Source: an uncultured Ectothiorhodospiraceae bacterium
GTDB taxonomy: Bacteria > Pseudomonadota > Gammaproteobacteria > UBA9214
Reading direction: 5' to 3'
Assembly: GCA_947258515.1 (NCBI GenBank)
Contig: CAMYIO010000033.1
Coordinates: forward strand, 609 to 64,608
Length of the DNA stretch: 64,000 nucleotides
Of this stretch, positions 1 to 64,000 are shown in pieces (position 1 is the stretch's first letter; every line of letters starts with the position of its first letter). A program made the position numbers and the translations under genes. Below the pieces are notes generated by a model. That model saw nothing but the letters and a program-made list of their open reading frames with translations. It was not told the origin of the DNA and searched no databases.

Positions 1-123
1 CTGCAGAAGCGCAACCCATCCTTCATCGGTGTTGATACCATAGGCGCCACTGAGACTGTCGCCCAGCACCAGGATCACAGCCGCTGTTTCGGTTGTAACG
101 GCCACTGCATGGCCCGGCATCAT
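1..123 (-). CDS. tesA: SGNH/GDSL hydrolase (TesA-like acyl-CoA thioesterase I/arylesterase), N-terminal fragment running off window
   Basis: Reverse-complement translation is MMPGHAVAVTTETAAVILVLGDSLSGAYGINTDEGWVALLQ. The GDSLS catalytic block matches TesA, and the gene is divergent from ybbA as in enterobacteria. Confidence 0.55.
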   Translation of the reverse strand, partial: MMPGHAVAVTTETAAVILVLGDSLSGAYGINTDEGWVALLQ

Positions 124-172
124 GGTGATGCAAAATAATGCGGACAGGATAATTCCGGAGAATCGCTTGATC

Positions 173-862
173 ATGGCTGATAGTTCGTCAACTGGTTTTG
201 TCGAGGCCCGCAAGCTGGGCAAACAGGTGAGCACCCGTGATGGCGTGCTGACCCTGCTCGATGATATCAACTTCAGGGTCGATGAGGGTACCTCGGTAGC
301 GATACTGGGTGCTTCCGGTTCCGGCAAGACCACCTTGCTGGGCCTGCTGGCCGGCCTGGACATGCCAACCCATGGTGAGGTCATCATTGACGGCCACAAT
401 CTCAATGACTTCGATGAAGACGGACGTGCGCAACTCAGGGGCGAGCTGGTCGGTTTTGTCTTCCAGAATTTCCAGCTGCTGTTCGGGCTGACCGCACTCG
501 AGAATGTCATGCTGCCGCTGGAACTGGCACAAGCGCCCCATCCGCGTAAAACGGCCGCGGAACTGCTGGAACGTGTCGGGCTTGGTGAGCGCCTGCAGCA
601 CTATCCAAACCAGCTGTCCGGCGGTGAACAGCAGCGTTGTGCAATCGCCCGTGCATTTGCCACGCAGCCACGCTGCCTGTTTGCGGACGAACCTACTGGC
701 AACCTCGACAGCGATACCGGCAGTCGCATAATCGAACTGCTGTTTGAGCTCAACAGCGAGCAGGGCACGACACTGATCATGGCCACCCATGATGCACAGC
801 TGTCGCAACTATGCAAACGGCGCATTCATCTCGACGCCGGCAGATTGTCGGAACCAGGATGA
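173..862 (+). CDS. ybbA: ABC transporter ATP-binding protein (YbbA/LolD-like)
   Basis: Walker [13 protein letters not shown] signature LSGGEQQR and Walker [12 protein letters not shown] are present. It overlaps the downstream FtsX permease start by ATGA. The ORF opens at 122, but an internal ATG at 173 fits the family N-terminus better. Confidence 0.85.
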
Positions 863-3384
863 CTGATGGTGCGCAGAAAAGGGGGCTCTCGTTTGTCTGG
901 CATACGTCGTGGCGCATGCTGTGGCGTGACTGGCGTGGCGGCGAGCTCAGCATCCTTGCCGTGGGGCTTGTCATTGCAGTAACCAGTATTACCGCCGTCG
1001 GATTCTTTACCGACCGGATTGAACGCGGCCTGAAACTGCAATCCGCCGAACTTATCGGTGCGGATCTGGTGATCACCTCAGCAAAACCCGATGTCGCAGA
1101 CTATCTCGAAGATACCCGTGCCCATGGCTTTCAGGCCGCCACCACACAACAGTTCCGCAGTGTCGTGCTGGCCAATGAACGACCGCAACTGGTTGAAGTC
1201 AAGGCGGTCTCTGAAGGCTACCCGTTGCGGGGTGTGTTGCGTATCAGCGACAGCGCCTTTGGTGTCGATGAAGCAACCACAGCGATTCCCGCCGCGGGCG
1301 ATGTCTGGGTCGAGGCACGGCTGCTGCAGCTGCTGGATCTGCAGGTCGGGGATGAAATCAGTCTTGGCGCCACGACCTTTACCCTGCGCAAGCTGCTGCG
1401 TTATGAACCGGACCGGGCAGGGGATATGTTCAGCGTCGCACCGCGCGTAATGATGAACCGCGCCGACCTGGATGCCACGGAACTGATCGGCACGGGCGCG
1501 CTGGTGAACTATCGCGTCCTGATCGCGGGACCGCGCAGCAGTATCGAAGACTATCGCCGTGCCATCAAGGACAGCCTCAGGCAGGGGGAGCAGCTGCTGA
1601 CAGTTGAGGAGGGTCGTCCGGAACTCAACAGGGCACTTGAAAAGGCGCAGCAGTTTCTTGGCCTTGCCGCGCTGATCAGCGTCTTGCTTGCCGGTGTTGC
1701 CGTGGCAACGGTGGCCTACCGCTTCAGCAACCGACACCTCGACAGCAGCGCCATGTTGCGCTGTCTCGGCGCCTCGCAGAAAACTATCATCCGGCTTTTC
1801 ACCACGGAAATGCTGTGGCTGTCCCTGCTGGCCAGCAGTGTCGGCTGCATCCTGGGACTGCTGACACAGTTTGTTATCACCGAACTGCTGGACCAGCTAG
1901 TGCTTGCACAACTGCCTCCACCCTCTTTCAAGGCCGTGCTGCTGGGGTATGCAACCGGCATCGTTATGCTGACCGGATTCGCCATTCCACCCCTGTTGTC
2001 CCTCAGGCGTGTACCGCCACTGCGCGTGTTGCGCAAGGACGTACCCATGACCCCGGTCAGTGGCTGGGTCGTTTACCTTGCCGTGGTGATTTGTATGGCG
2101 GTATTGCTGTACTGGCAGGTCGGGGATATTAAACTGGTCACGCTGGTCCTTGGCGGCATTACCGCAACGCTGCTGCTACTGGCGCTTGCCGCCTATGCGC
2201 TGATCCTGTTAATGAATCGCCTGCGTGGCCGGGTCGGTGTCGCATGGCGATTCGGGCTGGCCAATATATCGAGAAGGCCGGCAAGCAGTGTCATCCAGGT
2301 GGTCGCCTTTGGCCTCGGTATCATGGTCATGCTGTTACTCTCCACGGTGCGTTCAGACCTGCTGGATGACTGGCAGCAAAGCCTGCCGGAAGGCGCTCCC
2401 AACCATTTTGTCATCAACGTGCAACCTGACCAGGTTGAAGCAATCCGCAATTACTTCAATGAACGCGGTGTCGCGGGCACGCGCCTGTATCCCATGGTGC
2501 GGGCACGACTGGTGGCGATCAATGGCAAGGCCGCACGCACCTCCGATTATGAGAGCGAGCGTGCCAAGCACATGATCACCCGAGAATTCAATCTCTCATG
2601 GGCAGAGGATATGCAGGCCGACAATGCACTGCTGGCCGGTTCCTGGTGGAGCAGGGACGACTTCGGCACACCGCTGCTGTCGCTGGAGTCGAAACTGGCG
2701 GAAACACTGCGCCTGCAATTACACGATGTACTGGGTTTTGATATCAACGGCACGGTTATCGAGTTCACGATAAGCAGCCTGCGGAGTGTTGAGTGGGATA
2801 CCTTCAACATCAATTTCTTTACCGTGGTGCCACCGGGTGTACTGGAGGACAAACCGGCAAACTGGGTGACCAGCGTGTATCTTGACAGCGTACAACGTCA
2901 GCAACTGGGAGAACTGGTACGCATGTTTCCAAATATAACGCTGATTGACGTGGACATCGTCATGCGACGTGTACGCGGCATTATGGACCGCGTAGCGCTT
3001 GCGGTTGAGTTTGTTTTCCTGTTCACGATCCTGGCGGGACTGGCAGTACTGTATGCCGCCATCCAGGCCAACCAGGACGAACGGCGCTTTGAAAGCGCCG
3101 TCTTGCGTACGCTGGGCGCCAGGAAGAAAACACTGCTACTCGGTCTGTTTGCAGAGTTCACCACACTCGGTGCACTGTCCGGTCTGCTCGCCGGGCTTTC
3201 CGCAACCACGCTTGCCTGGTTGCTGGCCGAGTTTATCTTCAAGTTTGACTACCGGCTCGATTTCACCGTGGTCCTCACAGGAATAATCAGCGGGACCCTG
3301 ATCGTCGTGACGGCCGGTTTGCTGGGTACTCGCAGCGTGTTGACACACCCGCCTGTCGAAACGTTGCGGGAAGGAACAGGCTGA
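859..3384 (+). CDS. ybbP: ABC transporter permease, FtsX-like with two permease domains (YbbP-like)
   Basis: 842 aa with many transmembrane segments, two repeated FtsX-type halves and a MacB-like periplasmic domain. It is translationally coupled to the upstream ATPase gene. Confidence 0.85.
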   Translation: MTDGAQKRGLSFVWHTSWRMLWRDWRGGELSILAVGLVIAVTSITAVGFFTDRIERGLKLQSAELIGADLVITSAKPDVADYLEDTRAHGFQAATTQQFRSVVLANERPQLVEVKAVSEGYPLRGVLRISDSAFGVDEATTAIPAAGDVWVEARLLQLLDLQVGDEISLGATTFTLRKLLRYEPDRAGDMFSVAPRVMMNRADLDATELIGTGALVNYRVLIAGPRSSIEDYRRAIKDSLRQGEQLLTVEEGRPELNRALEKAQQFLGLAALISVLLAGVAVATVAYRFSNRHLDSSAMLRCLGASQKTIIRLFTTEMLWLSLLASSVGCILGLLTQFVITELLDQLVLAQLPPPSFKAVLLGYATGIVMLTGFAIPPLLSLRRVPPLRVLRKDVPMTPVSGWVVYLAVVICMAVLLYWQVGDIKLVTLVLGGITATLLLLALAAYALILLMNRLRGRVGVAWRFGLANISRRPASSVIQVVAFGLGIMVMLLLSTVRSDLLDDWQQSLPEGAPNHFVINVQPDQVEAIRNYFNERGVAGTRLYPMVRARLVAINGKAARTSDYESERAKHMITREFNLSWAEDMQADNALLAGSWWSRDDFGTPLLSLESKLAETLRLQLHDVLGFDINGTVIEFTISSLRSVEWDTFNINFFTVVPPGVLEDKPANWVTSVYLDSVQRQQLGELVRMFPNITLIDVDIVMRRVRGIMDRVALAVEFVFLFTILAGLAVLYAAIQANQDERRFESAVLRTLGARKKTLLLGLFAEFTTLGALSGLLAGLSATTLAWLLAEFIFKFDYRLDFTVVLTGIISGTLIVVTAGLLGTRSVLTHPPVETLREGTG

Positions 3385-3405
3385 TTCGATTATCGCGGCA
3401 TGGCG

Positions 3406-4320
3406 CTAGAATCTCACCTTCAAGGTTGCTCCGAGGAAGGGTGCGGTGGACAGGTCGCTTTTGCTGATCAGGTCACCTGATTCGTCCTCCAGTCGCAGAG
3501 TGGCACCAAGCTCCGCTCCGCCGAGCAGGCTCAGCGTAATATCACTGGACACCGCAAACTCTGCCAGCGCGAATAGCGGGAAGGCTTTATCCTGACCGAC
3601 ACCATCGGGTGCCGGGCCGCTGTCGTCAAGGCGGAAGCGGGTCTTCTCGTAGCGTCCACCCAGGGCGAACTGCCAGCGCGGCGAATACTGCCACTTGAGT
3701 TGCAGGCCTGGCCCGCGGCTTGCCGCAAAACCACCGCCGGTCTCAAGCGACAGCGTGTCGGTGATCTTCCAGTCAATAACCAGAATAGGGAAGAAGCTCG
3801 TACTGTCCTCTATTTCGCTGAAGACACCAAGACCCGGACCGATGCTAAGTGTGTCGCTGATCTTGTACGCTGCGCCGGCGAGCAGGCCACCATTCCTGCC
3901 ATCATTGAGCGAAGCACCGGACTCCGCATTGAAGCGCAGCGATGGAATGGCGTAGACAGTCCAGTGCTCGTTGGCAAAGTACTGCAGCGGCACGCCGATG
4001 CGAAATTCGCGAATCCTGTCCCAGGGGTCGAGTCCACCAAAGCCCCCGGATCCCGAGAAGTCATAGTGATCCTCGCCATAGCCCAGAGCAGCACCCACAC
4101 GCCAGCGTCGAGCGAAGACACGTCCAAGGCCGCCGCTGACAAACGCGCGCCCGGCGCTCATGTCACCGCCGCTATCGAGTGAGGTACTGGACTGGTAGAC
4201 AGCACCGGCATCCAGTGTCCATTTCCAGGGGCTGTCGCCGCGCTGTGTCCGTTCGGCGGCCATGGACGGCATGGCAAGCCCCAGCAGCAACAGGCTGGTC
4301 ATCAGTGAGTGCAGCGACAT
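3406..4320 (-). CDS. outer-membrane beta-barrel protein (MipA/OmpV-like)
   Basis: Signal peptide MSLHSLMTSLLLLGLAMPSMAA, alternating amphipathic beta-strand pattern, and a C-terminal ...LKVRF with terminal Phe typical of outer-membrane barrels. Confidence 0.6.
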   Translation of the reverse strand: MSLHSLMTSLLLLGLAMPSMAAERTQRGDSPWKWTLDAGAVYQSSTSLDSGGDMSAGRAFVSGGLGRVFARRWRVGAALGYGEDHYDFSGSGGFGGLDPWDRIREFRIGVPLQYFANEHWTVYAIPSLRFNAESGASLNDGRNGGLLAGAAYKISDTLSIGPGLGVFSEIEDSTSFFPILVIDWKITDTLSLETGGGFAASRGPGLQLKWQYSPRWQFALGGRYEKTRFRLDDSGPAPDGVGQDKAFPLFALAEFAVSSDITLSLLGGAELGATLRLEDESGDLISKSDLSTAPFLGATLKVRF

Positions 4321-4590
4321 CTTGCAGGTTTCCTCTGGCAGGTGGATTGTAGCTCGACCGGTGCCAAAGCGACGGCACACAACAAGCGCAGTCCGTTTAT
4401 ATTACCAGAATCCAGCTGCAAAACCTCTTCCTCTGCAATCGCCATGGAAGCACAAAATCTTGATGAAACCTGTTGGCTCGCATCTGGTCTGAATTCATGA
4501 CAACAGTTACAGTAAAGCGAGAACAGAAAAGATAACGAAACGGCTTTATGGGCAATGGATTCATACGCGCGCAAGCACTGCGAGGTGAGC

Positions 4591-4982
4591 ATGACAAATC
4601 TGGGGCATGTGGTATTTTATGTTCGTGACCTTGAACGCTCCGTGAAATTCTACACCAATGCGGTTGGACTAGGGCTCAGCGGTACCATCTTCAATGGCCG
4701 TGCGGCATTACTCAGTGGTGGCAGTACACACCACGAGTTACTGCTTATCCAGACAGGTGCCGCCGAGGGTCCCTTGCAGGGGAAGCGTATCGGCCTTTAC
4801 CACGTCGGCTGGAAAATCGGTGATTCACTCGAGGAATTAACCACACTATCAGTCAAAGTATTTATCTCAGAGACCCTGATGGCAATGAAATTGAATTGTA
4901 TGTCGACAATCCGGATTATGACTGGCGCAACGATGACAGCTGGATGGAGGCGCCTGTTAAACCATTGAAAACCAGCAACTGA
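4591..4982 (+). pseudogene. VOC/glyoxalase-family protein, apparently disrupted
   Basis: The N-terminus NLGHVVFYVRDLERSVKFY...HHELLL...HVGWKIGDSLEEL is a typical VOC fold. The conserved C-terminus YLSDPDGNEIELYVD...PVKPLKTSN lies in another frame ending at 4982, and about 17 aa between the two parts are missing. Confidence 0.5.
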
Positions 4983-5013
4983 CAGCTACGCCACTTGAGA
5001 GGTGAATATCGAC

Positions 5014-5205
5014 ATGAGCGGAGTAACCCCCTACATTACCCTTGAGCAAATTGCCGCACGCATGCAAGACATGAATACCTGTGAGGCAGTCAACGAGGCG
5101 CTGGATGAGGTAGAATACCTGTTTGAAGTCATACCGCCCGAGCTGCAAGACCCTGCCGAGACATTGATTGCCCAGCTCAGGGAGAAGCTGAAGAACCTGG
5201 AATAA
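5014..5205 (+). CDS. hypothetical small acidic protein
   Basis: 64-aa ORF with a GAGAGGTG Shine-Dalgarno 9 nt upstream of ATG 5014. No recognisable family. Confidence 0.4.
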   Translation: MSGVTPYITLEQIAARMQDMNTCEAVNEALDEVEYLFEVIPPELQDPAETLIAQLREKLKNLE

Positions 5206-5338
5206 TCCGGACTCCATGCACTGCATGAAACAAGCCGGACCGCCCGGGCAGTGTTAATCAGCAGCTAACCATTGCAAGCCTGCCATCAGGGGCCTATTGT
5301 GTCGCGGCATCCCGACCGGCAAAACAATACAGGACAAC

Positions 5339-6102
5339 ATGAACGAGAAAACAGAAACCCGCAACATGGCACTGTTCTGCGACTTCGAGAACGTCGCGCT
5401 GGGCGTGCGCGATGCCAATTACTCGGCCTTCAACATACAGAAGGTACTGGAACGCCTGCTGCTCAAGGGCAGTATCGTCGTCAAGAAGGCCTACTGCGAC
5501 TGGGACCGCTACAAGGAATTCAAGAAAACCATGCAAACTCTGCCGACATTCGCATGGTCGTTGACGCGCTGGACCTCTGTTATACCAAGTCGCATGTCGA
5601 CACCTTCGTGATCATCAGCGGCGACTCGGATTTTTCGCCCCTGGTCAGCAAACTGCGCGAGAATGACAAGGTGGTCATCGGTGTTGGCGTGAAGAGCTCC
5701 ACATCTGACCTGCTGATTGCAAACTGCGACGATTTTATCTTCTACGACGACCTGGTACGCGAGTCGGAGAAGCCGCGCCGCGCCCGGCGCAAGCCCGTGG
5801 CCAAAAAGGCAGGCAAGAAAGACAATACAAAGATCGAGGATGACAAGCAGCAGGAAGCACTGGACCTGGTCGTTGAAACGGTAGAGGCGTTGCTCAAGGA
5901 GCGCGGAGAACAGGAAAAGGTCTGGGGCTCGATGGTCAAGCAGACCCTGAAACGACGCAAGCCGGGTTTCAACGAGACCTACCACGGTTTCCGCACTTTT
6001 GGACAACTGCTGGAAGAAGCGCAGGCGCGTAAAATGCTGACATTGCAGCTGGACGAGAAATCGGGCGGCTACATCATCAAGGAACTCAACCGCGACGACT
6101 AG
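5339..6102 (+). pseudogene. NYN-domain (LabA-like) RNA-binding protein with C-terminal OST-HTH/LOTUS domain, disrupted
   Basis: The N-terminus MALFCDFENVALGV...KKAYCDWDRYKEFKK is in the 5297 frame. The rest, NSADIRMVVDALDLCYTKSHVDTFVIISGDSDFSPLV...GFRTFGQLLEEA, is in the 5272 frame. About 20 aa of the NYN core are missing at the junction near 5530. Confidence 0.55.
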
Positions 6103-6277
6103 CCGTTACCGAACACGGCGGATTCACCCGGCATAAACTGTTGACTTGCGTGGCGGGCAAGTCGCAGTCTTGCCCGCCCCTTGAGTTACCACCGCCATGC
6201 TGCGAAAATAATGAAGCTGTGCACAGGAACAATCAACGCATGTGGCAGTCAACAGTAAAATAAAGTGAGGTTTAGCT

Positions 6278-6571
6278 ATGAACATACCCGAACGCGACGG
6301 TGACGGTTACCTGGTCGACAGCAGCGTCTGGACAGAGGAGATTGCACGCGCCATGGCAGAAGCCGATGATGTGGAACTGGATGACGTCAAGTGGCAGCAA
6401 ATTCTGAAGGCGCGTGAGTACTACGAAGAACACGCCGTGGTGCCGCCCATACGGAAATTCTCCAAGTACCTCGGGGCGGACCAGAAAGAGATGTTCAAAA
6501 TGTGGATGACCGGCCCGATGAAGCCGATCACCAAGTACGGTGGATTGCCCAAACCCACTGGTTGCGTCTGA
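6278..6571 (+). CDS. tusE: TusE/DsrC-family sulfur relay protein
   Basis: 97 aa ending ...KYGGLPKPTGCV, the DsrC/TusE C-terminal arm. Only the penultimate Cys is present and the DsrC CysB position is Thr, so it is TusE-like. GAGG Shine-Dalgarno. Confidence 0.8.
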   Translation: MNIPERDGDGYLVDSSVWTEEIARAMAEADDVELDDVKWQQILKAREYYEEHAVVPPIRKFSKYLGADQKEMFKMWMTGPMKPITKYGGLPKPTGCV

Positions 6572-6896
6572 GGGGGGCAGCCGGACAGAGCTGCACAAGT
6601 CCATTCAACCCGGAAAAGCGGCAACCTGTACCAGACTGACAACTCTCTGACGCAAAAGCGACCCACAGCCGGGAATGGACCTGCTTGTCCATGCTATCGT
6701 TGCTCTGGTGTAGGTTGCTGCTGCAGTGCCACAGAAGGCCCGTTGCACGGAAATCACACGACACCCCTGCAGCCTGAACCCCACTGCATTGGTCCAGGTA
6801 CAGCTGGATCGCACGTCTCTTTGACCTGTATCAACGACTGTATGGGATTTTTTGTATAGGTTTTAGCAATTAAGACAAGAGAAAGGGACACAGATC

Positions 6897-7391
6897 ATGG
6901 TTCTGGACAACACACTGATTGGTGCACTGATCATTCTGCTGGTGGGGCTCTCTGCGCTTGTATTCTTCAACTGGTCAAATACCCGCAGTGCCCGCCGACA
7001 TACAGAAAAGATTTTCCAGCAACAGCACCTGGTAAGAACCCACCCGGACGTGCATCGCCTGTCCCAGGCAGTGCATTTACTGCGTCCCTCGGTACGCCTC
7101 GGTTTTGATTATGTCATCCAGCATGATGATGGCAAGCTCCCCTGTATCTCGGAATGGAACACCGGCGGCTCGATGCCGACACAGGCGGATCTTGATGATG
7201 CGCTCAAGAAAGTGACCACAATCGACTCCACCGGCTATGCAGCCATGCGCAGATCGGAGTACCCGAGCATCGAGGATCAACTGGATGCGGCCTACAAGGC
7301 ACGCCGTGGCGATTTGTCCGAGCAGGAAGAACTGGATCTGCGCATCGAACAGATCAAGAACAAGTATCCCAAAACAGACGACGCCCTCTGA
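6897..7391 (+). CDS. hypothetical membrane-anchored protein
   Basis: N-terminal transmembrane helix LIGALIILLVGLSALVFF followed by a soluble domain. Good Shine-Dalgarno (AGAAAGGGA). Confidence 0.5.
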   Translation: MVLDNTLIGALIILLVGLSALVFFNWSNTRSARRHTEKIFQQQHLVRTHPDVHRLSQAVHLLRPSVRLGFDYVIQHDDGKLPCISEWNTGGSMPTQADLDDALKKVTTIDSTGYAAMRRSEYPSIEDQLDAAYKARRGDLSEQEELDLRIEQIKNKYPKTDDAL

Positions 7392-7511
7392 TGTCGATTA
7401 CAAGGCGCCCGGCATTATACCTGCCGTGAATAACACACGGCCATATCCTGCGCCGCCTGTTACAGGCCGCTCGCAGGTATCAAAGAATCAGTCACCAGGA
7501 AGAGGAGTAAT

Positions 7512-8027
7512 ATGAACAACGTCCAACCGCTATCGGGTTCCCGGTATTCGCTAAAAAAGCTTTTCTGGCTATTGCTCCCGGTGGCCCTGTCTGTGCCGCT
7601 GGCGGTACACAGCAGTTCATCGAATAATGACGGAAACGAGGATGATCTTGAGACGCACTTCACCGATTTGCGCACTTTAGTCGAAATGCCCGAGCGGGCT
7701 CGCCAGATACTAATTGAAGACATGCTCGATCATCTTGCGGTATTGAATGAAATCAACCGTTACCTGTCCGAAAACAAACTATCCTCTGCCGCGGAGGTTG
7801 CGGAAACCGGCATGGGCCAGAGCCTGCTGAGCAAGTACCAGGACGAGGCGCTGCGGCCCGGACACTACATGCCGCAGGAAATGCGGGAAATCGGCTGGGA
7901 ACTGCACAATGCGGCAACCGGGTTCGCAAAGGCTGCCAGACAAGGCAATCTGCAGGAAACCTTGATTGCCTACCATCGCATCAGCAGTGCATGCGTAGCC
8001 TGCCACTACAGCTACCGCACCCGCTGA
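7512..8027 (+). CDS. class II c-type cytochrome (cytochrome c'/c556 family)
   Basis: Signal peptide, ~150-aa helical domain, and a single CXXCH (ACVACHYSY) close to the C-terminus as in cytochrome c'. Strong Shine-Dalgarno AGGAAGAGGAG. Confidence 0.65.
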   Translation: MNNVQPLSGSRYSLKKLFWLLLPVALSVPLAVHSSSSNNDGNEDDLETHFTDLRTLVEMPERARQILIEDMLDHLAVLNEINRYLSENKLSSAAEVAETGMGQSLLSKYQDEALRPGHYMPQEMREIGWELHNAATGFAKAARQGNLQETLIAYHRISSACVACHYSYRTR

Positions 8028-8049
8028 GTTAGCCGGTCTCAGCGCCGGC

Positions 8050-8997
8050 GTGCATGACGACACCGACAGACCGGAAGCCGATCCGTCGAAAAGCGAAGGG
8101 GCAGGCCGGGGGGTACCGTCCACCTACGCGATCGGTGACGTCCAGGGCTGCTTCGATGACTTGCTGAGGCTGCTGGACAAACTGGATTTCGATCCGGCGC
8201 ACGATCGCCTCTGGTTTACCGGAGATCTCGTCAACAAGGGACCCAACTCACTGGAACTGCTGCGCTTCGTGCATGGCCTCGGCAACGCTGCCATCAGCGT
8301 GCTCGGCAACCACGACCTGCACCTGCTCGCCACGGCGGCCGGGGCGGTCAAGATCCGCAAGAAGGACACTATAGCCGAGATCCTCGATGCCCCCGACTGC
8401 GAAGAACTCCTGTTCTGGCTGCGGCATCAACCACTCCTGCACCACAACGAGGCCCTTGGCTTCACCATGATTCATGCCGGACTCCCGCCACAGTGGGACC
8501 TGGATAAAGCCCGCCAATGTGCCTCTGAGCTGGAAACCGTGTTGCAGAACCTCGATTACGAGGACCTGTTCCTGCATTTGCAGAGAGACAGGCCGCTGCG
8601 CTGGAGGGAGGACCTGGAGGGCTGGGAACGCCTGCGTTATATCACTAATTGCTTCACACAGTTGCGCTGGTGCGATGCTGACGGCCGTATCGATCTGACG
8701 GGGGAAAGGCGCAAGTCGCCGTCAGGCAAAAAACGCTCGCGACCCTGGTTCGAGCTGCCGCGCCGCGCCGGCAAACCGCTGCGGATTATCTTCGGGCACT
8801 GGGCAAAGCTGGTCATCGCCGAGCCGACCAGGAGGGCCGCACGCGTCATCCCGCTGGACACGGGCTGTGCCAACGGCGGCCGGTTTACGGCATTTCGACT
8901 TCAGGACCAGCGCTATTTCAGACTCAAGTGCAAGAACAGGGCCGTCCCCTGGAGAAGTCTCGACATGGCCGATCGCAAGGTCAGGAAAAACCCGTGA
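8050..8997 (+). CDS. apaH: bis(5'-nucleosyl)-tetraphosphatase, symmetrical (ApaH)
   Basis: YAIGDVQGCFDDLLRLLDK...LWFTGDLVNKGPNSLE...GNHDLHLL metallophosphatase motifs match ApaH. N- and C-terminal extensions relative to E. coli. Confidence 0.85.
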   Translation: MHDDTDRPEADPSKSEGAGRGVPSTYAIGDVQGCFDDLLRLLDKLDFDPAHDRLWFTGDLVNKGPNSLELLRFVHGLGNAAISVLGNHDLHLLATAAGAVKIRKKDTIAEILDAPDCEELLFWLRHQPLLHHNEALGFTMIHAGLPPQWDLDKARQCASELETVLQNLDYEDLFLHLQRDRPLRWREDLEGWERLRYITNCFTQLRWCDADGRIDLTGERRKSPSGKKRSRPWFELPRRAGKPLRIIFGHWAKLVIAEPTRRAARVIPLDTGCANGGRFTAFRLQDQRYFRLKCKNRAVPWRSLDMADRKVRKNP

Positions 8998-9129
8998 GCC
9001 GTACAGCTACAGGAAAGTCAATCCGGACATTAATAACAATCCCGTTTGTTAAACCGGACACAAATGTTCTGGTAACATGATCCCTGCAAGAAAAGCAGGG
9101 GCCCTCGGCCCGGCATTCAAGGAAGCCAT

Positions 9130-9999
9130 GTGAACAACACTGCATCGAAGTCAGCCGTGCTGCTGATACACTGCCCGGATCAGAAGGGGATAGTGATATC
9201 AATTACCGAGTTCATATTCAAGAACGGCGGCAACATCCTCTATCTGGACCAGCACGTGGATACAGAGCGCCAGGTCTTTTTCATGCGCATCGAGTGGGAC
9301 TTGCATGACTTTGTCATTGCCGACGGCAAGATCGGTGAGTACTTTGAAACCCTCGTGGCAAAACGCTTCTCGATGAACTGGCAACTGCACTTCTCGAATG
9401 AAGTGCCGCGCATGGCACTGTTTGTGTCAAAACAGCCGCACTGCTTCTACGATATCCTGGCCCGCTACGAGGCTGGCGAGTGGCAGGTCGAGATCCCCCT
9501 GATTATCAGCAATCATACCGACATGCAGACCGCAGCCGAACGTCAGGGCATTGATTTTGTATACCTGCCGCTCAGCGCTGAGAACCGGGCGGAACAGGAG
9601 CACAAACAGCTTGAGCTGCTGCAAGAGTACCGTATCGATTTCATTGTTCTGGCGCGCTACATGCAGATCCTCAGTGACAACTTTATCGACAACTACCCGG
9701 ACCGCATCATCAATATCCATCATTCCTTTCTGCCTGCGTTTCCCGGTGCACGGCCCTACCACTCCGCGCATGAGCGGGGAGTGAAGATCATCGGCGCCAC
9801 CAGTCACTATGCAACCGCCGAGCTGGACACAGGACCGATCATCGAGCAGGACGTGGTGCGCGTGAGCCACGAGAATTCGGTTGAAGACATGATCCGCAAG
9901 GGTCGCGATCTCGAAAAGATGGTACTGGCCCGCGCCGTATGGCACCACCTGCACCATAACCTGCTGGTTTATGAAAACCGCACGGTTGTATTTGAATAG
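9130..9999 (+). CDS. purU: formyltetrahydrofolate deformylase (PurU)
   Basis: ACT domain followed by a formyltransferase domain with NIHHSFLPAFPGARPYHSAHERGVKIIGATSHYAT, near-identical to the E. coli PurU motif. Probable GTG start. Confidence 0.9.
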   Translation: MNNTASKSAVLLIHCPDQKGIVISITEFIFKNGGNILYLDQHVDTERQVFFMRIEWDLHDFVIADGKIGEYFETLVAKRFSMNWQLHFSNEVPRMALFVSKQPHCFYDILARYEAGEWQVEIPLIISNHTDMQTAAERQGIDFVYLPLSAENRAEQEHKQLELLQEYRIDFIVLARYMQILSDNFIDNYPDRIINIHHSFLPAFPGARPYHSAHERGVKIIGATSHYATAELDTGPIIEQDVVRVSHENSVEDMIRKGRDLEKMVLARAVWHHLHHNLLVYENRTVVFE

Positions 10000-10324
10000 A
10001 CTACGGGTGACACAGTAAAGCATTCACGAGGAACACCCCACCGACAGCGAGTTTGTCATTCAGGACGGGAATCACGCCAGTTGATGAAACTGCCTGAGCC
10101 AGCTCCTGTATTCTTCTGCCGGTATCGGCTTGGCAATTATGTAACCTTTATATAACCCTGCTATAACGGGGTTTTTCTTCAGCCACCAGACCAATATCAT
10201 TTCCCCTGACACACTGGCACCCGTAACCCGGACACCGAGGGAGCTTTGCGGTGCAGTGCGCTGTTGTGTCTGCCCGCATGATTGTGCGTGATATATTCAA
10301 TTATTCACATCACCCGAGAAACGT

Positions 10325-11350
10325 ATGCAAGCCATCCGCAAGCTAGTCCTGATTCTTTTGCTGATCAGCTGTAGCCGGGCGTGGAGCGGGTTTTACGAGG
10401 GTTTTGTCCTCTATGAGCAGGGCAATTATGAACTGGCGCTGCAGGAATTCAGACCACTGGCAGAAGGGGGTAACGCCTTCGCGCAATTATATCTTGGCGT
10501 TATGTATAACAAGGGTCACGGTGTAACGCAGAATTTCAATGAAGCAATAAAGTGGTGGCGCATGTCAGCCGAGCAGGGCGGGGCTGTTGCGCAGTACAAC
10601 CTGGGTGGTATGTATGAACGTGGCCAGGGTGTCCAGCGCAATGACAGTGAAGCCGTGAAGTGGTATCGCAAGGCAGCCAATTCCGGCTTGGCCGACGCGC
10701 AGTACAATATGGGTAACATGTACACAAAGGGCAAGGGAATCCCGCAGAACTACAAGGTGGCGGCTTACTGGTATCGCAAGGCCGCGGCGCAGGATGATGC
10801 CCGCGCACAGTTAAGCCTCGGCGTCATGTACGACGGTGGCCGGGGAGTGGAAAGAGATTACGCACAGGCCGCGGACTGGTATCGCAAGGCGGCGGAACAG
10901 GGTGACCCACGGGCGCAATACAACCTCGGCGGTCTCTATGCAAAGGGTCAGGGTGTAGAAAAAGATTACTCGCAGGCGGCGGCCTGGTATCGCAAGGCGG
11001 CGGAACAGGGCGACCCGCTTGCGCAATACAATCTCGGCATCCTCTACGATGAAGGCCAGGGTGTATTGCAGGACGACAAGCTGGCAGTAAAGTGGTACCA
11101 CAGGGCTGCCGAGCAGGGGTTTGCCGATGCGCAATACAATCTGGCCATCATGTACCACGAGGGTATGGGGATTCAGCAGGATGATGTTAAGGCCTACAAG
11201 TGGTTCAGTATTGTTGCTGCGGGAGGCAATCATGGTGCGCTCAGTGGGCGCGATACCATTGCCAAAACAATGACAGCCACTCAGATTGCAGACGCTCAAA
11301 GGCTTGCCCGGGAGTGGCTTAACGCACATAAAGTGCAGGCAGCCAAATAG
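10325..11350 (+). CDS. Sel1-like repeat (TPR-like) secreted protein
   Basis: Signal peptide plus about 8 tandem ~36-aa Sel1 repeats (AQYNLGxMYxxGxGVxxD...A.KWYRKAAEQG). Confidence 0.8.
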   Translation: MQAIRKLVLILLLISCSRAWSGFYEGFVLYEQGNYELALQEFRPLAEGGNAFAQLYLGVMYNKGHGVTQNFNEAIKWWRMSAEQGGAVAQYNLGGMYERGQGVQRNDSEAVKWYRKAANSGLADAQYNMGNMYTKGKGIPQNYKVAAYWYRKAAAQDDARAQLSLGVMYDGGRGVERDYAQAADWYRKAAEQGDPRAQYNLGGLYAKGQGVEKDYSQAAAWYRKAAEQGDPLAQYNLGILYDEGQGVLQDDKLAVKWYHRAAEQGFADAQYNLAIMYHEGMGIQQDDVKAYKWFSIVAAGGNHGALSGRDTIAKTMTATQIADAQRLAREWLNAHKVQAAK

Positions 11351-11497
11351 GTTCACTCTCAACAATAACTCATAAATTACTGTTATTTAATGCATATAAC
11401 ATGATTTACTCTCATGGTGAACATACCAGCAGGCGCAGAAACCTCAAACGCGGCAGATAAATCGAGCTATAATATTAGGAATTGATTATATTTGGCC

Positions 11498-13483
11498 TTG
11501 TTAATGTACAAGCATTTCTACCAACTCGTCACCAATCCCTTCAGGCTCGCGCCCGAGCCCGATTTCTGTTTTAGCCATTCAGGCTACGAGCGCGCCAGGG
11601 AATACCTTGAATACGCACTTGCCCAGGGGGAAGGCTTTGTCATGGTGACCGGTCGACCAGGCACCGGTAAAACGATGCTGGTTGAAACGTTTCTCAAGGC
11701 AATCAACCCCGGCGAGGTGGCTGCAAGACGCATTGCCGTATCCAGTTTCGGGGCAACTGATCTACTGCGTGCCGTGGCTTACGCCTACGGTATCGAGGCA
11801 GCCGGGATGGACAAGGGCACCATGCGCCACCGGATTCAGCAGTTCTTTGTACAACAGGAGCGCACCGGACGGCGCGTACTGCTGATAATTGATGAGGCAC
11901 AGGCGCTCAGTCATGCCGCCCTGGAAGAACTGAGGATACTGGCAGACCTGCAGACGCAATCGCGCCTGATGCTGCAACTCTTTCTGGTCGGGCAGGAGTC
12001 GTTGCAGGATTTGATGCAGACACCTGCCATGGAGCAATTCCAGCAACGCGTCATCGCAAATTATCAGCTGGTGCCGCTCAATCTGGAAGACACGCGCGCA
12101 TACATTGAACATCGCCTGCTGCAAGCCGGCTGGAAAGGCGATCCGGAATTCAGCAGTGCCGCGGTGTCAGGAATTTATCAACTCAGTAATGGCGTGCCAC
12201 GCCATATAAACAAGATATGTAACCGCTTGTTGCTCCTCGGTTTCGGCAAGGCCAGCCACATCTTTGACGAACAGGACATCGTGGAAATAGCCGCCGAGAT
12301 GCGTGAAGAGCGATTAACACCGCTGGTGCCAAAGCAGACAACGCACAACGACGTTGGCAATGTCACCAATCTGTCCGAAATTCGTGATAGCCAGATATTC
12401 GGGACCGATCTGGCCATTCGGGCAGACAAGATGGATGCCAGTGCGGTCGCCATCGCTGAAGGTTCACGGCTGGCTGTACGGAACAAGGAAGGGTTTATAA
12501 CGCGTCACCACACACACCCTGTGAGCCGCCATGAGCAGACCACCACACCCGATATAGAAACGGCCACACCGGCAAAGATTGCGCCCGAGCCGTTACATGC
12601 CGCCAACGAATCGTTCACTGCAACACGTGATCCTGAACACAGGGTAAAAGAGCGCCATACAGGTCACCATGGCTGGAAAAGAACGCTATCCGTCACAGCC
12701 GTGTTGCTGGTCCTGTTGGCGGTCAGTGTCGCAGTCGTACCCTCATTTCCGGGACACGAAGGTGTCAGGGACAGGCTGCTGTCATTTTTGGATCAATTTC
12801 AACGGCAAGACCCGCGGCTTGCCACCTTGCTGGAAGAAACAGCAGCAGCGGCACCCGGTGCTGGCAGTGAAATACGGCTACAGGCTGAAGATGAAAACGT
12901 GAGCACACCTGCGCAAGATGCTGGCCCGGCCGCACCGACCACAGCTACCGCCGGTGTTATCAACAGACATCCTGTGAAGACCGGGGGATCTGTCCCGGCG
13001 TCGTGGATTACTAAAATACGCGGGCAGGCCAATGTCATGGAGAGCAGCAATATCGAGGTGATACTTGCACAAGGCCGACAGGCACTGGATGACTACCGTC
13101 TGGTGACGCCCGAAGGCAATAATGCCTATGAATACCTGCTTGCAGCCCTGCAGCTGGATCCGGGAAACGAACCGGCCCAGGCGGGTATTGAGGAGATTGT
13201 TGATATTTATATTACACTCGCATCAAAGGCCGCAAACAACAACGAGCTCGAGAGAGCAGGTCGCTACCTTGATCGCGGGCTCGGCATACAACCGGATAAC
13301 CCTGAGTTACTGGTATTGAGAAACACCGTTAACGGCACAATGGAAGCTGCGCACGTAATGCAGGGGACAGCGGCACAGCTAACAGGCGATAGCACGACAT
13401 CGCGGTTACAGCCGGCCCTGATAAAACGGCAGGCCGCGGACAGAAGGCACGACCTCAGCACCACGGCTGGCTGGGATAGCTGA
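11498..13483 (+). CDS. ExeA/GspA/MshM-family AAA+ ATPase with transmembrane anchor and periplasmic TPR-like tail
   Basis: N-terminus MYKHFYQLVTNPFRLAPEPDFCFSHSGYERAREYL...VTGRPGTGKTML is the ExeA/AAA_16 signature. A transmembrane helix lies near residues 395-415, followed by TPR-like C-terminal repeats. An AT-rich promoter region lies upstream. Confidence 0.7.
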   Translation: MLMYKHFYQLVTNPFRLAPEPDFCFSHSGYERAREYLEYALAQGEGFVMVTGRPGTGKTMLVETFLKAINPGEVAARRIAVSSFGATDLLRAVAYAYGIEAAGMDKGTMRHRIQQFFVQQERTGRRVLLIIDEAQALSHAALEELRILADLQTQSRLMLQLFLVGQESLQDLMQTPAMEQFQQRVIANYQLVPLNLEDTRAYIEHRLLQAGWKGDPEFSSAAVSGIYQLSNGVPRHINKICNRLLLLGFGKASHIFDEQDIVEIAAEMREERLTPLVPKQTTHNDVGNVTNLSEIRDSQIFGTDLAIRADKMDASAVAIAEGSRLAVRNKEGFITRHHTHPVSRHEQTTTPDIETATPAKIAPEPLHAANESFTATRDPEHRVKERHTGHHGWKRTLSVTAVLLVLLAVSVAVVPSFPGHEGVRDRLLSFLDQFQRQDPRLATLLEETAAAAPGAGSEIRLQAEDENVSTPAQDAGPAAPTTATAGVINRHPVKTGGSVPASWITKIRGQANVMESSNIEVILAQGRQALDDYRLVTPEGNNAYEYLLAALQLDPGNEPAQAGIEEIVDIYITLASKAANNNELERAGRYLDRGLGIQPDNPELLVLRNTVNGTMEAAHVMQGTAAQLTGDSTTSRLQPALIKRQAADRRHDLSTTAGWDS

Positions 13484-13726
13484 CGATAACCGGCCGGCCC
13501 GCTGGTCAGGCAGGTGAAAGTCAGCCAGCCGTCCGGGCTCGCGAGCGCTGGCCTTCGGTCTGCCTGGTTAAGATGACAGGATCAGACACCCCGGCAGGCC
13601 CGGCTTCATTTAAATCATCGGATCAATCTTTGACCAGGATCAAACCCAAAGGCATGGCACAGCGCCGATAATCCCCATACAGCAATCCGTATTAACAACA
13701 ATCCTGTCACTGCGGGACCTACTCAG

Positions 13727-16480
13727 GTGATGACAGCACTCACTGACAGTAACAAGGGCATAGCCGTCCTGAATGCACGACTCGGTCGACTGCTGGGTGT
13801 CATCATCCTGCTGTTCTCGCTGCTGGCGCTCAATTCGATCTATCTCGCAGCCATTTCACTGTTCGAGGCAATAAGTGGCGAAGTACAGCAGAACTATTTT
13901 TACCTGCTGATGTTCCTGCTGCACCTGGCGCTGGGCCTGTTGATCACCCTGCCGGTGATCGTGTTCGCACTGGCACACATGCGGCGCGCCTGGCGGCGAC
14001 CGAATCGTTATGCTGTCAGGGCAGGTATGGGGCTGTTCTTCACAGTACTGGTATTGCTGTTTTCCGGGCTGTTGCTGACGCGCTTCGAGTTCTTCGAGAT
14101 CAACGATCCACAGGTGCGACGCATTGGCTACTGGCTGCACGTCATCAGTCCGTTCGTCGTTATCTGGCTATTCGTGCTACACCGTCTTGCCGGCCCGCCG
14201 ATCCGCTGGAAGACCGGCTTGCGCTGGTTACTTGCCACCACGGGATTTGCAGCCGTGATGATCGTGCTGCAGACGCTCATACTGACCGACAGCAGTGCAG
14301 CGAAAACAGTGGCATTCCCGCCCTCGCTGGCAATCATGCAGGGCAGCGATTCGATACCGCCTGAACATCTGATGACGGATGAGGCCTGTGCACAGTGCCA
14401 CCCGGACATCGCAAAGACGCACGAACAGAGCATGCACCGCTTCAGCTCCTTCAATAACCCGGCCTACAAATTCAGCGTCGAGGAAACACGCAGGGTCGTG
14501 CTGCAGCGCGATGGCACTGTGCAGGCAGCGCGTTTTTGCGCCGCCTGCCACGATCAGGTCCCCCTGTTCAGCGGTCAGTTCGACGACCCGGACTACGATA
14601 CCGAAGGAAACCCGACGGCACAGGCCGGTATCACCTGCATGGTCTGTCACGCCATGACCCGGGTCAATGGTGTGCACGGTAATGGAGACTTCACCATTGC
14701 CGATCCGCCACGCTATCCCTTCGCATTCAGCGAGTCGCCACTGCTGCACAGTATCAACGCACAGCTGATCAAGGCGAAACCGGCATTCCACATGAAAACC
14801 CTGCTGAAACCGTTTCATCGCACCGCCGAATTCTGTTCTGTCTGCCACAAGGCAAATCTGCCGTCCGAGGTCAATCATTACCGCTGGCTGCGTGCCCAGG
14901 ACCACTATGACAGCTTCCTGCAGAGTGGTGTTTCCGGGCACCGGGTAGACAGTTTCTATTACCCGGCACAGGCCGTAGCACGCTGCAGTGATTGTCATAT
15001 GCCGTTGATGCCGTCAGACGACCCGGCGGCACGCGATTTCGATTACAGCAAGCAGCGCAGCGTGCACAATCACCAGTTCCCGGCGGCCAATACCGGTATC
15101 ACAAAGCTGCTGGATTTACCCGACTGGGTCATGCAGGCACACCGGCAGCGTCTCAGCGATGTCACGCGCGTCGATATCTTTGCCATCAAGGAAGACGGTC
15201 GCATCGATGGTGAACTGCATGCGCCGTTACGGCCGTCGCTACCGGAATTGCTGCCCGGGAAACGCTACCTGGTCGAGATCGTCGTCCGCACCACCGGGGT
15301 CGGACATCACCTGACGCAGGGCACCGCTGACTCCAATGAACTGTGGCTGGATGTGACTGTCAGTGCGGACGGCAAGCTCATCGGCCGTAGCGGCAGCCTG
15401 GATGCACAGGGGGCCGTCAACCCCTGGTCCTACTTCGTCAACAGCTATGTACTGGACAGGCAGGGCAGGCGCATTGACCGGCGCAACGGTCAGGATATCT
15501 TTGTCGCCCTCTACAACCACCAGATTCCGCCAGGCGCCGCGACCGTGGTGCACTACCTGCTGGAGGTACCGCAAGACGCACGGGGACCGGTTGCCATCGA
15601 GGCACAACTAAACTACCGTAAATTCGACGCAACCTACCTGCGTCACCTGCAGGGCGAACAATACAGCGGCAACCGGCTACCGGTCACGGTGATGGCATCT
15701 GACCGGCTGCAGTTGCCATTGCAGGGCCAGCATGCCTCACTCGACGAGCAACAAATCGTGGCAGTCAAGCCCGGCGAGCGCTGGAATGACTACGGCATCG
15801 GGCTACTTCGTGAAGGCAACAGCGGATCCAGCAAGGGCGAATTGCGCCAGGCGGAACAGGCCTTTCAACAGGTGGAGGCGCTGGGTGAAAACAGCGGCGC
15901 GCTGAACCTGGCGCGCGTCTACTTCAAGGAAGGACAGCTGGAACAGGCCGCAATGGCACTGCGGCGAGCCAGCGAGCAACAGGCACTGCCGTGGACAATC
16001 GCCTGGTACAGCGCCCTGATCGACCGCGAAAACGGCCACCTGGAGGCCGCGACACGCACCCTGGAATTCATTATCAACAATCAGTTCGCGGACGCACGCC
16101 AGCGCGGCTTCGACTTTTCCTACGACGTCAGGGTGCTGAATGAACTGGGCCGTACCCTGTATGAGCGCAGCCGGCAATTGCACGGTGCCGCGCAGCACGA
16201 ACTGCTGATACAGGCGCTGGGCTGGTTTGACAGGACCTTGCGAATAGATCCTGAGAACCTTGCCGCGCATTACAACCTCGCCCTGGTGCATGCGCAGCTC
16301 GGCAATACCGAAAAGTCAGGACAACATCGGGCATTGCATGAAAAATACCGTCCGGATGATCACGCCGTTGAACAGGCGGTCGCCCGACACCGCCGCGACA
16401 ATCCTGCCGCCGATCATGCCGCCGCCGCCACTGCCATCTACGACCTGGGCCGCGGGTTAAACGTAGAGACCGACCATTGA
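13727..16480 (+). CDS. polytopic membrane multiheme c-type cytochrome (5 CXXCH) with C-terminal TPR domain
   Basis: 4-5 N-terminal transmembrane helices, then CAQCH, CAACH, CMVCH, CSVCH and CSDCH heme motifs, then TPR repeats in the last ~250 aa. Confidence 0.75.
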   Translation: MMTALTDSNKGIAVLNARLGRLLGVIILLFSLLALNSIYLAAISLFEAISGEVQQNYFYLLMFLLHLALGLLITLPVIVFALAHMRRAWRRPNRYAVRAGMGLFFTVLVLLFSGLLLTRFEFFEINDPQVRRIGYWLHVISPFVVIWLFVLHRLAGPPIRWKTGLRWLLATTGFAAVMIVLQTLILTDSSAAKTVAFPPSLAIMQGSDSIPPEHLMTDEACAQCHPDIAKTHEQSMHRFSSFNNPAYKFSVEETRRVVLQRDGTVQAARFCAACHDQVPLFSGQFDDPDYDTEGNPTAQAGITCMVCHAMTRVNGVHGNGDFTIADPPRYPFAFSESPLLHSINAQLIKAKPAFHMKTLLKPFHRTAEFCSVCHKANLPSEVNHYRWLRAQDHYDSFLQSGVSGHRVDSFYYPAQAVARCSDCHMPLMPSDDPAARDFDYSKQRSVHNHQFPAANTGITKLLDLPDWVMQAHRQRLSDVTRVDIFAIKEDGRIDGELHAPLRPSLPELLPGKRYLVEIVVRTTGVGHHLTQGTADSNELWLDVTVSADGKLIGRSGSLDAQGAVNPWSYFVNSYVLDRQGRRIDRRNGQDIFVALYNHQIPPGAATVVHYLLEVPQDARGPVAIEAQLNYRKFDATYLRHLQGEQYSGNRLPVTVMASDRLQLPLQGQHASLDEQQIVAVKPGERWNDYGIGLLREGNSGSSKGELRQAEQAFQQVEALGENSGALNLARVYFKEGQLEQAAMALRRASEQQALPWTIAWYSALIDRENGHLEAATRTLEFIINNQFADARQRGFDFSYDVRVLNELGRTLYERSRQLHGAAQHELLIQALGWFDRTLRIDPENLAAHYNLALVHAQLGNTEKSGQHRALHEKYRPDDHAVEQAVARHRRDNPAADHAAAATAIYDLGRGLNVETDH

Positions 16481-16590
16481 ATTCGCGGATGCGGTCCGCT
16501 CCTACAGGTGGCTGTAATGGGTGTAGGAACGCTCCGCGAGCGCGATCGGGGTAACTGCTGGATTCGCGGATGCGATCCGCTCTTATAGAG
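16481..16590. repeat. REP-like palindromic element cluster (type B)
   Basis: attcgcggatgcggtccgctcctacag ... tgtaggaacgctccgcgagcgcgatc ... gattcgcggatgcgatccgctcttatagag. It is the reverse complement of the tgtaggagcggaccgcgtccgcgaa motif repeated at 58262. Confidence 0.5.
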
Positions 16591-16696
16591 CCACAAAAGT
16601 ATGCTGTGATAATGCATTCAAATGATGTACATCAATTCACCACACCACCGCGGGGTTGTAAAATCCCGCTATGTATTCATCTACTGACAAACTTTC

Positions 16697-18535
16697 ATGA
16701 CAAAGCAACACAATAATACTGACACCACACGGGCCGGTGAAGCCATCATTCGGCACTGGTTTCGCCGCTCACTCGCCATCATCCTGGGCGTCGGGATTAT
16801 CGCAGCCGGCATTGTCTGGTACCTGGGGCGCGACAGCGCACCCGACATAATTATCGAAGAGGCCGTCGTCAGCGGCCCGGTCGTTGCGGCACACACACCG
16901 CAGCAAACCCCTCCGGCGGTGATCTTCAGGGATATCACGGCAGCAGCCGGTATTGAGTTTGTCCATACAAACGGCGCCTACGGTGACAAGCTCATGCCGG
17001 AGACCATCGGCAGCGGTGCGGCATTCCTCGATTACGACAATGACACTGACCAGGACCTGTTACTGGTGAATTCCAGCTGGTTCCCCGGCCATGAACAGGA
17101 GAACCTGCCAACACTGGCACTGTACCGGAACGATGGCAGCGGCCGGTTCACCGACGTCACCCGGGAAACCGGACTGGCCATCAACTGCTACGGCATGGGC
17201 GTCGCGGCCGGTGATTATGACAACGACGGCTGGACAGATCTGTATATCACGGCACTGGGTGACAATTATCTGCTCAAAAACGGGCAGGGACACTTTACCG
17301 ATGTAACGACATCCACGGGCACCGCCGGCCAGACCTCCGACTGGAGTACAGCAGCAGCCTTTCTTGATATCGACAATGACGGTGACCTGGACCTGTTTGT
17401 CGGCAACTACGTGCAGTGGTCACGCCAGATTGATCTGGAGATCGACTTTCGCCTCACCGGCGTGGGACGTTCGATTGGTGCCCCCAACCATTTTTTCGGT
17501 ACTACCAACCGGCTGTACCGTAATGAGGGTGATGGCCGTTTCAGCGATGTATCCGCATCAGCGGGCATCATGATTACTGACCCCGTCACGCATGCACCGG
17601 CAGGCAAAACGCTGTCAGTAGCCCCGGTAGATTATGACCGCGATGGCCTTATGGACCTGTTCGTAGCCAATGACACCACCCGGAACTTTCTCTATCACAA
17701 CCTCGGCAAAGGACAATTCGAGGAGATCGGCGCCCTCGAGGGTATTGCCTATGACCGCAACGGCAAGGCCACCGGTGCCATGGGCATCGACGCCGCGTAT
17801 TTCCGCAATGATGAGGACCTCGGCATCGGTATTGGCAACTTCGCCAACGAAATGAGCTCACTGTATGTCACGGCCGGCGGACAGCCGCCCTTTGCTGACG
17901 AAGCCATCCTGGAGGGTTTTGGACCGGCGTCACGCCTGGCACTGACCTTTGGACTGTTCTTCTTTGACTATGACCTTGACGGCCGGCTCGACCTGTTTCA
18001 GGCAAACGGTCACCTCGAAACAGAGATCAACCTCATGCAGTCCAGCCAGACCTATGCACAAGCCGCGCAGTTGTTCTGGAATTGCGGGTCGGCCTGCCGC
18101 AGCCGCTTTGTTACCGTCACCGACAGTGGCGATTTTGCCAATCCCATGGTCGGCCGCGGCGCCGCCTACGCGGATATCGATAGTGACGGTGACCTCGACG
18201 TGGTGGTCACCCAGAACGGCCGCCGGGCCGTACTGTTCCGCAATGACCAGTCACTCGGGCATCATTGGCTGCGGGTCCGGCTGGTAGGAGATCGCGCCAA
18301 CCGAAACGCCATTGGTGCCACAGTGGAGATATCGGTCGACGGCGTTACCCAGCGGCGGATGGTGATGCCGACACGCAGCTACCTGTCCCAGTCCGAACTG
18401 CCCGTCACCTTTGGCCTGGGTACCCGCCACTCACTGGATGAACTGCACATCACCTGGCCTGACGGCCAGCGGCAAACCGTTCCCGTGCCCGCCGTCAATG
18501 TCATGATGACCATCACCCAAAGCGACCAGCCATAG
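16697..18535 (+). CDS. CRTAC1-family protein (FG-GAP repeats + ASPIC/UnbV domain)
   Basis: Repeated DxDxDGxxD calcium-binding FG-GAP motifs (DYDNDGWTDLYIT, DIDNDGDLDLFVGN, DYDRDGLMDLFVAND, DIDSDGDLDVVV) and a C-terminal ASPIC/UnbV-like segment. N-terminal transmembrane/signal anchor. Confidence 0.8.
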   Translation: MTKQHNNTDTTRAGEAIIRHWFRRSLAIILGVGIIAAGIVWYLGRDSAPDIIIEEAVVSGPVVAAHTPQQTPPAVIFRDITAAAGIEFVHTNGAYGDKLMPETIGSGAAFLDYDNDTDQDLLLVNSSWFPGHEQENLPTLALYRNDGSGRFTDVTRETGLAINCYGMGVAAGDYDNDGWTDLYITALGDNYLLKNGQGHFTDVTTSTGTAGQTSDWSTAAAFLDIDNDGDLDLFVGNYVQWSRQIDLEIDFRLTGVGRSIGAPNHFFGTTNRLYRNEGDGRFSDVSASAGIMITDPVTHAPAGKTLSVAPVDYDRDGLMDLFVANDTTRNFLYHNLGKGQFEEIGALEGIAYDRNGKATGAMGIDAAYFRNDEDLGIGIGNFANEMSSLYVTAGGQPPFADEAILEGFGPASRLALTFGLFFFDYDLDGRLDLFQANGHLETEINLMQSSQTYAQAAQLFWNCGSACRSRFVTVTDSGDFANPMVGRGAAYADIDSDGDLDVVVTQNGRRAVLFRNDQSLGHHWLRVRLVGDRANRNAIGATVEISVDGVTQRRMVMPTRSYLSQSELPVTFGLGTRHSLDELHITWPDGQRQTVPVPAVNVMMTITQSDQP

Positions 18536-18542
18536 GTACAAC

Positions 18543-20219
18543 ATGTCATTTCTCAACAGGCTTAAACTGCTCACATTTATCACCTTGCTGCTGGCCGGTC
18601 CACCTGCCATGGCGGGCGATGCCGCATCCGCGCTGCCCGTGTCGCTGGCAGGCAGCTTGCGGGCCATCCAGGAGGTCAGGCTGGATGACCTGGATACGCA
18701 GGCCCGGGACAGTATCCAGCTGGCACGGCGACAACTCAACGAGGTGCTGCAAGCGCAACCCGTTCAGCTTGACAAGCTGGCCGCCGCCTATGGTGAGCTG
18801 GGCGGACTCTACCAGGTCCACGCTGCCTTCCCGGCTGCTGAGGATTGTTACCACAATGCCGGGCAACTGGCACCCGATGAGTTCCGCTGGGCCTACTACG
18901 CAGCCTATCTCGCCGAGAAGGACGGGCGTACCAAACTGGCCCTGGACCGCTACCGGCATGCCCTGACACTGGACACCGCCTACAAGGCCCTTACGCTGCG
19001 GCTTGGAAACATCCTGCTGGATCTCAACGAACTGGAGCAGGCGCAGACAGCGTTTCAAGAGGTTGTAAGCGCCGTCGGACTGGAGGCGGCGTCTCTATAC
19101 GGTCTCGGGCAGATTGCCCTGCTGCAGCGCGATTATGACACGGCCATTGATGCCTTTACCCGTGCCCTGCAGTACGAACCGGCCGCATCCCGCATACATT
19201 ACCCACTGGCGCAGGCACTGCGTGCAACACAGCGTAACGACGAGGCAAAAGCCCAGCTGGCACTGCGCGGTGACCAGCCACCTTCCTTCAGAGACCCGCT
19301 GATCGAGGGCCTCGAAGCACTGAAGATCGGCTCACGTTTCCAATTCCTGCAGGCCATGAAGGCTATCAAGCGGCAGGACTATGCAGCAGCCAGCGAGGCC
19401 TTTGCAGAGGGGCTGTCCGGCGATCCGGACAATGTTCAGGCCCGCATCAGTTACGCACGCACGCTGTACCTCGCAGATAAAAAGAGCGGGGCCCGGCAGG
19501 CACTGGAAGCAGCACTTGCCATGCAGCCGGACAACTCGCTGGGCCTGTTCCTGCTGGGGATACTGGCTGAAGAGACGGGTGATGCCAGCAAGGCCGCCTC
19601 TTATTACCGTCTCGCGATTCGCTACACGCCTGACCATACCGGTGCGCATCAATACCTGGCCGATCAGTATTACCGTCAGGGCAACTACACAGCAGCTGCA
19701 GAACACTATGCCAGCAGTATCAGGGGAGAACCGAGCAATCTGGCGGCGACGATCCCCTACATAGGGACGCTGCTGCTAACCGATGCGCCTGCCGCCACCT
19801 TGATGACCGAGCTTGAAACCGCAATCGATCGTTTTCCTGAATATCCCGGCTTCAAGTCCCTGCAAATACTGCTGCTGGCCGGCAGCCGTAATCCAGAGAT
19901 TCATGCCCCGGAAACGGCGCTGAAAAACGCACAGCAACTGAACGATCAGTACCGAATACCACCGCACCAGGAATTGCTGGCGCTGGCCTACGCAGCGTCT
20001 GGCGACTACCCGCAAGCGGTATCCATGCAGGAAGAGCTGCTGTCCTATGCGCACCGCGCCATGCCGGGAGAGGCGGACCGCGTGGCACAAACCCTCGCTT
20101 ACTATCAGGACAAGACACTGCCCCCGCTGGATGAGCTTCTCAATTATGCTGCATTAGAGGCACAAAGATTCAATGCCACCGCGGCGTTTCGCGATTACCC
20201 GGCACCCAGACCCTATTGA
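18543..20219 (+). CDS. TPR-repeat secreted protein
   Basis: Signal peptide MSFLNRLKLLTFITLLLAGPPAMA followed by many TPR repeats. Sits directly after the CRTAC1 gene. Confidence 0.75.
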   Translation: MSFLNRLKLLTFITLLLAGPPAMAGDAASALPVSLAGSLRAIQEVRLDDLDTQARDSIQLARRQLNEVLQAQPVQLDKLAAAYGELGGLYQVHAAFPAAEDCYHNAGQLAPDEFRWAYYAAYLAEKDGRTKLALDRYRHALTLDTAYKALTLRLGNILLDLNELEQAQTAFQEVVSAVGLEAASLYGLGQIALLQRDYDTAIDAFTRALQYEPAASRIHYPLAQALRATQRNDEAKAQLALRGDQPPSFRDPLIEGLEALKIGSRFQFLQAMKAIKRQDYAAASEAFAEGLSGDPDNVQARISYARTLYLADKKSGARQALEAALAMQPDNSLGLFLLGILAEETGDASKAASYYRLAIRYTPDHTGAHQYLADQYYRQGNYTAAAEHYASSIRGEPSNLAATIPYIGTLLLTDAPAATLMTELETAIDRFPEYPGFKSLQILLLAGSRNPEIHAPETALKNAQQLNDQYRIPPHQELLALAYAASGDYPQAVSMQEELLSYAHRAMPGEADRVAQTLAYYQDKTLPPLDELLNYAALEAQRFNATAAFRDYPAPRPY

Positions 20220-20302
20220 AGCATCGCTCACGCGCATAGCCCAGGCCAGCCTCGGTTTCGCCTTCTCCTTGCGCTCCACGATATAGCTGCGTCCCTGCAG
20301 GC

Positions 20303-20328
20303 AAAAAAGGCGCACCCTGGGGTGCGCC
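20303..20328 (-). terminator. rho-independent terminator of the Gly/Tyr-rich protein gene
   Basis: On the minus strand GGCGCACCC-cag-GGTGCGCC followed by TTTTTT, lying 65 nt downstream of the stop at 20393. Confidence 0.55.
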
Positions 20329-20392
20329 CTATGCACTGCGTGGCTACCGATTCAGCACTCAGGATATTAACTGAATCGATAGCGCTTGCAGA

Positions 20393-20782
20393 TTACTTCG
20401 CCGGCGCTGCGGCGGGTGCTGCCGGTGCTGCCGGTGCTGCCGGTGCTGCCGGTGCTGCCGGTGCATAGCCATAGCCACCCCAGCCATAGCCCGGATAGCC
20501 ACCATAGCCACCATAGCCGTAGCCCGGATAACCGCCATAGCCACCATAGCCGTAGCGCGGATAGCCGCCATAGCCGTAGCCCGGATAGCCACCCCAGCCA
20601 TAGCCCGGATAGCCGCCATAGCCGTAGCCCGGATAGCCGCCATAGCCCCAGGGGCCACCACCCCAGGGACCGTAATAGTCGTCATAATAATCATTACCCC
20701 ACCAGGCACTGGCTGTACCGGCGCCCAGGGCGGCAGTACCGGCAACGATGGCGACGGCAATAAGCTTGGTCATTTCCTTCAT
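20393..20782 (-). CDS. secreted Gly/Tyr-rich repeat protein, sulfur-globule-protein (Sgp)-like
   Basis: Signal peptide MKEMTKLIAVAIVAGTAALGAGTASA, then about 9 GYPGYGYGG/GYGGYGGYP repeats, then a C-terminal (PAA)6 tail. GGAGG Shine-Dalgarno 7 nt upstream. All three overlapping frames are open only because of the tandem DNA repeats, and only this frame has a signal peptide. Confidence 0.6.
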   Translation of the reverse strand: MKEMTKLIAVAIVAGTAALGAGTASAWWGNDYYDDYYGPWGGGPWGYGGYPGYGYGGYPGYGWGGYPGYGYGGYPRYGYGGYGGYPGYGYGGYGGYPGYGWGGYGYAPAAPAAPAAPAAPAAPAAAPAK

Positions 20783-20971
20783 GATTAATCCTCCAAATAC
20801 GAAAAATTGTCATAACAACCGTTGCAGGCTCAGACACCAGCTAACGTCTGTAGAGTATAGTCAATTCTTTGGCCACTCTCCTAGTCCCCCGGATTGCATC
20901 TGACAGGCATCCGGGCATCTATTTTCAGATACTTTGACATAGATCAAACACTTGATCATGAAAGACCACCT

Positions 20972-21973
20972 TTAAGTAGCCTCACACATCGTCCGTACCC
21001 GTGGTGTCGCCGTATCCACCTCCAGCTCCGAGGGCAGCGATGCCGTTGGATCCAGTATCCATGACAGCATATCCTGCAGCACCACGGCGGCCTGCAGGTC
21101 GCGTGTCAGCATGTGATAACCGTCCGGGTAGAGCACCATTCGCCAGCGGGCAGCCTGCGGCTCGGGAAGTCCCTGCAGCATTGCGCACACCGAGTTTGGC
21201 GGGATGATGTCATCATTTTCTCCGTAAAGGATCAGCGCCGGCAGGGTCAGCTGCCGGCTGGAGAGCAGTGCTGACTCCATCAGGTTGGTGAGGCCGAACA
21301 TGGCATCGATACGCGTTGCCTTGATGACCAACGGATCCCGCCCCAACGCACGCAACATTTCGATATTATCCGACGGGGTGATTTCAAGACCGTCACCGGT
21401 GAGCGTCTGACCGGGTGCCGTATGTGCCGCCAGCCACAGTGCCGAGCGCTGCAACACCGGCATGACTTGCCAGCCCCATACCGCCGGTGCCACGAGTATG
21501 ATGCCTTTGAGACAGGATGCTTCGGCATCCTGGAGCAAATTCATGACCACGGCACCGCCCATGCTTTCACCAAGCAGGTACAGGGGGATACCGGGATGGC
21601 GTGCACACAGCAACTGCACCACCGTGCGGGCATCCTGCTGCAGGACATCGGCACCCGGCCAGATACCGCGCTGCTCCGTCTCGCCAAAGCCGCGCTGGTC
21701 ATAGGCGTAGGTCATGATACCGTTGACTGCCAGGTATTCCGCCGGCGCAGCAAAGGCCAGGCGGTAATCATTAAAGCCATGCAGGCCAAGTACGATCGCC
21801 TGCGGTTCACCCGCCGGTTGCCAGATACTTATTGGCAAGCGGTAGCCATCCGCCATACTGGCATCCACTGGAGTCAGTATCGGGACCTGTGTAGTATCGG
21901 ACGTTACCTGCACCCCGGGTGTGGCACACGCCAGCAGCCAGAACGGCATCAACAGATATACAAGGGCATTCAT
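20972..21973 (-). CDS. alpha/beta-hydrolase lipoprotein (lysophospholipase/monoacylglycerol-lipase-like)
   Basis: Lipobox LLAC, then HGFNDY oxyanion region and GESMGG nucleophile elbow. Confidence 0.75.
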   Translation of the reverse strand: MNALVYLLMPFWLLACATPGVQVTSDTTQVPILTPVDASMADGYRLPISIWQPAGEPQAIVLGLHGFNDYRLAFAAPAEYLAVNGIMTYAYDQRGFGETEQRGIWPGADVLQQDARTVVQLLCARHPGIPLYLLGESMGGAVVMNLLQDAEASCLKGIILVAPAVWGWQVMPVLQRSALWLAAHTAPGQTLTGDGLEITPSDNIEMLRALGRDPLVIKATRIDAMFGLTNLMESALLSSRQLTLPALILYGENDDIIPPNSVCAMLQGLPEPQAARWRMVLYPDGYHMLTRDLQAAVVLQDMLSWILDPTASLPSELEVDTATPRVRTMCEAT

Positions 21974-21989
21974 AGAGCGGAGAGAGACC

Positions 21990-22277
21990 ATGTCAAATGA
22001 AGGTTACCATGAACCCATTAACGAACTGTCGGATGAGACACGCGACATGCACCGCGCCATCACCTCACTGATGGAGGAACTCGAGGCGGTTGACTGGTAC
22101 AACCAGCGGGTTGATGCCTGCAAGGACAAGGAGCTGAAAGCCATACTGGCGCATAACCGTGACGAGGAGAAGGAACACGCCGCCATGGTGCTGGAATGGA
22201 TCCGGCGCAAGGATCCGGCCTTTGACAAGGAGTTGAAGGACTATCTATTCACCGACAAGGAAATCGCGCATAGCTGA
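21990..22277 (+). CDS. ferritin-like protein of the encapsulated-ferritin (EncFtn) family
   Basis: MSNEGYHEP...MEELEAVDWYNQRVDACKDKELKAILAHNRDEEKEHAAMVLEWIRR closely matches the EncFtn di-iron ferroxidase motifs. There is no C-terminal encapsulin targeting peptide and no adjacent encapsulin gene. Confidence 0.7.
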   Translation: MSNEGYHEPINELSDETRDMHRAITSLMEELEAVDWYNQRVDACKDKELKAILAHNRDEEKEHAAMVLEWIRRKDPAFDKELKDYLFTDKEIAHS

Positions 22278-22302
22278 AGCCCCGAGACTGCGAACCATCA
22301 TT

Positions 22303-22375
22303 GTAGGAGCGCCGTCCCCGGCGCGATTGTTCTTTGTCTTGCCCCCGAATCGCGGCGAGGACGCCGCTCCTACAA
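22303..22375. repeat. REP-like palindromic element (type A, copy 1)
   Basis: tgtaggagcgccgtccccggcgcgattg -spacer- aatcgcggcgaggacgccgctcctaca, an imperfect inverted repeat. Near-identical copies lie at 34870, 41423 and 62526. Confidence 0.6.
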
Positions 22376-22407
22376 TATAATTATTACAATAGCTTACGTT
22401 ATATTCC

Positions 22408-23521
22408 TCAGAACCATATTGAAACGAAAAGCTGCGCCACGTCGGCACCGAATTTGTACAGCGGTTCATCTCCCGCCGGTGCGCCGCTGTCGCGCAGATC
22501 GCGAAAATCATGGTAGTTGAACCAGATGTGATCATAGGACAGGTTAATACTGCCACGGTCTATCCAGCGCCAGCCATTCTGTACGAAATCATAACTCAAC
22601 GAAAACCCGAGCGTGTTGCTGTCAAAAGAGCTGAGTTCCTTGTCGCGCGCGAGAAAGTTCTGTGCATCCCTGCGCGGGAACAGGTCACTGTAAAAGTCGG
22701 CTGAATTCTGCGTGTAATAGCGGTAGTGAGCTTCAAATAACCAGCCACCGCTCAGCGGGTGTATGTAGGCAAGCTTGACGTTATGCGCCCGGATTCCCCA
22801 GGTGTCATCAAAGATCCGGTACTCTGCATAGGTTGATGCACGATAAGGTAAATAATAAAGTCCGCGCACGGCAACTGCGTTGCTGGTGCGTGTATTCGGG
22901 TAGACCTCCGGCTGATAACTGTAACCCGGAGAACTCGCAGTATCGATGTAACGCACCGAACGGTAGGGATTATTCAAATATGCTGATCACCTGCGTGAGC
23001 CCGACTGTATAATTCTGCCGGTCCACATCTTCGGAGAAGGCAGGGTCGTTATTGTTGCCAACGACATCCCAGCCACGTGCATATCCCAGTGTCACGGTGG
23101 TCATGTTGCCAAACATGTCCATGCTGATACCAAAACTGGCGGTATTGGCCGAGTAATCACTCTCCTCACTGTTGGTATAGGAGACACTCATAATCGAATT
23201 GCCATGCAGGTAGTCTGCACCCAGCGAGTATTCAGTTCGCTCTTCCGTGTAGGGACTGGCCGTGGTGACGACATCAATGGATGCGCTGCTGATGGAATCC
23301 ACGTAGTAGTTACCGCTGAGCGCAAAATTCTGCCCGACGTTTTTCAGAACCAGCACCGATGGCCCGGTGATCTCGACCCCGCCGCCATCATAGGAGTGAT
23401 ACAGCGCATCGGCACGGTCATCCGGCAACACGCCGGCCACGGTCGGCAAGCCGCTGCACAGCAGGCACAGACCCGCGAGACAGGTTTTGCGGATACTAGT
23501 TACAGCCACAGCCCCCACCAT
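22408..23521 (-). pseudogene. DUF3570-like outer-membrane protein, split by a frameshift near 22970
   Basis: Two abutting 189-aa ORFs. The N-terminal half carries the signal peptide (LAGLCLLCSGLPTVAG). The C-terminal half ends ...FVSIWF, the terminal-Phe signature of outer-membrane barrels. Together they make ~378 aa, typical of DUF3570. It sits next to the DUF4266/TlpA partners. Confidence 0.5.
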
Positions 23522-23732
23522 TACCACCTTCAGCACCACGCGCCGCCTCGCGTGCCTGGTAGACGTGAATCATGTAGGAGGATGACACCGGGTTGCGTTC
23601 GAAACGCATGATTTCATCCGCAAGGTATTCACGCTCATAGGGCTTTACCCAGGGTTCGACCATACTGCAAGCCGGCAGGTACAACACACCCAGAACGAGA
23701 ATAACTGCTTTGCGGATAGTCACTGCCGTCAT
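23496..23732 (-). CDS. DUF4266-like small lipoprotein
   Basis: 78 aa, lipobox LPAC, C-terminal Gly-rich ...GGNGGGCGCN tail. Conserved neighbour of DUF3570 and TlpA genes. Confidence 0.55.
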   Translation of the reverse strand: MTAVTIRKAVILVLGVLYLPACSMVEPWVKPYEREYLADEIMRFERNPVSSSYMIHVYQAREAARGAEGGNGGGCGCN

Positions 23733-24241
23733 TCCCTGATCAGGTCACGAACCTGTTGCTGGTAGACAGTCTCAAGTCCGGGTTTATAGCCCTTGTGCAG
23801 GTAGCGCATATTGCCATCGCGATCCACCAGCACGGTGCTGGGCATGGCAACCACGTCATATTGCTTGCTGACGACGCTGTCGCTGTCAAATACCACGGGA
23901 AAACTCACCGGCAGTTCCTCCAGCAGTTTTTTCGCCTTGCTCGAATCAGCCTCGACGTTGACACCCAGCACGGTGAATCCCAGTGCACGGTACTTGTCAT
24001 GCAGTTCGCTGAGTACCGGCATCTCCTGGCGGCAGGGGCCGCACCACGAGGCCCAGAAATTGATCAGCACAACCTCGCCGCGGTATTCACTGAGCCTGAG
24101 ATTTTCACCCGTGTTGCTCTTCAGCGTAAAGTCCGGTGCACCCGACTGCTTCATGCCGGCATATACAGCGGATGTCGCCATGATCACCGCAGCGGCCATG
24201 CCGAGCCATGATTTCATGTAATGTGCTAACTTGTTTTCCAT
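23729..24241 (-). CDS. TlpA-family periplasmic thiol:disulfide oxidoreductase
   Basis: Signal peptide and thioredoxin fold with WASWCGPC active site. Stop/start overlap with the downstream lipoprotein gene. Confidence 0.8.
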   Translation of the reverse strand: MENKLAHYMKSWLGMAAAVIMATSAVYAGMKQSGAPDFTLKSNTGENLRLSEYRGEVVLINFWASWCGPCRQEMPVLSELHDKYRALGFTVLGVNVEADSSKAKKLLEELPVSFPVVFDSDSVVSKQYDVVAMPSTVLVDRDGNMRYLHKGYKPGLETVYQQQVRDLIRE

Positions 24242-24253
24242 AATCGACTCCTG

Positions 24254-24922
24254 TTAAAAGAAGAAACTGATACCGGCGGTACCTTCCAGGTTATGTGTTG
24301 TTTTATCCTTTCCGAGCAGGTCGGATTTGAAAATGTGGTCGCGGAAGTCTAGATGCAGCGCAACCCAGTCATTCACCAGGAACCGGTAGCCGGCGCCGAC
24401 GTTGACAGTGAAATGGCTGTCATCCGCAAACTCTGTATTTCCAACGCCGGCGATCAGGTACAGGGCACTGTTAAAGGCGTGACCCTTGCCGATAAATGCC
24501 TCACCCGGCAGGATGTTGTACCCCAGCGAGAGATTGTAGTAAGTCAGTTTCCGCTGACTGTCCGTCAGCACCCGGGCACCACCACTGAGCGTCTCGTAAC
24601 TGGTGTCGCCTGCCTTTGTCCGGCCGATAGCGGCCTCGGTAAAGAAGTCCTCGGTAATGTGGTAGGCGCCGCGCGCTCCATAGACCACGTTAGTGCCGAA
24701 GTCCTCGATACTCATGACACCGACAAAAGCACCGACCTCGAAGTCCTCACTGTCGATATCAGCTTCGGAAACCGTGCGTCTTTCAAGGTCCGGGCTTATC
24801 ACCGGCGTCGTGTCATCCTGTGGTGCATCATCAACCCGCACCCAGGAGCAACCCGGCAGCAGGCTCATGAAGGCCAGTGCAAGCATTGACCTCAGAAGAA
24901 AAATGCGAAACCTGCTTTCCAT
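24254..24922 (-). CDS. outer-membrane beta-barrel lipoprotein (OmpA/OmpW-like barrel)
   Basis: Lipobox LLPGCSW, amphipathic beta strands, C-terminal ...GISFFF. Confidence 0.6.
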   Translation of the reverse strand: MESRFRIFLLRSMLALAFMSLLPGCSWVRVDDAPQDDTTPVISPDLERRTVSEADIDSEDFEVGAFVGVMSIEDFGTNVVYGARGAYHITEDFFTEAAIGRTKAGDTSYETLSGGARVLTDSQRKLTYYNLSLGYNILPGEAFIGKGHAFNSALYLIAGVGNTEFADDSHFTVNVGAGYRFLVNDWVALHLDFRDHIFKSDLLGKDKTTHNLEGTAGISFFF

Positions 24923-25665
24923 TCGTTTATCTCCTGGTTGTCGTCCTTATCCTGAAAAATGACGCTGTTCCTGTATTCGGCACGCAGCAAGAATCGACGC
25001 GTCAGATAGCAGCGGATACCCACGCCGACACTGCCGATCTGCTCGGTACGATCCAGCTCATCGACCAGCGTAACGTTCGGGTCGGTATAGATAATCCCTG
25101 TCCCCAGAGAAAAGAAAGGCGACAGACGCCACTCCGGAAACGGATGCGCGAGCAGACTGACGCGACCAACAACCGAATCCGAATAATTCCCGAACACCTG
25201 TGATACAGACAATTCTGCAGAGAAATTCGCCGTCATGGCATATCCTGCATAAGCCGTGATCATATCCGCACCTTCAAAGTCTCCGGCCAGCACCCCGGCT
25301 TCCCAGCGTCTTTTCGAGAAATCCCCGATATTTGCCTCCGCGAAGCGGGTCTGGTCACCCGCGGGGGTTAACGTCTGTTCCATTTCCGCACGCCTGACCC
25401 AGCCTTCCTTGCCTTTCCCGGTACGTACCCTGAACCAGTCGGTACGCCGCTTCAGTACGCTAATGGTCTCGCCACGATCAACCACGTGGAATACCGGGTA
25501 ACCGCGGCCGGGGCCGGTATGCATTTCCAGGTATGGCGCAGCAACAACAACCTCGACCAGTTGTTCTTCAGAAAATGCCTGTCTGGCCAGCAGGGCCTGC
25601 AACAGCAGTACAATCACGAGCACGCGTAACTGCGAAAATCCCCGGGCAACAGTGCACGCGTGCAT
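24892..25665 (-). CDS. SH3-domain + outer-membrane beta-barrel protein
   Basis: Signal peptide, a bacterial SH3-like segment (YPVFHVVDRGETISVLKRRTDWFRVRTGKGKEGWV), then a barrel ending ...GFAFFF. Confidence 0.55.
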   Translation of the reverse strand: MHACTVARGFSQLRVLVIVLLLQALLARQAFSEEQLVEVVVAAPYLEMHTGPGRGYPVFHVVDRGETISVLKRRTDWFRVRTGKGKEGWVRRAEMEQTLTPAGDQTRFAEANIGDFSKRRWEAGVLAGDFEGADMITAYAGYAMTANFSAELSVSQVFGNYSDSVVGRVSLLAHPFPEWRLSPFFSLGTGIIYTDPNVTLVDELDRTEQIGSVGVGIRCYLTRRFLLRAEYRNSVIFQDKDDNQEINEWKAGFAFFF

Positions 25666-25675
25666 ACAGTCGCTA

Positions 25676-28252
25676 TCAGTTACCGGGTACTGCGAATGGA
25701 TCGTTGTAATACTGCGCACCGATATCCAGCCATTCCGAGACAAGTCTCAGTTCGGCTGCATCAAGACGATTCTCGTGACTGCCTCCACTGTTGAACAGAT
25801 CAAAAAAACGCCAGCTTGCACGTGCACCGGCGCTCGACATGGCAGGCGCAACCGGTACACGCACCTCGGTCGGCAATCCCGTCTCGGGATCGATCGGACC
25901 GGGTACCAGGATGTCCTGCAGGCCGTTATCACCGAGTTCCTCGGCGAAGTCAGCGAACAGTAGCTCCCGATAGGAGTGGAAATGCGCGGCCTGTTCTGCG
26001 GACACACCATCGGTCAGATCGAGCTGTGCATCCGGTACCCTGTCCATGTCGGCTGCATCGAGGCTGGCATGGCATTCTGTGCAGGTGTTTACGCCACGGT
26101 CACGATTCCACAGGGGGTGTATATGCTGCTCATAATTGATCACTGTCCTGCATTGACTGTCCCAGTCCCCCTGGCAGACGGATGAGGCCGGTGCAGCGGT
26201 TGACAGGTCCGCATACAGCAGGCTGGTTGACGCATCCTTGAGGCGAGCGGCAGCCATTTCGTCGGTCCAGAGGTCGTGATATATCAGGTCAGTCGAGGGT
26301 TGCAGGGAGAGGACATCAAACCGCGCCAGGGTTTCCGCCATGGTTTCTCCGTATATCGCGGGCAAGGCAGGGTCTGTATTCGGGAATTCCATAGCGGTTG
26401 CCGGGGCACCGGCATGCACAGACTGCGCCCCCTGCGGGTGACCGTGGGGGCTGCCACCGGCATGATTATGGCAACCGTTACAGTGGACTGTTTCCCCGGC
26501 ACGCACTTGCAACCAGTTCTGGTGACGGTCGCCGATGCGCCGTCCGTCCCTGTCCACCACGCTGATGGCCAGTGGCACATCGGCCGGTACCTTGACCCGC
26601 ACGGACCCGTCCGGCTGTACCGGTGTGTAGCCGATGATCTCGCGCATCAGTTGCTGGCTACTGCGTCCAAAGGCAGTAAACGGCAGTGTGGCCACGTCGT
26701 TGTCTGGCATGGCGACGGCCTTGACGATGCGCAGGAAACGGGCAGGGCGATCAGCGGCCAGGGACTCTTTCGGGTCGGCGAGCGTGGCGATATCCGGTGC
26801 CGCGGTATCCACACCGTCGATGTCATAGACACTGCGGATATTGAGTATGCCGACACCCTCGTCAATCCACTGCAGGTCCAGCTCGATACCGGGCTGCTTG
26901 TCGAAAATGATGGATGGCAGGGCGCGTGGGGCGGTTGCCACCACATTGGTATAGGTAATGCCTTCCTGCGGGACAACCACCGGTAACTGAGTATCGGTAG
27001 ACATGTCATAGAGAAATATTCCGTACAGTGGATCGGCCTCGAGTGCATCAGGACTTTCAATCCGGCCGGCGGTGCAGGGGACAATCACGGTATCCTCCAG
27101 CAAACGGCATTCGCTCCAGCTGACCAGTACACGATCCGTACCATCCAGCAGCGGCCAGGCGCTACGGAAACGGCCACCGGGAGAGACACTGTTGTCTGTA
27201 CGGACATCATTGATCAGCAGAGCGGACTGCGCCGGTCCGGACAGTATCCCCTGGTTGTCCATTGTAGGTTCGGTGTTATCGATATAGTTTTCGATATCCA
27301 GTGAAATCAGCTCGCCGCCACGGTAGGACCCTGTAAATGGCAGCAGCAGGGCGAGCAGCCGGCCATTTTCCAATTCCCGCGGTTGCAGGAAATGCACATC
27401 AGCGTTATTGGTGCCGGTGTCATGGCTATGGGAACCGTACAGAAGCTGCAAGCCGGTCCCGTCCGGATACATCTTGTAGAGGCTTATGGCATTACGACTA
27501 CCCATGTCATCCCAGCGGCTGAAAACCACTTCTCCGGAAGAAAGCACCATCGGATCAAGATCGTGGCTCTGGTTAAACGAGACCTGCCTGATATCACTAC
27601 CGTCTGCATTCATGACATGTAACACCATGGCATGTTCGTTGAGGTTTTCATCCAGCGCGGTAAATTGTGGTTTGCCTTCGTCCAGCAGCACGGCACGCGA
27701 TGTTCTTTGACGTGACGAGGAGAATATTATGCGGCCATCCGGCAGGTAGTGTGGCGCCACATCCTGCCCGGCGGCAGCGGTAATGTCCGACGGGATGACG
27801 CGCTGCAGCTCATCGGCCTCAATCAGGTATTCCCAGATATCCCACTTCGGCTGGTCAGCCGGGGCGAGGCCGGGTATCTCGGGCGCACGCATGGCGAAGA
27901 GCAGCCGCTCGCCGTCATAGGACACTTCAACATCCTTCACATCACCCAGGCCACCGGTGAAGGATGCGGTTACATTGCGTTGCCGTGCACCCGGAGAAGC
28001 CAGATCACGGTAAAACAGGTCACCACCGGCATTGAACGTTAATGCCTCGCGAATATCCGGCTGCGTCAACACATTATTCATATCAACGATCAGAGGACGA
28101 CGCACAAAGGCAATACCGAAATCCTCGACCAGTGGATCAGGGTCCTGACCATCACCCCCGCCACATGCCTGCAATGCAACAGACAACACGCAGGCAACGC
28201 ACATGGCTGCAATCTTCCTGACGCCCTGAAAACACGCGTTGATTAGAGTCAT
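25676..28252 (-). CDS. lipoprotein with PD40/TolB-like beta-propeller repeats and two c-type heme motifs
   Basis: Lipobox LQAC. Propeller-like repeats (DGSDIRQVSF..., LYKMYPDGTGLQ...) plus HCNGCH and CTECH CXXCH motifs. The ORF opens at a TTG (28342), but an internal ATG gives a proper lipoprotein signal. Confidence 0.6.
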   Translation of the reverse strand: MTLINACFQGVRKIAAMCVACVLSVALQACGGGDGQDPDPLVEDFGIAFVRRPLIVDMNNVLTQPDIREALTFNAGGDLFYRDLASPGARQRNVTASFTGGLGDVKDVEVSYDGERLLFAMRAPEIPGLAPADQPKWDIWEYLIEADELQRVIPSDITAAAGQDVAPHYLPDGRIIFSSSRQRTSRAVLLDEGKPQFTALDENLNEHAMVLHVMNADGSDIRQVSFNQSHDLDPMVLSSGEVVFSRWDDMGSRNAISLYKMYPDGTGLQLLYGSHSHDTGTNNADVHFLQPRELENGRLLALLLPFTGSYRGGELISLDIENYIDNTEPTMDNQGILSGPAQSALLINDVRTDNSVSPGGRFRSAWPLLDGTDRVLVSWSECRLLEDTVIVPCTAGRIESPDALEADPLYGIFLYDMSTDTQLPVVVPQEGITYTNVVATAPRALPSIIFDKQPGIELDLQWIDEGVGILNIRSVYDIDGVDTAAPDIATLADPKESLAADRPARFLRIVKAVAMPDNDVATLPFTAFGRSSQQLMREIIGYTPVQPDGSVRVKVPADVPLAISVVDRDGRRIGDRHQNWLQVRAGETVHCNGCHNHAGGSPHGHPQGAQSVHAGAPATAMEFPNTDPALPAIYGETMAETLARFDVLSLQPSTDLIYHDLWTDEMAAARLKDASTSLLYADLSTAAPASSVCQGDWDSQCRTVINYEQHIHPLWNRDRGVNTCTECHASLDAADMDRVPDAQLDLTDGVSAEQAAHFHSYRELLFADFAEELGDNGLQDILVPGPIDPETGLPTEVRVPVAPAMSSAGARASWRFFDLFNSGGSHENRLDAAELRLVSEWLDIGAQYYNDPFAVPGN

Positions 28253-28510
28253 AGTAGATCCTGATGCACATATATAAGTACGCACATCCGACGTCGTTTT
28301 CCTTTGGTGATCCCTGCATCCGTAATCACACACAAAAATCAATGTGATTCAGTTCCCGCCTGTTACATAACCCGTGTCGCAGTTGAACTATAGGACAGTC
28401 GAGGAATCCTGTTCCGCGAACAGAATCACAGAAAGCCACGCCTACAAACATCAGGATTGTCAGCCACGGAGATAACGACAATTAAAAACCAATGATTGCA
28501 GGAAGTGATT

Positions 28511-29704
28511 ATGCGTCTGTCAAAACAGTCTGATTACACAACGTCTAACCACCGGATCCGCAGGGCAATCATTGTGTGCATCCTGATGTTGTTCTCTACG
28601 ACTGCTTTTGCCGATGCACTCGAACGCCGTCAGGCGAAACGCCTGCATGACAGGCTGGCCGGTATTCCGCCAGAGGAATCGGTACTTGATGACATGGAAG
28701 CCGCGTTAATGGCCGGCAATGATCTGGATGCAGCCCTTATCGCAATGGACAACAAGGCCTTCTATAACATTACCCTGAAAAATTTTGCGGCCCCATGGAG
28801 CAACCGTGAAAGGACGCTGTTTGCACCGTTGAATGACTACACCGCCACCGTCATCGGCATGATTCGCGATAAAACACCCTTCAACGAACTGCTGTCAGCC
28901 AACCTGGTATATGTCGGCGATCCGGTATTGGGACTGCCTGACTACTCAATGACCGACAACGATCATTACCAGGCGCTGGAGGACCAGGGTATTGACCTGA
29001 AGACTCACCTGCAGGCCGTCACACAGACTTCTGTCACCGACCTGCCGGTAAATGCAACGGCGGGCGTGATGACGACGCGTGCTGCAGCCGAGGCTTTTTT
29101 CGTGGCGGGAACAAACCGCGCCATGTTTCGCTTCACCTTGCTGAATCATCTCTGCAACGACATGGAGCAGGTCAAGGACAGCAGTTATTCACCTGCCCGC
29201 ATTCGCCAGGATGTCTCACGCAGTCCCGGCGGTGACAGTCGCCTGTTCCTCAACTCCTGCATCGGTTGCCACAACGGCATGGACCCGATGGCTCAGGCGT
29301 TCGCCTACTACAACTTCGATGAAACCACTCAGCGTATCCAGTACACACCCGGTTCGGTACAGCCCAAATACCATATCAATGCCGACACCTTCAAGTACGG
29401 CTACATCACAGCGGATGACCGCTGGGACAATTACTGGCGCAGTGGTCAAAACGCATTGCTGGGCTGGGACAGCAACCTGACCGGTTCCGGTTCCGGTGCC
29501 AAATCAATGGGCAGAGAACTTGCCAACAGCGAGGCATTCGCCCGTTGCCAGGTCAAGAAGGCCTTCAAGACGGTTTGTTTGCGTGATCCGGGCAACGCGG
29601 CTGACCGTAACCAGGTGGACATCACCACTGCCAGTTTCAAGGCGGACAACTACAACATGAAGACAGCGTTTGCAGAAGTTGCCGTCTACTGCATGGGCGA
29701 ATAA
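28511..29704 (+). CDS. secreted protein with one CXXCH heme motif (PSCyt/DUF1588-like?)
   Basis: Signal peptide and CIGCHNGMDP motif. AGGAAG Shine-Dalgarno. Translationally coupled to the next gene (4-nt gap). Confidence 0.55.
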   Translation: MRLSKQSDYTTSNHRIRRAIIVCILMLFSTTAFADALERRQAKRLHDRLAGIPPEESVLDDMEAALMAGNDLDAALIAMDNKAFYNITLKNFAAPWSNRERTLFAPLNDYTATVIGMIRDKTPFNELLSANLVYVGDPVLGLPDYSMTDNDHYQALEDQGIDLKTHLQAVTQTSVTDLPVNATAGVMTTRAAAEAFFVAGTNRAMFRFTLLNHLCNDMEQVKDSSYSPARIRQDVSRSPGGDSRLFLNSCIGCHNGMDPMAQAFAYYNFDETTQRIQYTPGSVQPKYHINADTFKYGYITADDRWDNYWRSGQNALLGWDSNLTGSGSGAKSMGRELANSEAFARCQVKKAFKTVCLRDPGNAADRNQVDITTASFKADNYNMKTAFAEVAVYCMGE

Positions 29705-29707
29705 CCA

Positions 29708-32200
29708 ATGAACTACATCATAAATTCCATCATGCATCTCGTCCTGCATCGATACGGGGCAGTGTTGCTTGCCAGCGCCATGCTTTCCGCCTGTGGCGGT
29801 GAAAGCACGACTGAAAATCCGCAGACATTTACCACCATGACGTCCAGTTATTCCGGCCCGGCAGCAACGACGGCCGATGTACAGGCATTCAGGCTGAATG
29901 TCTGGGAGAACCTCAATAGACAGAATCGTTGTGGTGCCTGCCACGGTAGCGGCGGTCAGTCACCCACATTCGTACGCATGGATGACGTCAACCTCGCCTA
30001 TGCCGAGGCGAACAGCATCGTTGACCTCGCCAACCCGGCCAGTTCACGCATGGTAACCAAGGTAGCAGGCGGTCATAACTGCTGGCTGGACAGTGACAGT
30101 GCCTGTGGTGATGTCATCACGGCCTATATCACCGCCTGGGCCGGTGGGGTCGCCGGTGGCGGAAATATTATTGAACTCGTTGCACCCCCGCTGCGAGACC
30201 CGGGTGACAGCAAAAGTTTTCCCGACGACTCGGGCCTGTTCGCCACTACCGTGCATCCCTTGCTAACGGCTCATTGTGCCAGCTGCCATGTGGATTCGGC
30301 CGCCAATGCACAGTCTCCCTTCTTTGCGGACAGTGACGCGGACACAGCCTACGAGGCCGCCAAACCCAGGATTGACCTGGATAATCCCGCGAACTCACGT
30401 TTCGTGCTGCGGCTGCGTGAAGAATTTCATAATTGCTGGACATCTAACTGCCTGAATGACGCTGACACCATGGAAGCAGCCATCGCCGCCTTCGCTGCAC
30501 AAATCCCGGTGACGCAAATCGATTCACAGCTTGTCACCAGCAAGGCCCTGACATTACCCGACGGTATCGTTGCCAGTGGTGGTAGCCGCCATGAACAGAA
30601 TGTCATCGCGCTGTACCAGTTTAAAACCGGGCAGGGAAACACCGCGTTCGACACCAGTGGCGTCGAACCGGGCATGCACCTGACACTGAGCGGCAACACC
30701 GGCTGGGTGGGTGGCTGGGGACTCGATATCACCAATGGCAGGGCGCAGGCCTCGACGACAACCAGCCGCAAGCTGCATGAACTGATTACCGCCACCGGTG
30801 AATACACCATTGAAGCCTGGGTGGTAGCAGCCAACGTCACCCAGGAAGGTCCGGCACGCATTATCAGTTACTCAGCCGGAACCACTGTGCGTAATTTCAC
30901 CCTCGGGCAAACGCAGTACAACTACAATTTCCTGCAGCGCAACACCAACACGGACCCCAATGGTGATCCCGCACTGTCTACTGCTGATGCCGATGAAGAC
31001 CTGCAGGCGACGCAACAGCATGTCGTGGCAACCTATGACCCGGTAAGGGGCCGCCGTATTTACGTGAATGGCATCTTTACCGGTGACAGTGACCCGGTTG
31101 CCGGCGGCAGCCTGATTGACTGGGATGACAGTTTTGCCTTCCTGCTGGGTAACGAGGTCTCCGGTGACCGCCAGTGGCAGGGCCGGTTGCGGCTGGTAGC
31201 CATCCATAACCGTGTCCTCACCAATGCACAAATCATGCAGAACTTTGAAGCAGGTGTTGGTGAGAAATTCTTTTTACTGTTTAACGTCAGTGATCATAGC
31301 GGCATTGCGGACTCCTATGTCATGTTACAGGTCAGCCAGTTCGACAACTACAGCTATCTGTTCAATGACCCGTTATTCATCATCCTCGATGCCGATGCCA
31401 CGCCAGACAATATCCCGGTGGCGGGCATGCGCATCGGAATCAACGGCAAGGAGGCGAGCGTCGGTCAGGCCTATCAGCATCTGGATACCACTCTCAGCAG
31501 TGCACAGTATCAACCCGGCATGGGCCAGAAACTGTCCGTACTGGGGACCATTATTGCACTGGAAAAAGGTCCTGAATCAGACGAATTCTTTCTAACCTTC
31601 GAGGTGTTTGGAAACAGTACCCATGTTGTACTTGAGCCACAGCCACTGCAGCCCGGCACACCGCCCGATCTGCCGGAAGCCGCAGATGTCGGACTGCGTA
31701 ATTTTGACGAGATCAATGCCACTATGGCCACCATTACCCGCGTCAGTCCTGAACAGGAAGATGTAGACGATGTATTCGAAACCGTCAGGCAACAGCTGCC
31801 CACCGTTGAAAATATCGAGGGGTTTCTCTCGGCACACCAGATGGCAGTCTCGCAAATGGCCATCGAATACTGCAACGCGCTGGTAGATAACAACGGCAAC
31901 GTGCTGCGCACGGACTATTTTCCGCAGTTTGATTTCAACGAGACGGCAGACAATGCCTTTAATACAGCCGCCCAACGTGACAAGGTCATCCTGCCACTGC
32001 TCAACAGGGTAATGAATACCGGGTTAACAACACAGCCCGACCCCGCACAGGTCATCAGCGAACTTGACGACCTGATACTCATCCTGACTGCCTGCGCCAA
32101 TGGTCCTTCGCCGGGTTGCGCGACAGTGACACGTACGCGGGAAGTCGTGAAGGCGACCTGTGCCGCCATGCTTGGCAGTGCCGCCATGCTGATTCAATAG
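29708..32200 (+). CDS. lipoprotein with two repeated CXXCH-containing domains and a LamG/concanavalin-like domain
   Basis: Lipobox LSAC. A ~100-aa module occurs twice (CGACHG...SPTF...NPASSRMV...HNCW and CASCHV...SPFF...NPANSRFV...HNCW), followed by a LamG-like region. Confidence 0.6.
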   Translation: MNYIINSIMHLVLHRYGAVLLASAMLSACGGESTTENPQTFTTMTSSYSGPAATTADVQAFRLNVWENLNRQNRCGACHGSGGQSPTFVRMDDVNLAYAEANSIVDLANPASSRMVTKVAGGHNCWLDSDSACGDVITAYITAWAGGVAGGGNIIELVAPPLRDPGDSKSFPDDSGLFATTVHPLLTAHCASCHVDSAANAQSPFFADSDADTAYEAAKPRIDLDNPANSRFVLRLREEFHNCWTSNCLNDADTMEAAIAAFAAQIPVTQIDSQLVTSKALTLPDGIVASGGSRHEQNVIALYQFKTGQGNTAFDTSGVEPGMHLTLSGNTGWVGGWGLDITNGRAQASTTTSRKLHELITATGEYTIEAWVVAANVTQEGPARIISYSAGTTVRNFTLGQTQYNYNFLQRNTNTDPNGDPALSTADADEDLQATQQHVVATYDPVRGRRIYVNGIFTGDSDPVAGGSLIDWDDSFAFLLGNEVSGDRQWQGRLRLVAIHNRVLTNAQIMQNFEAGVGEKFFLLFNVSDHSGIADSYVMLQVSQFDNYSYLFNDPLFIILDADATPDNIPVAGMRIGINGKEASVGQAYQHLDTTLSSAQYQPGMGQKLSVLGTIIALEKGPESDEFFLTFEVFGNSTHVVLEPQPLQPGTPPDLPEAADVGLRNFDEINATMATITRVSPEQEDVDDVFETVRQQLPTVENIEGFLSAHQMAVSQMAIEYCNALVDNNGNVLRTDYFPQFDFNETADNAFNTAAQRDKVILPLLNRVMNTGLTTQPDPAQVISELDDLILILTACANGPSPGCATVTRTREVVKATCAAMLGSAAMLIQ

Positions 32201-32220
32201 AACACTACCGGGAGTATTGC

Positions 32221-33819
32221 ATGGCCAGAAAATCCAACCACCGTCGACTGAATGAACCCCTGCGCCTGAATGATCATGGCCGCCCGATCAGCCGCCGTGA
32301 CTTGCTGGGGCAGGGGCTTCTTTCAGGGCTTGGCCTCGTGACCGCACCGACGTTCTTCGGCCTGTTCGCCAATCCGCGCAGGGCCGCCGCGGACCTGTCC
32401 CCGGATCTGGAGGCGTTGAAGACCAGCTGCGGCATCAAGTCCCTCGGCGCCGGTAAAATTCCGTTTATCTGTTTTGACCTGGCCGGGGGTGCGAATATCG
32501 CAGGCTCCAACGTACTGGTCGGGAAACAGGACGGGCAACTGGATTCCCTGAGCACCGCCGGTTACAGCAAACTGGGGTTACCGGGTGACATGACACCGGA
32601 CTCGATAAATCCGCTGACAGGCAACAGTTTCATTAACACGGACTTCGGGCTCGGCTTTCATGCCAGCAGTGCGATGCTGCAGGGCATTCAGGAAAAGGCG
32701 CTGGGCCGCAGCACTGAAATCAATGGTGCCGTGATCCCCGCGCGCTCGGATAACGACACCGCTAACAACCCGCACAATCCCATGTATGGCATCGCGCGTG
32801 CCGGTGCAGATGGCAGCCTGTTGTCTCTGATCGGCTCCAGGAGTTCCGACTCCGGCGGAAACTCCATGGCACCGGCCATGCTGATTGATCCCTCGATCCG
32901 TCCCACCAAGGTTGACCGTCCGTCCGATGTCACGGGCATGGTGGATACCGGCCAGTTGATCGGCGTGCTCAGCCAGGATGACGCGGTTGCCGTGATGGAG
33001 TCCATCGAACGCATCAGCCGGATGAAACTCGACCAGGTCGATACCCGGGTCACGGCGGATGCCATAGTCAAGGACCTGGTGCAATGTGGCTATGTGAAGG
33101 CGGCAGACATTGCCGACCGTTTTGGTGACCCGACCACGCTTGATCCGGCGCTCGATCCTGACATTGTCGGGCCTGGCGGGATATTCGATCAGACCGAATT
33201 CAACAATGACAGCGAGTTTCGCAAAACCGCTTCCGTCATGAAAATGGTCATCAATGGTTTTGCCGGTGCCGGAACAATCACCCTGGGTGGCTATGATTAC
33301 CACACCGGCGATCGCGCCAGCGGTGAATTGCGCGATCTGCGTGCCGGGCGCTGCATCGGCGCCTGTCTGGAGTATGCTGCACGCGCCAACAATGGCAACG
33401 GTGTACCTTTGATGGTCTACGTATTCAGTGATGGTTCCGTATTCAGCAACGGCATGACAGATGACACCCAGACGGGTGGCGGCAAGGGCGTCTGGACCGG
33501 TGATAACTCTTCAACCGCCGCGTCATTCTTTCTTGTCTACAATCCAGGATCAAGGCCACAATTGCTCGGCGCAGACATGGTTGAACGGGCCGTACACCAG
33601 CAGCTGGGGCATTTCCGCAGTGACGGTTCTGTAGAAACCAATGCCACACCGGCCGCCAACCAGGTCAACCTGCTGGTCGAGACCGTGATACTGAATTACA
33701 TGGTACTGCATGGCGAGCAGGCTAACTTCACGAGCCTGTTCCCGAACCATGGCCTCGGTAATGCTGCACTCATGGACAAACTGACCGCGTTCAATCCCAT
33801 TGTTTCCGGGACGATATAG
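32221..33819 (+). CDS. twin-arginine (TAT) signal protein, DUF1552/DUF1501-like partner of the CXXCH proteins
   Basis: Tat motif SRRDLLGQGLLSGLGL. GGGAG Shine-Dalgarno before ATG 32221. The longer ORF upstream (32116) overlaps the previous gene. Confidence 0.55.
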   Translation: MARKSNHRRLNEPLRLNDHGRPISRRDLLGQGLLSGLGLVTAPTFFGLFANPRRAAADLSPDLEALKTSCGIKSLGAGKIPFICFDLAGGANIAGSNVLVGKQDGQLDSLSTAGYSKLGLPGDMTPDSINPLTGNSFINTDFGLGFHASSAMLQGIQEKALGRSTEINGAVIPARSDNDTANNPHNPMYGIARAGADGSLLSLIGSRSSDSGGNSMAPAMLIDPSIRPTKVDRPSDVTGMVDTGQLIGVLSQDDAVAVMESIERISRMKLDQVDTRVTADAIVKDLVQCGYVKAADIADRFGDPTTLDPALDPDIVGPGGIFDQTEFNNDSEFRKTASVMKMVINGFAGAGTITLGGYDYHTGDRASGELRDLRAGRCIGACLEYAARANNGNGVPLMVYVFSDGSVFSNGMTDDTQTGGGKGVWTGDNSSTAASFFLVYNPGSRPQLLGADMVERAVHQQLGHFRSDGSVETNATPAANQVNLLVETVILNYMVLHGEQANFTSLFPNHGLGNAALMDKLTAFNPIVSGTI

Positions 33820-33824
33820 GCATC

Positions 33825-34853
33825 ATGACCCACCCGCACAGTCTCATGCCATCCAGGCCCCACACGATTAACAATCGGGCACGTCATGTACGCCTTTTAA
33901 TACTGTCCATACTGATGCTATTGCCACTCGATGCCAGCGCCGGCTGGATCCGCCAGGAAGCCGCCATCATGGGCACGGCCATCAATGTTGAACTCTGGCA
34001 TGAAGACGCTGCACAGGGCAGGGCCCTGACACAGGCGGTACTGGACGAAATGCATCGCATCGACAATTTGATGAGTACCTACAAGCCTGACAGCGAGCTG
34101 TCCTTAATCAATGCCAATGCCGCCGACGGACCGGTTACCGTCAGCACGGAACTGTTGTCTCTGATCATACGCGCGCTGGATTACTCTGTAATTACGGCTG
34201 GCGCCTTTGATATCACCTATGCCAGTGCAGGACAGTACTATGATTACCGGAACGCTAAAAAACCCAGCGACAGGCAACTCGAGCAGGCATTGCCTGCCAT
34301 CAATTACCGTCACGTAAAGATTGACCCGCAAAGCTCCAGCATTGAATTCATGCGCCAGGGTGTACGCATAGACCTTGGCGGCATAGCAAAGGGCTATGCC
34401 GTTGATCGCAGCATGGAAATACTGCGAAGTGGCGGCGTCGAAAATGCCATTGTCAGTGCCGGTGGTGATTCGCGCGTCATCGGTAAGCGCCGGGACAGGC
34501 CCTGGAATGTCGGCATCCGCCATCCTCGCAACAAGGACAGTATCGTCTCGATGATTCCGCTGGAAAATTCAGCCATCTCCACCTCCGGTGATTATGAACG
34601 CTATTTTGAAGAGGGCGGTGTGCGCTACCATCACATCCTCAACCCGGGCACGGGCACTTCGTCTCACGAGGTACACAGTTCCAGTATTATCGGGGCAGTG
34701 GCGACGGATACGGATGCACTGTCTACCAGTGTGTTTGTACTCGGCGTCAATGACGGTCTGCAGTTAATCAATTCCATACCTGATACCGAGGCCGTCATTA
34801 TCGACAACCAGGGACGTATGCATTATTCCACCGGTCTCGCACAGCTCCAGTAA
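33825..34853 (+). CDS. apbE: FAD:protein FMN transferase (ApbE family)
   Basis: Signal peptide and ApbE motifs (FDITYASAGQYYDY, IDLGGIAKGYAVD, ISTSGDYERYFE...RYHHILNP). Confidence 0.85.
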   Translation: MTHPHSLMPSRPHTINNRARHVRLLILSILMLLPLDASAGWIRQEAAIMGTAINVELWHEDAAQGRALTQAVLDEMHRIDNLMSTYKPDSELSLINANAADGPVTVSTELLSLIIRALDYSVITAGAFDITYASAGQYYDYRNAKKPSDRQLEQALPAINYRHVKIDPQSSSIEFMRQGVRIDLGGIAKGYAVDRSMEILRSGGVENAIVSAGGDSRVIGKRRDRPWNVGIRHPRNKDSIVSMIPLENSAISTSGDYERYFEEGGVRYHHILNPGTGTSSHEVHSSSIIGAVATDTDALSTSVFVLGVNDGLQLINSIPDTEAVIIDNQGRMHYSTGLAQLQ

Positions 34854-34869
34854 CATTTTTTGAATTCAC

Positions 34870-34939
34870 ATGTAGGAGCGCCGTCCCCGGCGCGATTGTT
34901 TTTTCATGATTCGAATCGCGGCGAGGACGCCGCTCCTAC
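34870..34939. repeat. REP-like palindromic element (type A, copy 2)
   Basis: tgtaggagcgccgtccccggcgcgattg ... aatcgcggcgaggacgccgctcctaca, the same element as at 22303. Confidence 0.6.
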
Positions 34940-35083
34940 AGACGTGTCTTTGTAGCACAGGAACGGACCGCTCCCGCGATCAAGAACTGTGATGCTCCGC
35001 GCATCCTCTTGATGCGAAATTCAGCACACTTGTAACAGGCTGCCAGTCGGCAGTCGCTGCTGTGTTTACGGAGGCCGCATGTC

Positions 35084-35638
35084 ATGTCCCTGAAATGCCA
35101 TTTTCCTGTTCCGTTCCGTTTCTGGATAGTACTGCTGATATTCTGCACTACCACAGTCGCCGCAGAGCCGGCCGCACAAACAGCCGGCACGACGGCAAGT
35201 CTCGATGAAGAAATCCAGTCCCTGAAGCAAGACGTGCTGGCGCTCAACCGGGAACTGTTCATCCTTGAAGAAGAACTGCTGTACCCTGCAAACACCCAGG
35301 TCGCGGTGTTTCTGTCTCTCGACATCGGCGAGTTTTTCAGCCTTGACTCGGTACAACTGAAGATCGACGACAATGTGGTCAGCAACTATCTCTATACGCA
35401 ACGCGAGGTAGACGCCCTGCACCAGGGCGGTGTCCAGCGCCTCTACATGGGCAACCTTAAGGCCGGTGAACACGAGCTGGTTGCCATCTTCACGGGCCAG
35501 GGACCCAATGGCCGGGAATACCGTCGTGGCGCCAACCATATCATCACCAAGACACTCGGGGCCCGATTCATTGAACTGAAAATTGTCGATAACGACAGCA
35601 GCGAGCAGCCTGATTTCAGCATCAGGGAATGGGAATAA
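35084..35638 (+). CDS. periplasmic coiled-coil protein (first gene of the Exb/TPR cluster)
   Basis: Signal anchor, coiled-coil segment (EEIQSLKQDVLALNRELFILEEELL), then a beta-rich domain. GGAGG Shine-Dalgarno. Confidence 0.5.
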   Translation: MSLKCHFPVPFRFWIVLLIFCTTTVAAEPAAQTAGTTASLDEEIQSLKQDVLALNRELFILEEELLYPANTQVAVFLSLDIGEFFSLDSVQLKIDDNVVSNYLYTQREVDALHQGGVQRLYMGNLKAGEHELVAIFTGQGPNGREYRRGANHIITKTLGARFIELKIVDNDSSEQPDFSIREWE

Positions 35639-37515
35639 GCAGCATGCCGGTTTTCACCTGCTCACGGCTGTTGCTGCTGTGTCTGATCGTGATCACACCC
35701 TCACTTGACGCAGCGGATGCACCGCCGTCAGCGGTCAAGGACCTGCAATACGGCGAGGTTCTCTACCATTATTTCCAGCAGGACTACTTCAACAGCATCG
35801 TGCGCCTGCAGATTGCAAGGCAGCAGCAACGCCTGCCAAACCACGCGGCAGAGGCCGAACTGATGCTGGGTGGTCTCGACCTGTCCTATGGCCTCAGGGA
35901 CGAGGCCAACCACATTTTTCAACGCCTGCTCAGCGAGGAGACCAGCGATGTCAGCACGCGCAACCGTGCCTGGTTCTATCTTGCGAAGATCTCCTGGCAG
36001 CGCGGTGATATAAACGCGGCACTGCAGGCCATAGAACGTGTGCAGGGAACGATGACAGCCGCAACCCGCACAGCCACAGTCAACCTGCACAGCCTGCTGT
36101 TGCTGCAACAGGGTAACAACCAGGCGGCCATTAAGCTGTTGCAGGATGCACGCAGCGGCAAACGCTGGTCACCGTTCCTGAACTACAACCTCGGTATTGC
36201 CCTGATCCGGGAACAGCAACAGCAGCTGGGCGCGAAACAACTTGATCATATCGGTGATATCAATGGCCGCAACGAGGAGCTGCGCCTGCTGCGTGACAAG
36301 GCCAACCTGGCACTCGGCTACAGTTACCTGCAAGACGGCAATCCGGAAATGGCCCGCAAGACACTGGAGCGTGTACGTCTCGAAGGCCCGCTGTCGAACA
36401 GGGCATTGCTCGGCACCGGCTGGGCAGATACCGAAAGTGAAAACTATGCAGCGGCACTGGTGCCGTGGCTGGAGTTGAGCAGCCGTGACAGCACCGATCC
36501 GGCGGTACAGGAATCATTGCTGGCCATTCCCTATGCCATGACAAAGATGAACCTGCATGGACGCGCTGTAGAGCATTACAATGATGGCATCAGGCAGTTG
36601 ATCGAGGAACGACAGAAACTGGATCAATCCATCAGCGCCATCCACCAGGGCAGACTGCTGGATCTGCTGCAACAACACAACCTCGGCGCCGGCAACGGCT
36701 GGATGCAACAACTGCACCTCGACTCCGAGGCACCTGCGCTGCGCTACCAGCTCGCACTGATGTCATCGCACGACTTTCAGGAAGCTGTGAAGAATTACCG
36801 TGATCTCCTTGTATTACAAGTTAATCTATCCAGCTGGGAGAGCGCTATCGCCGCCTACGACGATATGCTCGCCGGCCGCCAGGCACGCTTTGAGACACAC
36901 CGCCCCGCAGCACAACAGGTACTGCAGGGCACGCGCCTGCAGCAACTGCAACAGCGCCGTGCCGCACTGGCCGAGAATCTTGCCCGCATCGGCATAATGG
37001 ACGATGCCGCCGCACTGGCGACCCCGGAAGAGGCCCGGCAGTGGCATCAACTGGCAACCATCGCTGAGCGACTGGCGCAGCTACCGGATAATCCCGATAC
37101 CGCGACATTGCACGACAAGCAGCAGCGCCTGCGTGGCCTGCTCATCTGGCAATTTCAGGAAGACTACAAACCACGCCTGTGGCAAGCCAGGAGGCAACTC
37201 GCCGAACTGGACACCCTGCTCAACGAGTCACAGCACGGCATCGACAGCCTGCAGCAGGCCAAAATCGATGCCCCGTCCGGTTTTGGCGATTTCAAACGGC
37301 GTATCGCCGCTAACAAGTCAACCATCGAGAAACTGTCAGCACAGACGGATACCACCCTGCTTGCACAAGGCAAGCAACTGGAGCATCTCGCCATCAATGA
37401 ACTGGAGCGTCAACAACAGCGTGTCGATGCCTATATCATCCAGGCACGTTTCGCGCTTGCGCAAACCTATGACAACGCCCTGCAGCAACCGGCAGTGGAG
37501 GGGAGCGTACAGTGA
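35629..37515 (+). CDS. periplasmic TPR + coiled-coil protein
   Basis: Signal peptide, N-terminal TPRs and a long C-terminal coiled-coil. Overlaps the next gene's start. Confidence 0.6.
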   Translation: MGISSMPVFTCSRLLLLCLIVITPSLDAADAPPSAVKDLQYGEVLYHYFQQDYFNSIVRLQIARQQQRLPNHAAEAELMLGGLDLSYGLRDEANHIFQRLLSEETSDVSTRNRAWFYLAKISWQRGDINAALQAIERVQGTMTAATRTATVNLHSLLLLQQGNNQAAIKLLQDARSGKRWSPFLNYNLGIALIREQQQQLGAKQLDHIGDINGRNEELRLLRDKANLALGYSYLQDGNPEMARKTLERVRLEGPLSNRALLGTGWADTESENYAAALVPWLELSSRDSTDPAVQESLLAIPYAMTKMNLHGRAVEHYNDGIRQLIEERQKLDQSISAIHQGRLLDLLQQHNLGAGNGWMQQLHLDSEAPALRYQLALMSSHDFQEAVKNYRDLLVLQVNLSSWESAIAAYDDMLAGRQARFETHRPAAQQVLQGTRLQQLQQRRAALAENLARIGIMDDAAALATPEEARQWHQLATIAERLAQLPDNPDTATLHDKQQRLRGLLIWQFQEDYKPRLWQARRQLAELDTLLNESQHGIDSLQQAKIDAPSGFGDFKRRIAANKSTIEKLSAQTDTTLLAQGKQLEHLAINELERQQQRVDAYIIQARFALAQTYDNALQQPAVEGSVQ

Positions 37516-38276
37516 AGCCCGTACTGCCTGTCATGGTGATGATGGCCGCCCTGTCAAGCGCCTGCTCAGTGCTGCACGGGGACAATGAGCCTACCATCGC
37601 GAGCCTCGGCAAACGCCCGGTAAAACTCGAGGACACACCGGTGTCAGCCAGTGAAGTGCAGGCGATCTCGGCCTACCGGTCCTTTCTTGACAGCGGTGAT
37701 GAATCGGATTCACGCCCGCACGCGATGCGCCGCATTGCCGACCTGAACCTGGAAAAAGAGGAACTGCCGCAAGCCGGGCAGACTACCCCGGACACCCCGT
37801 CGCTGCAGCCAATAGAGGCGCGCGAATCCATCGAACTGTACCAGAGCGTACTGTCACTCTATCCACAGCGCGCGGACAACGACTCGGTGCTCTATCAACT
37901 CGCACGCGCCTACGAGATGGATGGCCAGCCGCGACAATCGCTCGACACGCTGGCAACCCTCGTACAACACTACCCGCAGAGTCAATATGTGCTGGAAGCA
38001 CAGTTCAGGCGTGGCGAGATCCTGTTCGAGCAACGCGACTACGATAACGCAGAGCAGGCCTACCGCGCCGTGGTCAGCAGTGGCCCGGATAATTCGTTCT
38101 ACCGGCAATCGCTATACAAGAGCGGCTGGTGTTTTTTCAAGCTGTCAGAGCTGGATGAATCACTGGATGCCTTCATGGCACTCCTCGATCTGGAGCTGCA
38201 GGATACCGAAGCGGGTATTGCGCAACTCGATCAGCTGAGCCGTCCGCGGCGCGAACTGGCGCGAACTGGTGGATGA
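37512..38276 (+). CDS. TPR lipoprotein, 5' fragment of a split ~935-aa TPR gene (GltD/AgmU-like)
   Basis: Lipobox LSSACS. The frame ends 8 nt after the tandem 10-bp duplication gcgcgaactg/gcgcgaactg at 38249-38268. Removing one copy fuses it in frame to the next ORF. Confidence 0.6.
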   Translation: MKPVLPVMVMMAALSSACSVLHGDNEPTIASLGKRPVKLEDTPVSASEVQAISAYRSFLDSGDESDSRPHAMRRIADLNLEKEELPQAGQTTPDTPSLQPIEARESIELYQSVLSLYPQRADNDSVLYQLARAYEMDGQPRQSLDTLATLVQHYPQSQYVLEAQFRRGEILFEQRDYDNAEQAYRAVVSSGPDNSFYRQSLYKSGWCFFKLSELDESLDAFMALLDLELQDTEAGIAQLDQLSRPRRELARTGG

Positions 38277-40320
38277 CACCCTGCGCGTGGTCAGTCTGGG
38301 TTTCTCCTATGGGCAGGGTGCCGATGGCGTGTCCGAGTATTTCAAGCGACGCGGCACACGCCATTACGAATACATCATCTACGACAACCTTGGCCTGCTG
38401 TACCTGCAGAAGGAACGTTATAACGACGCCGCACAAACCTTCCAGGCGTTTGTGACACAAAACCCCATACATCGCCTGGCGCCCGGCTTCCAGATGCGCG
38501 TTATCGAGACCTATCAGCAAGGCAACTTCCCGACACTGGTACTGGAAAGCAAGGAGGCACTGGTCGATCAGTACAACCTGCAGAGTGAGTACTGGCAGCA
38601 TTACTCGCCAGAGGACAACCCGCAGGTACTGGATTACCTGAAGCTGGCCATGACTGACCTGTCCCGTCACTACCATGCACTGGCGCAGAAGGACAAGAAG
38701 CCGCAGGACTACCAGCAGGCCGCACACTGGTACCGGCGCTACCTGGGTTCATTCAGGGAGGATGCGGACGCGCCGCAGATGAATTTCCTGCTGGCCGAAC
38801 TGTTATTTGAATCCGGTGACTACCAGCAGGCCGCACTGGAATACGAAATTACCGCCTACGACTACGCCCCTCACGAGAACGCAGCAGCTGCCGGTTATGC
38901 GGCGGTACTCGCCTATGACAAACAGGAAGAGCGCCTGACAGGCAGCGCACAACAGGCGTGGCACCGGCAGTCTATCGAGTATGCCATCCGCTTTGCCAGC
39001 ACCTTCCCCCGGCATCCGCAGGCCATGGCTGTCCTTACCCGCAGCAGCGAACAGCTGCTGGCCAGCGGTGACCAGGAACGGGCAATACAGGTTGCGCAGT
39101 CAGTCATTGCCAGCGAGCAGGCCAGTGCCGTCCAGCAACGGGTTGCCTGGACGGTACAGGCACATGCCTACTTCGAGCAGGGAGATTTCCTGCAGGCTGA
39201 GGCCGCCTACCAGCAGGTACGCCAGCGCATGCCACGGGATAACAAGGAGTATGACAATATAAATGAGCGACTTGCCGCATCTATCTATAAACAGGGAGAA
39301 GCTGCGCAGGCGGCCGGTGAAACCGCCGACGCCGTCGCCCATTTCCGGCGGGTGCGTGAAGCCACACCCACGGCCTCCATCGTGGCCACCGCCGAATTCG
39401 ATGCGGCTGCCGGATTATTGTCACTACAACAATGGTCACAGGCTGCCGCCATGCTGGACCGTTTCCGCAACAGCTACCCGAATGATCCACGCCAGGACGA
39501 GGTAACGCGACGCCTCGCCACGGCTTACCTGGCCGAGGAGCAACCGCTGCAGGCCGCCCGCGAGTTCGAACGCATCGGCACCAGCCATGAGGACCCGACA
39601 TTGCGGCGTGAGGCACTCTGGCAAGCAGCGGAACTGTATACCGCGGCCGGCCAGCCGAACGAGTCCGTCGTGGCATACCAGCGCTACATCCAGCAATTTC
39701 CGCAACCCGTTGAACCAGCCGTCGAGGCACGGCAACGGATCGCTACACATTACGCGGCCAGCAACAACCTGGCGGAACAGCAGCGCTGGTTGAAGGACAT
39801 CATCAGGGCGGACCGGCAGGCGGGCAAGCAACGCAGTGACCGCACCCGCTATCTTGCCGCGCGCGCACAACTGACGCTTGCTGATAATGCCCATGAAAAC
39901 TACCGTCGCGCAAGACTGGTCCTGCCATTGAAGAAAAGCCTCGCTGTCAAGAAGCGCCTGATGCAATCGGCCATGCAGCAATACGAACAGGCCGCCGCTT
40001 ACCAGGTCGCCGAAGTCACCACGGCGGCCACCTTTCAAACGGCGCAGATCTATACGGAACTGGGCGTCGCCTTGCTGCAATCACAGCGACCGGCGAACCT
40101 GAGCGGCGAGCCCCTGGAGCAATACAACATTCTGCTGGAAGAACAGGCCTATCCGTTTGAAGAGCAGGCCATCACGCTGCATGAGACCAATGTGCAACGC
40201 ATCGAGTCCGGTCTGTACAACGCCTGGATCGAAAAAAGCCTGCAACAACTCGCGCAACTGGTGCCGGCCCGGTATGCCAAACTGGAAAGAGGGGCGCCCT
40301 ATGTCACCGCACTTAAATAA
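38269..40320 (+). CDS. TPR protein, 3' fragment of the same split gene
   Basis: Continues the TPR array (RRELVDDTLRVVSLGF... after removing one repeat copy). It has no start codon or Shine-Dalgarno of its own. Confidence 0.6.
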   Translation: MDDTLRVVSLGFSYGQGADGVSEYFKRRGTRHYEYIIYDNLGLLYLQKERYNDAAQTFQAFVTQNPIHRLAPGFQMRVIETYQQGNFPTLVLESKEALVDQYNLQSEYWQHYSPEDNPQVLDYLKLAMTDLSRHYHALAQKDKKPQDYQQAAHWYRRYLGSFREDADAPQMNFLLAELLFESGDYQQAALEYEITAYDYAPHENAAAAGYAAVLAYDKQEERLTGSAQQAWHRQSIEYAIRFASTFPRHPQAMAVLTRSSEQLLASGDQERAIQVAQSVIASEQASAVQQRVAWTVQAHAYFEQGDFLQAEAAYQQVRQRMPRDNKEYDNINERLAASIYKQGEAAQAAGETADAVAHFRRVREATPTASIVATAEFDAAAGLLSLQQWSQAAAMLDRFRNSYPNDPRQDEVTRRLATAYLAEEQPLQAAREFERIGTSHEDPTLRREALWQAAELYTAAGQPNESVVAYQRYIQQFPQPVEPAVEARQRIATHYAASNNLAEQQRWLKDIIRADRQAGKQRSDRTRYLAARAQLTLADNAHENYRRARLVLPLKKSLAVKKRLMQSAMQQYEQAAAYQVAEVTTAATFQTAQIYTELGVALLQSQRPANLSGEPLEQYNILLEEQAYPFEEQAITLHETNVQRIESGLYNAWIEKSLQQLAQLVPARYAKLERGAPYVTALK

Positions 40321-40455
40321 AGCACCCTACCTCCATAGCTGCATTCCCTCTTTCCCAGGAGAGGGCCACGACTGCAGGGATGCAGGAGGTAGGGCACCAA
40401 AAGCAGGCGCTTTAGCGACGCATGGCGCAGTTGCCGAGGGAGAGGGGAAAGACAG

Positions 40456-41064
40456 ATGAAGTTGAAACATGCGCTGGCACTGCTATTCATTGCCATCTGC
40501 CTGCTGCTAATAAATGGCTGCACGAACACCCGCAGCCATCAACCGGCGCTCATTGCAACGCCCACGGCAGACATTAAATCCGGGTATCAAAGCGCACTGC
40601 TAGCGATGCAGGCCGAACAATGGCAGCCAGCCCGCGAGCAACTCACTGAAATAACGACCCAACAACCCTCACTCTCCGGACCCTGGGTCAACCTGGGTAT
40701 CACCCGGACCATGCTCGGTGATCACGCCGGTGCCGAGAGCGCCTTCAAGAAAGCTATCGATACCAACAGCCGGAATATCGAGGCCTACAACCAGCTCGGC
40801 ATGCTCTACCGGCGTCACAGCCGTCTCGATGAAGCGCAATTCATCTACGAGGAAGCGCTGCGACGCGACCCGGACAACAGCAACATCCATTGGAACCTTG
40901 GCATCCTCTATGACCGCTACCTGCCGAATCCGCGCCAGGCCTTGCAGCACTACCAGCGCTACCAGAAGCTCACCGCGTCCGACGATCCCCGCTTACTGGC
41001 ATGGATTGCCGAACTGGAGGCACGCAATCCCGGCGACAACGTGACTGCGAAGGTAAAACCATGA
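40456..41064 (+). CDS. TPR lipoprotein
   Basis: Lipobox LLINGCT, then 4-5 TPRs. Confidence 0.65.
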   Translation: MKLKHALALLFIAICLLLINGCTNTRSHQPALIATPTADIKSGYQSALLAMQAEQWQPAREQLTEITTQQPSLSGPWVNLGITRTMLGDHAGAESAFKKAIDTNSRNIEAYNQLGMLYRRHSRLDEAQFIYEEALRRDPDNSNIHWNLGILYDRYLPNPRQALQHYQRYQKLTASDDPRLLAWIAELEARNPGDNVTAKVKP

Positions 41065-41339
41065 TGCGTACAACGTTCCACAGGCTGTTGCCTGCCATAC
41101 TGCTGAGCACGGCCTTGCAGGCACACGCCGAGGACACACTGACGCTCGATGGTGCCACCATTGTCGGTAACCGTGAATTACCCAAGGCACTGCACATCGT
41201 GCCCTGGAAATCGGCTGAAGCCGGTGAACTGGCCGGCCGTCCCATGAACAGCCTGGTCGATGAAATCCTCGCACCCGTAGACCGTGACGTGTTCCTCAGG
41301 GAACTCGAGTACTACGAAGCAGTTCACGGTATTGAATGA
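41061..41339 (+). CDS. small secreted hypothetical protein
   Basis: ATGATG overlap with the upstream stop. Signal peptide MMRTTFHRLLPAILLSTALQAHA. Confidence 0.45.
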   Translation: MMRTTFHRLLPAILLSTALQAHAEDTLTLDGATIVGNRELPKALHIVPWKSAEAGELAGRPMNSLVDEILAPVDRDVFLRELEYYEAVHGIE

Positions 41340-41422
41340 ACACATCAGTAATCTTTACCCGGTAGTTTTGAAAATCCCGGACTGAGAGCTGGTTTTGCCA
41401 CTGCTAAGGTTTTGGCTAAATC

Positions 41423-41474
41423 CTGCAGGAGCGCCGTCCCCGGCGCGAATCGCGGCGAGACGCCGCTCCTGCAG
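41423..41474. repeat. REP-like palindromic element (type A, copy 3, no spacer)
   Basis: ctgcaggagcgccgtccccggcgcgaatcgcggcgagacgccgctcctgcag. Confidence 0.55.
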
Positions 41475-41572
41475 TAAGCTTTTATACAATGCCGGATTGT
41501 TCCAACATCGCATACAGCGTGAAAGACGAGCACCACCAGATATATTCTAGACACGATAAACAGGAGCAGCCT

Positions 41573-42198
41573 ATGGACGCTTACACCACCATTGTCGGAT
41601 TCTTCCAGTCCGGCGGCTTATTCATGTACCCGATAGTGCTGATGAGCGCTACATCTATCTCAGCATGGCCAGGACCAGCAATCACCGCATCTGGAAAAAA
41701 CTCCAGCCACTGTTGCAAAAGGGCGATTATCTGCAGGTTGCCATGGTCACCGAGAAGTCCCGTTCCGCCATCAGCCACATCTTCAGTTACGGTCTCAACC
41801 GCGCACGCACCTCGCGCCGCCGCGATGATGTCGAGATCGCCATGGAGGAGGGCCTGATGGAGACCGTACCCAACCTTGAAAAACGCACCCCCTACCTGGC
41901 CACCTTTGCCAATATCGCGACCCTGCTGGGGTTGCTGGGGACCATTATCGGCCTGATCCAGGCGTTTACCGCCGTTGCCGCCGCAAACCCTGCCGAGAAG
42001 GCCGACATGCTGTCCGCAAGTATCTCGGTCGCCATGAACACCACGGCCTTCGGCCTGATGGTCGCCATCCCGTTGCTGCTGATATACGCCGTGCTGCAGA
42101 CCAAGACCACGCAACTGGTCGACAGTCTCGAAATGGCCTCGGTGAAGTTCCTGAACCTGTTAACTGAACGGCCGCTCGGCGAGGCCAAGGCCGGATGA
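41573..42198 (+). pseudogene. exbB: MotA/TolQ/ExbB-family proton channel, frameshifted near 41665
   Basis: N-terminus MDAYTTIVGFFQSGGLFMYPIVLMSATSI in one frame. The remainder, ...RIWKKLQPLLQKGD...GLLGTIIGLIQAF...MVAIPLLLIYAVLQ, is in the 41665 frame. AGGAG Shine-Dalgarno before 41573. Confidence 0.6.
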
Positions 42199-42719
42199 GA
42201 CGCCGCCTGCGTCGCCGCGCCGGGCAGCACGAACCGGCCGACATCAATATCACTGCCTTCATGAACCTGATGGTGATCCTGGTGCCGTTCCTGCTCATCA
42301 CGGCGGTGTTCTCGCGCATCACTATACTGGAACTGAATCTGCCGGCCGCGAGCGCCGGCCAGGCCGACAGCGAGCACGCCTTCCAGCTGGAGATCATCGT
42401 GCGTGCTGACATGATCGAGGTAGGCGACCGCAACGGCGGCCTGATCAGGCGCATCCCCGCAAACGAGGCAGGGCAAGACTACCGGCAATTATCGGAGCTG
42501 TTACAACAGGTGAAGGCTCGCTTCCCCGAGAAGCTCGACGCCATGCTGTTGCTGGAGGCCGACATTTCCTACGACACCGTGGTACAGGCCATGGACAGCA
42601 TCCGCGTGGCGCCGGTTGTGCAGGCCGGCACGTTACAGCTGGCCGAACTGTTTCCGGAAATCGCCATTGGCGATGCACCTGCTGACAACAGCAAAGTCGC
42701 CAGCAACAAGGGTCCGTAA
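42195..42719 (+). CDS. exbD: ExbD/TolR-family biopolymer transport protein
   Basis: ADINITAFMNLMVILVPFLL transmembrane helix plus periplasmic domain. ATGA overlap with exbB. Confidence 0.8.
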   Translation: MRRRLRRRAGQHEPADINITAFMNLMVILVPFLLITAVFSRITILELNLPAASAGQADSEHAFQLEIIVRADMIEVGDRNGGLIRRIPANEAGQDYRQLSELLQQVKARFPEKLDAMLLLEADISYDTVVQAMDSIRVAPVVQAGTLQLAELFPEIAIGDAPADNSKVASNKGP

Positions 42720-42721
42720 TC

Positions 42722-43228
42722 ATGATCCATTCGCGTCGTGCAGATCGTATGAATCGTCACCACAAACGGGCCGGCCGCAACACCGGCATCAACCTGGTGT
42801 CGCTGATGGACATTTTCACCATCCTGGTGTTCTTCCTGCTGGTGAACTCATCCGACGGTGAGGTACTGCCAACACAAAAGTCCGTGAAACTGCCCGAGTC
42901 GGTCGCCGAAGAACAGCCTCGCATGGCGCTGGTCGTCATGATCAATGAAACTGATATCATGATTCATGGCAAGGTCATCACCAGCACAGAAGCTGTGCTG
43001 AACGCAGATGCTGGCGCCACAGACCTGCTGAGAACAGCCCTGCAGGCTGAACTCGGGAAATCCGCGCAGCAGGATAAAAACGGCAAGCCCGTCAAACACG
43101 AGGCCACCATTATGGGTGACCGCGATATCCCCTACAGGATTCTGAAACAGGTGATGGCGAGCTGCACCGAAGCGGGGTTTGCGCGCATTTCACTGGCGGT
43201 ATTGCAAAAGCCACTGCAGGAGAGCTAA
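42722..43228 (+). CDS. exbD: ExbD/TolR-family biopolymer transport protein (second copy)
   Basis: GINLVSLMDIFTILVFFLLV transmembrane helix plus periplasmic domain. Confidence 0.8.
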   Translation: MIHSRRADRMNRHHKRAGRNTGINLVSLMDIFTILVFFLLVNSSDGEVLPTQKSVKLPESVAEEQPRMALVVMINETDIMIHGKVITSTEAVLNADAGATDLLRTALQAELGKSAQQDKNGKPVKHEATIMGDRDIPYRILKQVMASCTEAGFARISLAVLQKPLQES

Positions 43229-43231
43229 GCC

Positions 43232-44242
43232 ATGACGAGCTACAGTCACGCGCTCACCATGCCATGGACCTATAGCGCCGAAAGCGATGACCGCTATCAG
43301 CGTATCCTGCGTATCAATCTGGTGTTGTGCCTGTTGTTCGGCATTGCCATGCCGTTTCTGCCGCTGTCAGAGAGGGACGAGCCGATAATTGAAGAACCAC
43401 CGCGCCTTGCGACCCTGATCCTTGAAGTAAAACCGGTTCCGCCACCACCCAAACCGAAACCGGTCCCGAAACCACTGCCGAAAAAGGTCACCCAGCCGGA
43501 ACCAAAGCCCGTACCGAAGAAGGCCGTGGCGCCGAAAAAGACCGTGACGCCTGCAAAGCCGGTACCGAAGGTTGCCAAGGCAGCCCCGGTAAAACCCGTG
43601 CAGGCGAAGCCGGTACCGGTAAAGCCCAGGGTTACGGCACGGCAAAAGGCCGAGAAGTCCGGCCTGCTGGCGCTAACAGACAGCCTTGCTGACATGCGCC
43701 AGGGCACCAGTAGCAGTAACCTGCGTAAAACAAACCAACTGTCACAGAACGGCGGGCAGGCCCGCACCACCGAGCGTGCGCTACTGACCAGCGGCACCAC
43801 CCGTTCCAGCGGCGGCATCCAGACCGCCAGCCTGAGCCGCAATACCGGCGGCGGTGAACTGGCAACACGTTCCACCACACAGGTACAGAGTCCGGGAGGC
43901 ACTACCGCCAGCGGTGGTACAGTGGGCAACAGTGACAGGGGAACACGCAGCGCCGGGCGCAGCATCGAAGAGATCCAGATGGTTTTCGACCGCAACAAGG
44001 GGGCCATCTACAGTGTCTACAACCGTGCCCTCAGGAAGGACCCGACCCTGCAGGGTAAAGTCGTTCTGCAACTCACCATCGCCCCGTCCGGCAAGGTGAC
44101 CCGCTGTGAACTGGTCTCCAGTGAACTGCACGATGCCACCCTCGGCCAAAAGATTACGCAACGCGTCAAGCTCTTCAATTTCGAATCCAAAGACGTCAGC
44201 GAAATCACCATCACCTATCCCATCGATTTCCTGCCCGCCTGA
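43232..44242 (+). CDS. TonB-family energy transducer (Pro/Lys-rich spacer + TonB C-terminal domain)
   Basis: Transmembrane helix, (PxP/KP)n spacer PVPPPPKPKPVPKPLPKK..., and a C-terminal TonB-type domain (VVLQLTIAPSGKV...ITITYPIDF). Confidence 0.75.
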   Translation: MTSYSHALTMPWTYSAESDDRYQRILRINLVLCLLFGIAMPFLPLSERDEPIIEEPPRLATLILEVKPVPPPPKPKPVPKPLPKKVTQPEPKPVPKKAVAPKKTVTPAKPVPKVAKAAPVKPVQAKPVPVKPRVTARQKAEKSGLLALTDSLADMRQGTSSSNLRKTNQLSQNGGQARTTERALLTSGTTRSSGGIQTASLSRNTGGGELATRSTTQVQSPGGTTASGGTVGNSDRGTRSAGRSIEEIQMVFDRNKGAIYSVYNRALRKDPTLQGKVVLQLTIAPSGKVTRCELVSSELHDATLGQKITQRVKLFNFESKDVSEITITYPIDFLPA

Positions 44243-44507
44243 TCCCGATTCCCGGGCCGCACATGCCTTTGTCCGTTGTTGCCGCTATACTGCGCGCAGA
44301 CACTGGCAAGAGTAGCTTTGACGAATGGTCGAAAGATCGAGGCCGTGAAGATATTGCGTCGCGACAGGATTCATTGATAGCACAAAAGCAGACATAGTGG
44401 AGTAGTGCTCCTGCATAAATTATCGCACGAGCTGACTCGGGAAAGTATTGTGGCGCTTGTCGTTGTACTTCCCGATCGCTCAGCTCGACTATAATGATAT
44501 GTACGCC

Positions 44508-44855
44508 ATGAATAAACTAATGACAACCCTGTACTTTGCCTTTACCTTGTTGATTCCGCAGGCGTCAGCCGAAATGATTGAGCGTGTTGATCAAAATGGA
44601 GTGATCTATTTTACATCAGGCCAGGCTGCACATGAGGTCATTATGTACGGCGTAACAAACTGCGGCTATTGCCGAAAAGCACGCCAGTATTTTTCGAAAC
44701 ACGGTATCGACTATGTAGAATACAATATCAACAAGTCTTCAAAGCGCTTGAAAGAATTCAGACGCATGGGAGGACGCGGCACACCGCTGATCCTGATTGA
44801 TGGCAGAAAAATACAGGGTTTCAACACGCGCGCCATCGAAGCGGCATTGAAATAG
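44508..44855 (+). CDS. secreted DUF4124-glutaredoxin fusion protein
   Basis: Signal peptide, DUF4124-like ERVDQNGVIYFTS, then glutaredoxin fold with CGYC active site and GTPLILIDG. Confidence 0.65.
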   Translation: MNKLMTTLYFAFTLLIPQASAEMIERVDQNGVIYFTSGQAAHEVIMYGVTNCGYCRKARQYFSKHGIDYVEYNINKSSKRLKEFRRMGGRGTPLILIDGRKIQGFNTRAIEAALK

Positions 44856-44864
44856 TACTCAACC

Positions 44865-45305
44865 ATGAATAATGAAAACAACAGTATTGTCTCGCAACTA
44901 CGGCGCAATGCGGTCGCGTTAATCAGTCTCGTGATCGCCGTCAGCAGCCTGAGTTACAATACCTGGCGTAATGAAAAAACAGAAGACAATCGTAACCAGC
45001 GTTTTGCTGCATTTGAAATTCTCCTGAAGCTGGGCGAGTTGCAGCAGGTTGTCTTCCATCATCACTACGACAAGGACAAGGCAGACAAAGGAAACCCCCG
45101 TACCGGCTGGAGCTACGTCCTGACAGTACGTGATTTATCCCGGGTATTGCACCCGCCATTACCCGACACAGCTGATAAATTGCTCACTGTATGGAGCGAA
45201 AACTGGGAAGGGCTGGACAAAAACATCACGAATGTTGACTCGATTTTGGCTGGCATAGACGAGATGCGTGGCGAAACACTGCAATTACTCGACTCGCTTG
45301 AATGA
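44865..45305 (+). CDS. hypothetical membrane-anchored protein
   Basis: One transmembrane helix (AVALISLVIAVSSL). Low GC, no recognisable family. Confidence 0.4.
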   Translation: MNNENNSIVSQLRRNAVALISLVIAVSSLSYNTWRNEKTEDNRNQRFAAFEILLKLGELQQVVFHHHYDKDKADKGNPRTGWSYVLTVRDLSRVLHPPLPDTADKLLTVWSENWEGLDKNITNVDSILAGIDEMRGETLQLLDSLE

Positions 45306-45377
45306 TATTCATGCACGAATATTCCGTTACACTGCGCGCCGATGCATTATGGCAGCTGCATACAAGGAGAGAATAGA

Positions 45378-45791
45378 ATGTTGAAACGCCCGTTTATAGC
45401 TGTCGTGGTAATTTTCATAGCCTGGTCGCTGCTCGATTTTGTGATCCATGGCCTGCTCTTGCAGGAGACATACGAAGCAACAGCCAGTCTGTGGCGTCCC
45501 ATGGAAGAGATGAACATGACGCTCATGTACATCGTCACGCTGGCATACACTGTCTGCTTCGTTGCGATTTATGATGTCTTCGTCAGTCAGAAATCTGTTT
45601 CAACCGGTATAAAATACGGCGCGCTGTTCGGTTTAGCGGCCGGCATATCAATGGGCTTCGGTTCCTACACGTTCATGCCAATACCCTGGTCTCTGGCATT
45701 AAGCTGGTTTACAGGAACACTGGTTGAATCAATCGTGGCAGGCGCACTGGCTGGTGCCATCATAAAACAGTCGGATAACCGACCCCTATGA
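45378..45791 (+). CDS. hypothetical integral membrane protein
   Basis: Three to four transmembrane helices. Start placed at the MLKRPF ATG. Confidence 0.45.
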   Translation: MLKRPFIAVVVIFIAWSLLDFVIHGLLLQETYEATASLWRPMEEMNMTLMYIVTLAYTVCFVAIYDVFVSQKSVSTGIKYGALFGLAAGISMGFGSYTFMPIPWSLALSWFTGTLVESIVAGALAGAIIKQSDNRPL

Positions 45792-46090
45792 ATCGTCGGC
45801 ATGGCAGGTCAATCATGCCCACACGATCTATCTGTGCCTTTCTGTTTGTATCACTGCCGTTTTCAATGACTGCCTGTGCCTGGATGCAGCAGCCCGATAA
45901 TCCTGAAGATACCGGCCTGAGCCTGCAAACAACAGAATTCGATGGCCTGGAACGCAGCTATTATTTGCATTTGCCACCCGACTATAACGCCGCTTCCAGG
46001 CTGCCTGTTGTGTTCGTGCTTCATGGCGGCGGCAAGGCAGACGGCGACGAGGTAGCCAGCAGAACGGGGGCGGATCACCGGGATGCCTGA
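45788..46090 (+). pseudogene. esterase/PHB-depolymerase-family protein, N-terminal remnant
   Basis: Lipoprotein signal plus ERSYYLHLPPDYNAASRLPVVFVLHGGGK. The frame stops after 100 aa, about one third of family length. Confidence 0.5.
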
Positions 46091-46199
46091 TACCCTGCAG
46101 GACAACACACCCCGATAAAATTACGTGAGGTTTATCGTTGGGTATGGCCGTGTATCCTGGTAATTCCAGTCAAACTGTATTAGTGACAAAGGCTTCATT

Positions 46200-46742
46200 G
46201 TGCGAAAAATGTCCGTCATCGTTGTTATTATTGCCAGCGTTCTGGGTTATGGATACTGGCATTCATTGACCCATGCTGCTTTTCATGTACAGCTGGATTT
46301 CAAGGATCATGACAATGGAACAGAGGAAATCCTTCCAAGGGTCGGGATTGATTTTCTGGACACGGAGGGACGTGTGTTAGCTCAGGGTGTAAGCGACGAA
46401 CACTATAACTATGTGCATCTGATACACCCGGAAGTCGGTGACTGCCGTCAGGCAGAAGAGTCCGCCCCATTTTCAGGCGAAGGCAGAAATGCCTGGCAGA
46501 CATGTTTTGAACACCTGTCTACCTGGATAGCCACCTGGGCCGGCAAGGTTAGCCGGGTAAACGTGAATACTGACCGTTGTACCCGGAGAAATCTCCCCGT
46601 GACCGTTTCAGAAAGTAATTCCGACTGGTTTCTCTGGTGGGTCCCTCACCCCCATATAGGTGGAAATCCGTACAAGTATTATAGTTTATCGATCACAGTC
46701 GATGAAAAAGATTGCGCCAACCAGGTAATGACGCCTGATTGA
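46200..46742 (+). CDS. hypothetical protein with N-terminal membrane anchor
   Basis: 180-aa ORF in a low-GC segment. No recognisable family. Confidence 0.4.
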   Translation: MRKMSVIVVIIASVLGYGYWHSLTHAAFHVQLDFKDHDNGTEEILPRVGIDFLDTEGRVLAQGVSDEHYNYVHLIHPEVGDCRQAEESAPFSGEGRNAWQTCFEHLSTWIATWAGKVSRVNVNTDRCTRRNLPVTVSESNSDWFLWWVPHPHIGGNPYKYYSLSITVDEKDCANQVMTPD

Positions 46743-46782
46743 TACATTCGAATGCAAGCAGGATTGGGCTATTTAAAAGAAC

Positions 46783-47019
46783 ATGGCAGATAAACTGCAT
46801 AATGCTGGCATCGCACTCGCGATTTTCCTGATTTCTTTGCCCCTCGCCATATTCGTCACGATCTTGTTACTACCATTATGGAAGTGGCTCGAATCAACGT
46901 TTAAAATCGAGTCCATTGGTCACTCGGGTCCGTCGGAGTGGTGTTATTGGACGAGCTACTTCATTATTGTGAGCTGTTTTTGTTTAATCTGGTGGAAAAA
47001 ACGACGCACCGGTACCTGA
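46783..47019 (+). CDS. hypothetical small membrane protein
   Basis: 78 aa with two hydrophobic helices. Weak call. Confidence 0.3.
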   Translation: MADKLHNAGIALAIFLISLPLAIFVTILLLPLWKWLESTFKIESIGHSGPSEWCYWTSYFIIVSCFCLIWWKKRRTGT

Positions 47020-47070
47020 TAGCGTCATTGATGGCATACTACGCAAACCCGATTCAGGGGACTGGTTAAC

Positions 47071-47388
47071 ATGGCATGGATCTATCTTATTCTCGCAGGA
47101 CTGTTTGAAATTGGCTGGCCGGTAGGCCTGAAAATGGCACAAGTGCCTGAGTCCCGGATATCAGGTGTCATTATTGCCGTTGCCTGCATGGGCATCAGCG
47201 GGTTATTACTGTGGCTCGCCCAGAAACAGATTCCGCTCGGCACCTCGTACGCAGTGTGGACGGGTATCGGTGCGGCCGGCACCTTCCTGGTGGGCATCAT
47301 GTTCTATGGCGATGCCGCCAGCCTCGGCAGATACCTCGGCATCATCCTGATCATTGGCGGCGTTGTGACACTGAAACTGGCCCACTGA
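47071..47388 (+). CDS. sugE: SMR-family transporter (SugE/Gdx-type)
   Basis: 105 aa, four transmembrane helices, conserved membrane Glu in LFEIGWP, and the typical SugE C-terminus. Confidence 0.8.
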   Translation: MAWIYLILAGLFEIGWPVGLKMAQVPESRISGVIIAVACMGISGLLLWLAQKQIPLGTSYAVWTGIGAAGTFLVGIMFYGDAASLGRYLGIILIIGGVVTLKLAH

Positions 47389-47422
47389 AATCGTCCGCCA
47401 TTCATGCACGCATAACCCCAAG

Positions 47423-47935
47423 ATGATCAAGTGGATTGAACACCTCAACAACAGCGTACTGCATCACCATGGCACCCGCCTGATTGGTGGGTTCCCTGAA
47501 CCTTTCTACAAGGCAGCGGAAATCGGCTCACTGGCCGAGGTACAATTTACCCGCGACTACGAACGCAGCGCCCTGCACGAACTGGGACACTGGTGTATCG
47601 CCGGTAAACAGCGGCGACTCATGAACGACTACGGTTACTGGTATGTACCGGACGGCCGTTCTGACAAGCAGCAACGCCTTTTCTATACGGTAGAAGCCAA
47701 ACCGCAGGCCGTGGAAAAACATTTCTGTGCAGCACTGGAACTGGCTTTCGAGGTCAGTGCTGATAACCTCGGCAATTATTCCCGCGCCGACATGGATGCA
47801 TTCAGTGACCGCGTCGAAGAACAGTACAGGTCCTACCAGAGAACAGGCTTTCCAGCACGGGCCACTGACATATTCGAGTGCCTGCGGCAGTGGCATTCTG
47901 AAACCCGGAGCAGGGCGGTGACCAACCCATTATGA
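47423..47935 (+). CDS. epmC: elongation factor P hydroxylase (EpmC/YfcM family)
   Basis: ALHELGHWCIAGKQRRLMNDYGYWYVPDGR matches YfcM HEISHWCIAGKARR...DFGYWYCPDGR. Confidence 0.75.
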   Translation: MIKWIEHLNNSVLHHHGTRLIGGFPEPFYKAAEIGSLAEVQFTRDYERSALHELGHWCIAGKQRRLMNDYGYWYVPDGRSDKQQRLFYTVEAKPQAVEKHFCAALELAFEVSADNLGNYSRADMDAFSDRVEEQYRSYQRTGFPARATDIFECLRQWHSETRSRAVTNPL

Positions 47936-48966
47936 AACTCACCAAAGCCAGCCTCGATAGCGCAGTAAACGAAGGCATCCTGGACAAGCAGCAGGCAGAG
48001 GCCCTGTACACCTTCCTGGGCGCGCAACCCGATTCGGGGCCGGCATTCAGCTTCACCAATATCCTTTATTATTTTGGCGGCCTCATTGCCATTGGTGCCA
48101 TGACGCTGTTCATGAACCTCGGCTGGGAACAGTTCGGCGGCTGGGGCATACTGTTTATCGCTATCCTCTATGCCGGCATCGGTCTGCTGCTGACAGGTCA
48201 TTTTCAGCGGGGAGGGCACGCGGTTCCCGCCGGCATCTGCGCCACCTTTGTGATCGCGATGGCACCGCTGGGTATCTACGGTTTACAACAGGGCATGGGC
48301 TGGTGGCCGGACGATACCGTTTACCGGGACTACCACCATTACATCAAGTGGCACTGGATCTACCTTGAGCTGGGCACACTGGCAATCGGTGCGGTCATGG
48401 CCTGGCGCTACCGCTACCCGTTCATGATCATGCCGGTCGCCGTGACGCTCTGGTACATGTCGATGGATGTCGCCGCCATGCTAACCGGGGGGGAGGCCGA
48501 TTATCTATTCCGCGCCTTTGTCTCCCTGTGGTTCGGCATACTGATGATACTGCTCGCCTTCTGGATCGACATCCGCTCGCGCAAATCCGGACAGGATTAC
48601 GCTTTCTGGCTTTACCTGTTCGGGGTCATAGCTTTCTGGTGCGGCCTGTCACTGCAGCACTCCGACAGCGAACTTTCAAGGTTTATTTATTTCTGTGTCA
48701 ACCTCGGTCTTATTCTTGCCGGTGCGATTCTGGTACGCAGGGTATTTGTCATATTCGGGGCGCTGGGCAGTGCCGTTTACATTGGGCACCTGGCCTCAAC
48801 TATTTTCCAGGACAGCTGGTTGTTTCCCATTGCACTCACCGCCATCGGCCTGGGTATTATTTATCTCGGCCTGTTCTGGCAACGCAACGAAGCCTTGATT
48901 ACACAGAAGACCAGGGCATTATTACCCGCGGCCCTGCGGGAACTGCTCGCGGAAAGGGCATCGTAA
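47932..48966 (+). CDS. hypothetical polytopic membrane protein
   Basis: 8-9 predicted transmembrane helices. ATGA overlap with epmC. Confidence 0.55.
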   Translation: MKLTKASLDSAVNEGILDKQQAEALYTFLGAQPDSGPAFSFTNILYYFGGLIAIGAMTLFMNLGWEQFGGWGILFIAILYAGIGLLLTGHFQRGGHAVPAGICATFVIAMAPLGIYGLQQGMGWWPDDTVYRDYHHYIKWHWIYLELGTLAIGAVMAWRYRYPFMIMPVAVTLWYMSMDVAAMLTGGEADYLFRAFVSLWFGILMILLAFWIDIRSRKSGQDYAFWLYLFGVIAFWCGLSLQHSDSELSRFIYFCVNLGLILAGAILVRRVFVIFGALGSAVYIGHLASTIFQDSWLFPIALTAIGLGIIYLGLFWQRNEALITQKTRALLPAALRELLAERAS

Positions 48967-48978
48967 GAACCAGCATAC

Positions 48979-49617
48979 ATGGAAGAGGGCGTCATAAAAT
49001 TCAGGCTGCAGTTTTCCGAGGCAGGGCCCGTGGATATGGAGCCACTCGCAGAACTCAACAGGTGGCGAACCGTCCTCTGGCAACAGGCGCTCATCGGACA
49101 GGACCCGGCACGGTATGAGGGCTTTGGCTTTGGAAACGTGAGTCAACGCACCGGGGCCGACAATGCAGCATGCGGCAAACGTTGTTTCATCATCAGCGGC
49201 ACCCAGACCGGCCATCTGTCTGAACTGGATAGCAACCACTACACACTGGTTAAGTCATACGATGCCGCCAGTAACGCAGTGAGTGCGGCAGGCCCCATCA
49301 AACCCTCATCCGAGTCCCTGACGCATGGCATGATCTATGATCTCGATGATGAGATACGCATCGTCCTGCATGTCCATTCACCGGACATCTGGCTTGCAGC
49401 CGACCGCCTCGACATACCCGTTACGGATAGTACCGTAGCATATGGCACACCGCAGATGGCGACAGAGGTGCAGCGCCTGTTTAACGAAACTGACGTCCGG
49501 GAGCATAAAATATTTTCCATGGGCGGACACGAGGATGGGGTTATATCCTTTGGAACAAGCGCAGAGGAGGCCGGTAAGATCCTGTTACGCACACTGGATG
49601 CCAGCCGGAAACACTGA
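48979..49617 (+). CDS. class II aldolase/adducin-family protein
   Basis: SESLTHG and HVHSP metal-ligand motifs of class II aldolases. Confidence 0.7.
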   Translation: MEEGVIKFRLQFSEAGPVDMEPLAELNRWRTVLWQQALIGQDPARYEGFGFGNVSQRTGADNAACGKRCFIISGTQTGHLSELDSNHYTLVKSYDAASNAVSAAGPIKPSSESLTHGMIYDLDDEIRIVLHVHSPDIWLAADRLDIPVTDSTVAYGTPQMATEVQRLFNETDVREHKIFSMGGHEDGVISFGTSAEEAGKILLRTLDASRKH

Positions 49618-49650
49618 TCCTTGTTTCCCTAATAATCAACGAGGTCACCA

Positions 49651-50277
49651 ATGACAAAACCTGTTATCAGTTGCTCTAAAAACGGCCCCGTGATTGTCAA
49701 AGGGCTGGAGAACTTCATCGACAGCGACGGCCATCGACTGGATACGAAACCCGCGATGGGGCTCTGCCGTTGTGGCAACTCACTGAACAAACCTTATTGC
49801 GATGGCAACCACAAGTACACCGGCTTTACTGATGAAGTCTCACCGGACCGTACCGAAGACAAGGCAACACGCTACGAAGGCAGGGAGATCACCATTGTGA
49901 ATAATCCGCTGTTGTGTTCTGTAGCGGAACACTGCCACAGGGAACTGGAAAGCGTGTTCAACATGCACAATGATCCCTGGATAGAACCTGACGGCGACAC
50001 ACTGGAGCGTGTCAAGGCAGTCATCGAAAAATGTCCATCCGGCGCATTGTCATATTCGATCAATGGACAGCCGCAATCCGTCAGTGATTGCGAAGCAGCC
50101 ATTACGATTGAAAAAAACGGACCCTTGCGCATCACCGGCGGAATCGAATTGCAGGATGCACACTGGGGACAGGGTGCTTCACAGGAACATTACACACTGT
50201 GTCGCTGCGGTGCATCAAAGAACAAACCGTTTTGCGACGGCTCACATGCCGCAGTCAACTTTGACGACAGTAAATAA
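49651..50277 (+). CDS. tandem CDGSH iron-sulfur domain protein
   Basis: Two CDGSH-type modules: CRCGNSLNKPYCDGNH and CRCGASKNKPFCDGSH. Confidence 0.75.
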   Translation: MTKPVISCSKNGPVIVKGLENFIDSDGHRLDTKPAMGLCRCGNSLNKPYCDGNHKYTGFTDEVSPDRTEDKATRYEGREITIVNNPLLCSVAEHCHRELESVFNMHNDPWIEPDGDTLERVKAVIEKCPSGALSYSINGQPQSVSDCEAAITIEKNGPLRITGGIELQDAHWGQGASQEHYTLCRCGASKNKPFCDGSHAAVNFDDSK

Positions 50278-50463
50278 TCTGTAGCGTGCGCCGTGCACAC
50301 CGAAATAATGTGTTCGGCAGCGCGAATTACGTGTGATTAGCCCAAATCCCTTAAACCCTCAGAATGCTGTCAGACAGGGGCCTGCAGGGCGGAAAGTGGA
50401 AATATGGAAAAATATGCTATTTAACATAATATACATTATACGCATTAATATACGCGCCGGATT

Positions 50464-50949
50464 TTACAACCGGGGGGCCATAACCGGGGCTGCCGGGAGC
50501 TGTACAGGCCGCCCTGGACCCTCCGGCAATACAGGATGTTCAGGCTGTATTGGCGGACTGATGACCGGTGGATACAGCGGACGATTCGGATAGCTGTAGC
50601 CGTTTTTATAGTCTGTCACTGGCTGCGCTTCAGTTTCTTTTGCTTGTTGCCGTGACTGCCGTTGCGCATCCTTGCGTTGCTGAGCACGCTCCGCATTCGC
50701 CGCGCCAAGGTCAATGGCCTGTGATTCAATGCGCTTGGCACGCTCGATGCTTTCCTGCTGCCGGGCCTCGGATGGTCCCGGTTGCAGCTGGACTTCCTGT
50801 ACCTCAACCGCGCCGGGCTGTGGTCTGTCAGAGAAAATGACCTCACCCTGTTCATTGACCGATTTGTACAGTGGTTGCGCTACAACGCTTGTGGCATACA
50901 AGGAGACGGCAATACTGCACAATTTGAGCCGGTTACTCATCGATTTCAT
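50464..50949 (-). CDS. DUF4124-domain secreted protein
   Basis: Signal peptide, LYKSVNEQGEVIFSDRP DUF4124 motif, and a low-complexity Pro/Gln-rich tail. Confidence 0.6.
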   Translation of the reverse strand: MKSMSNRLKLCSIAVSLYATSVVAQPLYKSVNEQGEVIFSDRPQPGAVEVQEVQLQPGPSEARQQESIERAKRIESQAIDLGAANAERAQQRKDAQRQSRQQAKETEAQPVTDYKNGYSYPNRPLYPPVISPPIQPEHPVLPEGPGRPVQLPAAPVMAPRL

Positions 50950-51010
50950 CCTCGCCCTTGCATGATTTAGAACCAGTGTAGAATACTACCTAACTTCTAC
51001 TATCCATTTA

Positions 51011-51955
51011 ATGTCAATGTTTTCGCATTTATACACCTTGAATATGTACACATTCCTCACTTGTATACTCGTCATCATCGCTAGCGGCCCGTCACGGGCT
51101 GACATCTTCACACTGCCACCACCGGATGTTGACGTCATTGGTCAGATGGATAGCGTCACGGCCAGCCGGGATGAAACGCTACTCGATATAGCCCGCCGAT
51201 ATGACCTTGGACAAAATGAAATCCTGCTGGCTAACCCGGCGGTCGATCGCTGGCTACCCGAGGAAAACTCGGTCGTTGTTTTGCCGAATCGTTTCATACT
51301 GCCCAACGTGGAACGTACCGGGCTGGTACTCAACCTGCCTGAAATGAGGCTGTATTACTTCCCGAAACCCGCCCCCGGAGAGACACCCGTCGTTATCACT
51401 CACCCGGTCAGCGTCGGCAGAATGGATTGGGAAACCCCGCTCGGTCAAACAAAAATCGTCACCAAGCAAAAAGATCCGGACTGGCGTCCTCCACAGTCAC
51501 TGAAAGACGAAGCCATTGCCGAGGGTAATGAACCCTTGCCGGATATTGTCAAGGCCGGCCCTGACAATCCGCTGGGCCGCTATGCCATGCGGCTTGGTAT
51601 ACCCGGTTACCTGATTCACAGCACCAATAAACCTTACGGCGTTGGTATGCGCGTTACACACGGCTGTTTGCGCATGTACCCCGAAGACATCGAGCGACTG
51701 TTTGAAGATATCCCGGTCGGCACACCGGTACACCTTGTCAATCAACCCATCAAACTGGGCTGGCTTGCAGGTTCACTGTTCGTGGAACTGCACCCGCCGC
51801 TGGAGGAAGACACGGAAAACTACGCGAACTACATGCAAAGGGTACTCGATGCCATTGCCGAGTTTACCGCCCCGGATGAAATCAGTCTCAGTGGCAGAGT
51901 ACTGTGGCAGGCCATTGAGCACCAGGACGGTATACCGGTTGCGGTGACACGCTAG
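51011..51955 (+). CDS. L,D-transpeptidase with LysM domain (YnhG/YbiS class)
   Basis: LysM (ETLLDIARRYDLGQNEILLANP) and YkuD catalytic motif YLIHSTNKPYGVGMRVTHGCLRM. Confidence 0.8.
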   Translation: MSMFSHLYTLNMYTFLTCILVIIASGPSRADIFTLPPPDVDVIGQMDSVTASRDETLLDIARRYDLGQNEILLANPAVDRWLPEENSVVVLPNRFILPNVERTGLVLNLPEMRLYYFPKPAPGETPVVITHPVSVGRMDWETPLGQTKIVTKQKDPDWRPPQSLKDEAIAEGNEPLPDIVKAGPDNPLGRYAMRLGIPGYLIHSTNKPYGVGMRVTHGCLRMYPEDIERLFEDIPVGTPVHLVNQPIKLGWLAGSLFVELHPPLEEDTENYANYMQRVLDAIAEFTAPDEISLSGRVLWQAIEHQDGIPVAVTR

Positions 51956-51974
51956 CCCGCCTGCTGCCGCATAT

Positions 51975-51996
51975 AAAAAAGCCCCCGAAGGGGCTT
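51975..51996. terminator. bidirectional stem-loop terminator between the L,D-transpeptidase gene and lpp-like gene
   Basis: aaaaaaGCCCCcgaaGGGGCttcg. It has a T-tract on the minus strand (the lpp side) and a weaker tail on the plus strand. Confidence 0.5.
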
Positions 51997-52021
51997 CGTA
52001 AAACAGGGTTAATACCAGCAA

Positions 52022-52321
52022 CTATTTATACATTGCCTTTTTAAACATGCGGTCAATCTTTGTCTCGGTTTCTTCCGAGGTCGCTTTGGCTTCATTGGCA
52101 GTCTCTGTCGCACTGGCTGCCATCGCCCTGGCTTCTGCAGCCTCGGCACGTGCCGCACTCGCCTCGGCCCTGGCGGCACTGGCATCTGCACTGGCCGCAT
52201 CGACTCTCGCACCCAATGCGTCCATATCACCGGTACTTGCACAAGCCGTCAGACCGAAAACACCCACAATTAATGACACTTTCCCGACTTTTGCCAGGAC
52301 TTTTCCATACTTACCCATCAT
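52022..52321 (-). CDS. Lpp-like alanine-zipper outer-membrane lipoprotein
   Basis: Lipobox LTAC, Ala-rich heptads (SAARAEASAARAEAAEARA), and a C-terminal ...MYK with terminal Lys as in Braun lipoprotein. Confidence 0.65.
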   Translation of the reverse strand: MMGKYGKVLAKVGKVSLIVGVFGLTACASTGDMDALGARVDAASADASAARAEASAARAEAAEARAMAASATETANEAKATSEETETKIDRMFKKAMYK

Positions 52322-52437
52322 TCATTTCTCCTTCACAAACTGAAAATTTAAATCATAGTATGCGGCTAACAGCTGACAGCCGTCCCGCATACATCACCCA
52401 TGCCGCGCATATGCTACCAGCATCCGCGCATGTCTGC

Positions 52438-52998
52438 TTAGCGAATTTCCACCGGGGTACCGACCCGGGCCCATTGCAACAGCTGGTCAATCTGCGCATT
52501 GCTTAAAGCCACGCAGCCATTTGTCCAGTTATATTGTTGATGTACCGCCATATCGCCCTGCCCTAACCCGTGAATCCCGATATAGCCGCCCAGCGGCGTG
52601 TGTTGCGGGGGGATCTTGCCCGCCTCGAGGGCGCGACGAATTTCCTGCCACTGCGCCTCGCTGATGCGCTCATCCACCAGGGCACGATCGGCCGCCGGCC
52701 GGTCCGGGTAGGTCAGCCCCAGGAAAATATAATAGCGGGACTCGCTGTTGATCCAGCCGATCCTGTAGTTTCCCAGCGGGGTTTTATTATCGCCCTGCCG
52801 CTTGAAATAGGTCTTGCCGTAGCGGCCAATAGCAATATCCGGAAATGTCTTGATGACGGTATCGCCGTACATCACCGTGAGCGTTGCGGCCCTGGTATCA
52901 ATGAAAATGCGAGCACTGCCCGCCTGCGCCTGACACACAATCAGGGCCAGCAGGCCATACAGCAACACCTTCCATAATATTTTCCGGATATTTAACAT
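52438..52998 (-). CDS. L,D-transpeptidase (YkuD domain)
   Basis: Signal peptide. Catalytic GIHGLG...NGCVALSN with His/Cys. Confidence 0.75.
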   Translation of the reverse strand: MLNIRKILWKVLLYGLLALIVCQAQAGSARIFIDTRAATLTVMYGDTVIKTFPDIAIGRYGKTYFKRQGDNKTPLGNYRIGWINSESRYYIFLGLTYPDRPAADRALVDERISEAQWQEIRRALEAGKIPPQHTPLGGYIGIHGLGQGDMAVHQQYNWTNGCVALSNAQIDQLLQWARVGTPVEIR

Positions 52999-53086
52999 AC
53001 AATCTGGATCGTCGCCGTTATTATGATCAACCGGTCGCCATCATACCCCTCAACTATTCAGTGATGTAAACCTATGCGCACAGGTC

Positions 53087-54214
53087 TTGCACATGCATGA
53101 GTCCGAATTCCCGCTGGATGACTCGATCATCTACCTGAACCATGCGGCAGTCTCGCCGTGGCCGCAACGTACCGCAAACGCGGTGAAACGCTTCGCCGAC
53201 GAAAATGTCGCGTTTGGCAGTCAGAACTACCCGTCATGGGTTGCCACGGAAAGCATGCTGCGACAGCAGTTACAACAACTGATACATGCGGCATCCAGTG
53301 ACGAAATCGCGTTGTTAAAAAACACCTCTGAAGCACTGTCCGTGGTGGCCTACGGGCTACCCTGGAAACCCGGCGATAATGTGGTTATCACCAGCCAGGA
53401 ATTCCCGTCCAACCGGGTGGTATGGGAATCACTGCAGAAGTATGGTGTGACTACCCGCGCAGCTGATATCACCGCAAACGACTCACCCGAGGCCGCCATT
53501 CTCGACACCCTTGATGACAGCACCCGCCTGCTATCGGTCAGCGCCGTGCAATACGGCAGCGGACTGAGGCTGGACCTCCCCGTTCTCGGTGCAGCCTGCC
53601 GGGAAAGAGACATCCTGTTTTGTGTTGATGCCATACAAAGCCTGGGCGCGGTTCGCCTTGACGTTCAGGCCTGCCAGGCTGATTTCGTCATGGCGGATGC
53701 CCACAAATGGATGCTCGGCCCGGAAGGCATCGCCCTGTTTTATTGTCGCCAGGCCATCATGGAGCGGCTGGACCTGAAGCAATATGGCTGGCACATGCTC
53801 GAGGACCCGCATAACTTTGACAACAAGAACTGGGAAATTGCCGGCAGCGCACGTCGATTTGAATGCGGCAGCCCGAACATGACAGGCATACATGCCCTGC
53901 ACGCCAGCATGACCCTGATTCTGGAAACCGGTATGCAAACCATTGAAGCACAGGTCCTCGAAAATACACATTTCATGATTGATTATTTTTCACAGCAGTC
54001 CGATCGTTATCAGCTCATCACTCCAGGCGCCGAACACCGCCATGCTGGCATCGTCACCTTCCGCCCATTGAACGAGACACCGGAATCGCTCTTCGAGATG
54101 CTCGCAAGGGAGCATGTGTTCTGCGCACTCAGGGGCGGCGGTATTCGTTTCTCGCCGCACTTCTATACGCCGCGCAAGCGGCTGTTCAAGGCCCTGGAAA
54201 TGCTTGATGGCTAG
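53087..54214 (+). CDS. class V aminotransferase-fold PLP-dependent enzyme
   Basis: AAVSPWP N-terminal motif. DAHKWMLGPEGIALFY matches the PLP-lysine region of class V enzymes. Confidence 0.75.
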   Translation: MHMHESEFPLDDSIIYLNHAAVSPWPQRTANAVKRFADENVAFGSQNYPSWVATESMLRQQLQQLIHAASSDEIALLKNTSEALSVVAYGLPWKPGDNVVITSQEFPSNRVVWESLQKYGVTTRAADITANDSPEAAILDTLDDSTRLLSVSAVQYGSGLRLDLPVLGAACRERDILFCVDAIQSLGAVRLDVQACQADFVMADAHKWMLGPEGIALFYCRQAIMERLDLKQYGWHMLEDPHNFDNKNWEIAGSARRFECGSPNMTGIHALHASMTLILETGMQTIEAQVLENTHFMIDYFSQQSDRYQLITPGAEHRHAGIVTFRPLNETPESLFEMLAREHVFCALRGGGIRFSPHFYTPRKRLFKALEMLDG

Positions 54215-54457
54215 GCGCCCGGCAGGTACCCGCCACTTCATTTTCCGCCTGCCTGCGCCGCTAAGCTGTATGGACCTGAGCTGTATAAAGCAATCAGTGG
54301 CTTGAAACAGCCTTGAAACTCGGCGCAAGGATGTATGTCCAATTACCACTGACCTGAAACAATGAGTGAATACGCCTGACAACACGAATACACTGTAACA
54401 ACAGGTCAACTACGATACAGCACTAGTGGCGCCTGATACGCGCCAGGGATAACTGCC

Positions 54458-56932
54458 ATGCACTGGATGATCGAACTGACCGTTATTCTGGCACTGCCGG
54501 GATTCATGATGGCCCGTCAGGCATCACGCTTCATCTGGACAGCGGTGCTGGCCGCCCTGCTCGGTTACTGGACCCTCCGCTACACACCACCCGTCTGGGC
54601 ACTGCTTGTCAGCTGGGGCACGCTTGTCCCGCTTGGCCTGCTGCTGACCGTAACACCGCTGCGACGCGCCCTCATTATCAAACCCCTGCTTGGCTTCTAC
54701 AGAAAGATCATGCCGGGCATGTCCGATACGGAACGTGAGGCACTGCAGGCCGGCACTGTTTGGTGGGAAGCGGACATCTTCAGTGGACGACCGGACTGGC
54801 AACGCATGCTCGGCTTTGCCGCCCCTTCGCTCAGCGTCGAGGAACAGGCCTTTATTGACGGTCCGGTGAATAAACTGTGCGCCATGGTTAATGACTGGGA
54901 AGTCACGGAGGAACTGCGTGACCTGACACCGGCCACCTGGGACTTTCTCAAGAAGCAGGGCTTCTTTGGCATGATCATACCGAAACAATACGGCGGCCTC
55001 GAGTTTTCCGCCAATGCACACTCCTGTATCGTTATGAAGGTCGCCAGCCGCAGCATCTCCGCCGGCGTCACGGTCATGGTGCCCAACTCACTGGGGCCGG
55101 CGAAGTTACTGTTGTCCTATGGTACCGAGGCACAAAAGAACCATTACCTGCCGCGCCTCGCCAGCGGCGAGGAAATCCCCTGCTTCGCCCTGACCGGACC
55201 GGATGCCGGCAGCGACGCCGCGTCCATGCCGGATATCGGCATTGTTTGTCGACAGCCTTTTGACGGCAGGGATGGCGTGCTCGGCATACGCCTGAACTGG
55301 GAAAAACGCTATATCACGCTCGGCCCTGTGGCTACGTTACTGGGACTCGCCTTCCACCTGCACGATCCCGATCAATTGCTGGGTGACAGGGAAGACATTG
55401 GCATCACGCTGGCACTGATCCCCACGACCACGCCGGGGATCGAAATCGGCAGCCGCCATTTTCCCATGAGCCAGTCATTCATGAACGGTCCCAACCGGGG
55501 TACAGACGTGTTCATTCCAATGGACTGGGTGATCGGTGGCCAGGACTATGTTGGCCAGGGCTGGCGCATGTTGATGAACAGTCTGTCCGATGGACGCGCC
55601 ATCTCCCTCCCCGCCCTGAGTACGGCCTCGGGACAACTGGTGAGCCGCAGCGTCGGCGCCTATGCCGCGGTACGGAAACAGTTCAAGGTATCCATCGGTA
55701 AATTCGAGGGCATCAGCGAGGTACTCGCGCGCATCGCGGGTACGACCTATATCCTCAATGCCGCGCGCGGCTTTACCACGGCGGCCTTCGACAGCGGCGA
55801 GGAACCTTCCGTCGCGTCCGCCATAATCAAGTACCATTTTACAGAACGCATGCGGGTAATCGTCAACGATGCCATGGACATTCTTGCCGGTCGCGGCATC
55901 AGCATGGGACCGAACAACTTTCTTGGCCGCGCCTACCAGGCACTGCCAATCGCGATCACCGTGGAAGGTGCGAATATTCTCACCCGCAACCTGATTATCT
56001 TCGGACAGGGTGCGATACGCTGCCATCCCTTCCTGTTCAGGGAGATGGAGGCTGCCGGCCAGTCCGATGTTGCCGGGTTTGACGAAGCCCTGCTCGGCCA
56101 TGGCAGTCATATCATGAGCAACATCAGCCGCAGCCTGTTTCACAGCCTGACCCGCGGACGCTTGCTTGCAACGCCCCGACACGGCGTGAGCGGGCATTAT
56201 TATCGCCAGTTTAGCCGCATGAGCCTTGCCTTCGCGGTAACGGCCGAGATGACCCTGCTGTCACTGGGTGGCGGACTGAAGCGCAAGGAGTCACTGTCCG
56301 GCAGGCTCGGGGACGTGCTCAGCCTTCTCTACCTTGGCAGCGCGCTCCTGAAACACCATGACGACAATGGTTCTCCTGACGATGAACTGCCGTTGCTTGA
56401 GTGGGCCTGCCAGGATCTGCTCTTCAGTATGCAGACACGCTTGCATGAAGTGTTGAACAACCTGCCCAATCGCGTCGTTGCGGGGATCACGCACGCGCTC
56501 ACCTTTCCACTGGGCAAACCCTACCAGCGCCCCTCTGACAGACTTGGACAGCAGGTTGCCAATCTCCTACTTGAACCGGGAGCACTTCGTGACCGCCTGA
56601 CTGAAGCTGTGTATATTCCAGAGAATAAATCGGAAGCGGTCGCTCAACTTGATGATGCGCTTGAGAAGAGCTTCGCGGCAGAACCAGCTATTCGCAAGCT
56701 GCGCAGGGCCATGAAGGCAGGCACCCTGCCCAAGGGCGACCCTGAGGAGCACATTGATGCCGGCGTCAATGCCAGCATCATTGACACAGGAGAAGCAGCC
56801 ATTATCCGTGCTGCCATTGCCGCACGCAAGGTTGTCATACAGGTAGATGAATTTCTCCCTGATTACTTAACCAAGGAGCGCAGAGAATGGGGGAACGACA
56901 ATCCGGGTGGGGTGGCCGGCCAGTCTATGTAG
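54458..56932 (+). CDS. fadE: acyl-CoA dehydrogenase FadE
   Basis: 824 aa, collinear with E. coli FadE (AGTVWWEADIFSGRPDW, EIPCFALTGPDAGSDAASMPD, ITVEGANILTRNLIIFGQGAIRCHPF). Confidence 0.9.
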   Translation: MHWMIELTVILALPGFMMARQASRFIWTAVLAALLGYWTLRYTPPVWALLVSWGTLVPLGLLLTVTPLRRALIIKPLLGFYRKIMPGMSDTEREALQAGTVWWEADIFSGRPDWQRMLGFAAPSLSVEEQAFIDGPVNKLCAMVNDWEVTEELRDLTPATWDFLKKQGFFGMIIPKQYGGLEFSANAHSCIVMKVASRSISAGVTVMVPNSLGPAKLLLSYGTEAQKNHYLPRLASGEEIPCFALTGPDAGSDAASMPDIGIVCRQPFDGRDGVLGIRLNWEKRYITLGPVATLLGLAFHLHDPDQLLGDREDIGITLALIPTTTPGIEIGSRHFPMSQSFMNGPNRGTDVFIPMDWVIGGQDYVGQGWRMLMNSLSDGRAISLPALSTASGQLVSRSVGAYAAVRKQFKVSIGKFEGISEVLARIAGTTYILNAARGFTTAAFDSGEEPSVASAIIKYHFTERMRVIVNDAMDILAGRGISMGPNNFLGRAYQALPIAITVEGANILTRNLIIFGQGAIRCHPFLFREMEAAGQSDVAGFDEALLGHGSHIMSNISRSLFHSLTRGRLLATPRHGVSGHYYRQFSRMSLAFAVTAEMTLLSLGGGLKRKESLSGRLGDVLSLLYLGSALLKHHDDNGSPDDELPLLEWACQDLLFSMQTRLHEVLNNLPNRVVAGITHALTFPLGKPYQRPSDRLGQQVANLLLEPGALRDRLTEAVYIPENKSEAVAQLDDALEKSFAAEPAIRKLRRAMKAGTLPKGDPEEHIDAGVNASIIDTGEAAIIRAAIAARKVVIQVDEFLPDYLTKERREWGNDNPGGVAGQSM

Positions 56933-58191
56933 TCGACGGCAGCCGCACTCCGTACATCAAGACCCGCGGGAAACCCGGACCGTTTTCAGCTTCCGACCTG
57001 GCCGTTGCGGCCGGGCAACCGCTGCTCGCACGTCAACCCTTCGCGCCCGACGACCTCGATGAGGTCATTCTGGGTTGCGTAATGCCCAGTGAAAACGAGG
57101 CTAACATCGGTCGTGTCGCCGCACTGAGACTCGGCTGCGGTGAGCGGGTGCCTGCCTGGACCGTACAACGCAATTGCGCCTCGGGCATGCAATCCATCGA
57201 CTCGGCGGCACAGAATATCGCCAGCGGGCGGTCCAGCCTGGTACTCGCCGGTGGTGTTGAATCCATGAGTCGCGCACCGATCCTGTATAACGACACCATG
57301 GTGCACTGGTTCGCCGCCATGGCGGCTGCACGCACACTGCCTGAAAAACTCAAAATGCTTGGCCGCCTGCGTCCCGGCCATTTCAAACCGGTGATCGCCC
57401 TGCTCCATGGCCTCACCGATCCTGTCGTTGGACTCTCTATGGGGCAGACGGCAGAAATCCTGGCACACCGTTTTGGCATCAGCCGTGAAATGATGGACAG
57501 CTTTGCGGTACGCAGCCACACACGACTGACGAGCGCGCACGAGAACGGTTATCTCGATGAGATCGAAGCTCTGTATGATACCCGTGGCAATGTTTACGAC
57601 CATGATGACGGGGTTCGCCCGGATTCTTCCATCGAGAAACTGGCGAAGTTGCGCCCGGTATTCGACAAGCCGCTGGGTAACGTCACCGCCGGCAACAGCG
57701 CGCAGATTACCGATGGTGCCGCCTGGGTTATCCTTGCATCGGAGGACAGGGTGTCCCGCCACAACCTGCCGGTACTGGGTCAACTGATTGACAGCCAGTG
57801 GGCCGGCCTGGACCCCGCACAAATGGGACTGGGACCCTGCTATGCCATGGCACCCATCATGCAACGCCACGGACTGGACAGCGCTGATATCGACTTTATA
57901 GAAATCAACGAAGCCTTCGCAGCCCAGGTACGGGCCTGCCTCGCCGCCTGGAAAGACCCGGACTTCTGTCGCGATGAACTGGGCAGGGAGTCAGCCTTTA
58001 CGGCGATCGACGAGGACCGCCTGAATATCGATGGCGGTGCGGTCGCTATCGGTCACCCGGTGGGATCCAGCGGTGCACGCATCGTCTTGCATCTACTAAA
58101 GGTCCTGCAACGTAACAATGCAAAACGCGGCATGGCAAGCATCTGCATTGGCGGCGGCCAGGGTGGCGCTATGTTGATTGAAAGGGCTTGA
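56887..58191 (+). CDS. fadI: acetyl-CoA C-acyltransferase (FadI-type 3-ketoacyl-CoA thiolase)
   Basis: Thiolase catalytic motifs (NCASGMQS, ...GHPVGSSGARIV..., CIGGGQGGAML). ~434 aa like FadI. The true start may be internal, because the ORF overlaps fadE by 46 nt. Confidence 0.85.
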   Translation: MGERQSGWGGRPVYVVDGSRTPYIKTRGKPGPFSASDLAVAAGQPLLARQPFAPDDLDEVILGCVMPSENEANIGRVAALRLGCGERVPAWTVQRNCASGMQSIDSAAQNIASGRSSLVLAGGVESMSRAPILYNDTMVHWFAAMAAARTLPEKLKMLGRLRPGHFKPVIALLHGLTDPVVGLSMGQTAEILAHRFGISREMMDSFAVRSHTRLTSAHENGYLDEIEALYDTRGNVYDHDDGVRPDSSIEKLAKLRPVFDKPLGNVTAGNSAQITDGAAWVILASEDRVSRHNLPVLGQLIDSQWAGLDPAQMGLGPCYAMAPIMQRHGLDSADIDFIEINEAFAAQVRACLAAWKDPDFCRDELGRESAFTAIDEDRLNIDGGAVAIGHPVGSSGARIVLHLLKVLQRNNAKRGMASICIGGGQGGAMLIERA

Positions 58192-58195
58192 AATG

Positions 58196-58340
58196 AGTCG
58201 TGACCATAATGCAGGAGCAGATCGCGCTTGCGAAGCGCTCCTGCAAACGAGTCATGACCATATTGTAGGAGCGGACCGCGTCCGCGAAATATTCTGGACT
58301 GGAACAAATCGCGCTTGCGAAGCGATTCTGCAAACGAAGG
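58196..58340. repeat. REP-like palindromic element cluster (type B) in the fadI-fadJ spacer
   Basis: Three palindromes: gcaggagcagatcgcgcttgcgaagcgctcctgc, tgtaggagcggaccgcgtccgcgaa, and aatcgcgcttgcgaagcgatt. The unit is related to the one at 16481-16590. Confidence 0.5.
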
Positions 58341-58350
58341 GATACCACGA

Positions 58351-60287
58351 ATGACCGAGACTAACGCAACCACACATTTCCATTCAGAAACAGACGACGA
58401 CAATATCGTCTGGCTGCATTTTGACAAGGCGGATGCCGGCACCAATGTGCTTAATGTTGAAGTCCTTGAGCAACTCGATCAGCATCTGCAGCAGATCGCT
58501 GCCCAGGGTCCGCGGGGTCTTGTCATCCTCTCGGACAAGGCAAACGGATTTATCGCCGGGGCCGATATCACGGCCTTTACGCAGCTCAAGACCAGTGACC
58601 AGGCATTGGCTTTCCTGCGCAGCGGGCAGGACGTTTTCAACCGGCTTGAAGCACTGCCCTTCCCCACCGTTGCGTTGATCCACGGCTTTTGCCTGGGCGG
58701 TGGCACCGAACTGTCACTGGCCTGCCGCTATCGCGTCACGCGCGACGATCCGGGAACACGCATGGGCTTGCCGGAAGTGAAACTCGGCATTCATCCCGGC
58801 TGGGGTGGCAGGTTGTCCCCGAACGGCACCTGCGTGCGGCGGCGCGCAAACTGGTACTGGAATCACCGGCACCACATCAACCCGGGTGGCTTGACCGCCT
58901 ATCCAATAATGTTCTCGTCCGCCCGCTGCTTGCACGCGTGTTCGGCCAACAGGTCGCAAAACGAGCGCCCAGAAACCATTACCCGTCACCCTACGCGATG
59001 ATCGATATATGGCGCCAGCACGCCACGGACAAGCAGGGCATGCTCGATGCCGAAGCACAGTCTTTGGCGCAGCTGATTACCGGTGCGACTGCAAAAAACC
59101 TGGTGCGTGTCTTTTTCCTGCAGGAGCAACTCAAGTCGCTTGGCAAGGACAAAAGCTACCAGCCAAAGTATGTGCATGTCATCGGCGCCGGCACCATGGG
59201 TGGTGATATCGCTGCCTGGTGCGCCTTCCGTGGTTTTCATGTCTCCCTGCAGGACCAGACTCCGCAGCGCATTGCCCCGGCGATCAAGCGCGCCCACAGC
59301 CTGTTCAAGCGCAAACTGAAACGGCCTGTCAAGATCACCGAGGCCATGGACCGCCTGATGCCCGACCACAAGGGTATTGGTGTCGAGCGTGCCGATATTA
59401 TAATTGAGGCAATTTTTGAAGATGCGGACGTAAAGCGTTCTTTATACAAGACTATTGAACCCAGAATGAAACCGGATGCCGTGCTTGCGACCAATACCTC
59501 CAGCATCCCGCTGGAAGAACTGTGCACGGCCCTGTCCCGTCCCGAACGACTGGTCGGCCTGCACTTTTTCAACCCGGTCGCGATGATGCAACTGGTGGAA
59601 GTCGTCACAGGTGAGTCCACCTCGGCGGAGGTGGCCGCACACGCCATGACCTTCACCCGGCAGATTGACCGCTTGCCCCTGCCCGTCACCAGTACGCCCG
59701 GCTTCCTCGTTAATCGCATCCTCATGCCCTACCTGATGGAAGCCGTGCTGCTCGAAGCCGAAGGTATCCCTCCGGCCGTTATCGACAAGGCCGCCACGAC
59801 GTTCGGTATGCCCATGGGGCCGGTGCAACTGGCCGACACCGTGGGGCTGGACATCTGCCTGCATGTCGCCGAGATACTTGCCGAACACTTCACTGCTGAA
59901 ATCCCGGACAGCCTCAGGAAACGGGTTGCTGACGGCAACCTTGGACGCAAATCCGGGCGTGGATTTTATAACTACAAGAAGGGTAAACCGGTGAAAACAA
60001 GAACCGGGGCTGGCAACTGGAACATGGAAGAGATCAGCAACCGTCTGATAGACCGCCTGCTGAATGAGTCCGTCAGCTGTTTACGCGAGCACGTGGTGGA
60101 GAATAATGATCTGCTGGATGCCGGCATGATTTTCGGCACCGGCTTTGCACCCTTTCGCGGCGGCCCCATGCAGCACATTGATGCTGTCGGGGCTGAAACC
60201 GTGTACAAACAGTTACAGACTCTGAAGGCATTACGCGGCGAACGTTTTACCCCGGATGATGGTTGGAATATCCTGATGCAATCCTAG
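58351..60287 (+). pseudogene. fadJ: fatty-acid oxidation complex alpha subunit FadJ (enoyl-CoA hydratase + 3-hydroxyacyl-CoA dehydrogenase), internally disrupted
   Basis: The hydratase domain (HGFCLGGGTELSLACRYRV...LGIHPGWGG) is in the 58315 frame. The remainder (RHLRAAARKLVLE... VIGAGTMGGDIA ... dehydrogenase) is in the 58689 frame. About 16 aa (TxRLPRLxG...) are missing at ~58810-58840. Confidence 0.7.
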
Positions 60288-60301
60288 GGAGGGAGTACTG
60301 C

Positions 60302-62110
60302 ATGAGCAATGTGACTACTGACAATATTTCAGCGAGCGACGCCAAAACACTCGCCGGCCTGTTCCGCGAACGCGTTGCACGCACACCGGATGCCATTGCC
60401 TATCGACAATTCAATGCGGCTGAAAAGCAGTGGTACGATTCCAGCTGGGCAGAGATGGCCAGTGAAGTAGCGCGCTGGCAGGCGGCGCTCGCCAATGAAC
60501 ACCTGCAACCGGGCGAACGCGTCGCTATATTACTGCGCAATTGCAAGGAATGGGTCACCTTCGACCAGGCCGCACTCGGTTGTGGGCTGGTCATCGTGCC
60601 GCTCTATATGGATGACCGCCCCGAGAGCATGGCCTACATCCTGAATGACTCAGGATGCAAGGTATTGCTAATACAGGGACAGGAACAATGGGAAGGTCTA
60701 CAGACCGTCCTGCACGAACTTGATACGCTGGTACGCATACTTACCCTTGAAACCGTCAACAACAGCAATGACGATGATCGCGTGCGCTGTGTAGCTGACT
60801 GGTTGCCCGAATCGGCAAGCAGCTTGCGCACCGATGACAGTGATTCAAACGATGTTGCGACCATTGTCTATACCTCCGGTACGACCGGTAGACCGAAAGG
60901 CGTCATGCTGAGCCACTGGAATATCCTGTTTGACACCGACAGTGCCGGCGAAATCTGTCAAATGCTTCCGAGTGATCTGCTACTTTCTTTTTTACCGCTA
61001 TCGCACACCTTTGAGCGAACTGTCGGTTACTACATGCCCATGATGGCCGGTTCAACCATTGCCTATGCTCGTTCAATACCGGAACTGGCTGAAGACCTGC
61101 AAACCATTCGGCCAACGGTGATGATATCCGTGCCACGCATCTATGAGCGTGTCTACAACAAGATCCAGGCAGGCCTTGCCGAGAAGTCACCGATTGCAAC
61201 ACGGCTGTTCAATGCAGCGGTTGAGACCGGGTGGAAACGGTTCCTGCGCCAGCAGGGACGGGGTGGCTGGCATCCAGCCATGCTGCTCTGGCCGCTGCTG
61301 AACAAGCTCGTGGCCGGCAAGATTATGGCGAAGCTGGGTGGAAGGATGCGGCTGGCCGCATCCGGCGGCGCACCCTTGCCGACACCGATCGCGAAAGTAT
61401 TCATAGGTCTCGGTCTCAACCTGGTCCAGGGTTATGGCCTCACCGAGACCAGCCCGATACTGACGGGCAATCCGGTAGATGACAATGACCCGAGCAGTGT
61501 CGGAATACCACTGAAGGGTATTGAGCTGAAGATCGGCGAGAACGATGAGTTACTCGCACGTGGACCGGTCATCATGCTGGGCTACTGGAATAATCAGGAA
61601 GCAACCGCTGCGGTTATCGACAGCGAAGGCTGGTTTCATACCGGTGACAAGGCCCGTATTGACAACAACCATGTCTACATTACCGGACGCATCAAGGAAA
61701 TAATCGTGTTGGCCAACGGTGAAAAGGTGCCTCCGGCCGACATGGAGATGGCCATTGCACTGGACACATTGTTCGAGCAGGTAATGATCATCGGCGAAAA
61801 CCGACCCTTCCTGACTGCCCTGCTGGTACTCAACCCCGAACAATGGAAGCTCATCACTCGTGAGTTGCAACTGGACAGCGATGATTCCGGGGCACTGAGC
61901 TCAGAAGCGTTTGAAAAGCTGGTGTTTGACAAGTTGGCCCGACAGCTTGCCGGCTTTCCGGGCTATGCACGGATTCACGGGATCACCTGCACCCTTGAGC
62001 CCTGGACTATTGATAATGAATTAATCACACCGACACTCAAGCTCAAGCGCAACCGCGTCATGGAACGCTTTGCGGCTGACATCGATCGCATGTACGAGGG
62101 ACACAGCTAG
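60302..62110 (+). CDS. long-chain-fatty-acid--CoA ligase (AMP-binding, FadD-like)
   Basis: AMP-binding motif IVYTSGTTGRPKGVMLSH and GYGLTETS. GGGAGGGAG Shine-Dalgarno before ATG 60302. Confidence 0.8.
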   Translation: MSNVTTDNISASDAKTLAGLFRERVARTPDAIAYRQFNAAEKQWYDSSWAEMASEVARWQAALANEHLQPGERVAILLRNCKEWVTFDQAALGCGLVIVPLYMDDRPESMAYILNDSGCKVLLIQGQEQWEGLQTVLHELDTLVRILTLETVNNSNDDDRVRCVADWLPESASSLRTDDSDSNDVATIVYTSGTTGRPKGVMLSHWNILFDTDSAGEICQMLPSDLLLSFLPLSHTFERTVGYYMPMMAGSTIAYARSIPELAEDLQTIRPTVMISVPRIYERVYNKIQAGLAEKSPIATRLFNAAVETGWKRFLRQQGRGGWHPAMLLWPLLNKLVAGKIMAKLGGRMRLAASGGAPLPTPIAKVFIGLGLNLVQGYGLTETSPILTGNPVDDNDPSSVGIPLKGIELKIGENDELLARGPVIMLGYWNNQEATAAVIDSEGWFHTGDKARIDNNHVYITGRIKEIIVLANGEKVPPADMEMAIALDTLFEQVMIIGENRPFLTALLVLNPEQWKLITRELQLDSDDSGALSSEAFEKLVFDKLARQLAGFPGYARIHGITCTLEPWTIDNELITPTLKLKRNRVMERFAADIDRMYEGHS

Positions 62111-62118
62111 TAGTCGGC

Positions 62119-62517
62119 ATGAGCGACACGCCGGACAATGACGATCTTGCCATCCGGGTCATGGCCATGCCTGCTGATACCAATGCGGCCGGAGACATTT
62201 TCGGTGGCTGGTTAATGTCACAGATGGATATAGCCGGTAGTGTCTTCGCACGCCGGATCGCCCGTGGCCGGGTAGTGACCGTGGCAGTTGATTCCTTTCA
62301 GTTCAAGCAACCGGTATTTGTCGGTGATTTGATCAGCTGCTACGCATCCATCACACGCATTGGAAAAACATCGCTCACAGTACACGTCAAGGCTTTCGCC
62401 GAACGGCAAGGCAAGACACATGAAAATATCCAGGTGACCGAGGCTGACTTGACGTATGTTGCGGTGAATGATCAGCGCAGGCCACGGCAGATTTCGAAAG
62501 GCTGCATCAGCGTTTAA
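62119..62517 (+). CDS. yciA: acyl-CoA thioester hydrolase YciA (hotdog fold)
   Basis: LAMPADTNAAGDIFGGWLMSQMDIAGS...GRVVTV is collinear with E. coli YciA. Confidence 0.8.
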   Translation: MSDTPDNDDLAIRVMAMPADTNAAGDIFGGWLMSQMDIAGSVFARRIARGRVVTVAVDSFQFKQPVFVGDLISCYASITRIGKTSLTVHVKAFAERQGKTHENIQVTEADLTYVAVNDQRRPRQISKGCISV

Positions 62518-63231
62518 TTTATATCTGTAGGAGCGCCGTCCCCGGCGCGATTGAATTTTGATATGCCCCGAATCGCGCCGGGGACCACGGTGAGGCACCG
62601 GGGCCAGGTAGGGCGAATCCGTTTCAACCAGGTAGCGGTCTGACGGCATTCGCGTTGCGATATCCTGCAATTCCCGGGCACTCTTGAAGGTCACGATGCC
62701 GGAAAATGAAATATAAAAATTCATTTCCATAGCACGCTGTGCCATCTCCCAGTCACCTGTAAAGCAATGCATGACGCCACCGACTGCGCTGGCCTGCTCT
62801 TCTTCGAGGATATTCAGGGTGTCGTCCCTGGCATCGCGAGAGTGAATAATCAACGGCTTGCCGGACTCTTTTGCCGCCGCGATATGCCGGCGAAAACGCT
62901 CACGCTGCCAGTCCAGATCACCCTCGCTGCGAAAGTAATCCAGTCCGGTTTCGCCAATGGCGATAACTCCCGGGTGTTTGGCAAGGTCTACCAGTTCATC
63001 GATAGCTGGATCATGCCCCCCCTGTTCATTCGGGTGCAGACCGACCGACGCCGATACCTGATCGTGCTCCTCGGCAATCTTCAGCACCGCCGGATAATCC
63101 TCAAGGTTGATCGACACGCACAGAAAATGACCGATACCCTGCTCTGCTGCCGCAGCGAGTGCAGCGTCCATGCTGCCAGCAAAATGTGACAGGTCGAGTC
63201 TGTCCAGGTGACAATGGGAATCTACAAGCAT
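62218..63231 (-). CDS. tatD: TatD-family hydrolase (YcfH/TatD), 3' end disrupted by the REP element
   Basis: MLVDSHCHLD...GLHP...GETGLDY...HCFTG...ETDSPYLAPVPHRG covers ~216 aa of a normal ~260-aa TatD. The frame then reads through the REP element (PRRDSGHIKIQSRRGRRSY) and ~300 nt antisense to yciA, with no family similarity. Confidence 0.65.
   Translation of the reverse strand: MLVDSHCHLDRLDLSHFAGSMDAALAAAAEQGIGHFLCVSINLEDYPAVLKIAEEHDQVSASVGLHPNEQGGHDPAIDELVDLAKHPGVIAIGETGLDYFRSEGDLDWQRERFRRHIAAAKESGKPLIIHSRDARDDTLNILEEEQASAVGGVMHCFTGDWEMAQRAMEMNFYISFSGIVTFKSARELQDIATRMPSDRYLVETDSPYLAPVPHRGPRRDSGHIKIQSRRGRRSYRYKLNADAAFRNLPWPALIIHRNIRQVSLGHLDIFMCLALPFGESLDVYCERCFSNACDGCVAADQITDKYRLLELKGINCHGHYPATGDPACEDTTGYIHL
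62526..62585. repeat. REP-like palindromic element (type A, copy 4)
   Basis: tgtaggagcgccgtccccggcgcgattg-aattttgatatgcccc-gaatcgcgccggggac. It lies inside the 3' end of the tatD reading frame. Confidence 0.55.
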
Positions 63232-63305
63232 GAACCAGCCTCAATGAATGTCGAGGTTGAATAATAGAGTGTTTGCAAGGCGCCGCAAACCACTACGGCA
63301 GAATA

Positions 63306-63659
63306 TTACATGGTATGGGTCGGCCGTTCGCTATCCAGTGCCCCGGCCAGGAAACCCTCGATCTTGTTGCGCGCCGCGCCCTCGTCCTGGTCGCTGAACT
63401 GAACGCCGATTCCTGCGGCACGATTACCCTGCGCACCCACCGGTGTTACCCAGATGATCTTGCCCGCAACCGGTATCTTTTCCGTTTCTTCCATCAGCGT
63501 CAGCAGCATGAAGACCTCTTCGCCGATTTGGTAGCTCTTTTTCGTCGGGATAAACAGGCCACCGCCTTTCACAAAGGGCATATAAGCGGCATACAAGGCA
63601 CTTTTGTCCTTGATTGTGAGTGAAAGAATACCCTGTCGAGGTGTTGTTGCCTGAGTCAT
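63306..63659 (-). CDS. pilZ: type IV pilus assembly protein PilZ
   Basis: GILSLTIKDKSALYAAYMPFVKGGGLFIPT is near-identical to Pseudomonas PilZ. The holB-pilZ-tatD gene order is conserved. Confidence 0.8.
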   Translation of the reverse strand: MTQATTPRQGILSLTIKDKSALYAAYMPFVKGGGLFIPTKKSYQIGEEVFMLLTLMEETEKIPVAGKIIWVTPVGAQGNRAAGIGVQFSDQDEGAARNKIEGFLAGALDSERPTHTM

Positions 63660-63698
63660 TACATAGGTTCCCTTGGTCGATCTCCCGGGTATTCCCCG

Positions 63699-64000
63699 TT
63701 ACTTTTGCGCTGCCCATGCCAGCAGGATATCTTCTGTCAGCAACTGGCGATTCAAGCTGCCGGTCGTGAGTCCCAATGTCCTGTTGATATGCTCCAGCTG
63801 CGCAAACAGTACCTTGCTATCCAGCCTGCGTGCAAGCCTTGCCAGCCTGTCGTGCAAATCCGCACTGCGTACCCCGCTGCTCTGGCCCGTCATGGCAATC
63901 CGCAGCAGGTCCATCAGCCAGTCCCGCATCCAGCGAATTCCCTGCATATCGTCTTCCTTCGACCATAACAGGGCAGTCGCCAGCGGAGCCGTCCTGCCTT
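63699..64000 (-). CDS. holB: DNA polymerase III delta' subunit (HolB), C-terminal part, running off window
   Basis: The C-terminal helical domain and its position upstream of pilZ/tatD match the conserved holB-pilZ-tatD locus. Partial. Confidence 0.55.
   Translation of the reverse strand, partial: GRTAPLATALLWSKEDDMQGIRWMRDWLMDLLRIAMTGQSSGVRSADLHDRLARLARRLDSKVLFAQLEHINRTLGLTTGSLNRQLLTEDILLAWAAQK

Follow-up and report, generated by a model that had tools for sequence, protein, structure and literature searches.

Background

The head and tail of the repeats described here also occur in REP classes reported for Pseudomonas putida W619 (TGTAGGAGCGGCCTTGCGTCGCGAA), P. entomophila (TGTAGGAGCGGATTCATCCGCGAT), and Xanthomonas (GTAGGAGCGCACCTGGGCGCGAC and GTAGGAGCGCGCTCGCGCGCGA) (PMC2817692). 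Group 3 RAYTs are known to act on perfect palindromes with GTAG located 2 nt away, and one of them barely cut a GCAG head in vitro (PMC8266576). For GTAG REPs a bias to convergent and co-directional spacers has been reported (PMC3733652), and the loci considered below occupy the same kinds of spacer.

Here we analyse a 64-kb window, i.e. the whole stretch of DNA under study, which carries ~15 REP units across six extragenic loci. These repeats are ordinary bacterial REP/REPIN elements of a class already known from Pseudomonas and Xanthomonas. Our main reading, to which we assign a probability of roughly 0.9, is that they belong to the GTAG-tagged, perfect-palindrome kind of REP units and REPINs (REP doublets), non-autonomous single-stranded DNA elements that depend on a RAYT gene at another genomic location for recognition, cutting, and copying.

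Results

Table 1. Repeat units, doublets, and associated features in the window
Feature	Position	Strand	Unit sequence	Details and context
Type B unit	16483..16505	−	GTAGGAGCGGACCGCATCCGCGA	Hairpin dG −5.6 kcal/mol; tail abuts TGA stop (16478-16480) of 917-aa cytochrome/TPR gene
REP unit with other core	16523..16545	+	GTAGGAACGCTCCGCGAGCGCGA	Unit scan
Type B unit, decayed head	16564..16586	−	ATAAGAGCG...	81-nt direct repeat of unit 16483..16505 (D17)
Type A REPIN 1	22302..22374	+		Units 22303-22326 (+), 22350-22373 (−); 19-nt T-rich spacer; between convergent EncFtn (+) and DUF3570 (−)
Type A REPIN 2	34871..34940	+		Units 34872-34895 (+), 34916-34939 (−); 3′ of ApbE, 5′ of co-directional 184-aa ORF
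Decayed type B unit	34957..34979	+	ACAGGAACGGACCGCTCCCGCGA	Adjoins type A REPIN 2
~103-nt element	41396..41498	+		Spacerless doublet with conserved asymmetric flanks
Spacerless type A doublet	41424..41473	+		Units 41425-41448 (+), 41450-41472 (−, 1-nt deletion); GCAG heads; between 92-aa ORF and exbB
Thiolase-fadB spacer, 160 nt	58192..58351	+		Houses second type B cluster
REP unit	58222..58244	−	GCAGGAGCGCTTCGCAAGCGCGA	Preceded by extra inverted head, 58210-58219
Type B unit	58265..58287	+	GTAGGAGCGGACCGCGTCCGCGA	Fold and unit scan
Decayed unit	58309..58331	−	GCAGAATCGCTTCGCAAGCGCGA	87-nt direct repeat of unit 58222..58244 (D13)
Type A REPIN 4, truncated	62526..62585	+		Full left unit 62527-62550, spacer, right arm of 15 nt only (62571-62585)
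tatD remnant	62584..63231	−		216/260 codons; fused to REPIN at ~62585

Unit anatomy and placement

The six loci listed in the initial annotation, namely 4 type A copies and 2 type B clusters, are all present, with coordinates agreeing within 1–2 nt (Table 1). A unit consists of a 5′ GTAG(GA) head, a 6-bp perfect hairpin (GCGnnn, a loop of 3–4 nt, and nnnCGC), and a GA(T/A)T tail, CGCGA being the tail of the unit on the 3′ side of the stem-loop. Among the 15 recognisable units 9 have the GTAG head, and decayed or variant heads are represented by GCAG (4), ACAG (1), and ATAA (1). According to a relaxed scan, the window contains 12 well-formed units, which corresponds to a density of 1.9 units per 10 kb. 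Another scan with somewhat different criteria reports 13 matches, 2 of which lie within genes and are likely due to chance (2.3 are expected from shuffles of that scan). At least two REP populations coexist in the window: type A, with the core GCGSCG-TCCY-CGSCGC, and type B together with related cores, in which the loops are 3 nt long and mostly CGC. Rfam and tRNA scans of the window gave no match.

As for placement, all six loci are extragenic and each is located downstream of some gene, in agreement with the initial description of the copies as intergenic or 3′ of genes. Two loci are convergent, 4 co-directional, and none divergent, a sample too small to test a bias.

The 24-mer GTAGGAGCGCCGTCCCCGGCGCGA occurs 6 times in the window with at most 3 mismatches, compared with 0.00 occurrences expected from 100 shuffles, and a repeat-finding program groups the four type A copies as family D3 and also picks up the arm pairs I1, I3, I13, and I15. 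Each type A arm is a REP unit of its own with a 6-bp hairpin (ssDNA dG of −8.8 and −9.1 kcal/mol, z ~ −3.4). The arms exist as two alleles, GCGCCG-TCCC-CGGCGC on the left and GCGGCG-TCCT-CGCCGC on the right, either of which folds perfectly alone. Because the alleles differ, the long REPIN hairpin is only 89–90% complementary, with three mismatches in the 3 of 4 type A copies that have distinct arms. Over all type A doublets (n = 4), each of which folds into one long hairpin, arm complementarity ranges from 89% to 100% and RNA folding energy from −33 to −45 kcal/mol (z between −4 and −7); REPIN 1 reaches −44.7 kcal/mol (z −7.0). No consistent target-site duplication was found at the type A copies, the flanking dinucleotides being AT/AT, CA/GA, CC/GT, and CC/AT.

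Both type B clusters are built of three units oriented −,+,−, and the cores of these units are heterogeneous. The alternating orientation, together with the direct repeat of 81–87 nt within each cluster, gives them a BIME-like appearance.

Covariation and recurrence

In a set of 129 distinct 23-nt units, pairing is seen in 93.8% of stem cells, compared with 70.9% in shuffles and at most 48% in slid controls. The covariation score for the same set is 0.546 vs 0.141 in shuffles, a value reached by none of 500 shuffles. The three inner stem pairs are changed on both sides in 53–67 of these units, and more than 30 kinds of complementary inner triplets are found among 739 unit copies.

The motifs recur on a massive scale in related genomes and metagenomes, type A in at least 106 genome stretches and type B in at least 120 metagenome stretches. 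When the window was compared with the 106 listed type A loci by BLAST and tBLASTn, the repeats alone matched, and no orthologous genes were found, which places the source genome outside these stretches. Of the window proteins looked up by exact sequence only PilZ was matched, on a conspecific contig of 1.2 kb.

RAYT association

The RAYT search suggested in the initial annotation found no RAYT gene in the 64-kb window with E. coli RayT and five related RAYTs as queries. RAYT genes of relatives have type A or type B units in their flanks. With 139 bits, the RAYT at L019:644-1111 exceeds the 80-bit cut-off of the NCBIfam model NF047646 (REP-associated tyrosine transposase); it also matches Pfam Y1_Tnp, retains the HxH and Y-x3-NP motifs, and has type A units on both sides. 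It belongs to the MAG GCA_942491995.1, which is syntenic with 53–64 kb of the window at ~85% nucleotide identity. Counting L068 and L119–L122 as well, six type A-flanked RAYT loci were found in related DNA. A second RAYT, 46–52% identical, is flanked in L133 by type B and GCGCATCGCATGCGC units; types A and B thus flank two different RAYT paralogues in related DNA.

The unit sequences flanking these RAYT genes are the same as the window units, and the sole transposase found adjoining such sequences is the HUH/Y1 RAYT. E. coli RayT is a homologue, with 27–34% identity. In MAGs of both gamma- and betaproteobacteria an identical 24-nt REP persists beside RAYTs that share no more than 48% identity. 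Most of the closest RAYT homologues detected lie on contigs of ~1 kb.

The initial assignment to REP-like elements of the RAYT-mobilised kind is borne out by the same units beside the RAYTs of relatives, by the GTAG head, by covariation within the hairpin, by the inverted doublets, and by the position downstream of genes. We infer that the source genome encodes a RAYT, how the units are mobilised, and any RNA effect, drawing both the RAYT link and the genome-wide copy number from relatives.

Turnover and synteny

The conspecific L116 is 97.9% identical to the window in nucleotide sequence, and the sites at 22.3, 34.9, and 41.4 kb are all different in it. In general, orthologous REP sites in L116 and sister species are filled, empty, decayed, or occupied by another REP type; REP sites turn over fast among close relatives. 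At the EncFtn/DUF3570 site a REPIN of 73 nt in the window and one of 67 nt in L116 lie at the same position and with the same footprint, in aligned segments of equal length, with a type A core in the former and GCGCATCGCATGCGC in the latter. The ApbE site has a type A REPIN in the window vs a type B unit in L116, only the CCGCTCCTACA head being common to both, and the decayed unit at 34957..34979 is the positional orthologue of an intact B unit of L116. It is doubtful that REP loci of this lineage are replaced in place, beyond mere gain and loss. If they were, this would agree with a RAYT that attacks REP hairpins already in place and puts its own cognate REPIN in their stead, and two RAYT/REP populations would be competing for the same landing sites. 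Import of a divergent intergenic allele by homologous recombination would be an alternative route to such differences.

The proposed marking of operon borders is not supported. Thiolase and fadB belong to one co-directional fad gene string, and the cluster at 58.2 kb sits inside it: their junction measures 160 nt and carries 3 units in the window, vs 5 nt, REP-free, in three related genomes (L109, L110, and L111). Since this cluster is inserted within the fad operon, an operon border is no rule, and the neighbours are co-directional at 4 of the 6 loci.

Two copies had also been thought to bracket a redox island of 12.5 kb. Synteny with one conspecific and two sister species extends over the block and the flanks on both sides, and REPINs at the island-edge sites in those species are of another type, decayed, or absent. 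On this conserved synteny and a flat, unremarkable G+C content, the reading of the block as a REP-bounded mobile redox island is rejected.

The suggestion that the copies act as recombination breakpoints holds in one concrete case. The 4HBT/tatD REPIN is common to genomes ~85% identical in DNA, and in L109–L111 the REPIN orthologous to 62526–62585 is full-length. In the window this locus is a deletion junction with tatD: the right arm is short of 12 nt, and tatD of its last 44 codons. This deletion of ~155 nt, at 62585, and one of 106 nt in fadB, at 58811, may be fixed in the population or may be assembly artefacts. The open frame of the tatD remnant continues through the REPIN to 62218, and the resulting 337-aa 'tatD' ORF, a truncated gene reading through a REPIN, is a caution against ORF calls across such elements.

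The ~103-nt element

Five other genomes carry full-length copies of the ~103-nt element around the spacerless doublet, in gene contexts unrelated to each other. Comparison of the six full-length copies revealed no neighbouring genes in common, so they are not orthologous loci. It is conceivable but unlikely that the element is a distinct composite mobile unit. A reading of its flanks as structured RNA is unsupported: the flanks do not pair with each other, the one local hairpin has 4 bp, and covariation contributes a term of +0.83.

Discussion

Under the REP/REPIN reading, a RAYT of the HUH/Y1 transposase family encoded elsewhere in the genome would copy the REP units and REPINs, which would then settle and persist 3′ of genes, with clusters expanding via tandem duplication. 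As a group 3 RAYT hardly cuts the GCAG head in vitro, copies with GCAG, ACAG, or ATAA heads may be immobile. Once transcribed, the hairpins would probably serve as 3′-end stabilisers or attenuators, and at two sites the left unit and the T-rich spacer may work as a terminator.

The last point leads to the alternative that the repeats are host-selected intrinsic terminators or attenuator hairpins, non-mobile and alike only through common function. Such a view agrees with the position of all six loci downstream of a gene, with the high stability of the RNA hairpins (−33 to −58 kcal/mol), and with the terminator pattern at 22309 and 34878, where GATTGTTCTT or GATTGTTTTT comes directly after the left type A unit. 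However, the pattern is present at only 2 of the 6 loci, most copies have no T run, and the 17 terminator-like matches in the region show no enrichment over the 14.3 found in shuffles, for which reasons termination is rejected as a general explanation. Nor does common function account for near-identical 24–27-mers at unrelated loci in many genomes, for the same repeats flanking RAYT genes, for orthologous sites that are empty or of another type in close relatives, or for a cluster within an operon. We consider this alternative very improbable.

Likewise very improbable is that the repeats are MITEs of a conventional DDE-transposase IS, moved via their terminal inverted repeats. Although the doublets are inverted-repeat elements of 50–73 nt, within the MITE size range, every arm is itself a GTAG-tagged hairpin, and single units and alternating clusters exist beside the doublets. 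Moreover, the flanks have no consistent target-site duplication, no IS is nearby, and the only transposase found adjoining these sequences is the HUH/Y1 RAYT.

That the repeats are operators, retained solely because one regulator or nucleoid protein binds them all, is scarcely plausible. They are palindromic and repeated, and E. coli BIMEs are known to bind IHF, gyrase, and Pol I (PMC2817692), but they lie after genes rather than at promoters (0 of 6 loci in divergent spacers), their variable stem with compensatory changes indicates a folded single strand and not a fixed duplex site, and their turnover between conspecifics is high.

Assigning the window repeats to REPs and REPINs is of value mostly for annotation and of little beyond it. 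It accounts for the long intergenic hairpins and flags the REPs as assembly-breaking repeats. The persistence of a 24-nt REP with divergent RAYTs and the difference in REP type at the same site between conspecifics are relevant to the persistence of RAYT-REPIN populations and to competition among them.

Comparison with known systems

The type B clusters resemble the E. coli REP/BIME system with RayT (YafM), of group 2, in alternating orientation, in tandem periodicity (81–87 nt here), and in placement 3′ of genes and between cistrons. In contrast to the bulged, imperfect stem of E. coli REPs, the stem of the window units is perfect.

With the group 3 REPtrons of Stenotrophomonas maltophilia and Marinomonas MWYL1 (Corneloup et al. 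2021, PMC8266576) the units have in common a small perfect palindrome, GTAG 2 nt off the stem, and a loop that is the best conserved part of the variable region (TCCC/TCCT or CGC here). The stem, however, has 6 bp here and 8 or 5 bp there.

As in the REPINs of P. fluorescens SBW25 (Bertels and Rainey 2011, PMC3116915), an inverted REP pair and a short spacer form one long hairpin, and the elements are extragenic and inherited at orthologous sites, as exemplified by the 4HBT/tatD REPIN. The window differs in that 3 of the 4 type A copies have distinct arm alleles and one copy is spacerless.

As for the GTAGGAGCG...CGCGA REPs and RAYTs of Pseudomonas and Xanthomonas (Nunvar et al. 2010, PMC2817692; 2013, PMC3686654), the window cores differ (GCGCCGTCCCCGGCGC, GCGGACCGCGTCCGC, and others), the host is an uncultured gammaproteobacterium known from metagenome assemblies only, and this lineage has a RAYT of 147 aa. 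Nevertheless, the 9-nt head (T)GTAGGAGCG and the CGCGA(A/T) tail are identical, the core is variable and complementary in both, and REP-flanked RAYT genes, here those of related DNA, and several REP classes per genome are common to both.

Occurrence and structure of the units

The six sites read as the initial annotation described them, the type A 24-mer GTAGGAGCGCCGTCCCCGGCGCGA with up to 3 mismatches occurs 6 times in the window versus 0 expected from 100 dinucleotide-preserving shuffles, and a repeat finder independently reports the four type A copies as one direct-repeat family (D3) and their arm pairs as inverted pairs I1, I3, I13, and I15. Thus, the repeats are real. In total, the window contains ~15 REP units at six loci; a relaxed scan counts 12 well-formed units, and an earlier scan with somewhat different criteria gave 13 hits versus 2.3 expected in shuffles.

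Every arm is a whole REP unit, composed of a 5' (T)GTAG head, GA, a 6-bp perfect stem (invariably GCG at the start and CGC at the end), a 3-4 nt loop, and a GA(T/A)T tail. In copies 1-3 the left and right arms represent two alleles (GCGCCG-TCCC-CGGCGC and GCGGCG-TCCT-CGCCGC), which differ by a compensated C/G swap and one loop base. Because the swap is compensated, each unit folds perfectly, but the long doublet hairpin has three mismatches. Type A units fold as single-stranded DNA at −8.8 and −9.1 kcal/mol (z ~ −3.4), and the doublets remain strongly folded when modelled as RNA (−33 to −45 kcal/mol, z −4 to −7). Type B units share head and tail with type A and have GCGGAC/GTCCGC, GCGCTT/AAGCGC, and CGCTC/GAGCG cores with 3-nt CGC loops.

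Covariation was assessed on 739 unit copies from the window and the other stretches analysed; these were selected by their head and tail, with no constraint on the inner stem. More than 30 different triplets occur at the three inner stem positions, nearly always with a complementary partner. Of the stem cells in 129 distinct 23-nt units, 93.8% are paired versus 70.9% in shuffles, slid controls pair at ≤48%, and the covariation score is 0.546 versus 0.141, a value reached by 0 of 500 shuffles; at the three inner pairs both sides have changed in 53, 67, and 58 units, respectively. Such a pattern marks a single strand that folds and is recognised through its shape together with a fixed tag.

The spacerless doublet forms the centre of a ~103-nt element, whose flanks (...CACCGCTGGTGAGGTTTTGACACAGTCC / CAGTAAGATTTTTTGCAATGATTGGGT...) are conserved, asymmetric, and non-complementary. 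Five other genomes contain the full-length element, surrounded by unrelated genes, and in some copies left-flank conservation extends ~30 nt further. The element is worth noting in its own right.

Association with RAYT genes

No RAYT gene is present in the 64-kb window. According to a scan with GTAGGAGCGSCGTCCYCGSCGCGA using one genome per species, at least 106 stretches match; those listed come mostly from gammaproteobacterial MAGs, but also from Pseudoxanthomonas, Thiobacillus, and other taxa, and 2 of them encode a Y1 transposase. Against NCBIfam NF047646, "REP-associated tyrosine transposase" (cut-off 80), stretches L019 and L068 score 139 and 148 bits, respectively. L019 belongs to MAG GCA_942491995.1, another contig of which, L110, is syntenic with window positions 53-64 kb at ~85% nucleotide identity; type A units lie on both sides of the L019 RAYT. 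Homologues of this RAYT form a large family of ~147-aa proteins named RayT by their sources, and at four loci (L119-L122) traced from two of them type A units again flank the gene. As for the type B unit, at least 120 stretches match in the metagenome scan; among those listed, a second RAYT is encoded on L133, sharing 46-52% identity with the first and flanked by type B and GCGCATCGCATGCGC units. The HxH and Y-x3-NP motifs known from E. coli RayT are conserved in all of these RAYTs. Although the Thiobacillus and L019 RAYTs share only 48% identity, their REPs are nearly the same. The core of the initial annotation, REP-like palindromes of the RAYT-mobilised kind, therefore holds, given the GTAG head, the covarying hairpin, and the RAYT genes flanked by the same units in relatives.

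Exact type A 24-mers also occur on MAG contigs labelled Nitrospirota, Verrucomicrobia, Acidobacteria, and Thermodesulfobacteriota (L008, L030, L038, L094, and L098), with ~0.03 matches expected by chance in the whole collection. They represent either mis-binned proteobacterial contigs or horizontal RAYT/REP spread.

Regarding the mechanism, established RAYT work (PMC8266576, PMC3116915), rather than evidence from the window, suggests that a RAYT would bind the folded single-stranded unit using the GTAG tag, then cut nearby and transfer the strand, so that REPINs would be copied to new extragenic places. By the same analogy, the GCAG-head units (41.4 and 58.2 kb) are probably poor RAYT substrates. 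The REPs may plausibly affect transcripts. Two left units with T-rich spacers match a terminator pattern, and such matches show no enrichment over shuffles.

Gene context and comparison with relatives

Neighbours of the loci were identified by Pfam scans. None of the six loci lies in a divergent (promoter) spacer, and the same placement bias is reported for GTAG REPs (PMC3733652). The proposed role as operon borders is not upheld, since the 58.2-kb cluster lies in the thiolase-fadB junction, which measures 160 nt with three units in the window versus 5 nt in three related genomes. Scans of the 64-kb window for tRNA genes and Rfam families gave none.

Coordinates of REP loci and associated features (L-numbers, stretches from related genomes or metagenomes)
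Feature	Position	Upstream	Downstream	Neighbour orientation	Same site in relatives
Type B cluster	~16.5 kb	917-aa multihaem/TPR protein, stop codon touched by unit	FG-GAP protein	co-directional	
Copy 1, type A REPIN, 73 nt	22302-22374	EncFtn	DUF3570	convergent	L116: REPIN, same position, 67 nt, core GCGCATCGCATGCGC; L117, L118: decayed type A remnants
Copy 2, type A REPIN	34871-34940	ApbE	184-aa ORF	co-directional	L116: B doublet; L117, L118: nothing
Additional decayed type B unit (ApbE site)	34957-34979				
Copy 3, spacerless doublet	41424-41473	92-aa ORF	exbB	co-directional	L116, L118: unrelated palindromic repeat, same in both; L117: short REP-free spacer
Type B cluster	~58.2 kb	thiolase	fadB	co-directional	
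Copy 4, type A REPIN	62526-62585	4HBT thioesterase	tatD	convergent	
~103-nt element	41396-41498				
~103-nt element, other copies	L020:3420-3521, L034:3377-3476, L184:3077-3179, L045:105-205, L066:7792-7889				
RAYT	L019:644-1111				
Palindromic repeat upstream of exbB	L116:21600-21680, L118:21680-21860				
fadB start region	58193-58211, 58247-58265, 58333-58357				
337-aa ORF	62218-63231 (-)				
fadB	58352-60287				
DUF3570 gene	22408-23539 (-)				
TPR protein gene	37512-40320 (+)				
Low-complexity ORF	20393-20782				
Tandem repeats	20400-20680 (-)				

Window positions 19.7-42.3 kb are syntenic in the conspecific L116 (97.9% nucleotide identity over 15 kb) and in the sister species L117 and L118 (82-83%). 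Because the states of orthologous sites differ between the window and its relatives, REP loci turn over quickly, being gained, lost, or decayed and apparently also swapped; that REP type differs site for site between conspecifics deserves note. The fourth copy is old and vertically inherited, since a full type A REPIN occupies the orthologous 4HBT/tatD spacer in L109, L110, and L111. The 12.5-kb island supposedly bracketed by copies 1 and 2 was rejected: the block shows ordinary conserved synteny, and its G+C content is unremarkable. The repeat upstream of exbB in relatives is of the CCCTCTCC...GGGAGAGGG type, which is absent from the window.

Both type B loci have three units in −,+,− orientation, and their internal direct repeats (81 nt, D17; 87 nt, D13) show BIME-like growth by tandem duplication. 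The fadB ribosome-site/start region (AAACGA...ATGACC) occurs three times, once before each REP-cluster stretch, which suggests that the 58.2-kb cluster grew by copying target sequence along with the unit. The 16.5-kb cluster likewise repeats its stop-codon context (TGAATTCGCGG / TGGATTCGCGG).

Gene breaks

The TatD match of the 337-aa ORF ends at profile position 217 of 253, and its tail is translated REPIN; this annotated-looking ORF is an artefact produced by read-through of the repeat. TatD orthologues have 260 aa, whereas tatD in the window ends after codon 216 and is fused to the REPIN at ~62585. Compared with L109-L111, ~155 nt are missing: the right REP arm has lost its outer 12 nt, and the spacer and the final 44 codons of tatD are gone. 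The deletion is specific to the window sequence, since the short-read conspecific contig L243 (98.9% identical, no gaps) continues normally past the breakpoint with tatD intact (...PHRGKPNQPA). The junction (GGGGA|C|CACGG) has microhomology of ≤1 nt, and the deletion could be genuine or an assembly error.

Other breaks were also observed. Versus L109, L110, and L111, fadB has a 106-nt deletion at 58811, which takes out part of the enoyl-CoA hydratase domain and causes a frameshift, giving two overlapping ORFs versus a single 686-aa ORF in relatives; no REP lies at this junction. Frameshifts, which may be sequencing errors or pseudogenes, divide both the DUF3570 gene (392 aa in L116) and that of the 932-aa TPR protein into two ORFs. 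Over 15 kb, L116 and the window are separated by 71 gaps. A Gly/Tyr/Pro-rich low-complexity protein that lacks a Pfam match is encoded by tandem 9- and 24-nt repeats; it is 129 aa long in the window and 135, 120, and 123 aa in L116-L118, respectively.

Comparison with known REP families

The units fit the group 3 style, with a perfect palindrome and GTAG 2 nt from the stem, and BIMEs, like the type B clusters, also grow by tandem duplication. Identical head and tail are published for REPs of P. putida W619, P. entomophila, and Xanthomonas (PMC2817692), as well as for many REP classes of the P. fluorescens group (PMC3686654). The head/tail design is therefore already known, and the family described here is a further member.

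Follow-up and report, generated by a model that had tools for sequence, protein, structure and literature searches.

An HzsA-related di-haem lipoprotein encoded in a conserved gene neighbourhood of Gammaproteobacteria

The minus-strand gene at positions 25676 to 28252 of a 64,000-nucleotide stretch of DNA from an uncultured Ectothiorhodospiraceae bacterium (the window) encodes a predicted di-haem lipoprotein that shares its domain order and both haem sites with the alpha subunit of hydrazine synthase (HzsA) and lies within a neighbourhood of genes conserved across species. We consider it fairly probable that this protein is a haem oxidoreductase or electron hub of an outer-membrane-associated redox machine, and not a hydrazine synthase. 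An earlier note on this DNA had seen no obvious family for it. However, the protein matches Pfam PF18582 (HZS_alpha) with 52.9 bits (E 5.4e-14) against a gathering threshold of 26.6 bits, and its cultured relatives bear the NCBI and UniRef name 'HzsA-related protein', making it an ordinary further member of a family that has already been named. Proteins of this name from Hahella, Aliikangiella, Aliiglaciecola and Paraglaciecola align with it end to end at approximately 46-51% identity, and full-length homologues were also found at 60-96% identity. With 3,887 clusters at 50% identity and carriers in at least 582 GTDB species, the family is very large, named but uncharacterised, and found in marine and sediment bacteria. 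Among its carriers are Woeseiaceae, Sedimenticolaceae and Ca. Thiodiazotropha, which are groups of denitrifiers or sulfur oxidisers, and Hahella and Aliiglaciecola, which are genera of aerobic heterotrophs.

The 858-aa open reading frame described in the earlier note is real and intact, running on the minus strand from an ATG at 28252 to a stop codon at 25676-25678. An AGGA Shine-Dalgarno-like motif is located 6 nt upstream of the ATG, and the start position is the same in homologues. At the N-terminus, a basic and hydrophobic signal peptide leads to the lipobox L-Q-A-C30 (residues 1-30, positions 28163-28252), followed by the Gly-rich stretch GGGDGQDPDP. The lipobox had also been pointed out before, and its cysteine is present in 127 of 133 representatives of the wider family that share no more than 56% identity, the set on which our conservation counts are based. 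Judging from these sequence features, the protein is predicted to be a bacterial lipoprotein with Cys30 at position +1, and the glycine at +2 suggests targeting to the outer membrane. Residues 28-39 have a pLDDT below 50 in an AF2 model of the protein, which fits a flexible tether.

The AF2 model as a whole has a pLDDT of 89 and a pTM of 0.86, and we compared it to the PDB using Foldseek. The best match was 5c2v_A, hydrazine synthase alpha, over the full length of the protein (E 1.8e-28, TM 0.56/0.62, 920 columns, 15% identity). Matches ranking below it cover the propeller only, leaving 5c2v_A as the sole solved structure that matches the whole protein and bearing out the earlier suggestion of a link to hydrazine-handling enzymes. 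A profile search of the PDB with HMMER likewise returned 5c2v_A only, in four colinear pieces. Querying proteins with 61 aa of HzsA yielded a single 94-aa fragment; the authentic HzsA, HzsB and HzsC sequences used for comparison were taken from metagenome contigs. When the family was aligned profile to profile with authentic HzsA by hhalign, the two matched with a probability of 99.7% (E 2.6e-25) over 691 columns at 23% identity.

The model and these alignments divide the protein into three predicted domains, in the same order as in HzsA (kuste2861; PDB 5C2V chain A), and the fusion of a propeller with haem motifs is thus no novel architecture. The first domain is an N-terminal TolB/PD40-like beta-propeller (residues ~45-440, positions 26933-28120). 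A propeller of this kind had been noted before and is present in the model, although it occupies the N-terminal half of the protein and not its middle. DSSP assigns it approximately 24 strands, from which we infer six blades. It is colinear with the HzsA propeller by HMMER and hhalign, and Foldseek also matches it to the propellers of TolB (4r40_A, E 9e-12) and S9 peptidases. TolB, a six-bladed PD40-type propeller, is the best structural match outside hydrazine synthase, but it lacks both haem domains and a lipid anchor, and the TolB model TIGR02800, whose cutoff is 343 bits, scores only 17.8, indicating that the likeness is one of propeller fold only. A comparison with cytochrome cd1, also offered earlier, did not hold up: no cd1/NirS match was found in Pfam or NCBIfam, no cd1 enzyme occurs among the best 50 Foldseek matches in the PDB, and cd1 combines an eight-bladed haem d1 propeller with a cytochrome c domain, whereas the strand count of our protein fits six blades. 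The middle domain with haem I (residues ~466-660, positions 26273-26857; Pfam, HMMER and hhalign) contains the Pfam HZS_alpha match (residues 528-596, positions 26465-26671) and D548-G549-S550, which is 100% conserved and also found in HzsA. An EWxDxGAQ motif is likewise common to HzsA and our protein. The C-terminal domain with haem II (residues 661-858, positions 25679-26272) aligns by hhalign to HzsA residues ~660-804. Two conserved cysteine pairs, C382/C393 in the propeller and C693/C701 in the haem II domain, are extra relative to HzsA.

Both haem-binding motifs align with those of HzsA and are 96-100% conserved in the 133 representatives, which bears out the earlier reading of them as c-type haem motifs. 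The haem I motif, C591-N-G-C594-H595 (positions 26468-26482), corresponds to C583/C586/H587 of HzsA haem alpha-I and is present at C591 in 132, G593 in 131, C594 in 132 and H595 in 128 representatives; H590, which precedes it, is not conserved. The haem II motif, C724-T-E-C727-H728 (positions 26069-26083), corresponds to C685/C688/H689 of haem alpha-II, with C724 conserved in 131 and C727 and H728 in all 133. When the protein was shuffled 200,000 times with its composition preserved, two or more CXXCH motifs arose with a frequency of 5e-6. HMMER and hhalign both place His826 (positions 25775-25777) at His772 of HzsA, which serves bis-His haem alpha-II as its distal ligand. His826 is present in 125 of 133 representatives, so that conservation extends to a predicted distal ligand, and its alignment suggests that haem II is likewise bis-His, with His728 and His826 as ligands. 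Haem alpha-II of hydrazine synthase is low-spin (bis-His) and has a low potential (PMC12607021; PMC12758564).

The surroundings of haem I differ from those in HzsA, where Tyr591 is the proximal ligand of haem alpha-I (CH-x3-Y) and Cys303, paired with His587, is a zinc ligand beside it. No tyrosine occurs in residues 596-612 of our protein (NHAGGSPHGHPQGAQSV), and at none of positions 596 to 607 does tyrosine rank among the six most frequent residues of the family. The loop of the Tyr591 ligand carries an additional conserved histidine that is missing from HzsA, His603 (positions 26444-26446), within the family motif CxGCH-x(4-7)-P-H-G; H603 and G604 are each found in 123 of 133 representatives. 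In the propeller loop H275-S-H277 (positions 27422-27430), hhalign pairs YGSHSH with HzsA YGNCDG such that His275 stands for Cys303, a residue that is not universal even among anammox bacteria (PMC12758564). H275-S-H277 is invariant in close homologues, and in the wider family H275 and H277 occur in 83 and 86 of 133 representatives, respectively. Beside haem I, where hydrazine synthase has its zinc site, His275, His277, His597 and His603 might form a second, His-rich metal site; covariation among positions 275, 277, 597 and 603 showed no clear pattern.

Hagglund et al. (2025, PMC12758564) described distant HzsA homologues, designated clades I-IV, in non-anammox members of the Planctomycetota, Desulfobacterota and other groups. 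Like our protein, they keep the haem alpha-I motif and lack Tyr591 and Cys303, and a canonical His-ligated haem has therefore been predicted for them (PMC12758564). They differ from the present family in that they adjoin a fused HzsBC homologue, and often an FG-GAP/CRTAC1 gene, whereas our family has no HzsBC neighbour and a different fixed neighbourhood; clade I also lacks His772 (PMC12758564), the equivalent of which our family keeps. Gammaproteobacterial matches in that study are confined to rows of a supplementary BLAST table (PMC12758564).

We next turn to the genes around the HzsA-related gene, whose occurrence was counted within 10 kb on either side at 47 species loci. On the same strand, the next operon gene (24892-25743) encodes a protein with an SH3 domain and an outer-membrane beta-barrel (Pfam SH3_3 and OMP_b-brl) and is found at 47/47 loci; its start likely lies just after the stop codon of the HzsA-related gene. 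It is followed by a second outer-membrane beta-barrel protein (24254-24922; 46/47 loci), which scores 185 bits against a cutoff of 60 with TIGR04565 (OMP_myx_plus), by a periplasmic TlpA/ResA-like thiol-disulfide oxidoreductase with a WCGPC motif (23729-24241; 31/47 loci), and by a small DUF4266 lipoprotein with lipobox LPAC and a C-terminal CGC (23496-23732; 46/47 loci; PMC8238504). The last of these minus-strand genes encodes DUF3570, an ApbE flavinylation substrate (22408-23539; Pfam; 46/47 loci); a frameshift near 22982 interrupts it in the window, and its orthologue in locus L006 is intact at 402 aa. ApbE flavinylates DUF3570, a component of an extracytosolic electron-transfer module that is uncharacterised (Meheust et al. 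2021, PMC8238504). All four genes of this ApbE/DUF3570/thioredoxin-like/DUF4266 module occur in our cluster. The HzsA-related protein is not itself a component of the flavinylation module, which the relevant sections of that paper describe either with DsbD or alone, naming neither cytochromes nor HzsA-related proteins.

The position of the gene opposite a divergent set of CXXCH genes, to which the earlier note had drawn attention, recurs in 47/47 species. The first divergent gene (28496-29704, plus strand; 47/47 loci) encodes a secreted protein of approximately 400 aa with a weakly PSD2/DUF1585-like C-terminus and one CXXCH (C251/C254/H255 of the alignment), and the second (29708-32200, plus strand; 47/47 loci) a lipoprotein (LSAC) with two CXXCH and a LamG domain (Laminin_G_3). 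These motifs are conserved in the orthologues of both, which we regard as putative c-type cytochromes. The third (32218-33819, plus strand; 46/47 loci) encodes a protein of approximately 530 aa with a twin-arginine signal (SRRDLL). No relative of this Tat protein was found in Pfam, NCBIfam or the PDB, nor did 23 orthologues give a Pfam match even at E 5; a resemblance to DUF1501/DUF1552 that we had presumed was not borne out by profile searches. Single-sequence AF2 modelled it with a pLDDT of 33. Profiles of the three divergent proteins retrieved no solved relatives, and a promoter and terminator scan of the divergent intergenic region found nothing.

Further along the plus strand lies an ApbE FAD:protein FMN transferase gene (33825-34853; Pfam E 1.6e-84), present within 10 kb at 14/47 loci and adjoining the HzsA-related cluster in Hahella too. 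Beyond it is a block resembling the Agl/Glt 'core complex' (35084-44242, plus strand). It begins with a 184-aa protein, a gltC-like TPR protein (628 aa) and a gltD-like TPR protein (~937 aa, split at ~38270), continues with a gltE-like TPR protein (202 aa), a 112-aa protein and a TolQ/AglR-like protein (split near 41660), and ends with two TolR/ExbD-like proteins and a GltG-like TonB-family protein (336 aa) that passes the AgmX/PglI C-terminal domain model. From 35629 to 44242, gene order and sizes match those listed in Table S3 of Luciano et al. (2011, PMC3169522) for the core complex of Gammaproteobacteria (aglRQS plus gltC/D/E/G), a paper whose main text contains no occurrence of cytochromes or thioredoxins. 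The core complex is context for the HzsA-related protein, which is not a Glt protein. The first Agl/Glt-like genes adjoin the HzsA-related cluster at 24/47 loci, and the neighbour order of the window, these genes included, is also seen in Hahella and in Aliiglaciecola-type loci. Because ApbE, the redoxin and the Glt-like block are found at 14, 31 and 24 of 47 loci, their links are weaker than those of the core set (the two putative cytochromes, the Tat protein, the barrels and DUF3570/DUF4266), which recurs at 46-47 loci. We also considered the upstream multihaem-cytochrome, FG-GAP and TPR genes (13727-20219) as partners, since FG-GAP genes flank other HzsA homologues, and rejected them, as they are found at just 1-4 of 47 loci.

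Taken together, we propose that the HzsA-related protein would act as a lipid-anchored, periplasm-facing di-haem c-type cytochrome. Haem II would be the electron-transfer haem and would presumably pass electrons to or from haem I, which, at the junction of the propeller and the middle domain, is a candidate reaction or binding site with a possible catalytic role. Its probable partners would be the two putative cytochromes, the Tat protein and the two outer-membrane barrels, which may associate with it physically, together with a flavin-thiol electron relay of thioredoxin, DUF4266, DUF3570 and ApbE, and this set would often be joined to the TolQR-like Agl/Glt core complex. That said, gene clustering is no proof of a physical complex. 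If pressed for a substrate, a small oxidant or N-oxide-type molecule would be our guess.

The proposal has to be weighed against a non-catalytic role, which we judge rather unlikely, in which the protein is an electron shuttle or TolB-like scaffold whose propeller docks the barrels or the Glt/Tol-like machinery and whose two haems merely wire electrons between the cluster cytochromes and flavinylated DUF3570. The TolB-like fold of the propeller is consistent with this role, as are the adjacency of the SH3-bearing barrel at every locus and an adjoining block that, with its TolQ/TolR/YbgF-like proteins and GltG-type TonB protein, recalls Agl-Glt (PMC3169522) and Tol-Pal, where TolB itself belongs. 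At haem I, the canonical His595 and the conserved His603, a candidate sixth ligand, would suit a haem that only conducts. Nonetheless, the equivalent haem alpha-I of hydrazine synthase is the proposed active site (PMC12607021), and conservation at the interface (H212 99%, W137 100% and the YG-x-H-S-H loop) suggests a pocket and not a wire. In addition, the cluster contains no other recognisable catalytic subunit, bar the unclassifiable Tat protein.

We think it improbable that the protein is instead an enzyme for reactive nitrogen or oxygen species (NO, hydroxylamine or peroxide) that retains an ancestral HzsA-type haem I chemistry without making hydrazine. It is homologous to the hydrazine synthase subunit proposed to handle hydroxylamine (PMC12607021), but the ligands of its haem I are unlike those of HzsA. 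A cytochrome P460 gene lies approximately 9 kb away in one genome (CP070821); this neighbour is a single case, and no nitrogen-cycle gene is conserved nearby across the 47 loci. Similarly, the denitrifiers and sulfur oxidisers among the carriers would fit such an enzyme, yet genera of non-denitrifying aerobic heterotrophs carry the family just as commonly. As for a genuine hydrazine synthase alpha, or an N-N bond maker in a cryptic anammox-like pathway, to which only the common fold, the pair of haem sites and the counterpart of His772 point, it is effectively refuted: the NCBIfam equivalog model NF052339 (hydrazine_alpha), whose cutoff is 800 bits, gives 40.9 and matches only residues 536-596, identity to HzsA is 15-23%, Tyr591 is missing and Cys303 replaced by His, the HzsB and HzsC with which HzsA works gave no tblastn match with E<=0.01, either in the window or in 85 family loci, and no hhalign probability above 8% among conserved neighbours, and close relatives occur in genera of aerobic heterotrophs. 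HzsA also differs in being a soluble anammoxosome protein of anammox bacteria, whereas our protein is a predicted lipoprotein of Gammaproteobacteria.

To our knowledge, hydrazine synthase was long regarded as lacking relatives, and debate over its origin continues. The branch of HzsA relatives described here, with its thousands of clusters, is far larger than the few analysed before, and it retains both haem sites and the distal histidine of haem II. Its neighbourhood links three gene sets, each of which stands on its own in the literature as 'function unknown', namely HzsA-related proteins, the flavinylated DUF3570 module and, in about half of the species, the Agl/Glt core complex, and thereby offers a concrete hypothesis for knockouts and biochemistry. 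More speculatively, and with considerable doubt, the protein might be the haem head of an unrecognised envelope-spanning redox machine in which three modules operate as one system: the HzsA-related, cytochrome and Tat set, the DUF3570-DUF4266-thioredoxin relay, and the Agl/Glt core complex driven by the proton motive force. If so, the ancestral core complex of the gliding motor would have a redox role, and the precursor of hydrazine synthase alpha would gain a culturable model. With Hahella and Aliiglaciecola among the cultured members of the family, genetics should be feasible.

The target gene occupies positions 25676-28252, where the earlier note had placed it, as an intact minus-strand open reading frame that runs from an ATG at 28252 to a stop codon at 25676-25678 and encodes 858 amino acids. 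An AGGA motif lies 6 nt 5' of this ATG and the start site is the same in homologues. The predicted signal peptide ends at the previously noted lipobox (L-Q-A-C30) and is followed by a glycine-rich tether, by which features the target is a secreted lipoprotein. Among 133 representatives of 50%-identity clusters, which are 37-56% identical to the target, the lipobox cysteine is retained in 127, and each of the residues C591, C594, H595, C724, C727 and H728 of the two CXXCH motifs (CNGCH at 591-595, haem I; CTECH at 724-728, haem II) in 128-133; the leading histidine of what had been described as HCNGCH is variable. Two or more CXXCH motifs occurred with a frequency of 5e-6 among composition-preserving shuffles of the target. 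Specific to its family are the motif CxGCH-x(4-7)-P-H603-G, whose His603 is 92% conserved, and conserved cysteine pairs at 382/393 and 693/701.

The sole Pfam match above threshold was HZS_alpha, the middle domain of the hydrazine synthase alpha subunit HzsA (52.9 bits, residues 528-596), and a profile of the family, run against every PDB sequence, matched only this subunit (5c2v_A), in four colinear pieces across the propeller, middle domain and C-terminus. Structure prediction, which the earlier note had proposed as a check, gave a confident AlphaFold2 model (65 homologues, pLDDT 89.0, pTM 0.86) with the anticipated propeller, located in the N-terminal half (approximately residues 45-440) rather than the middle, the one correction to an otherwise confirmed observation. 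Foldseek against the PDB placed 5c2v chains A and D on top (E 1.8e-28, TM 0.56/0.62, 920 columns); propellers of TolB and S9 peptidases came next, sixteen orders of magnitude weaker. We recovered an authentic Kuenenia-type HzsA (809 aa) from metagenome contigs, 100% identical to a 61-aa 5c2v_A query fragment; when the family and HzsA were aligned profile to profile, the probability was 99.7% (E 2.6e-25, 691 aligned columns), with which a local alignment was consistent. The target is therefore a distant (15-23% identity) yet full-length HzsA homologue, with both haem c sites conserved and a fold like that of HzsA, and its assignment to the HzsA-related family is near certain.

The earlier statement that the protein has no obvious family was wrong because NCBI and UniRef already label the relatives in the cultured genera Hahella, Aliikangiella, Aliiglaciecola, Paraglaciecola, Neptunicella and Porticoccus 'HzsA-related protein'. 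The target is an ordinary member of a named, uncharacterised family, which comprises more than 4,600 matches at 90% clustering and 3,887 50%-identity clusters (553 at E <1e-30) in at least 582 GTDB species. Its closest relatives belong to uncultured Gammaproteobacteria, and the wider family extends to Woeseiaceae, Steroidobacteraceae, Sedimenticolaceae, Ca. Thiodiazotropha and other symbionts, and Kangiellaceae. Two loci encoding relatives 54-57% identical to the target are titled 'Halobacteria archaeon' and 'Bifidobacteriaceae' and are probably mis-binned or mislabelled MAG contigs.

Genomic context, examined in 47 species-level loci that each comprise 20 kb or more, showed a constant complement of envelope and redox genes around the target. 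As the earlier note had observed in part, CXXCH proteins are encoded divergently: a 402-aa one-haem protein (28496-29704, +) and an 830-aa LamG two-haem lipoprotein (29708-32200, +), both present in all 47 loci, as is an SH3 plus outer-membrane barrel gene, and both with haem motifs invariant across orthologues. A Tat-exported protein of ~530 aa (32218-33819, +), a second outer-membrane barrel (TIGR04565), DUF4266 and DUF3570 each occur in 46 loci, a TlpA/ResA-like redoxin in 31 and ApbE in 14, the 10-kb flanks underestimating links to distal genes. Gene order is the same in Hahella aquimaris and an Aliiglaciecola-type contig. ApbE has been shown to flavinylate DUF3570, a component, alongside DUF4266 and a thioredoxin-like protein, of an uncharacterised module for extracytosolic electron transfer (Meheust et al. 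2021, PMC8238504). The Tat-exported protein, which carries the invariant motifs FDLAGGAN and GGYDYHTG, had no relative in Pfam, NCBIfam or the PDB and is a possible uncharacterised catalytic partner. A reduced cluster, with an SH3 protein lacking the barrel and a Toluene_X/FadL-type porin, is found in CP070821.1 (complete 2.6-Mb gammaproteobacterial MAG), in which the HzsA-related gene is separated by ~9 kb from a gene for cytochrome P460 (locus L001, 621-1136).

In 24 of the 47 loci and in the window (35084-44242, +), the cluster adjoins a block with genes for a 184-aa protein, three proteins of the TPR type, one small protein, one protein resembling TolQ, two resembling TolR and one resembling TonB; the last of these passes the model for the AgmX/PglI C-terminal domain. 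The block lies directly 3' of ApbE in the window and follows DUF3570 in the Hahella and Aliiglaciecola-type loci. It matches in gene order and sizes the Agl/Glt core complex (gltC, gltD, gltE, aglR, aglQ, aglS, gltG), which Luciano et al. 2011 (PMC3169522) reported in Gammaproteobacteria including Hahella as a complex of unknown function. The neighbourhood joins HzsA-related proteins to the flavinylation module of DUF3570 and, in half the species, also to this core complex, a link that the available portions of PMC12758564, PMC8238504 and PMC3169522 do not mention; the invariant neighbourhood may be new.

Using the HzsA residue numbers of Dietl 2015, as cited in PMC12758564, we found that the haem alpha-I (C583/C586/H587) and alpha-II (C685/C688/H689) motifs correspond to C591/C594/H595 and C724/C727/H728 of the target, and that the distal ligand His772 is kept as His826 (94% conserved). 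Hydrazine synthase haem alpha-II is bis-His (PMC12758564), low-spin and low-potential (PMC12607021), and haem II of the target (His728/His826) would likewise be a bis-His electron-transfer haem, connecting with haem I at the propeller/middle-domain interface, the candidate site at which a small molecule would be bound or converted. The target would act on the inner side of the outer membrane, in concert with the flavin/thiol relay, the Tat protein and both neighbouring cytochromes, and we consider that it probably serves an envelope redox machine as haem oxidoreductase or electron hub. A non-catalytic role, as an electron shuttle or a TolB-like scaffold, is unlikely. That the substrate at haem I is NO, hydroxylamine or peroxide, and the target an enzyme for it, appears less probable still. 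A true hydrazine synthase is effectively refuted: the target, like its family, lacks a tyrosine (residues 596-612) equivalent to the proximal ligand Tyr591, His275 (YGSHSH) replaces the zinc ligand Cys303 (YGNCDG), the NCBIfam HzsA equivalog model gives 40.9 bits where its cutoff requires 800, neither the 64-kb window nor any of 85 family loci contains an HzsB- or HzsC-like sequence, and the conserved neighbours are unrelated to either. The target works in a different setting and lies outside that enzyme family.

HzsA homologues outside anammox bacteria have been described by Hagglund et al. 2025 (PMC12758564), whose analysis was limited to those beside HzsBC homologues; gammaproteobacterial hits appear only in a supplementary table. 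Clade I of that study lacks His772, whereas the target keeps its equivalent.

FG-GAP/CRTAC1 genes flank other HzsA homologues (PMC12758564), and a second haem cluster in the window (13727-20219, +) encodes an FG-GAP/ASPIC (CRTAC1-type) protein, a 558-aa TPR protein and a 917-aa multihaem cytochrome (c554/MtrC-like) fused to TPR repeats. We rejected these upstream genes as partners, as they accompany the target in only 1-4 of 47 loci. Upstream of the multihaem cytochrome is an XrtA/PEP-CTERM system-associated ATPase-like gene (11492-13483, +; 282.6 bits, slightly below the cutoff of 324.5).

Several genes near the target are split. DUF3570 (22408-23539, -) forms two ORFs with a frame change near 22982, and is a single intact 402-aa ORF in the closest relative (L006). 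A gltD-like TPR gene (37512-40320, +), ~937 aa in relatives, is divided into 254-aa and 683-aa ORFs overlapping at 38269-38276, which looks like a one-base indel. A TolQ/AglR-like gene (41573-42198, +) also looks frameshifted, with its typical N-terminus MDAYTTIVGFFQSGGLFMYPIVL and MotA_ExbB domain in different frames. Because three genes are broken within 20 kb, these breaks point to long-read assembly indel errors rather than decay; the target gene, unlike them, is intact.

Follow-up and report, generated by a model that had tools for sequence, protein, structure and literature searches.

A conserved gene unit for putative haem proteins and a Tat-exported protein in marine Gammaproteobacteria, probably a very divergent relative of planctomycete cytochrome and DUF1501 modules

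Here we describe three adjacent genes, P1, P2 and P3, in a stretch of 64,000 nucleotides (hereafter the window) from an uncultured Ectothiorhodospiraceae bacterium (GCA_947258515.1, CAMYIO010000033.1:609-64608). Together they form one conserved gene unit, common among marine Gammaproteobacteria, whose predicted products are a secreted protein with one haem, a LamG lipoprotein with two, and an enzyme-like protein exported by Tat. These genes and their neighbours are arranged as follows.

22408 to 23539, minus strand: DUF3570, a flavinylated outer-membrane-type family (Pfam DUF3570, 7e-23 and 2e-6 for the two halves)
23496 to 23732, minus strand: DUF4266-type small lipoprotein of 78 aa, ending in CGCN, a CXC motif (direct reading; synteny)
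23729 to 24241, minus strand: secreted thioredoxin-like (AhpC-TSA/Redoxin) protein (same position in the related loci L001, L085, L086 and L087)
24254 to 24922, minus strand: small outer-membrane beta-barrel protein (Pfam OMP_b-brl, 5e-7)
24892 to 25665, minus strand: SH3-domain and outer-membrane beta-barrel protein (Pfam SH3_3, 4e-11; OMP_b-brl, 6e-7)
25676 to 28252, minus strand: hydrazine-synthase-alpha-like (HZS-alpha-like) dihaem lipoprotein, divergently transcribed (Pfam HZS_alpha, E 5.6e-14)
28511 to 29704, plus strand: P1, Sec-secreted monohaem protein of 397 aa (open reading frame, start and ribosome-binding site, Pfam, conservation)
29708 to 32200, plus strand: P2, lipoprotein of 830 aa (open reading frame, Pfam, BLASTP, conservation, profile-profile comparison)
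32218 to 33819, plus strand: P3, Tat-exported protein of 533 aa (open reading frame, start and ribosome-binding site, RR motif, AF2, Foldseek, hhalign)
33825 to 34853, plus strand: ApbE, FAD:protein FMN transferase (Pfam ApbE, E 1.6e-84)
34878 to 34893, plus strand: terminator-like GC hairpin and T-run after ApbE, the probable operon end

The original prediction had noted three secreted-protein genes with CXXCH motifs, a LamG domain and a twin-arginine signal. All three proved to be real open reading frames with the motifs as quoted, and the sole discrepancy in this description was the length of P1, given as 398 instead of 397 aa. The reading frame of P1 spans 28496-29704 (+), with a likely start at ATG 28511 and AGGAAG just upstream, and that of P3 spans 32116-33819 (+), with a likely start at ATG 32218 and GGGAG just upstream. 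P1, P2, P3 and ApbE follow one another at distances of 3, 17 and 5 nt, and the terminator-like hairpin occurs solely after ApbE; the four genes form one operon, of which ApbE is the last. Conservation was assessed in 70-74 orthologues of P1 and P2 (80 genomes). The three CxxCH motifs of these exported proteins, whose conservation had been named as a test, are 96-100% conserved, as in c-type cytochromes, and haem attachment is predicted.

P1 is the database protein P0241 in both length and sequence. Its haem motif, C250IGC253H254, lies within CIGCHNGMDP (residues 250-259); C250, C253 and H254 are 100% conserved among 70 sequences, and so are C215, C346, C356 and C394. The window protein matched, below the cut-offs, the Pfam models PSD2 (PF07624, DUF1585; 20.4 bits against a cut-off of 25.8, E 4e-4, residues 333-395) and PSCyt3 (PF07627, DUF1588; 13.6 bits against a cut-off of 27, E 0.087, residues 253-273; both in reading-frame numbering), the latter match spanning the CxxCH motif. 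Among 58 orthologues, PSD2 was matched in 57 (best E 1.5e-6) and PSCyt3 in 31, and many homologues in the database come with PF07624 as a precomputed assignment. PSD3, PSD4 and PSD5 gave no Pfam match at E up to 0.1 in P1 or in the 58 orthologues, and P1 does not display the full PSD3-PSD5-PSD4-PSCyt3-PSD2 architecture. Moreover, in a Vibrio protein whose gene adjoins a bona fide DUF1501 gene, the PSD4/PSCyt3/PSD1-like C-terminus can be aligned with the P1 family (hhalign 86%, E 5e-6, 260 columns). These similarities support a remote kinship of P1 with the PSCyt3-PSD2 (DUF1588-DUF1585) architecture.

P2 carries a lipobox (LSAC29, with Cys29 conserved at 99-100%), followed by haem module 1 (residues ~56-144), haem module 2 (~176-264), the LamG domain (~299-515), a second beta-sandwich (~520-642) and a helical, cysteine-containing C-terminal domain (~655-830). 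The motifs of the first module are C75GAC78H79, H123-N-C125-W and C133, and those of the second C190ASC193H194, H241-N-C243-W and C248. In the orthologues, C75, C78 and H79 are conserved at 99, 99 and 96%, and C190, C193, H194, H123, C125, H241, C243 and C248 at 100%. The internal duplication that had been proposed (CGACHG…HNCW and CASCHV…HNCW) is significant: the two modules share 40% identity over 57 aa (BLASTP, E 6e-11), and their profiles across orthologues align at 99.3% probability (E 6e-21, 88 columns), values that chance similarity would hardly produce. The LamG-like domain, also foreseen, corresponds to Pfam Laminin_G_3 (E 1e-19, residues 358-509) and was found in 54 of 54 orthologues. 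In these same 54, PSCyt1 was matched weakly in one (E 0.058) and PSCyt2 and PSD1 in none, and generic cytochrome c matches were weak (Cytochrome_CBB3 in 45, under cut-off). The supposed PSCyt/PSD likeness is supported, as a remote one, for P1 but not for P2, whose haem module is a separate family. The beta region of P2 resembles botulinum-toxin HC and sialidase lectin folds in Foldseek, but the AF2 model, used here for secondary structure, is of low confidence (pLDDT 64), so that roles assigned to the P2 domains are guesses.

The twin-arginine signal of P3 had been correctly recognised. In its motif, ISRRDLL, R26 and R27 are invariant in 61 diverse members and conserved at >=97% in 81 orthologues. 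Further conserved residues are D87, H148, S151, D180, H186, GGYD360YH362, SD405G and D429. The original prediction also held P3 to be DUF1552/DUF1501-like. Window P3 has no match in Pfam or NCBIfam; among 61 diverse family members neither the DUF1501 model (PF07394, E up to 1) nor the DUF1552 model (PF07586) gave a match, and the HxxSHH motif of DUF1552 was not seen in P3 on direct reading. Compared directly with 3-11 classical DUF1501 proteins, the profiles gave insignificant probabilities of 2-12%. A remote link to DUF1501 was detected: the P3 family aligns with a 74-sequence Vibrio-type DUF1501 subfamily (hhalign 93.8%, E 1.8e-7, 341 columns; 83.4%, E 8.5e-6 with signal peptides removed; 0.6% in the reversed control), which in turn aligns with classical DUF1501 (99.3%, E 8e-21). 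Landmarks shared by P3 and DUF1501 fall in register (GGYDYH/GGFDTH, SDG/SDFGRTP and GKGVW/GKDHW). These alignments support P3 as a very remote relative within the DUF1501 superfamily, linked to it solely through the intermediate subfamily. The AF2 model of P3 has a pLDDT of 87, and its top 50 Foldseek matches all belong to the alkaline-phosphatase superfamily, but are weak (E 0.016-0.17, TM about 0.2). Database entries for P3 are at times mislabelled 'GspF'.

The synteny set comprised 82 loci from a genome scan and a first look-up. P2 adjoins P3 in all of them. P1 is present in 72, two genes upstream of P3 in the same operon, which gives P3 the neighbouring PSCyt/PSD-type haem protein expected beside a DUF1501 protein, and a divergent HZS-alpha-like gene is present in 71; in loci without either, the sequence upstream of P2 is short or missing. 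The HZS-alpha-like lipoprotein and the two barrel genes accompany the module in nearly every gammaproteobacterial locus, the SH3 and barrel gene being syntenic in 68 loci and the small barrel gene in 49, a count limited by flank length. A cluster of 184-aa, TPR, ExbB, ExbD and TonB genes lies downstream of the operon in the window and in 30 of the 82 loci. No CAZyme or other gene pointing to a substrate is conserved beside P1-P2-P3. Genera with the module include Microbulbifer, Alteromonas, Paraglaciecola, Shewanella, Gilvimarinus and Thiodiazotropha, and in the cultured Gammaproteobacteria sampled (Shewanella, Alteromonas, Microbulbifer and Paraglaciecola) it occurs as one copy at a fixed locus.

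Five distant loci, in which P3 shows 30-38% identity, all keep the parts as four adjacent genes, encoding a P1-like protein, a small lipoprotein corresponding to the P2 C-terminal domain, a P3-like protein and a protein with haem module and beta-sandwich. Since the parts of P2 are separate genes in these lineages, P2 is a fusion protein. None of the same five loci has the HZS-alpha-like or flavin partners, which are therefore accessory.

These partners, that is, the HZS-alpha-like gene, the two outer-membrane barrels and the ApbE/DUF3570 module, were absent from the original prediction. The HZS-alpha-like protein (likely start ATG 28252, lipobox Cys at reading-frame residue 60) consists of a beta-propeller and two domains with haem motifs, the HZS_alpha middle domain (C621NGCH) and a C-terminal haem domain (C754TECH); orthologues retain each of these CxxCH motifs at 99-100%. 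Its collinearity with 5C2V chain A runs from the propeller as far as the C-terminus, and its C-terminal haem domain aligns with the PSCyt1 region (82%, E 1e-5). Against NCBIfam hydrazine_alpha it scored 40.5 bits, with a cut-off of 800, and no beta or gamma hydrazine-synthase gene was found among the annotated neighbours in the window, L001, L085, L086 and L087. Of the set that defines hydrazine synthase (alpha layout, beta and gamma subunits), the HZS_alpha middle domain and the collinearity with 5C2V chain A were recovered.

In the lineage of the window (the window, L001, L085, L086 and L087), a flavinylation module brackets the cluster. ApbE, DUF3570, DUF4266 and the thioredoxin-like gene occur together in the window, L085 and L087; L001 and L086 have the last three, with no ApbE in view. 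ApbE lies at most 8 kb downstream in 24 of the 82 loci, and additionally in L085 and L087. The DUF3570 gene of the window is broken into two reading frames by a frameshift near 22970-22977, and its orthologues in relatives are single frames of 375-392 aa. Pfam DUF4266 is assigned in relatives to the gene syntenic with that of the 78-aa lipoprotein. DUF3570 in the window and its relatives carries two tandem variant motifs, DSISSAS and VVTTAS/TSAS, TSGAS being found only in L085. Meheust et al. (2021, PMC8238504) describe a role of such modules in extracytosolic electron transfer, as well as the CXC motif of DUF4266-type proteins.

Taken together, these data suggest to us, with moderate confidence, that P1, P2 and P3 are subunits of one extracytoplasmic redox complex, a divergent gammaproteobacterial version of the modules that pair a PSCyt/PSD haem protein with a Tat-exported DUF1501 protein, with P3 as the catalytic member. 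P3 would fold in the cytoplasm, probably be loaded with metal there, and act after Tat export through an alkaline-phosphatase-superfamily-like core with conserved Asp and His residues (D87, H148, D180, D360-x-H362 and D405). P1, with one c-haem, and the outer-membrane-anchored P2, with two, would carry electrons to or from P3, while the LamG domain and second beta-sandwich of P2 may bind a substrate or partner and its C-terminal helical domain may dock the complex. In the lineage of the window, the module could be wired to the HZS-alpha-like dihaem propeller lipoprotein, the two outer-membrane barrels and the ApbE/DUF3570/DUF4266/thioredoxin flavin system. The shared operon, the export signals, the synteny, the fission/fusion pattern, the remote homologies of P1 and P3, the bracketing flavinylation module, the five CxxCH motifs of P1, P2 and the HZS-alpha-like protein, 96-100% conserved, and what earlier authors inferred for the PVC modules (PMC3542564; PMC5615132) count in favour of this redox complex; the lack of a DUF1501 or DUF1552 Pfam match in P3, its insignificant direct comparison with classical DUF1501, its weak Foldseek matches, the poor P2 model, the absence of the HZS-alpha-like and flavin partners from the five distant loci, the lack of conserved genes that would point to a substrate and the mostly non-redox nature of alkaline-phosphatase-fold enzymes count against it.

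Other explanations have to be weighed. P3 might be a sulfatase- or phosphatase-like hydrolase of a glycan or esterified polymer, with LamG binding carbohydrate and the haem domains being structural or sensory. The fold matches of P3 do include sulfatases, classical DUF1553 and DUF1501 pairs adjoin GH115, GH88 and fucose-permease genes, and LamG/CBM associations have been noted (PMC5615132). We nevertheless find this unlikely: the C/S-x-P-x-R formylglycine motif is absent from P3 on direct reading, no CAZymes are conserved next to the cluster, and a flavinylation module together with five haem sites under strict conservation would be difficult to explain without electron transfer. It is about equally improbable that the module is a device for Fe, Mn or Cu redox or acquisition at the outer membrane, tied to the TonB-ExbB-ExbD/TPR cluster and the DUF3570 flavin system. 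The two barrels and the two lipoprotein cytochromes point to the outer membrane, the TonB cluster follows the operon in the window, and DUF3570 clusters are sometimes linked with iron transporters (PMC8238504); in most loci, though, the TonB cluster is not beside the module, no TonB-dependent receptor, Fur box or siderophore gene was seen in the cluster, and LamG and beta-sandwich domains suit a macromolecular ligand better than a metal ion.

The HZS-alpha-like protein could also be the catalyst of a nitrogen-oxide, hydroxylamine or hydrazine-type system, with P1-P3 as electron-transfer or accessory subunits. Its above-cut-off HZS_alpha match, its collinearity with 5C2V chain A and its synteny in 71 of 82 loci speak for such a role, which we regard as very doubtful given the lack of beta and gamma subunits among the annotated neighbours, the low hydrazine_alpha score, the absence of the gene from the five distant loci that keep P1, the parts of P2 and P3, and hosts that live in the sea as aerobic or facultative heterotrophs and sulfur oxidisers and do not belong to the anammox bacteria. 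That the three genes are mere neighbours with no shared function is effectively refuted by their adjacency in 82 of 82 loci plus the five deeply divergent ones, and by the fusion and fission of the P2 parts.

Within the redox-complex reading, co-transcription with ApbE and linkage to DUF3570 and the HZS-alpha-like cytochrome point to electron transfer, and the fission/fusion pattern shows which domains must work together. More speculatively, and with considerable doubt, P1, the P2 C-terminal domain, P3 and the HNCW-type haem module might constitute a previously undescribed four-part extracytoplasmic redox enzyme system, present in at least several hundred bacterial species, that joins PVC PSCyt/DUF1501 modules, an HZS-alpha-like cytochrome and a flavinylated DUF3570 system in one electron-transfer pathway with a reaction new to biochemistry. 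One possibility would be a redox-active metalloenzyme of alkaline-phosphatase fold that processes polymers or small molecules oxidatively or reductively at the outer membrane. PSCyt/PSD modules with DUF1501 or DUF1552 belong to the gene families that have expanded most in Planctomycetes and Verrucomicrobia, and we know of no function assigned to them since their description in 2004-2012. The branch described here is invisible to Pfam and NCBIfam and appears strongly diverged within the superfamily; being single-copy in genetically tractable hosts, it makes the question of function directly testable by knock-outs and biochemistry.

Among known systems, the ApbE/DUF3570/DUF4266/thioredoxin-like system is represented by all four components around the cluster, with ApbE in the P1-P3 operon. 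It differs in its DUF3570 sites, which are S-S-A-S and T-T-A-S instead of [S/T]GA[S/T], and no link to this haem/Tat module was found in the parts of PMC8238504 consulted. The upstream partner shares with hydrazine synthase alpha (PDB 5C2V chain A) the propeller, middle-domain haem and C-terminal haem, but the sequence similarity is very low, beta and gamma subunits do not accompany it, and the partner lies outside the three genes originally flagged and is missing from distant versions of the module.

Most enzymes with the alkaline-phosphatase fold act as hydrolases or transferases rather than in redox reactions. Members of this superfamily (sulfatases, iPGM and phosphoethanolamine transferases) are the sole Foldseek matches of the predicted P3 core, which resembles them in a conserved Asp where the first strand ends and a D-x-H after a later strand, and departs from them in the weakness of the matches, a large helical insertion and the lack of an identified canonical nucleophile motif.

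Proteins with the domain order PSD3-PSD5-PSD4-PSCyt3-PSD2 (DUF1587/1595/1592/1588/1585) are paired with DUF1552. P1 keeps the order of the last two, its PSD2-like C-terminus coming after a PSCyt3 haem motif, but it is half the size and lacks the other three domains, and the only detectable link of P3 is to DUF1501, not DUF1552. A pairing of such proteins with an unknown neighbour family has been noted (PMC5615132). Modules of PSCyt1/PSCyt2/PSD1 (DUF1549/DUF1553) with Tat-exported DUF1501 occur in Planctomycetes, Verrucomicrobia, Bacteroidota and some Alteromonadaceae (Kamneva 2012, PMC3542564; He 2017, PMC5615132), and these authors inferred electron transport and a Tat-dependent enzyme for the PVC modules. 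To call such pairs rare outside Planctomycetes would be an overstatement, as we found classical DUF1553 and DUF1501 pairs on plasmids of Alteromonadaceae and Bacteroidota. These modules, like ours, combine a secreted c-haem protein that often carries Laminin_G_3 with an enzyme-like protein bearing a Tat signal, to which P3 is remotely homologous through the intermediate subfamily, and their clusters often contain a propeller and one more c-type cytochrome. In ours, unlike theirs, PSCyt1, PSCyt2 and PSD1 are undetectable in P1 or P2, P3 escapes the Pfam DUF1501 model, haem and binding functions are divided between P1 and P2, and the company is ApbE/DUF3570 and not CAZymes. The P1-P2-P3 unit is, by the remote homologies found, probably a very divergent relative of these planctomycete cytochrome and DUF1501 modules that has so far escaped annotation.

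A Vibrio/Photobacterium-type pair (Vibrio maritimus plasmid NZ_CP090440.1) consists of a giant protein with LamG, CBM96, cytochrome c and weak PSD4/PSCyt3/PSD1 matches, adjoining a short DUF1501 protein. There, one giant polypeptide stands in place of P1 plus P2, the DUF1501 protein is recognised by Pfam, and no HNCW-type duplicated haem module is present. Nevertheless, it combines LamG and c-haem as our unit does, and it is the nearest sequence bridge found, P1 aligning with the C-terminal part of the giant protein and the P3 family with this DUF1501 subfamily.

The segment at 28496-33819 is filled by three ORFs on the same strand, here called P1, P2 and P3, and the window holds the following features:

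13727-20219, plus strand: multihaem cytochrome of 917 aa (MtrC/c554-like) with TPR repeats fused to it, then a 612-aa FG-GAP/ASPIC-UnbV protein and a 558-aa TPR protein
25676-28252, minus strand: lipoprotein resembling the hydrazine synthase alpha subunit (HZS-alpha-like), with a propeller and the Pfam HZS_alpha middle domain (E 5.6e-14)
28511-29704, plus strand: P1, secreted one-CxxCH protein, 397 aa; most likely start ATG 28511, preceded by AGGAAG
29708-32200, plus strand: P2, LamG lipoprotein with two haem motifs, 830 aa
32218-33819, plus strand: P3, twin-arginine protein, 533 aa; most likely start ATG 32218, preceded by GGGAG
33825-34853, following P3: ApbE (Pfam E 1.6e-84)
35084-44242, plus strand, directly downstream of the operon: 184-aa protein without Pfam match, four TPR proteins, MotA/ExbB, two ExbD and a TonB-like protein

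Given the short gaps of 3 nt (P1-P2), 17 nt (P2-P3) and 5 nt (P3-ApbE), and a sole convincing terminator-like hairpin at 34878-34893, 3' of ApbE, P1-P2-P3-ApbE was read as a single operon. By direct reading, P1 has a Sec-type signal ending in AFA/D, P2 the lipobox LSAC29, and P3 an N-terminal ISRRDLL followed by a hydrophobic stretch. The P1 sequence is identical to a database protein of an uncultured gammaproteobacterium. No RNA family of Rfam matched between 22 and 36 kb of the window. The divergent promoter region between HZS-alpha-like and P1 contains a perfect 15-bp palindrome, CTGTTCCGCGAACAG (28409-28423); it was found in the closest relative (L008) only and is therefore probably a lineage-specific operator or due to chance.

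The motifs listed for P1, P2 and P3 in the original prediction are present as quoted. The proposed duplication within P2 was borne out by two modules 40% identical (E 6e-11) and, with orthologue-based profiles, by 99.3% probability over 88 columns (E 6e-21). Among orthologues from 80 species genomes, each Cys and His of the CxxCH motifs is 96-100% conserved, and the H-N-C-W…C downstream in both P2 modules 99-100%, the latter plausibly representing a distal His ligand plus a disulfide. LamG is a clear Pfam match in P2 (E 1e-19) carried by 54/54 orthologues, and all 61 diverse members of the P3 family share the RR pair of the twin-arginine signal expected for P3. The placing of P2 in the PSCyt/PSD family was not supported: besides LamG, its orthologues gave only sub-threshold matches to generic cytochrome c and, apart from a weak PSCyt1 match in 1/54, none to PSCyt/PSD. 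The P2 haem module is a separate family of its own. Aligned by hhalign with the haem regions of P1 or HZS-alpha-like, it matched only in the CxxCH neighbourhood. The AF2 model of P2 is poor (pLDDT 64), with Foldseek matches that reflect only lectin-like beta domains, and PDB sequence-profile searches with P1, P2 and P3 retrieved only LamG/sialidase lectin.

P1-P2-P3 is one conserved unit, bigger than the original prediction had flagged. In the genome scan, which gave at least 589 matching stretches, and the first look-up taken together, P2 adjoins P3 in 82/82 loci. P1 is present in 72 of them, and in the P1-less loci the sequence upstream of P2 is short or missing; the divergent 860-aa HZS-alpha-like lipoprotein is found in 71/82, an SH3+beta-barrel gene in 68/82 and a second barrel gene in 49/82. 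Cultured carriers include Microbulbifer, Alteromonas, Paraglaciecola, Shewanella, Gilvimarinus, Agaribacter and Glaciecola; among the further carriers are Thiodiazotropha, Sedimenticola and MAGs of Steroidobacteraceae and Woeseiaceae.

At 50% identity, the representative library groups the P3 family into about 1,290 clusters. We examined five distant loci with P3 only 30-38% identical, which probably belong to different lineages, since their GC spans 37-58%. In all five, a P1-like gene is followed by those for a small lipoprotein, a P3-like protein and a larger lipoprotein, except that the L089 contig ends before P1. Their P1-like genes match P1 at E 1e-98 to 1e-130; the small lipoprotein (215-250 aa) corresponds to residues ~640-815 of P2 (E 1e-10 to 1e-40), and the larger one carries one or two HNCW-type haem modules and the second P2 beta-sandwich, without LamG. 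Since its parts lie there in two genes, the window's 830-aa P2 is a fusion of two proteins that are separate elsewhere, which is strong evidence that P1, the P2 parts and P3 all act together. HZS-alpha-like is absent from the five distant loci and is thus an accessory partner. In a distant version of the module (L083, 10889-13579), a 356-aa lipoprotein with CVTCH and a 499-aa protein carrying two CxxCH near its N-terminus come after the four core genes; these accessory cytochromes differ from HZS-alpha-like.

P3 had been predicted to be a DUF1552/DUF1501-like partner. Neither P3 nor 60 diverse relatives matched any Pfam or NCBIfam model, DUF1501 and DUF1552 included, but a remote link to DUF1501 emerged through an intermediate, a Vibrio-type subfamily whose profile was built from 74 sequences of a metagenome scan. 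Compared directly with classical DUF1501 by hhalign, P3 gave insignificant values (2-12%), whereas against the Vibrio-type profile it reached 93.8% (E 1.8e-7, 341 columns), or 83.4% (E 8.5e-6) after removal of signal peptides, with 0.6% for the reversed control. The Vibrio-type subfamily in turn matches classical DUF1501 at 99.3% (E 8e-21), and the landmarks LGGYDYH/LGGFDTH, SDG/SDFGRTP and GKGVW/GKDHW coincide between P3 and DUF1501. We conclude from these profiles that P3 is probably a very divergent DUF1501-superfamily protein, outside the Pfam DUF1501 family as now defined. It has no sequence relative in PDB; AF2 gave a good model of it (pLDDT 87), and the best 50 Foldseek-PDB matches are all from the alkaline-phosphatase superfamily, although weak (E 0.016-0.17). 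Searches of plasmids with P3 by tblastn returned only noise, and motif scans of the comparison loci found no DUF1501-like or Tat ORFs. Several NCBI MAG records label P3 homologues 'general secretion pathway protein GspF', which no similarity found here backs and which looks like a propagated misannotation.

The suggested PSCyt/PSD kinship fared better for P1: PSD2 matched 57/58 orthologues and PSCyt3 31/58, but the window copy itself falls under the Pfam cut-off (PSD2 20.4 bits against 25.8; PSCyt3 likewise sub-threshold). Among planctomycete-type comparison genes, which were taken from plasmids, a 2,327-aa protein of Vibrio maritimus (plasmid NZ_CP090440.1, 3934-12177) matches the P1 family at its C-terminus (hhalign, 260 columns, 86%, E 5e-6). 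It combines GbpA_2, a GSDH-like region, CBM96, LamG, cytochrome c and weak PSD4/PSCyt3/PSD1, and adjoins a short Pfam-positive DUF1501 gene (E 1.5e-22), being a useful bridge between classical and divergent modules. This protein is encoded downstream of plasmid-borne tatB/tatC.

In the window and the four relatives with enough flank for a gene-order comparison (L001, L085, L086, L087), DUF3570, DUF4266, thioredoxin-like, barrel, SH3-barrel and HZS-alpha-like genes are followed on the opposite strand by P1, P2 and P3, with ApbE after P3 in the window, L085 and L087. According to Meheust et al. (PMC8238504), ApbE, DUF3570, DUF4266 and the thioredoxin-like protein form a flavinylation-based extracytosolic electron-transfer module, which in the window brackets the haem/Tat cluster. 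The published flavinylation motif, [S/T]GA[S/T], is absent from P1, P2, P3 and HZS-alpha-like, so by that criterion they would not be ApbE substrates. DUF3570 of the window has two putative sites, DSISSAS and VVTTAS, which depart from that published motif. A frameshift near 22970-22977 breaks its gene (22408-23539, minus strand) into two overlapping reading frames of 189 aa each, reflecting either a misassembled MAG or a pseudogene; in L001 and L085-L087 the orthologue is one uninterrupted ORF (375-392 aa). The first two genes of the 35084-44242 cluster recur 3' of P3 in 30/82 loci. The trio at 13727-20219 is another uncharacterised, redox-looking extracytoplasmic set. Two FGE-sulfatase (formylglycine-generating-enzyme family) genes adjoin the DUF3570 end of the cluster in L086 (43-2130), and in Haliscomenobacter (L098) a classical DUF1501 pair has a SUMF1/EgtB/PvdO-family gene nearby, which may hint at a formylglycine-type modification; the CxPxR motif is absent from P3.

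We propose that P3, exported folded by Tat, would be the catalytic subunit, with a putative Asp/His-rich site made up of D87 where the first strand ends, H148/S151 ahead of a helix, D180, D360-x-H362 and D405. Three predicted c-haems on P1 and P2 would move electrons to or from P3, while LamG and the second beta-sandwich of P2 may bind substrate or partner. As lipoproteins without Asp at +2, P2 and HZS-alpha-like are probably anchored to the outer membrane, close to both barrel proteins, and flavinylated DUF3570, DUF4266 and the thioredoxin-like protein might link the system to the cell's reducing power.

HZS-alpha-like, which here occurs in a non-anammox gammaproteobacterium, has two CxxCH motifs, each 99-100% conserved, and is collinear with the alpha subunit of hydrazine synthase (5C2V_A), as nitrogen-oxide or hydrazine chemistry would have it. 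Such chemistry is nevertheless unlikely, because no beta or gamma subunits were seen among the annotated neighbours, the score is far under the equivalog cut-off and the protein is dispensable in distant versions of the module. A role in metal redox or uptake is possible given the TonB/ExbBD/TPR cluster downstream in 30 of the 82 loci and the DUF3570-iron links in PMC8238504, but no receptor or regulator evidence speaks for it. The fold matches of P3 notwithstanding, a purely hydrolytic role seems unlikely, as it accounts for neither the flavin module nor the five conserved haem sites.

Our preferred reading, electron transfer between haem proteins and a Tat-exported enzyme, matches the earlier proposal for PVC modules, namely electron transport together with a Tat enzyme that bears a cofactor and may act on carbohydrates (PMC3542564; PMC5615132). 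Classical DUF1553+DUF1501 pairs of Alteromonadaceae and Bacteroidota plasmids lie beside GH115, GH88 and fucose permease genes, and often include a six-bladed propeller and an extra c-type cytochrome. This four-part layout is mirrored in the window by P1/P2, P3 and the propeller-cytochrome fusion, HZS-alpha-like. The propeller parallel is architectural only, since hhalign detected no sequence similarity between HZS-alpha-like and the '6-bladed beta-propeller' partners. The same program relates the C-terminal haem domain of HZS-alpha-like to the PSCyt1 part of a DUF1553 protein from Catenovulum (82%, E 1e-5). Our literature search found no paper on the gammaproteobacterial P1-P2-P3 cluster, nor, in the papers searched, any mention of its links to an HZS-alpha-like cytochrome and ApbE/DUF3570. 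Modules of a haem PSCyt/PSD protein and a Tat DUF1501 protein are a known, uncharacterised kind, of which P1-P2-P3 is a new, very divergent and widespread version that escapes current family models and is distinctive in its haem module and domain fusion; its presence in tractable bacteria is the chief reason for interest.
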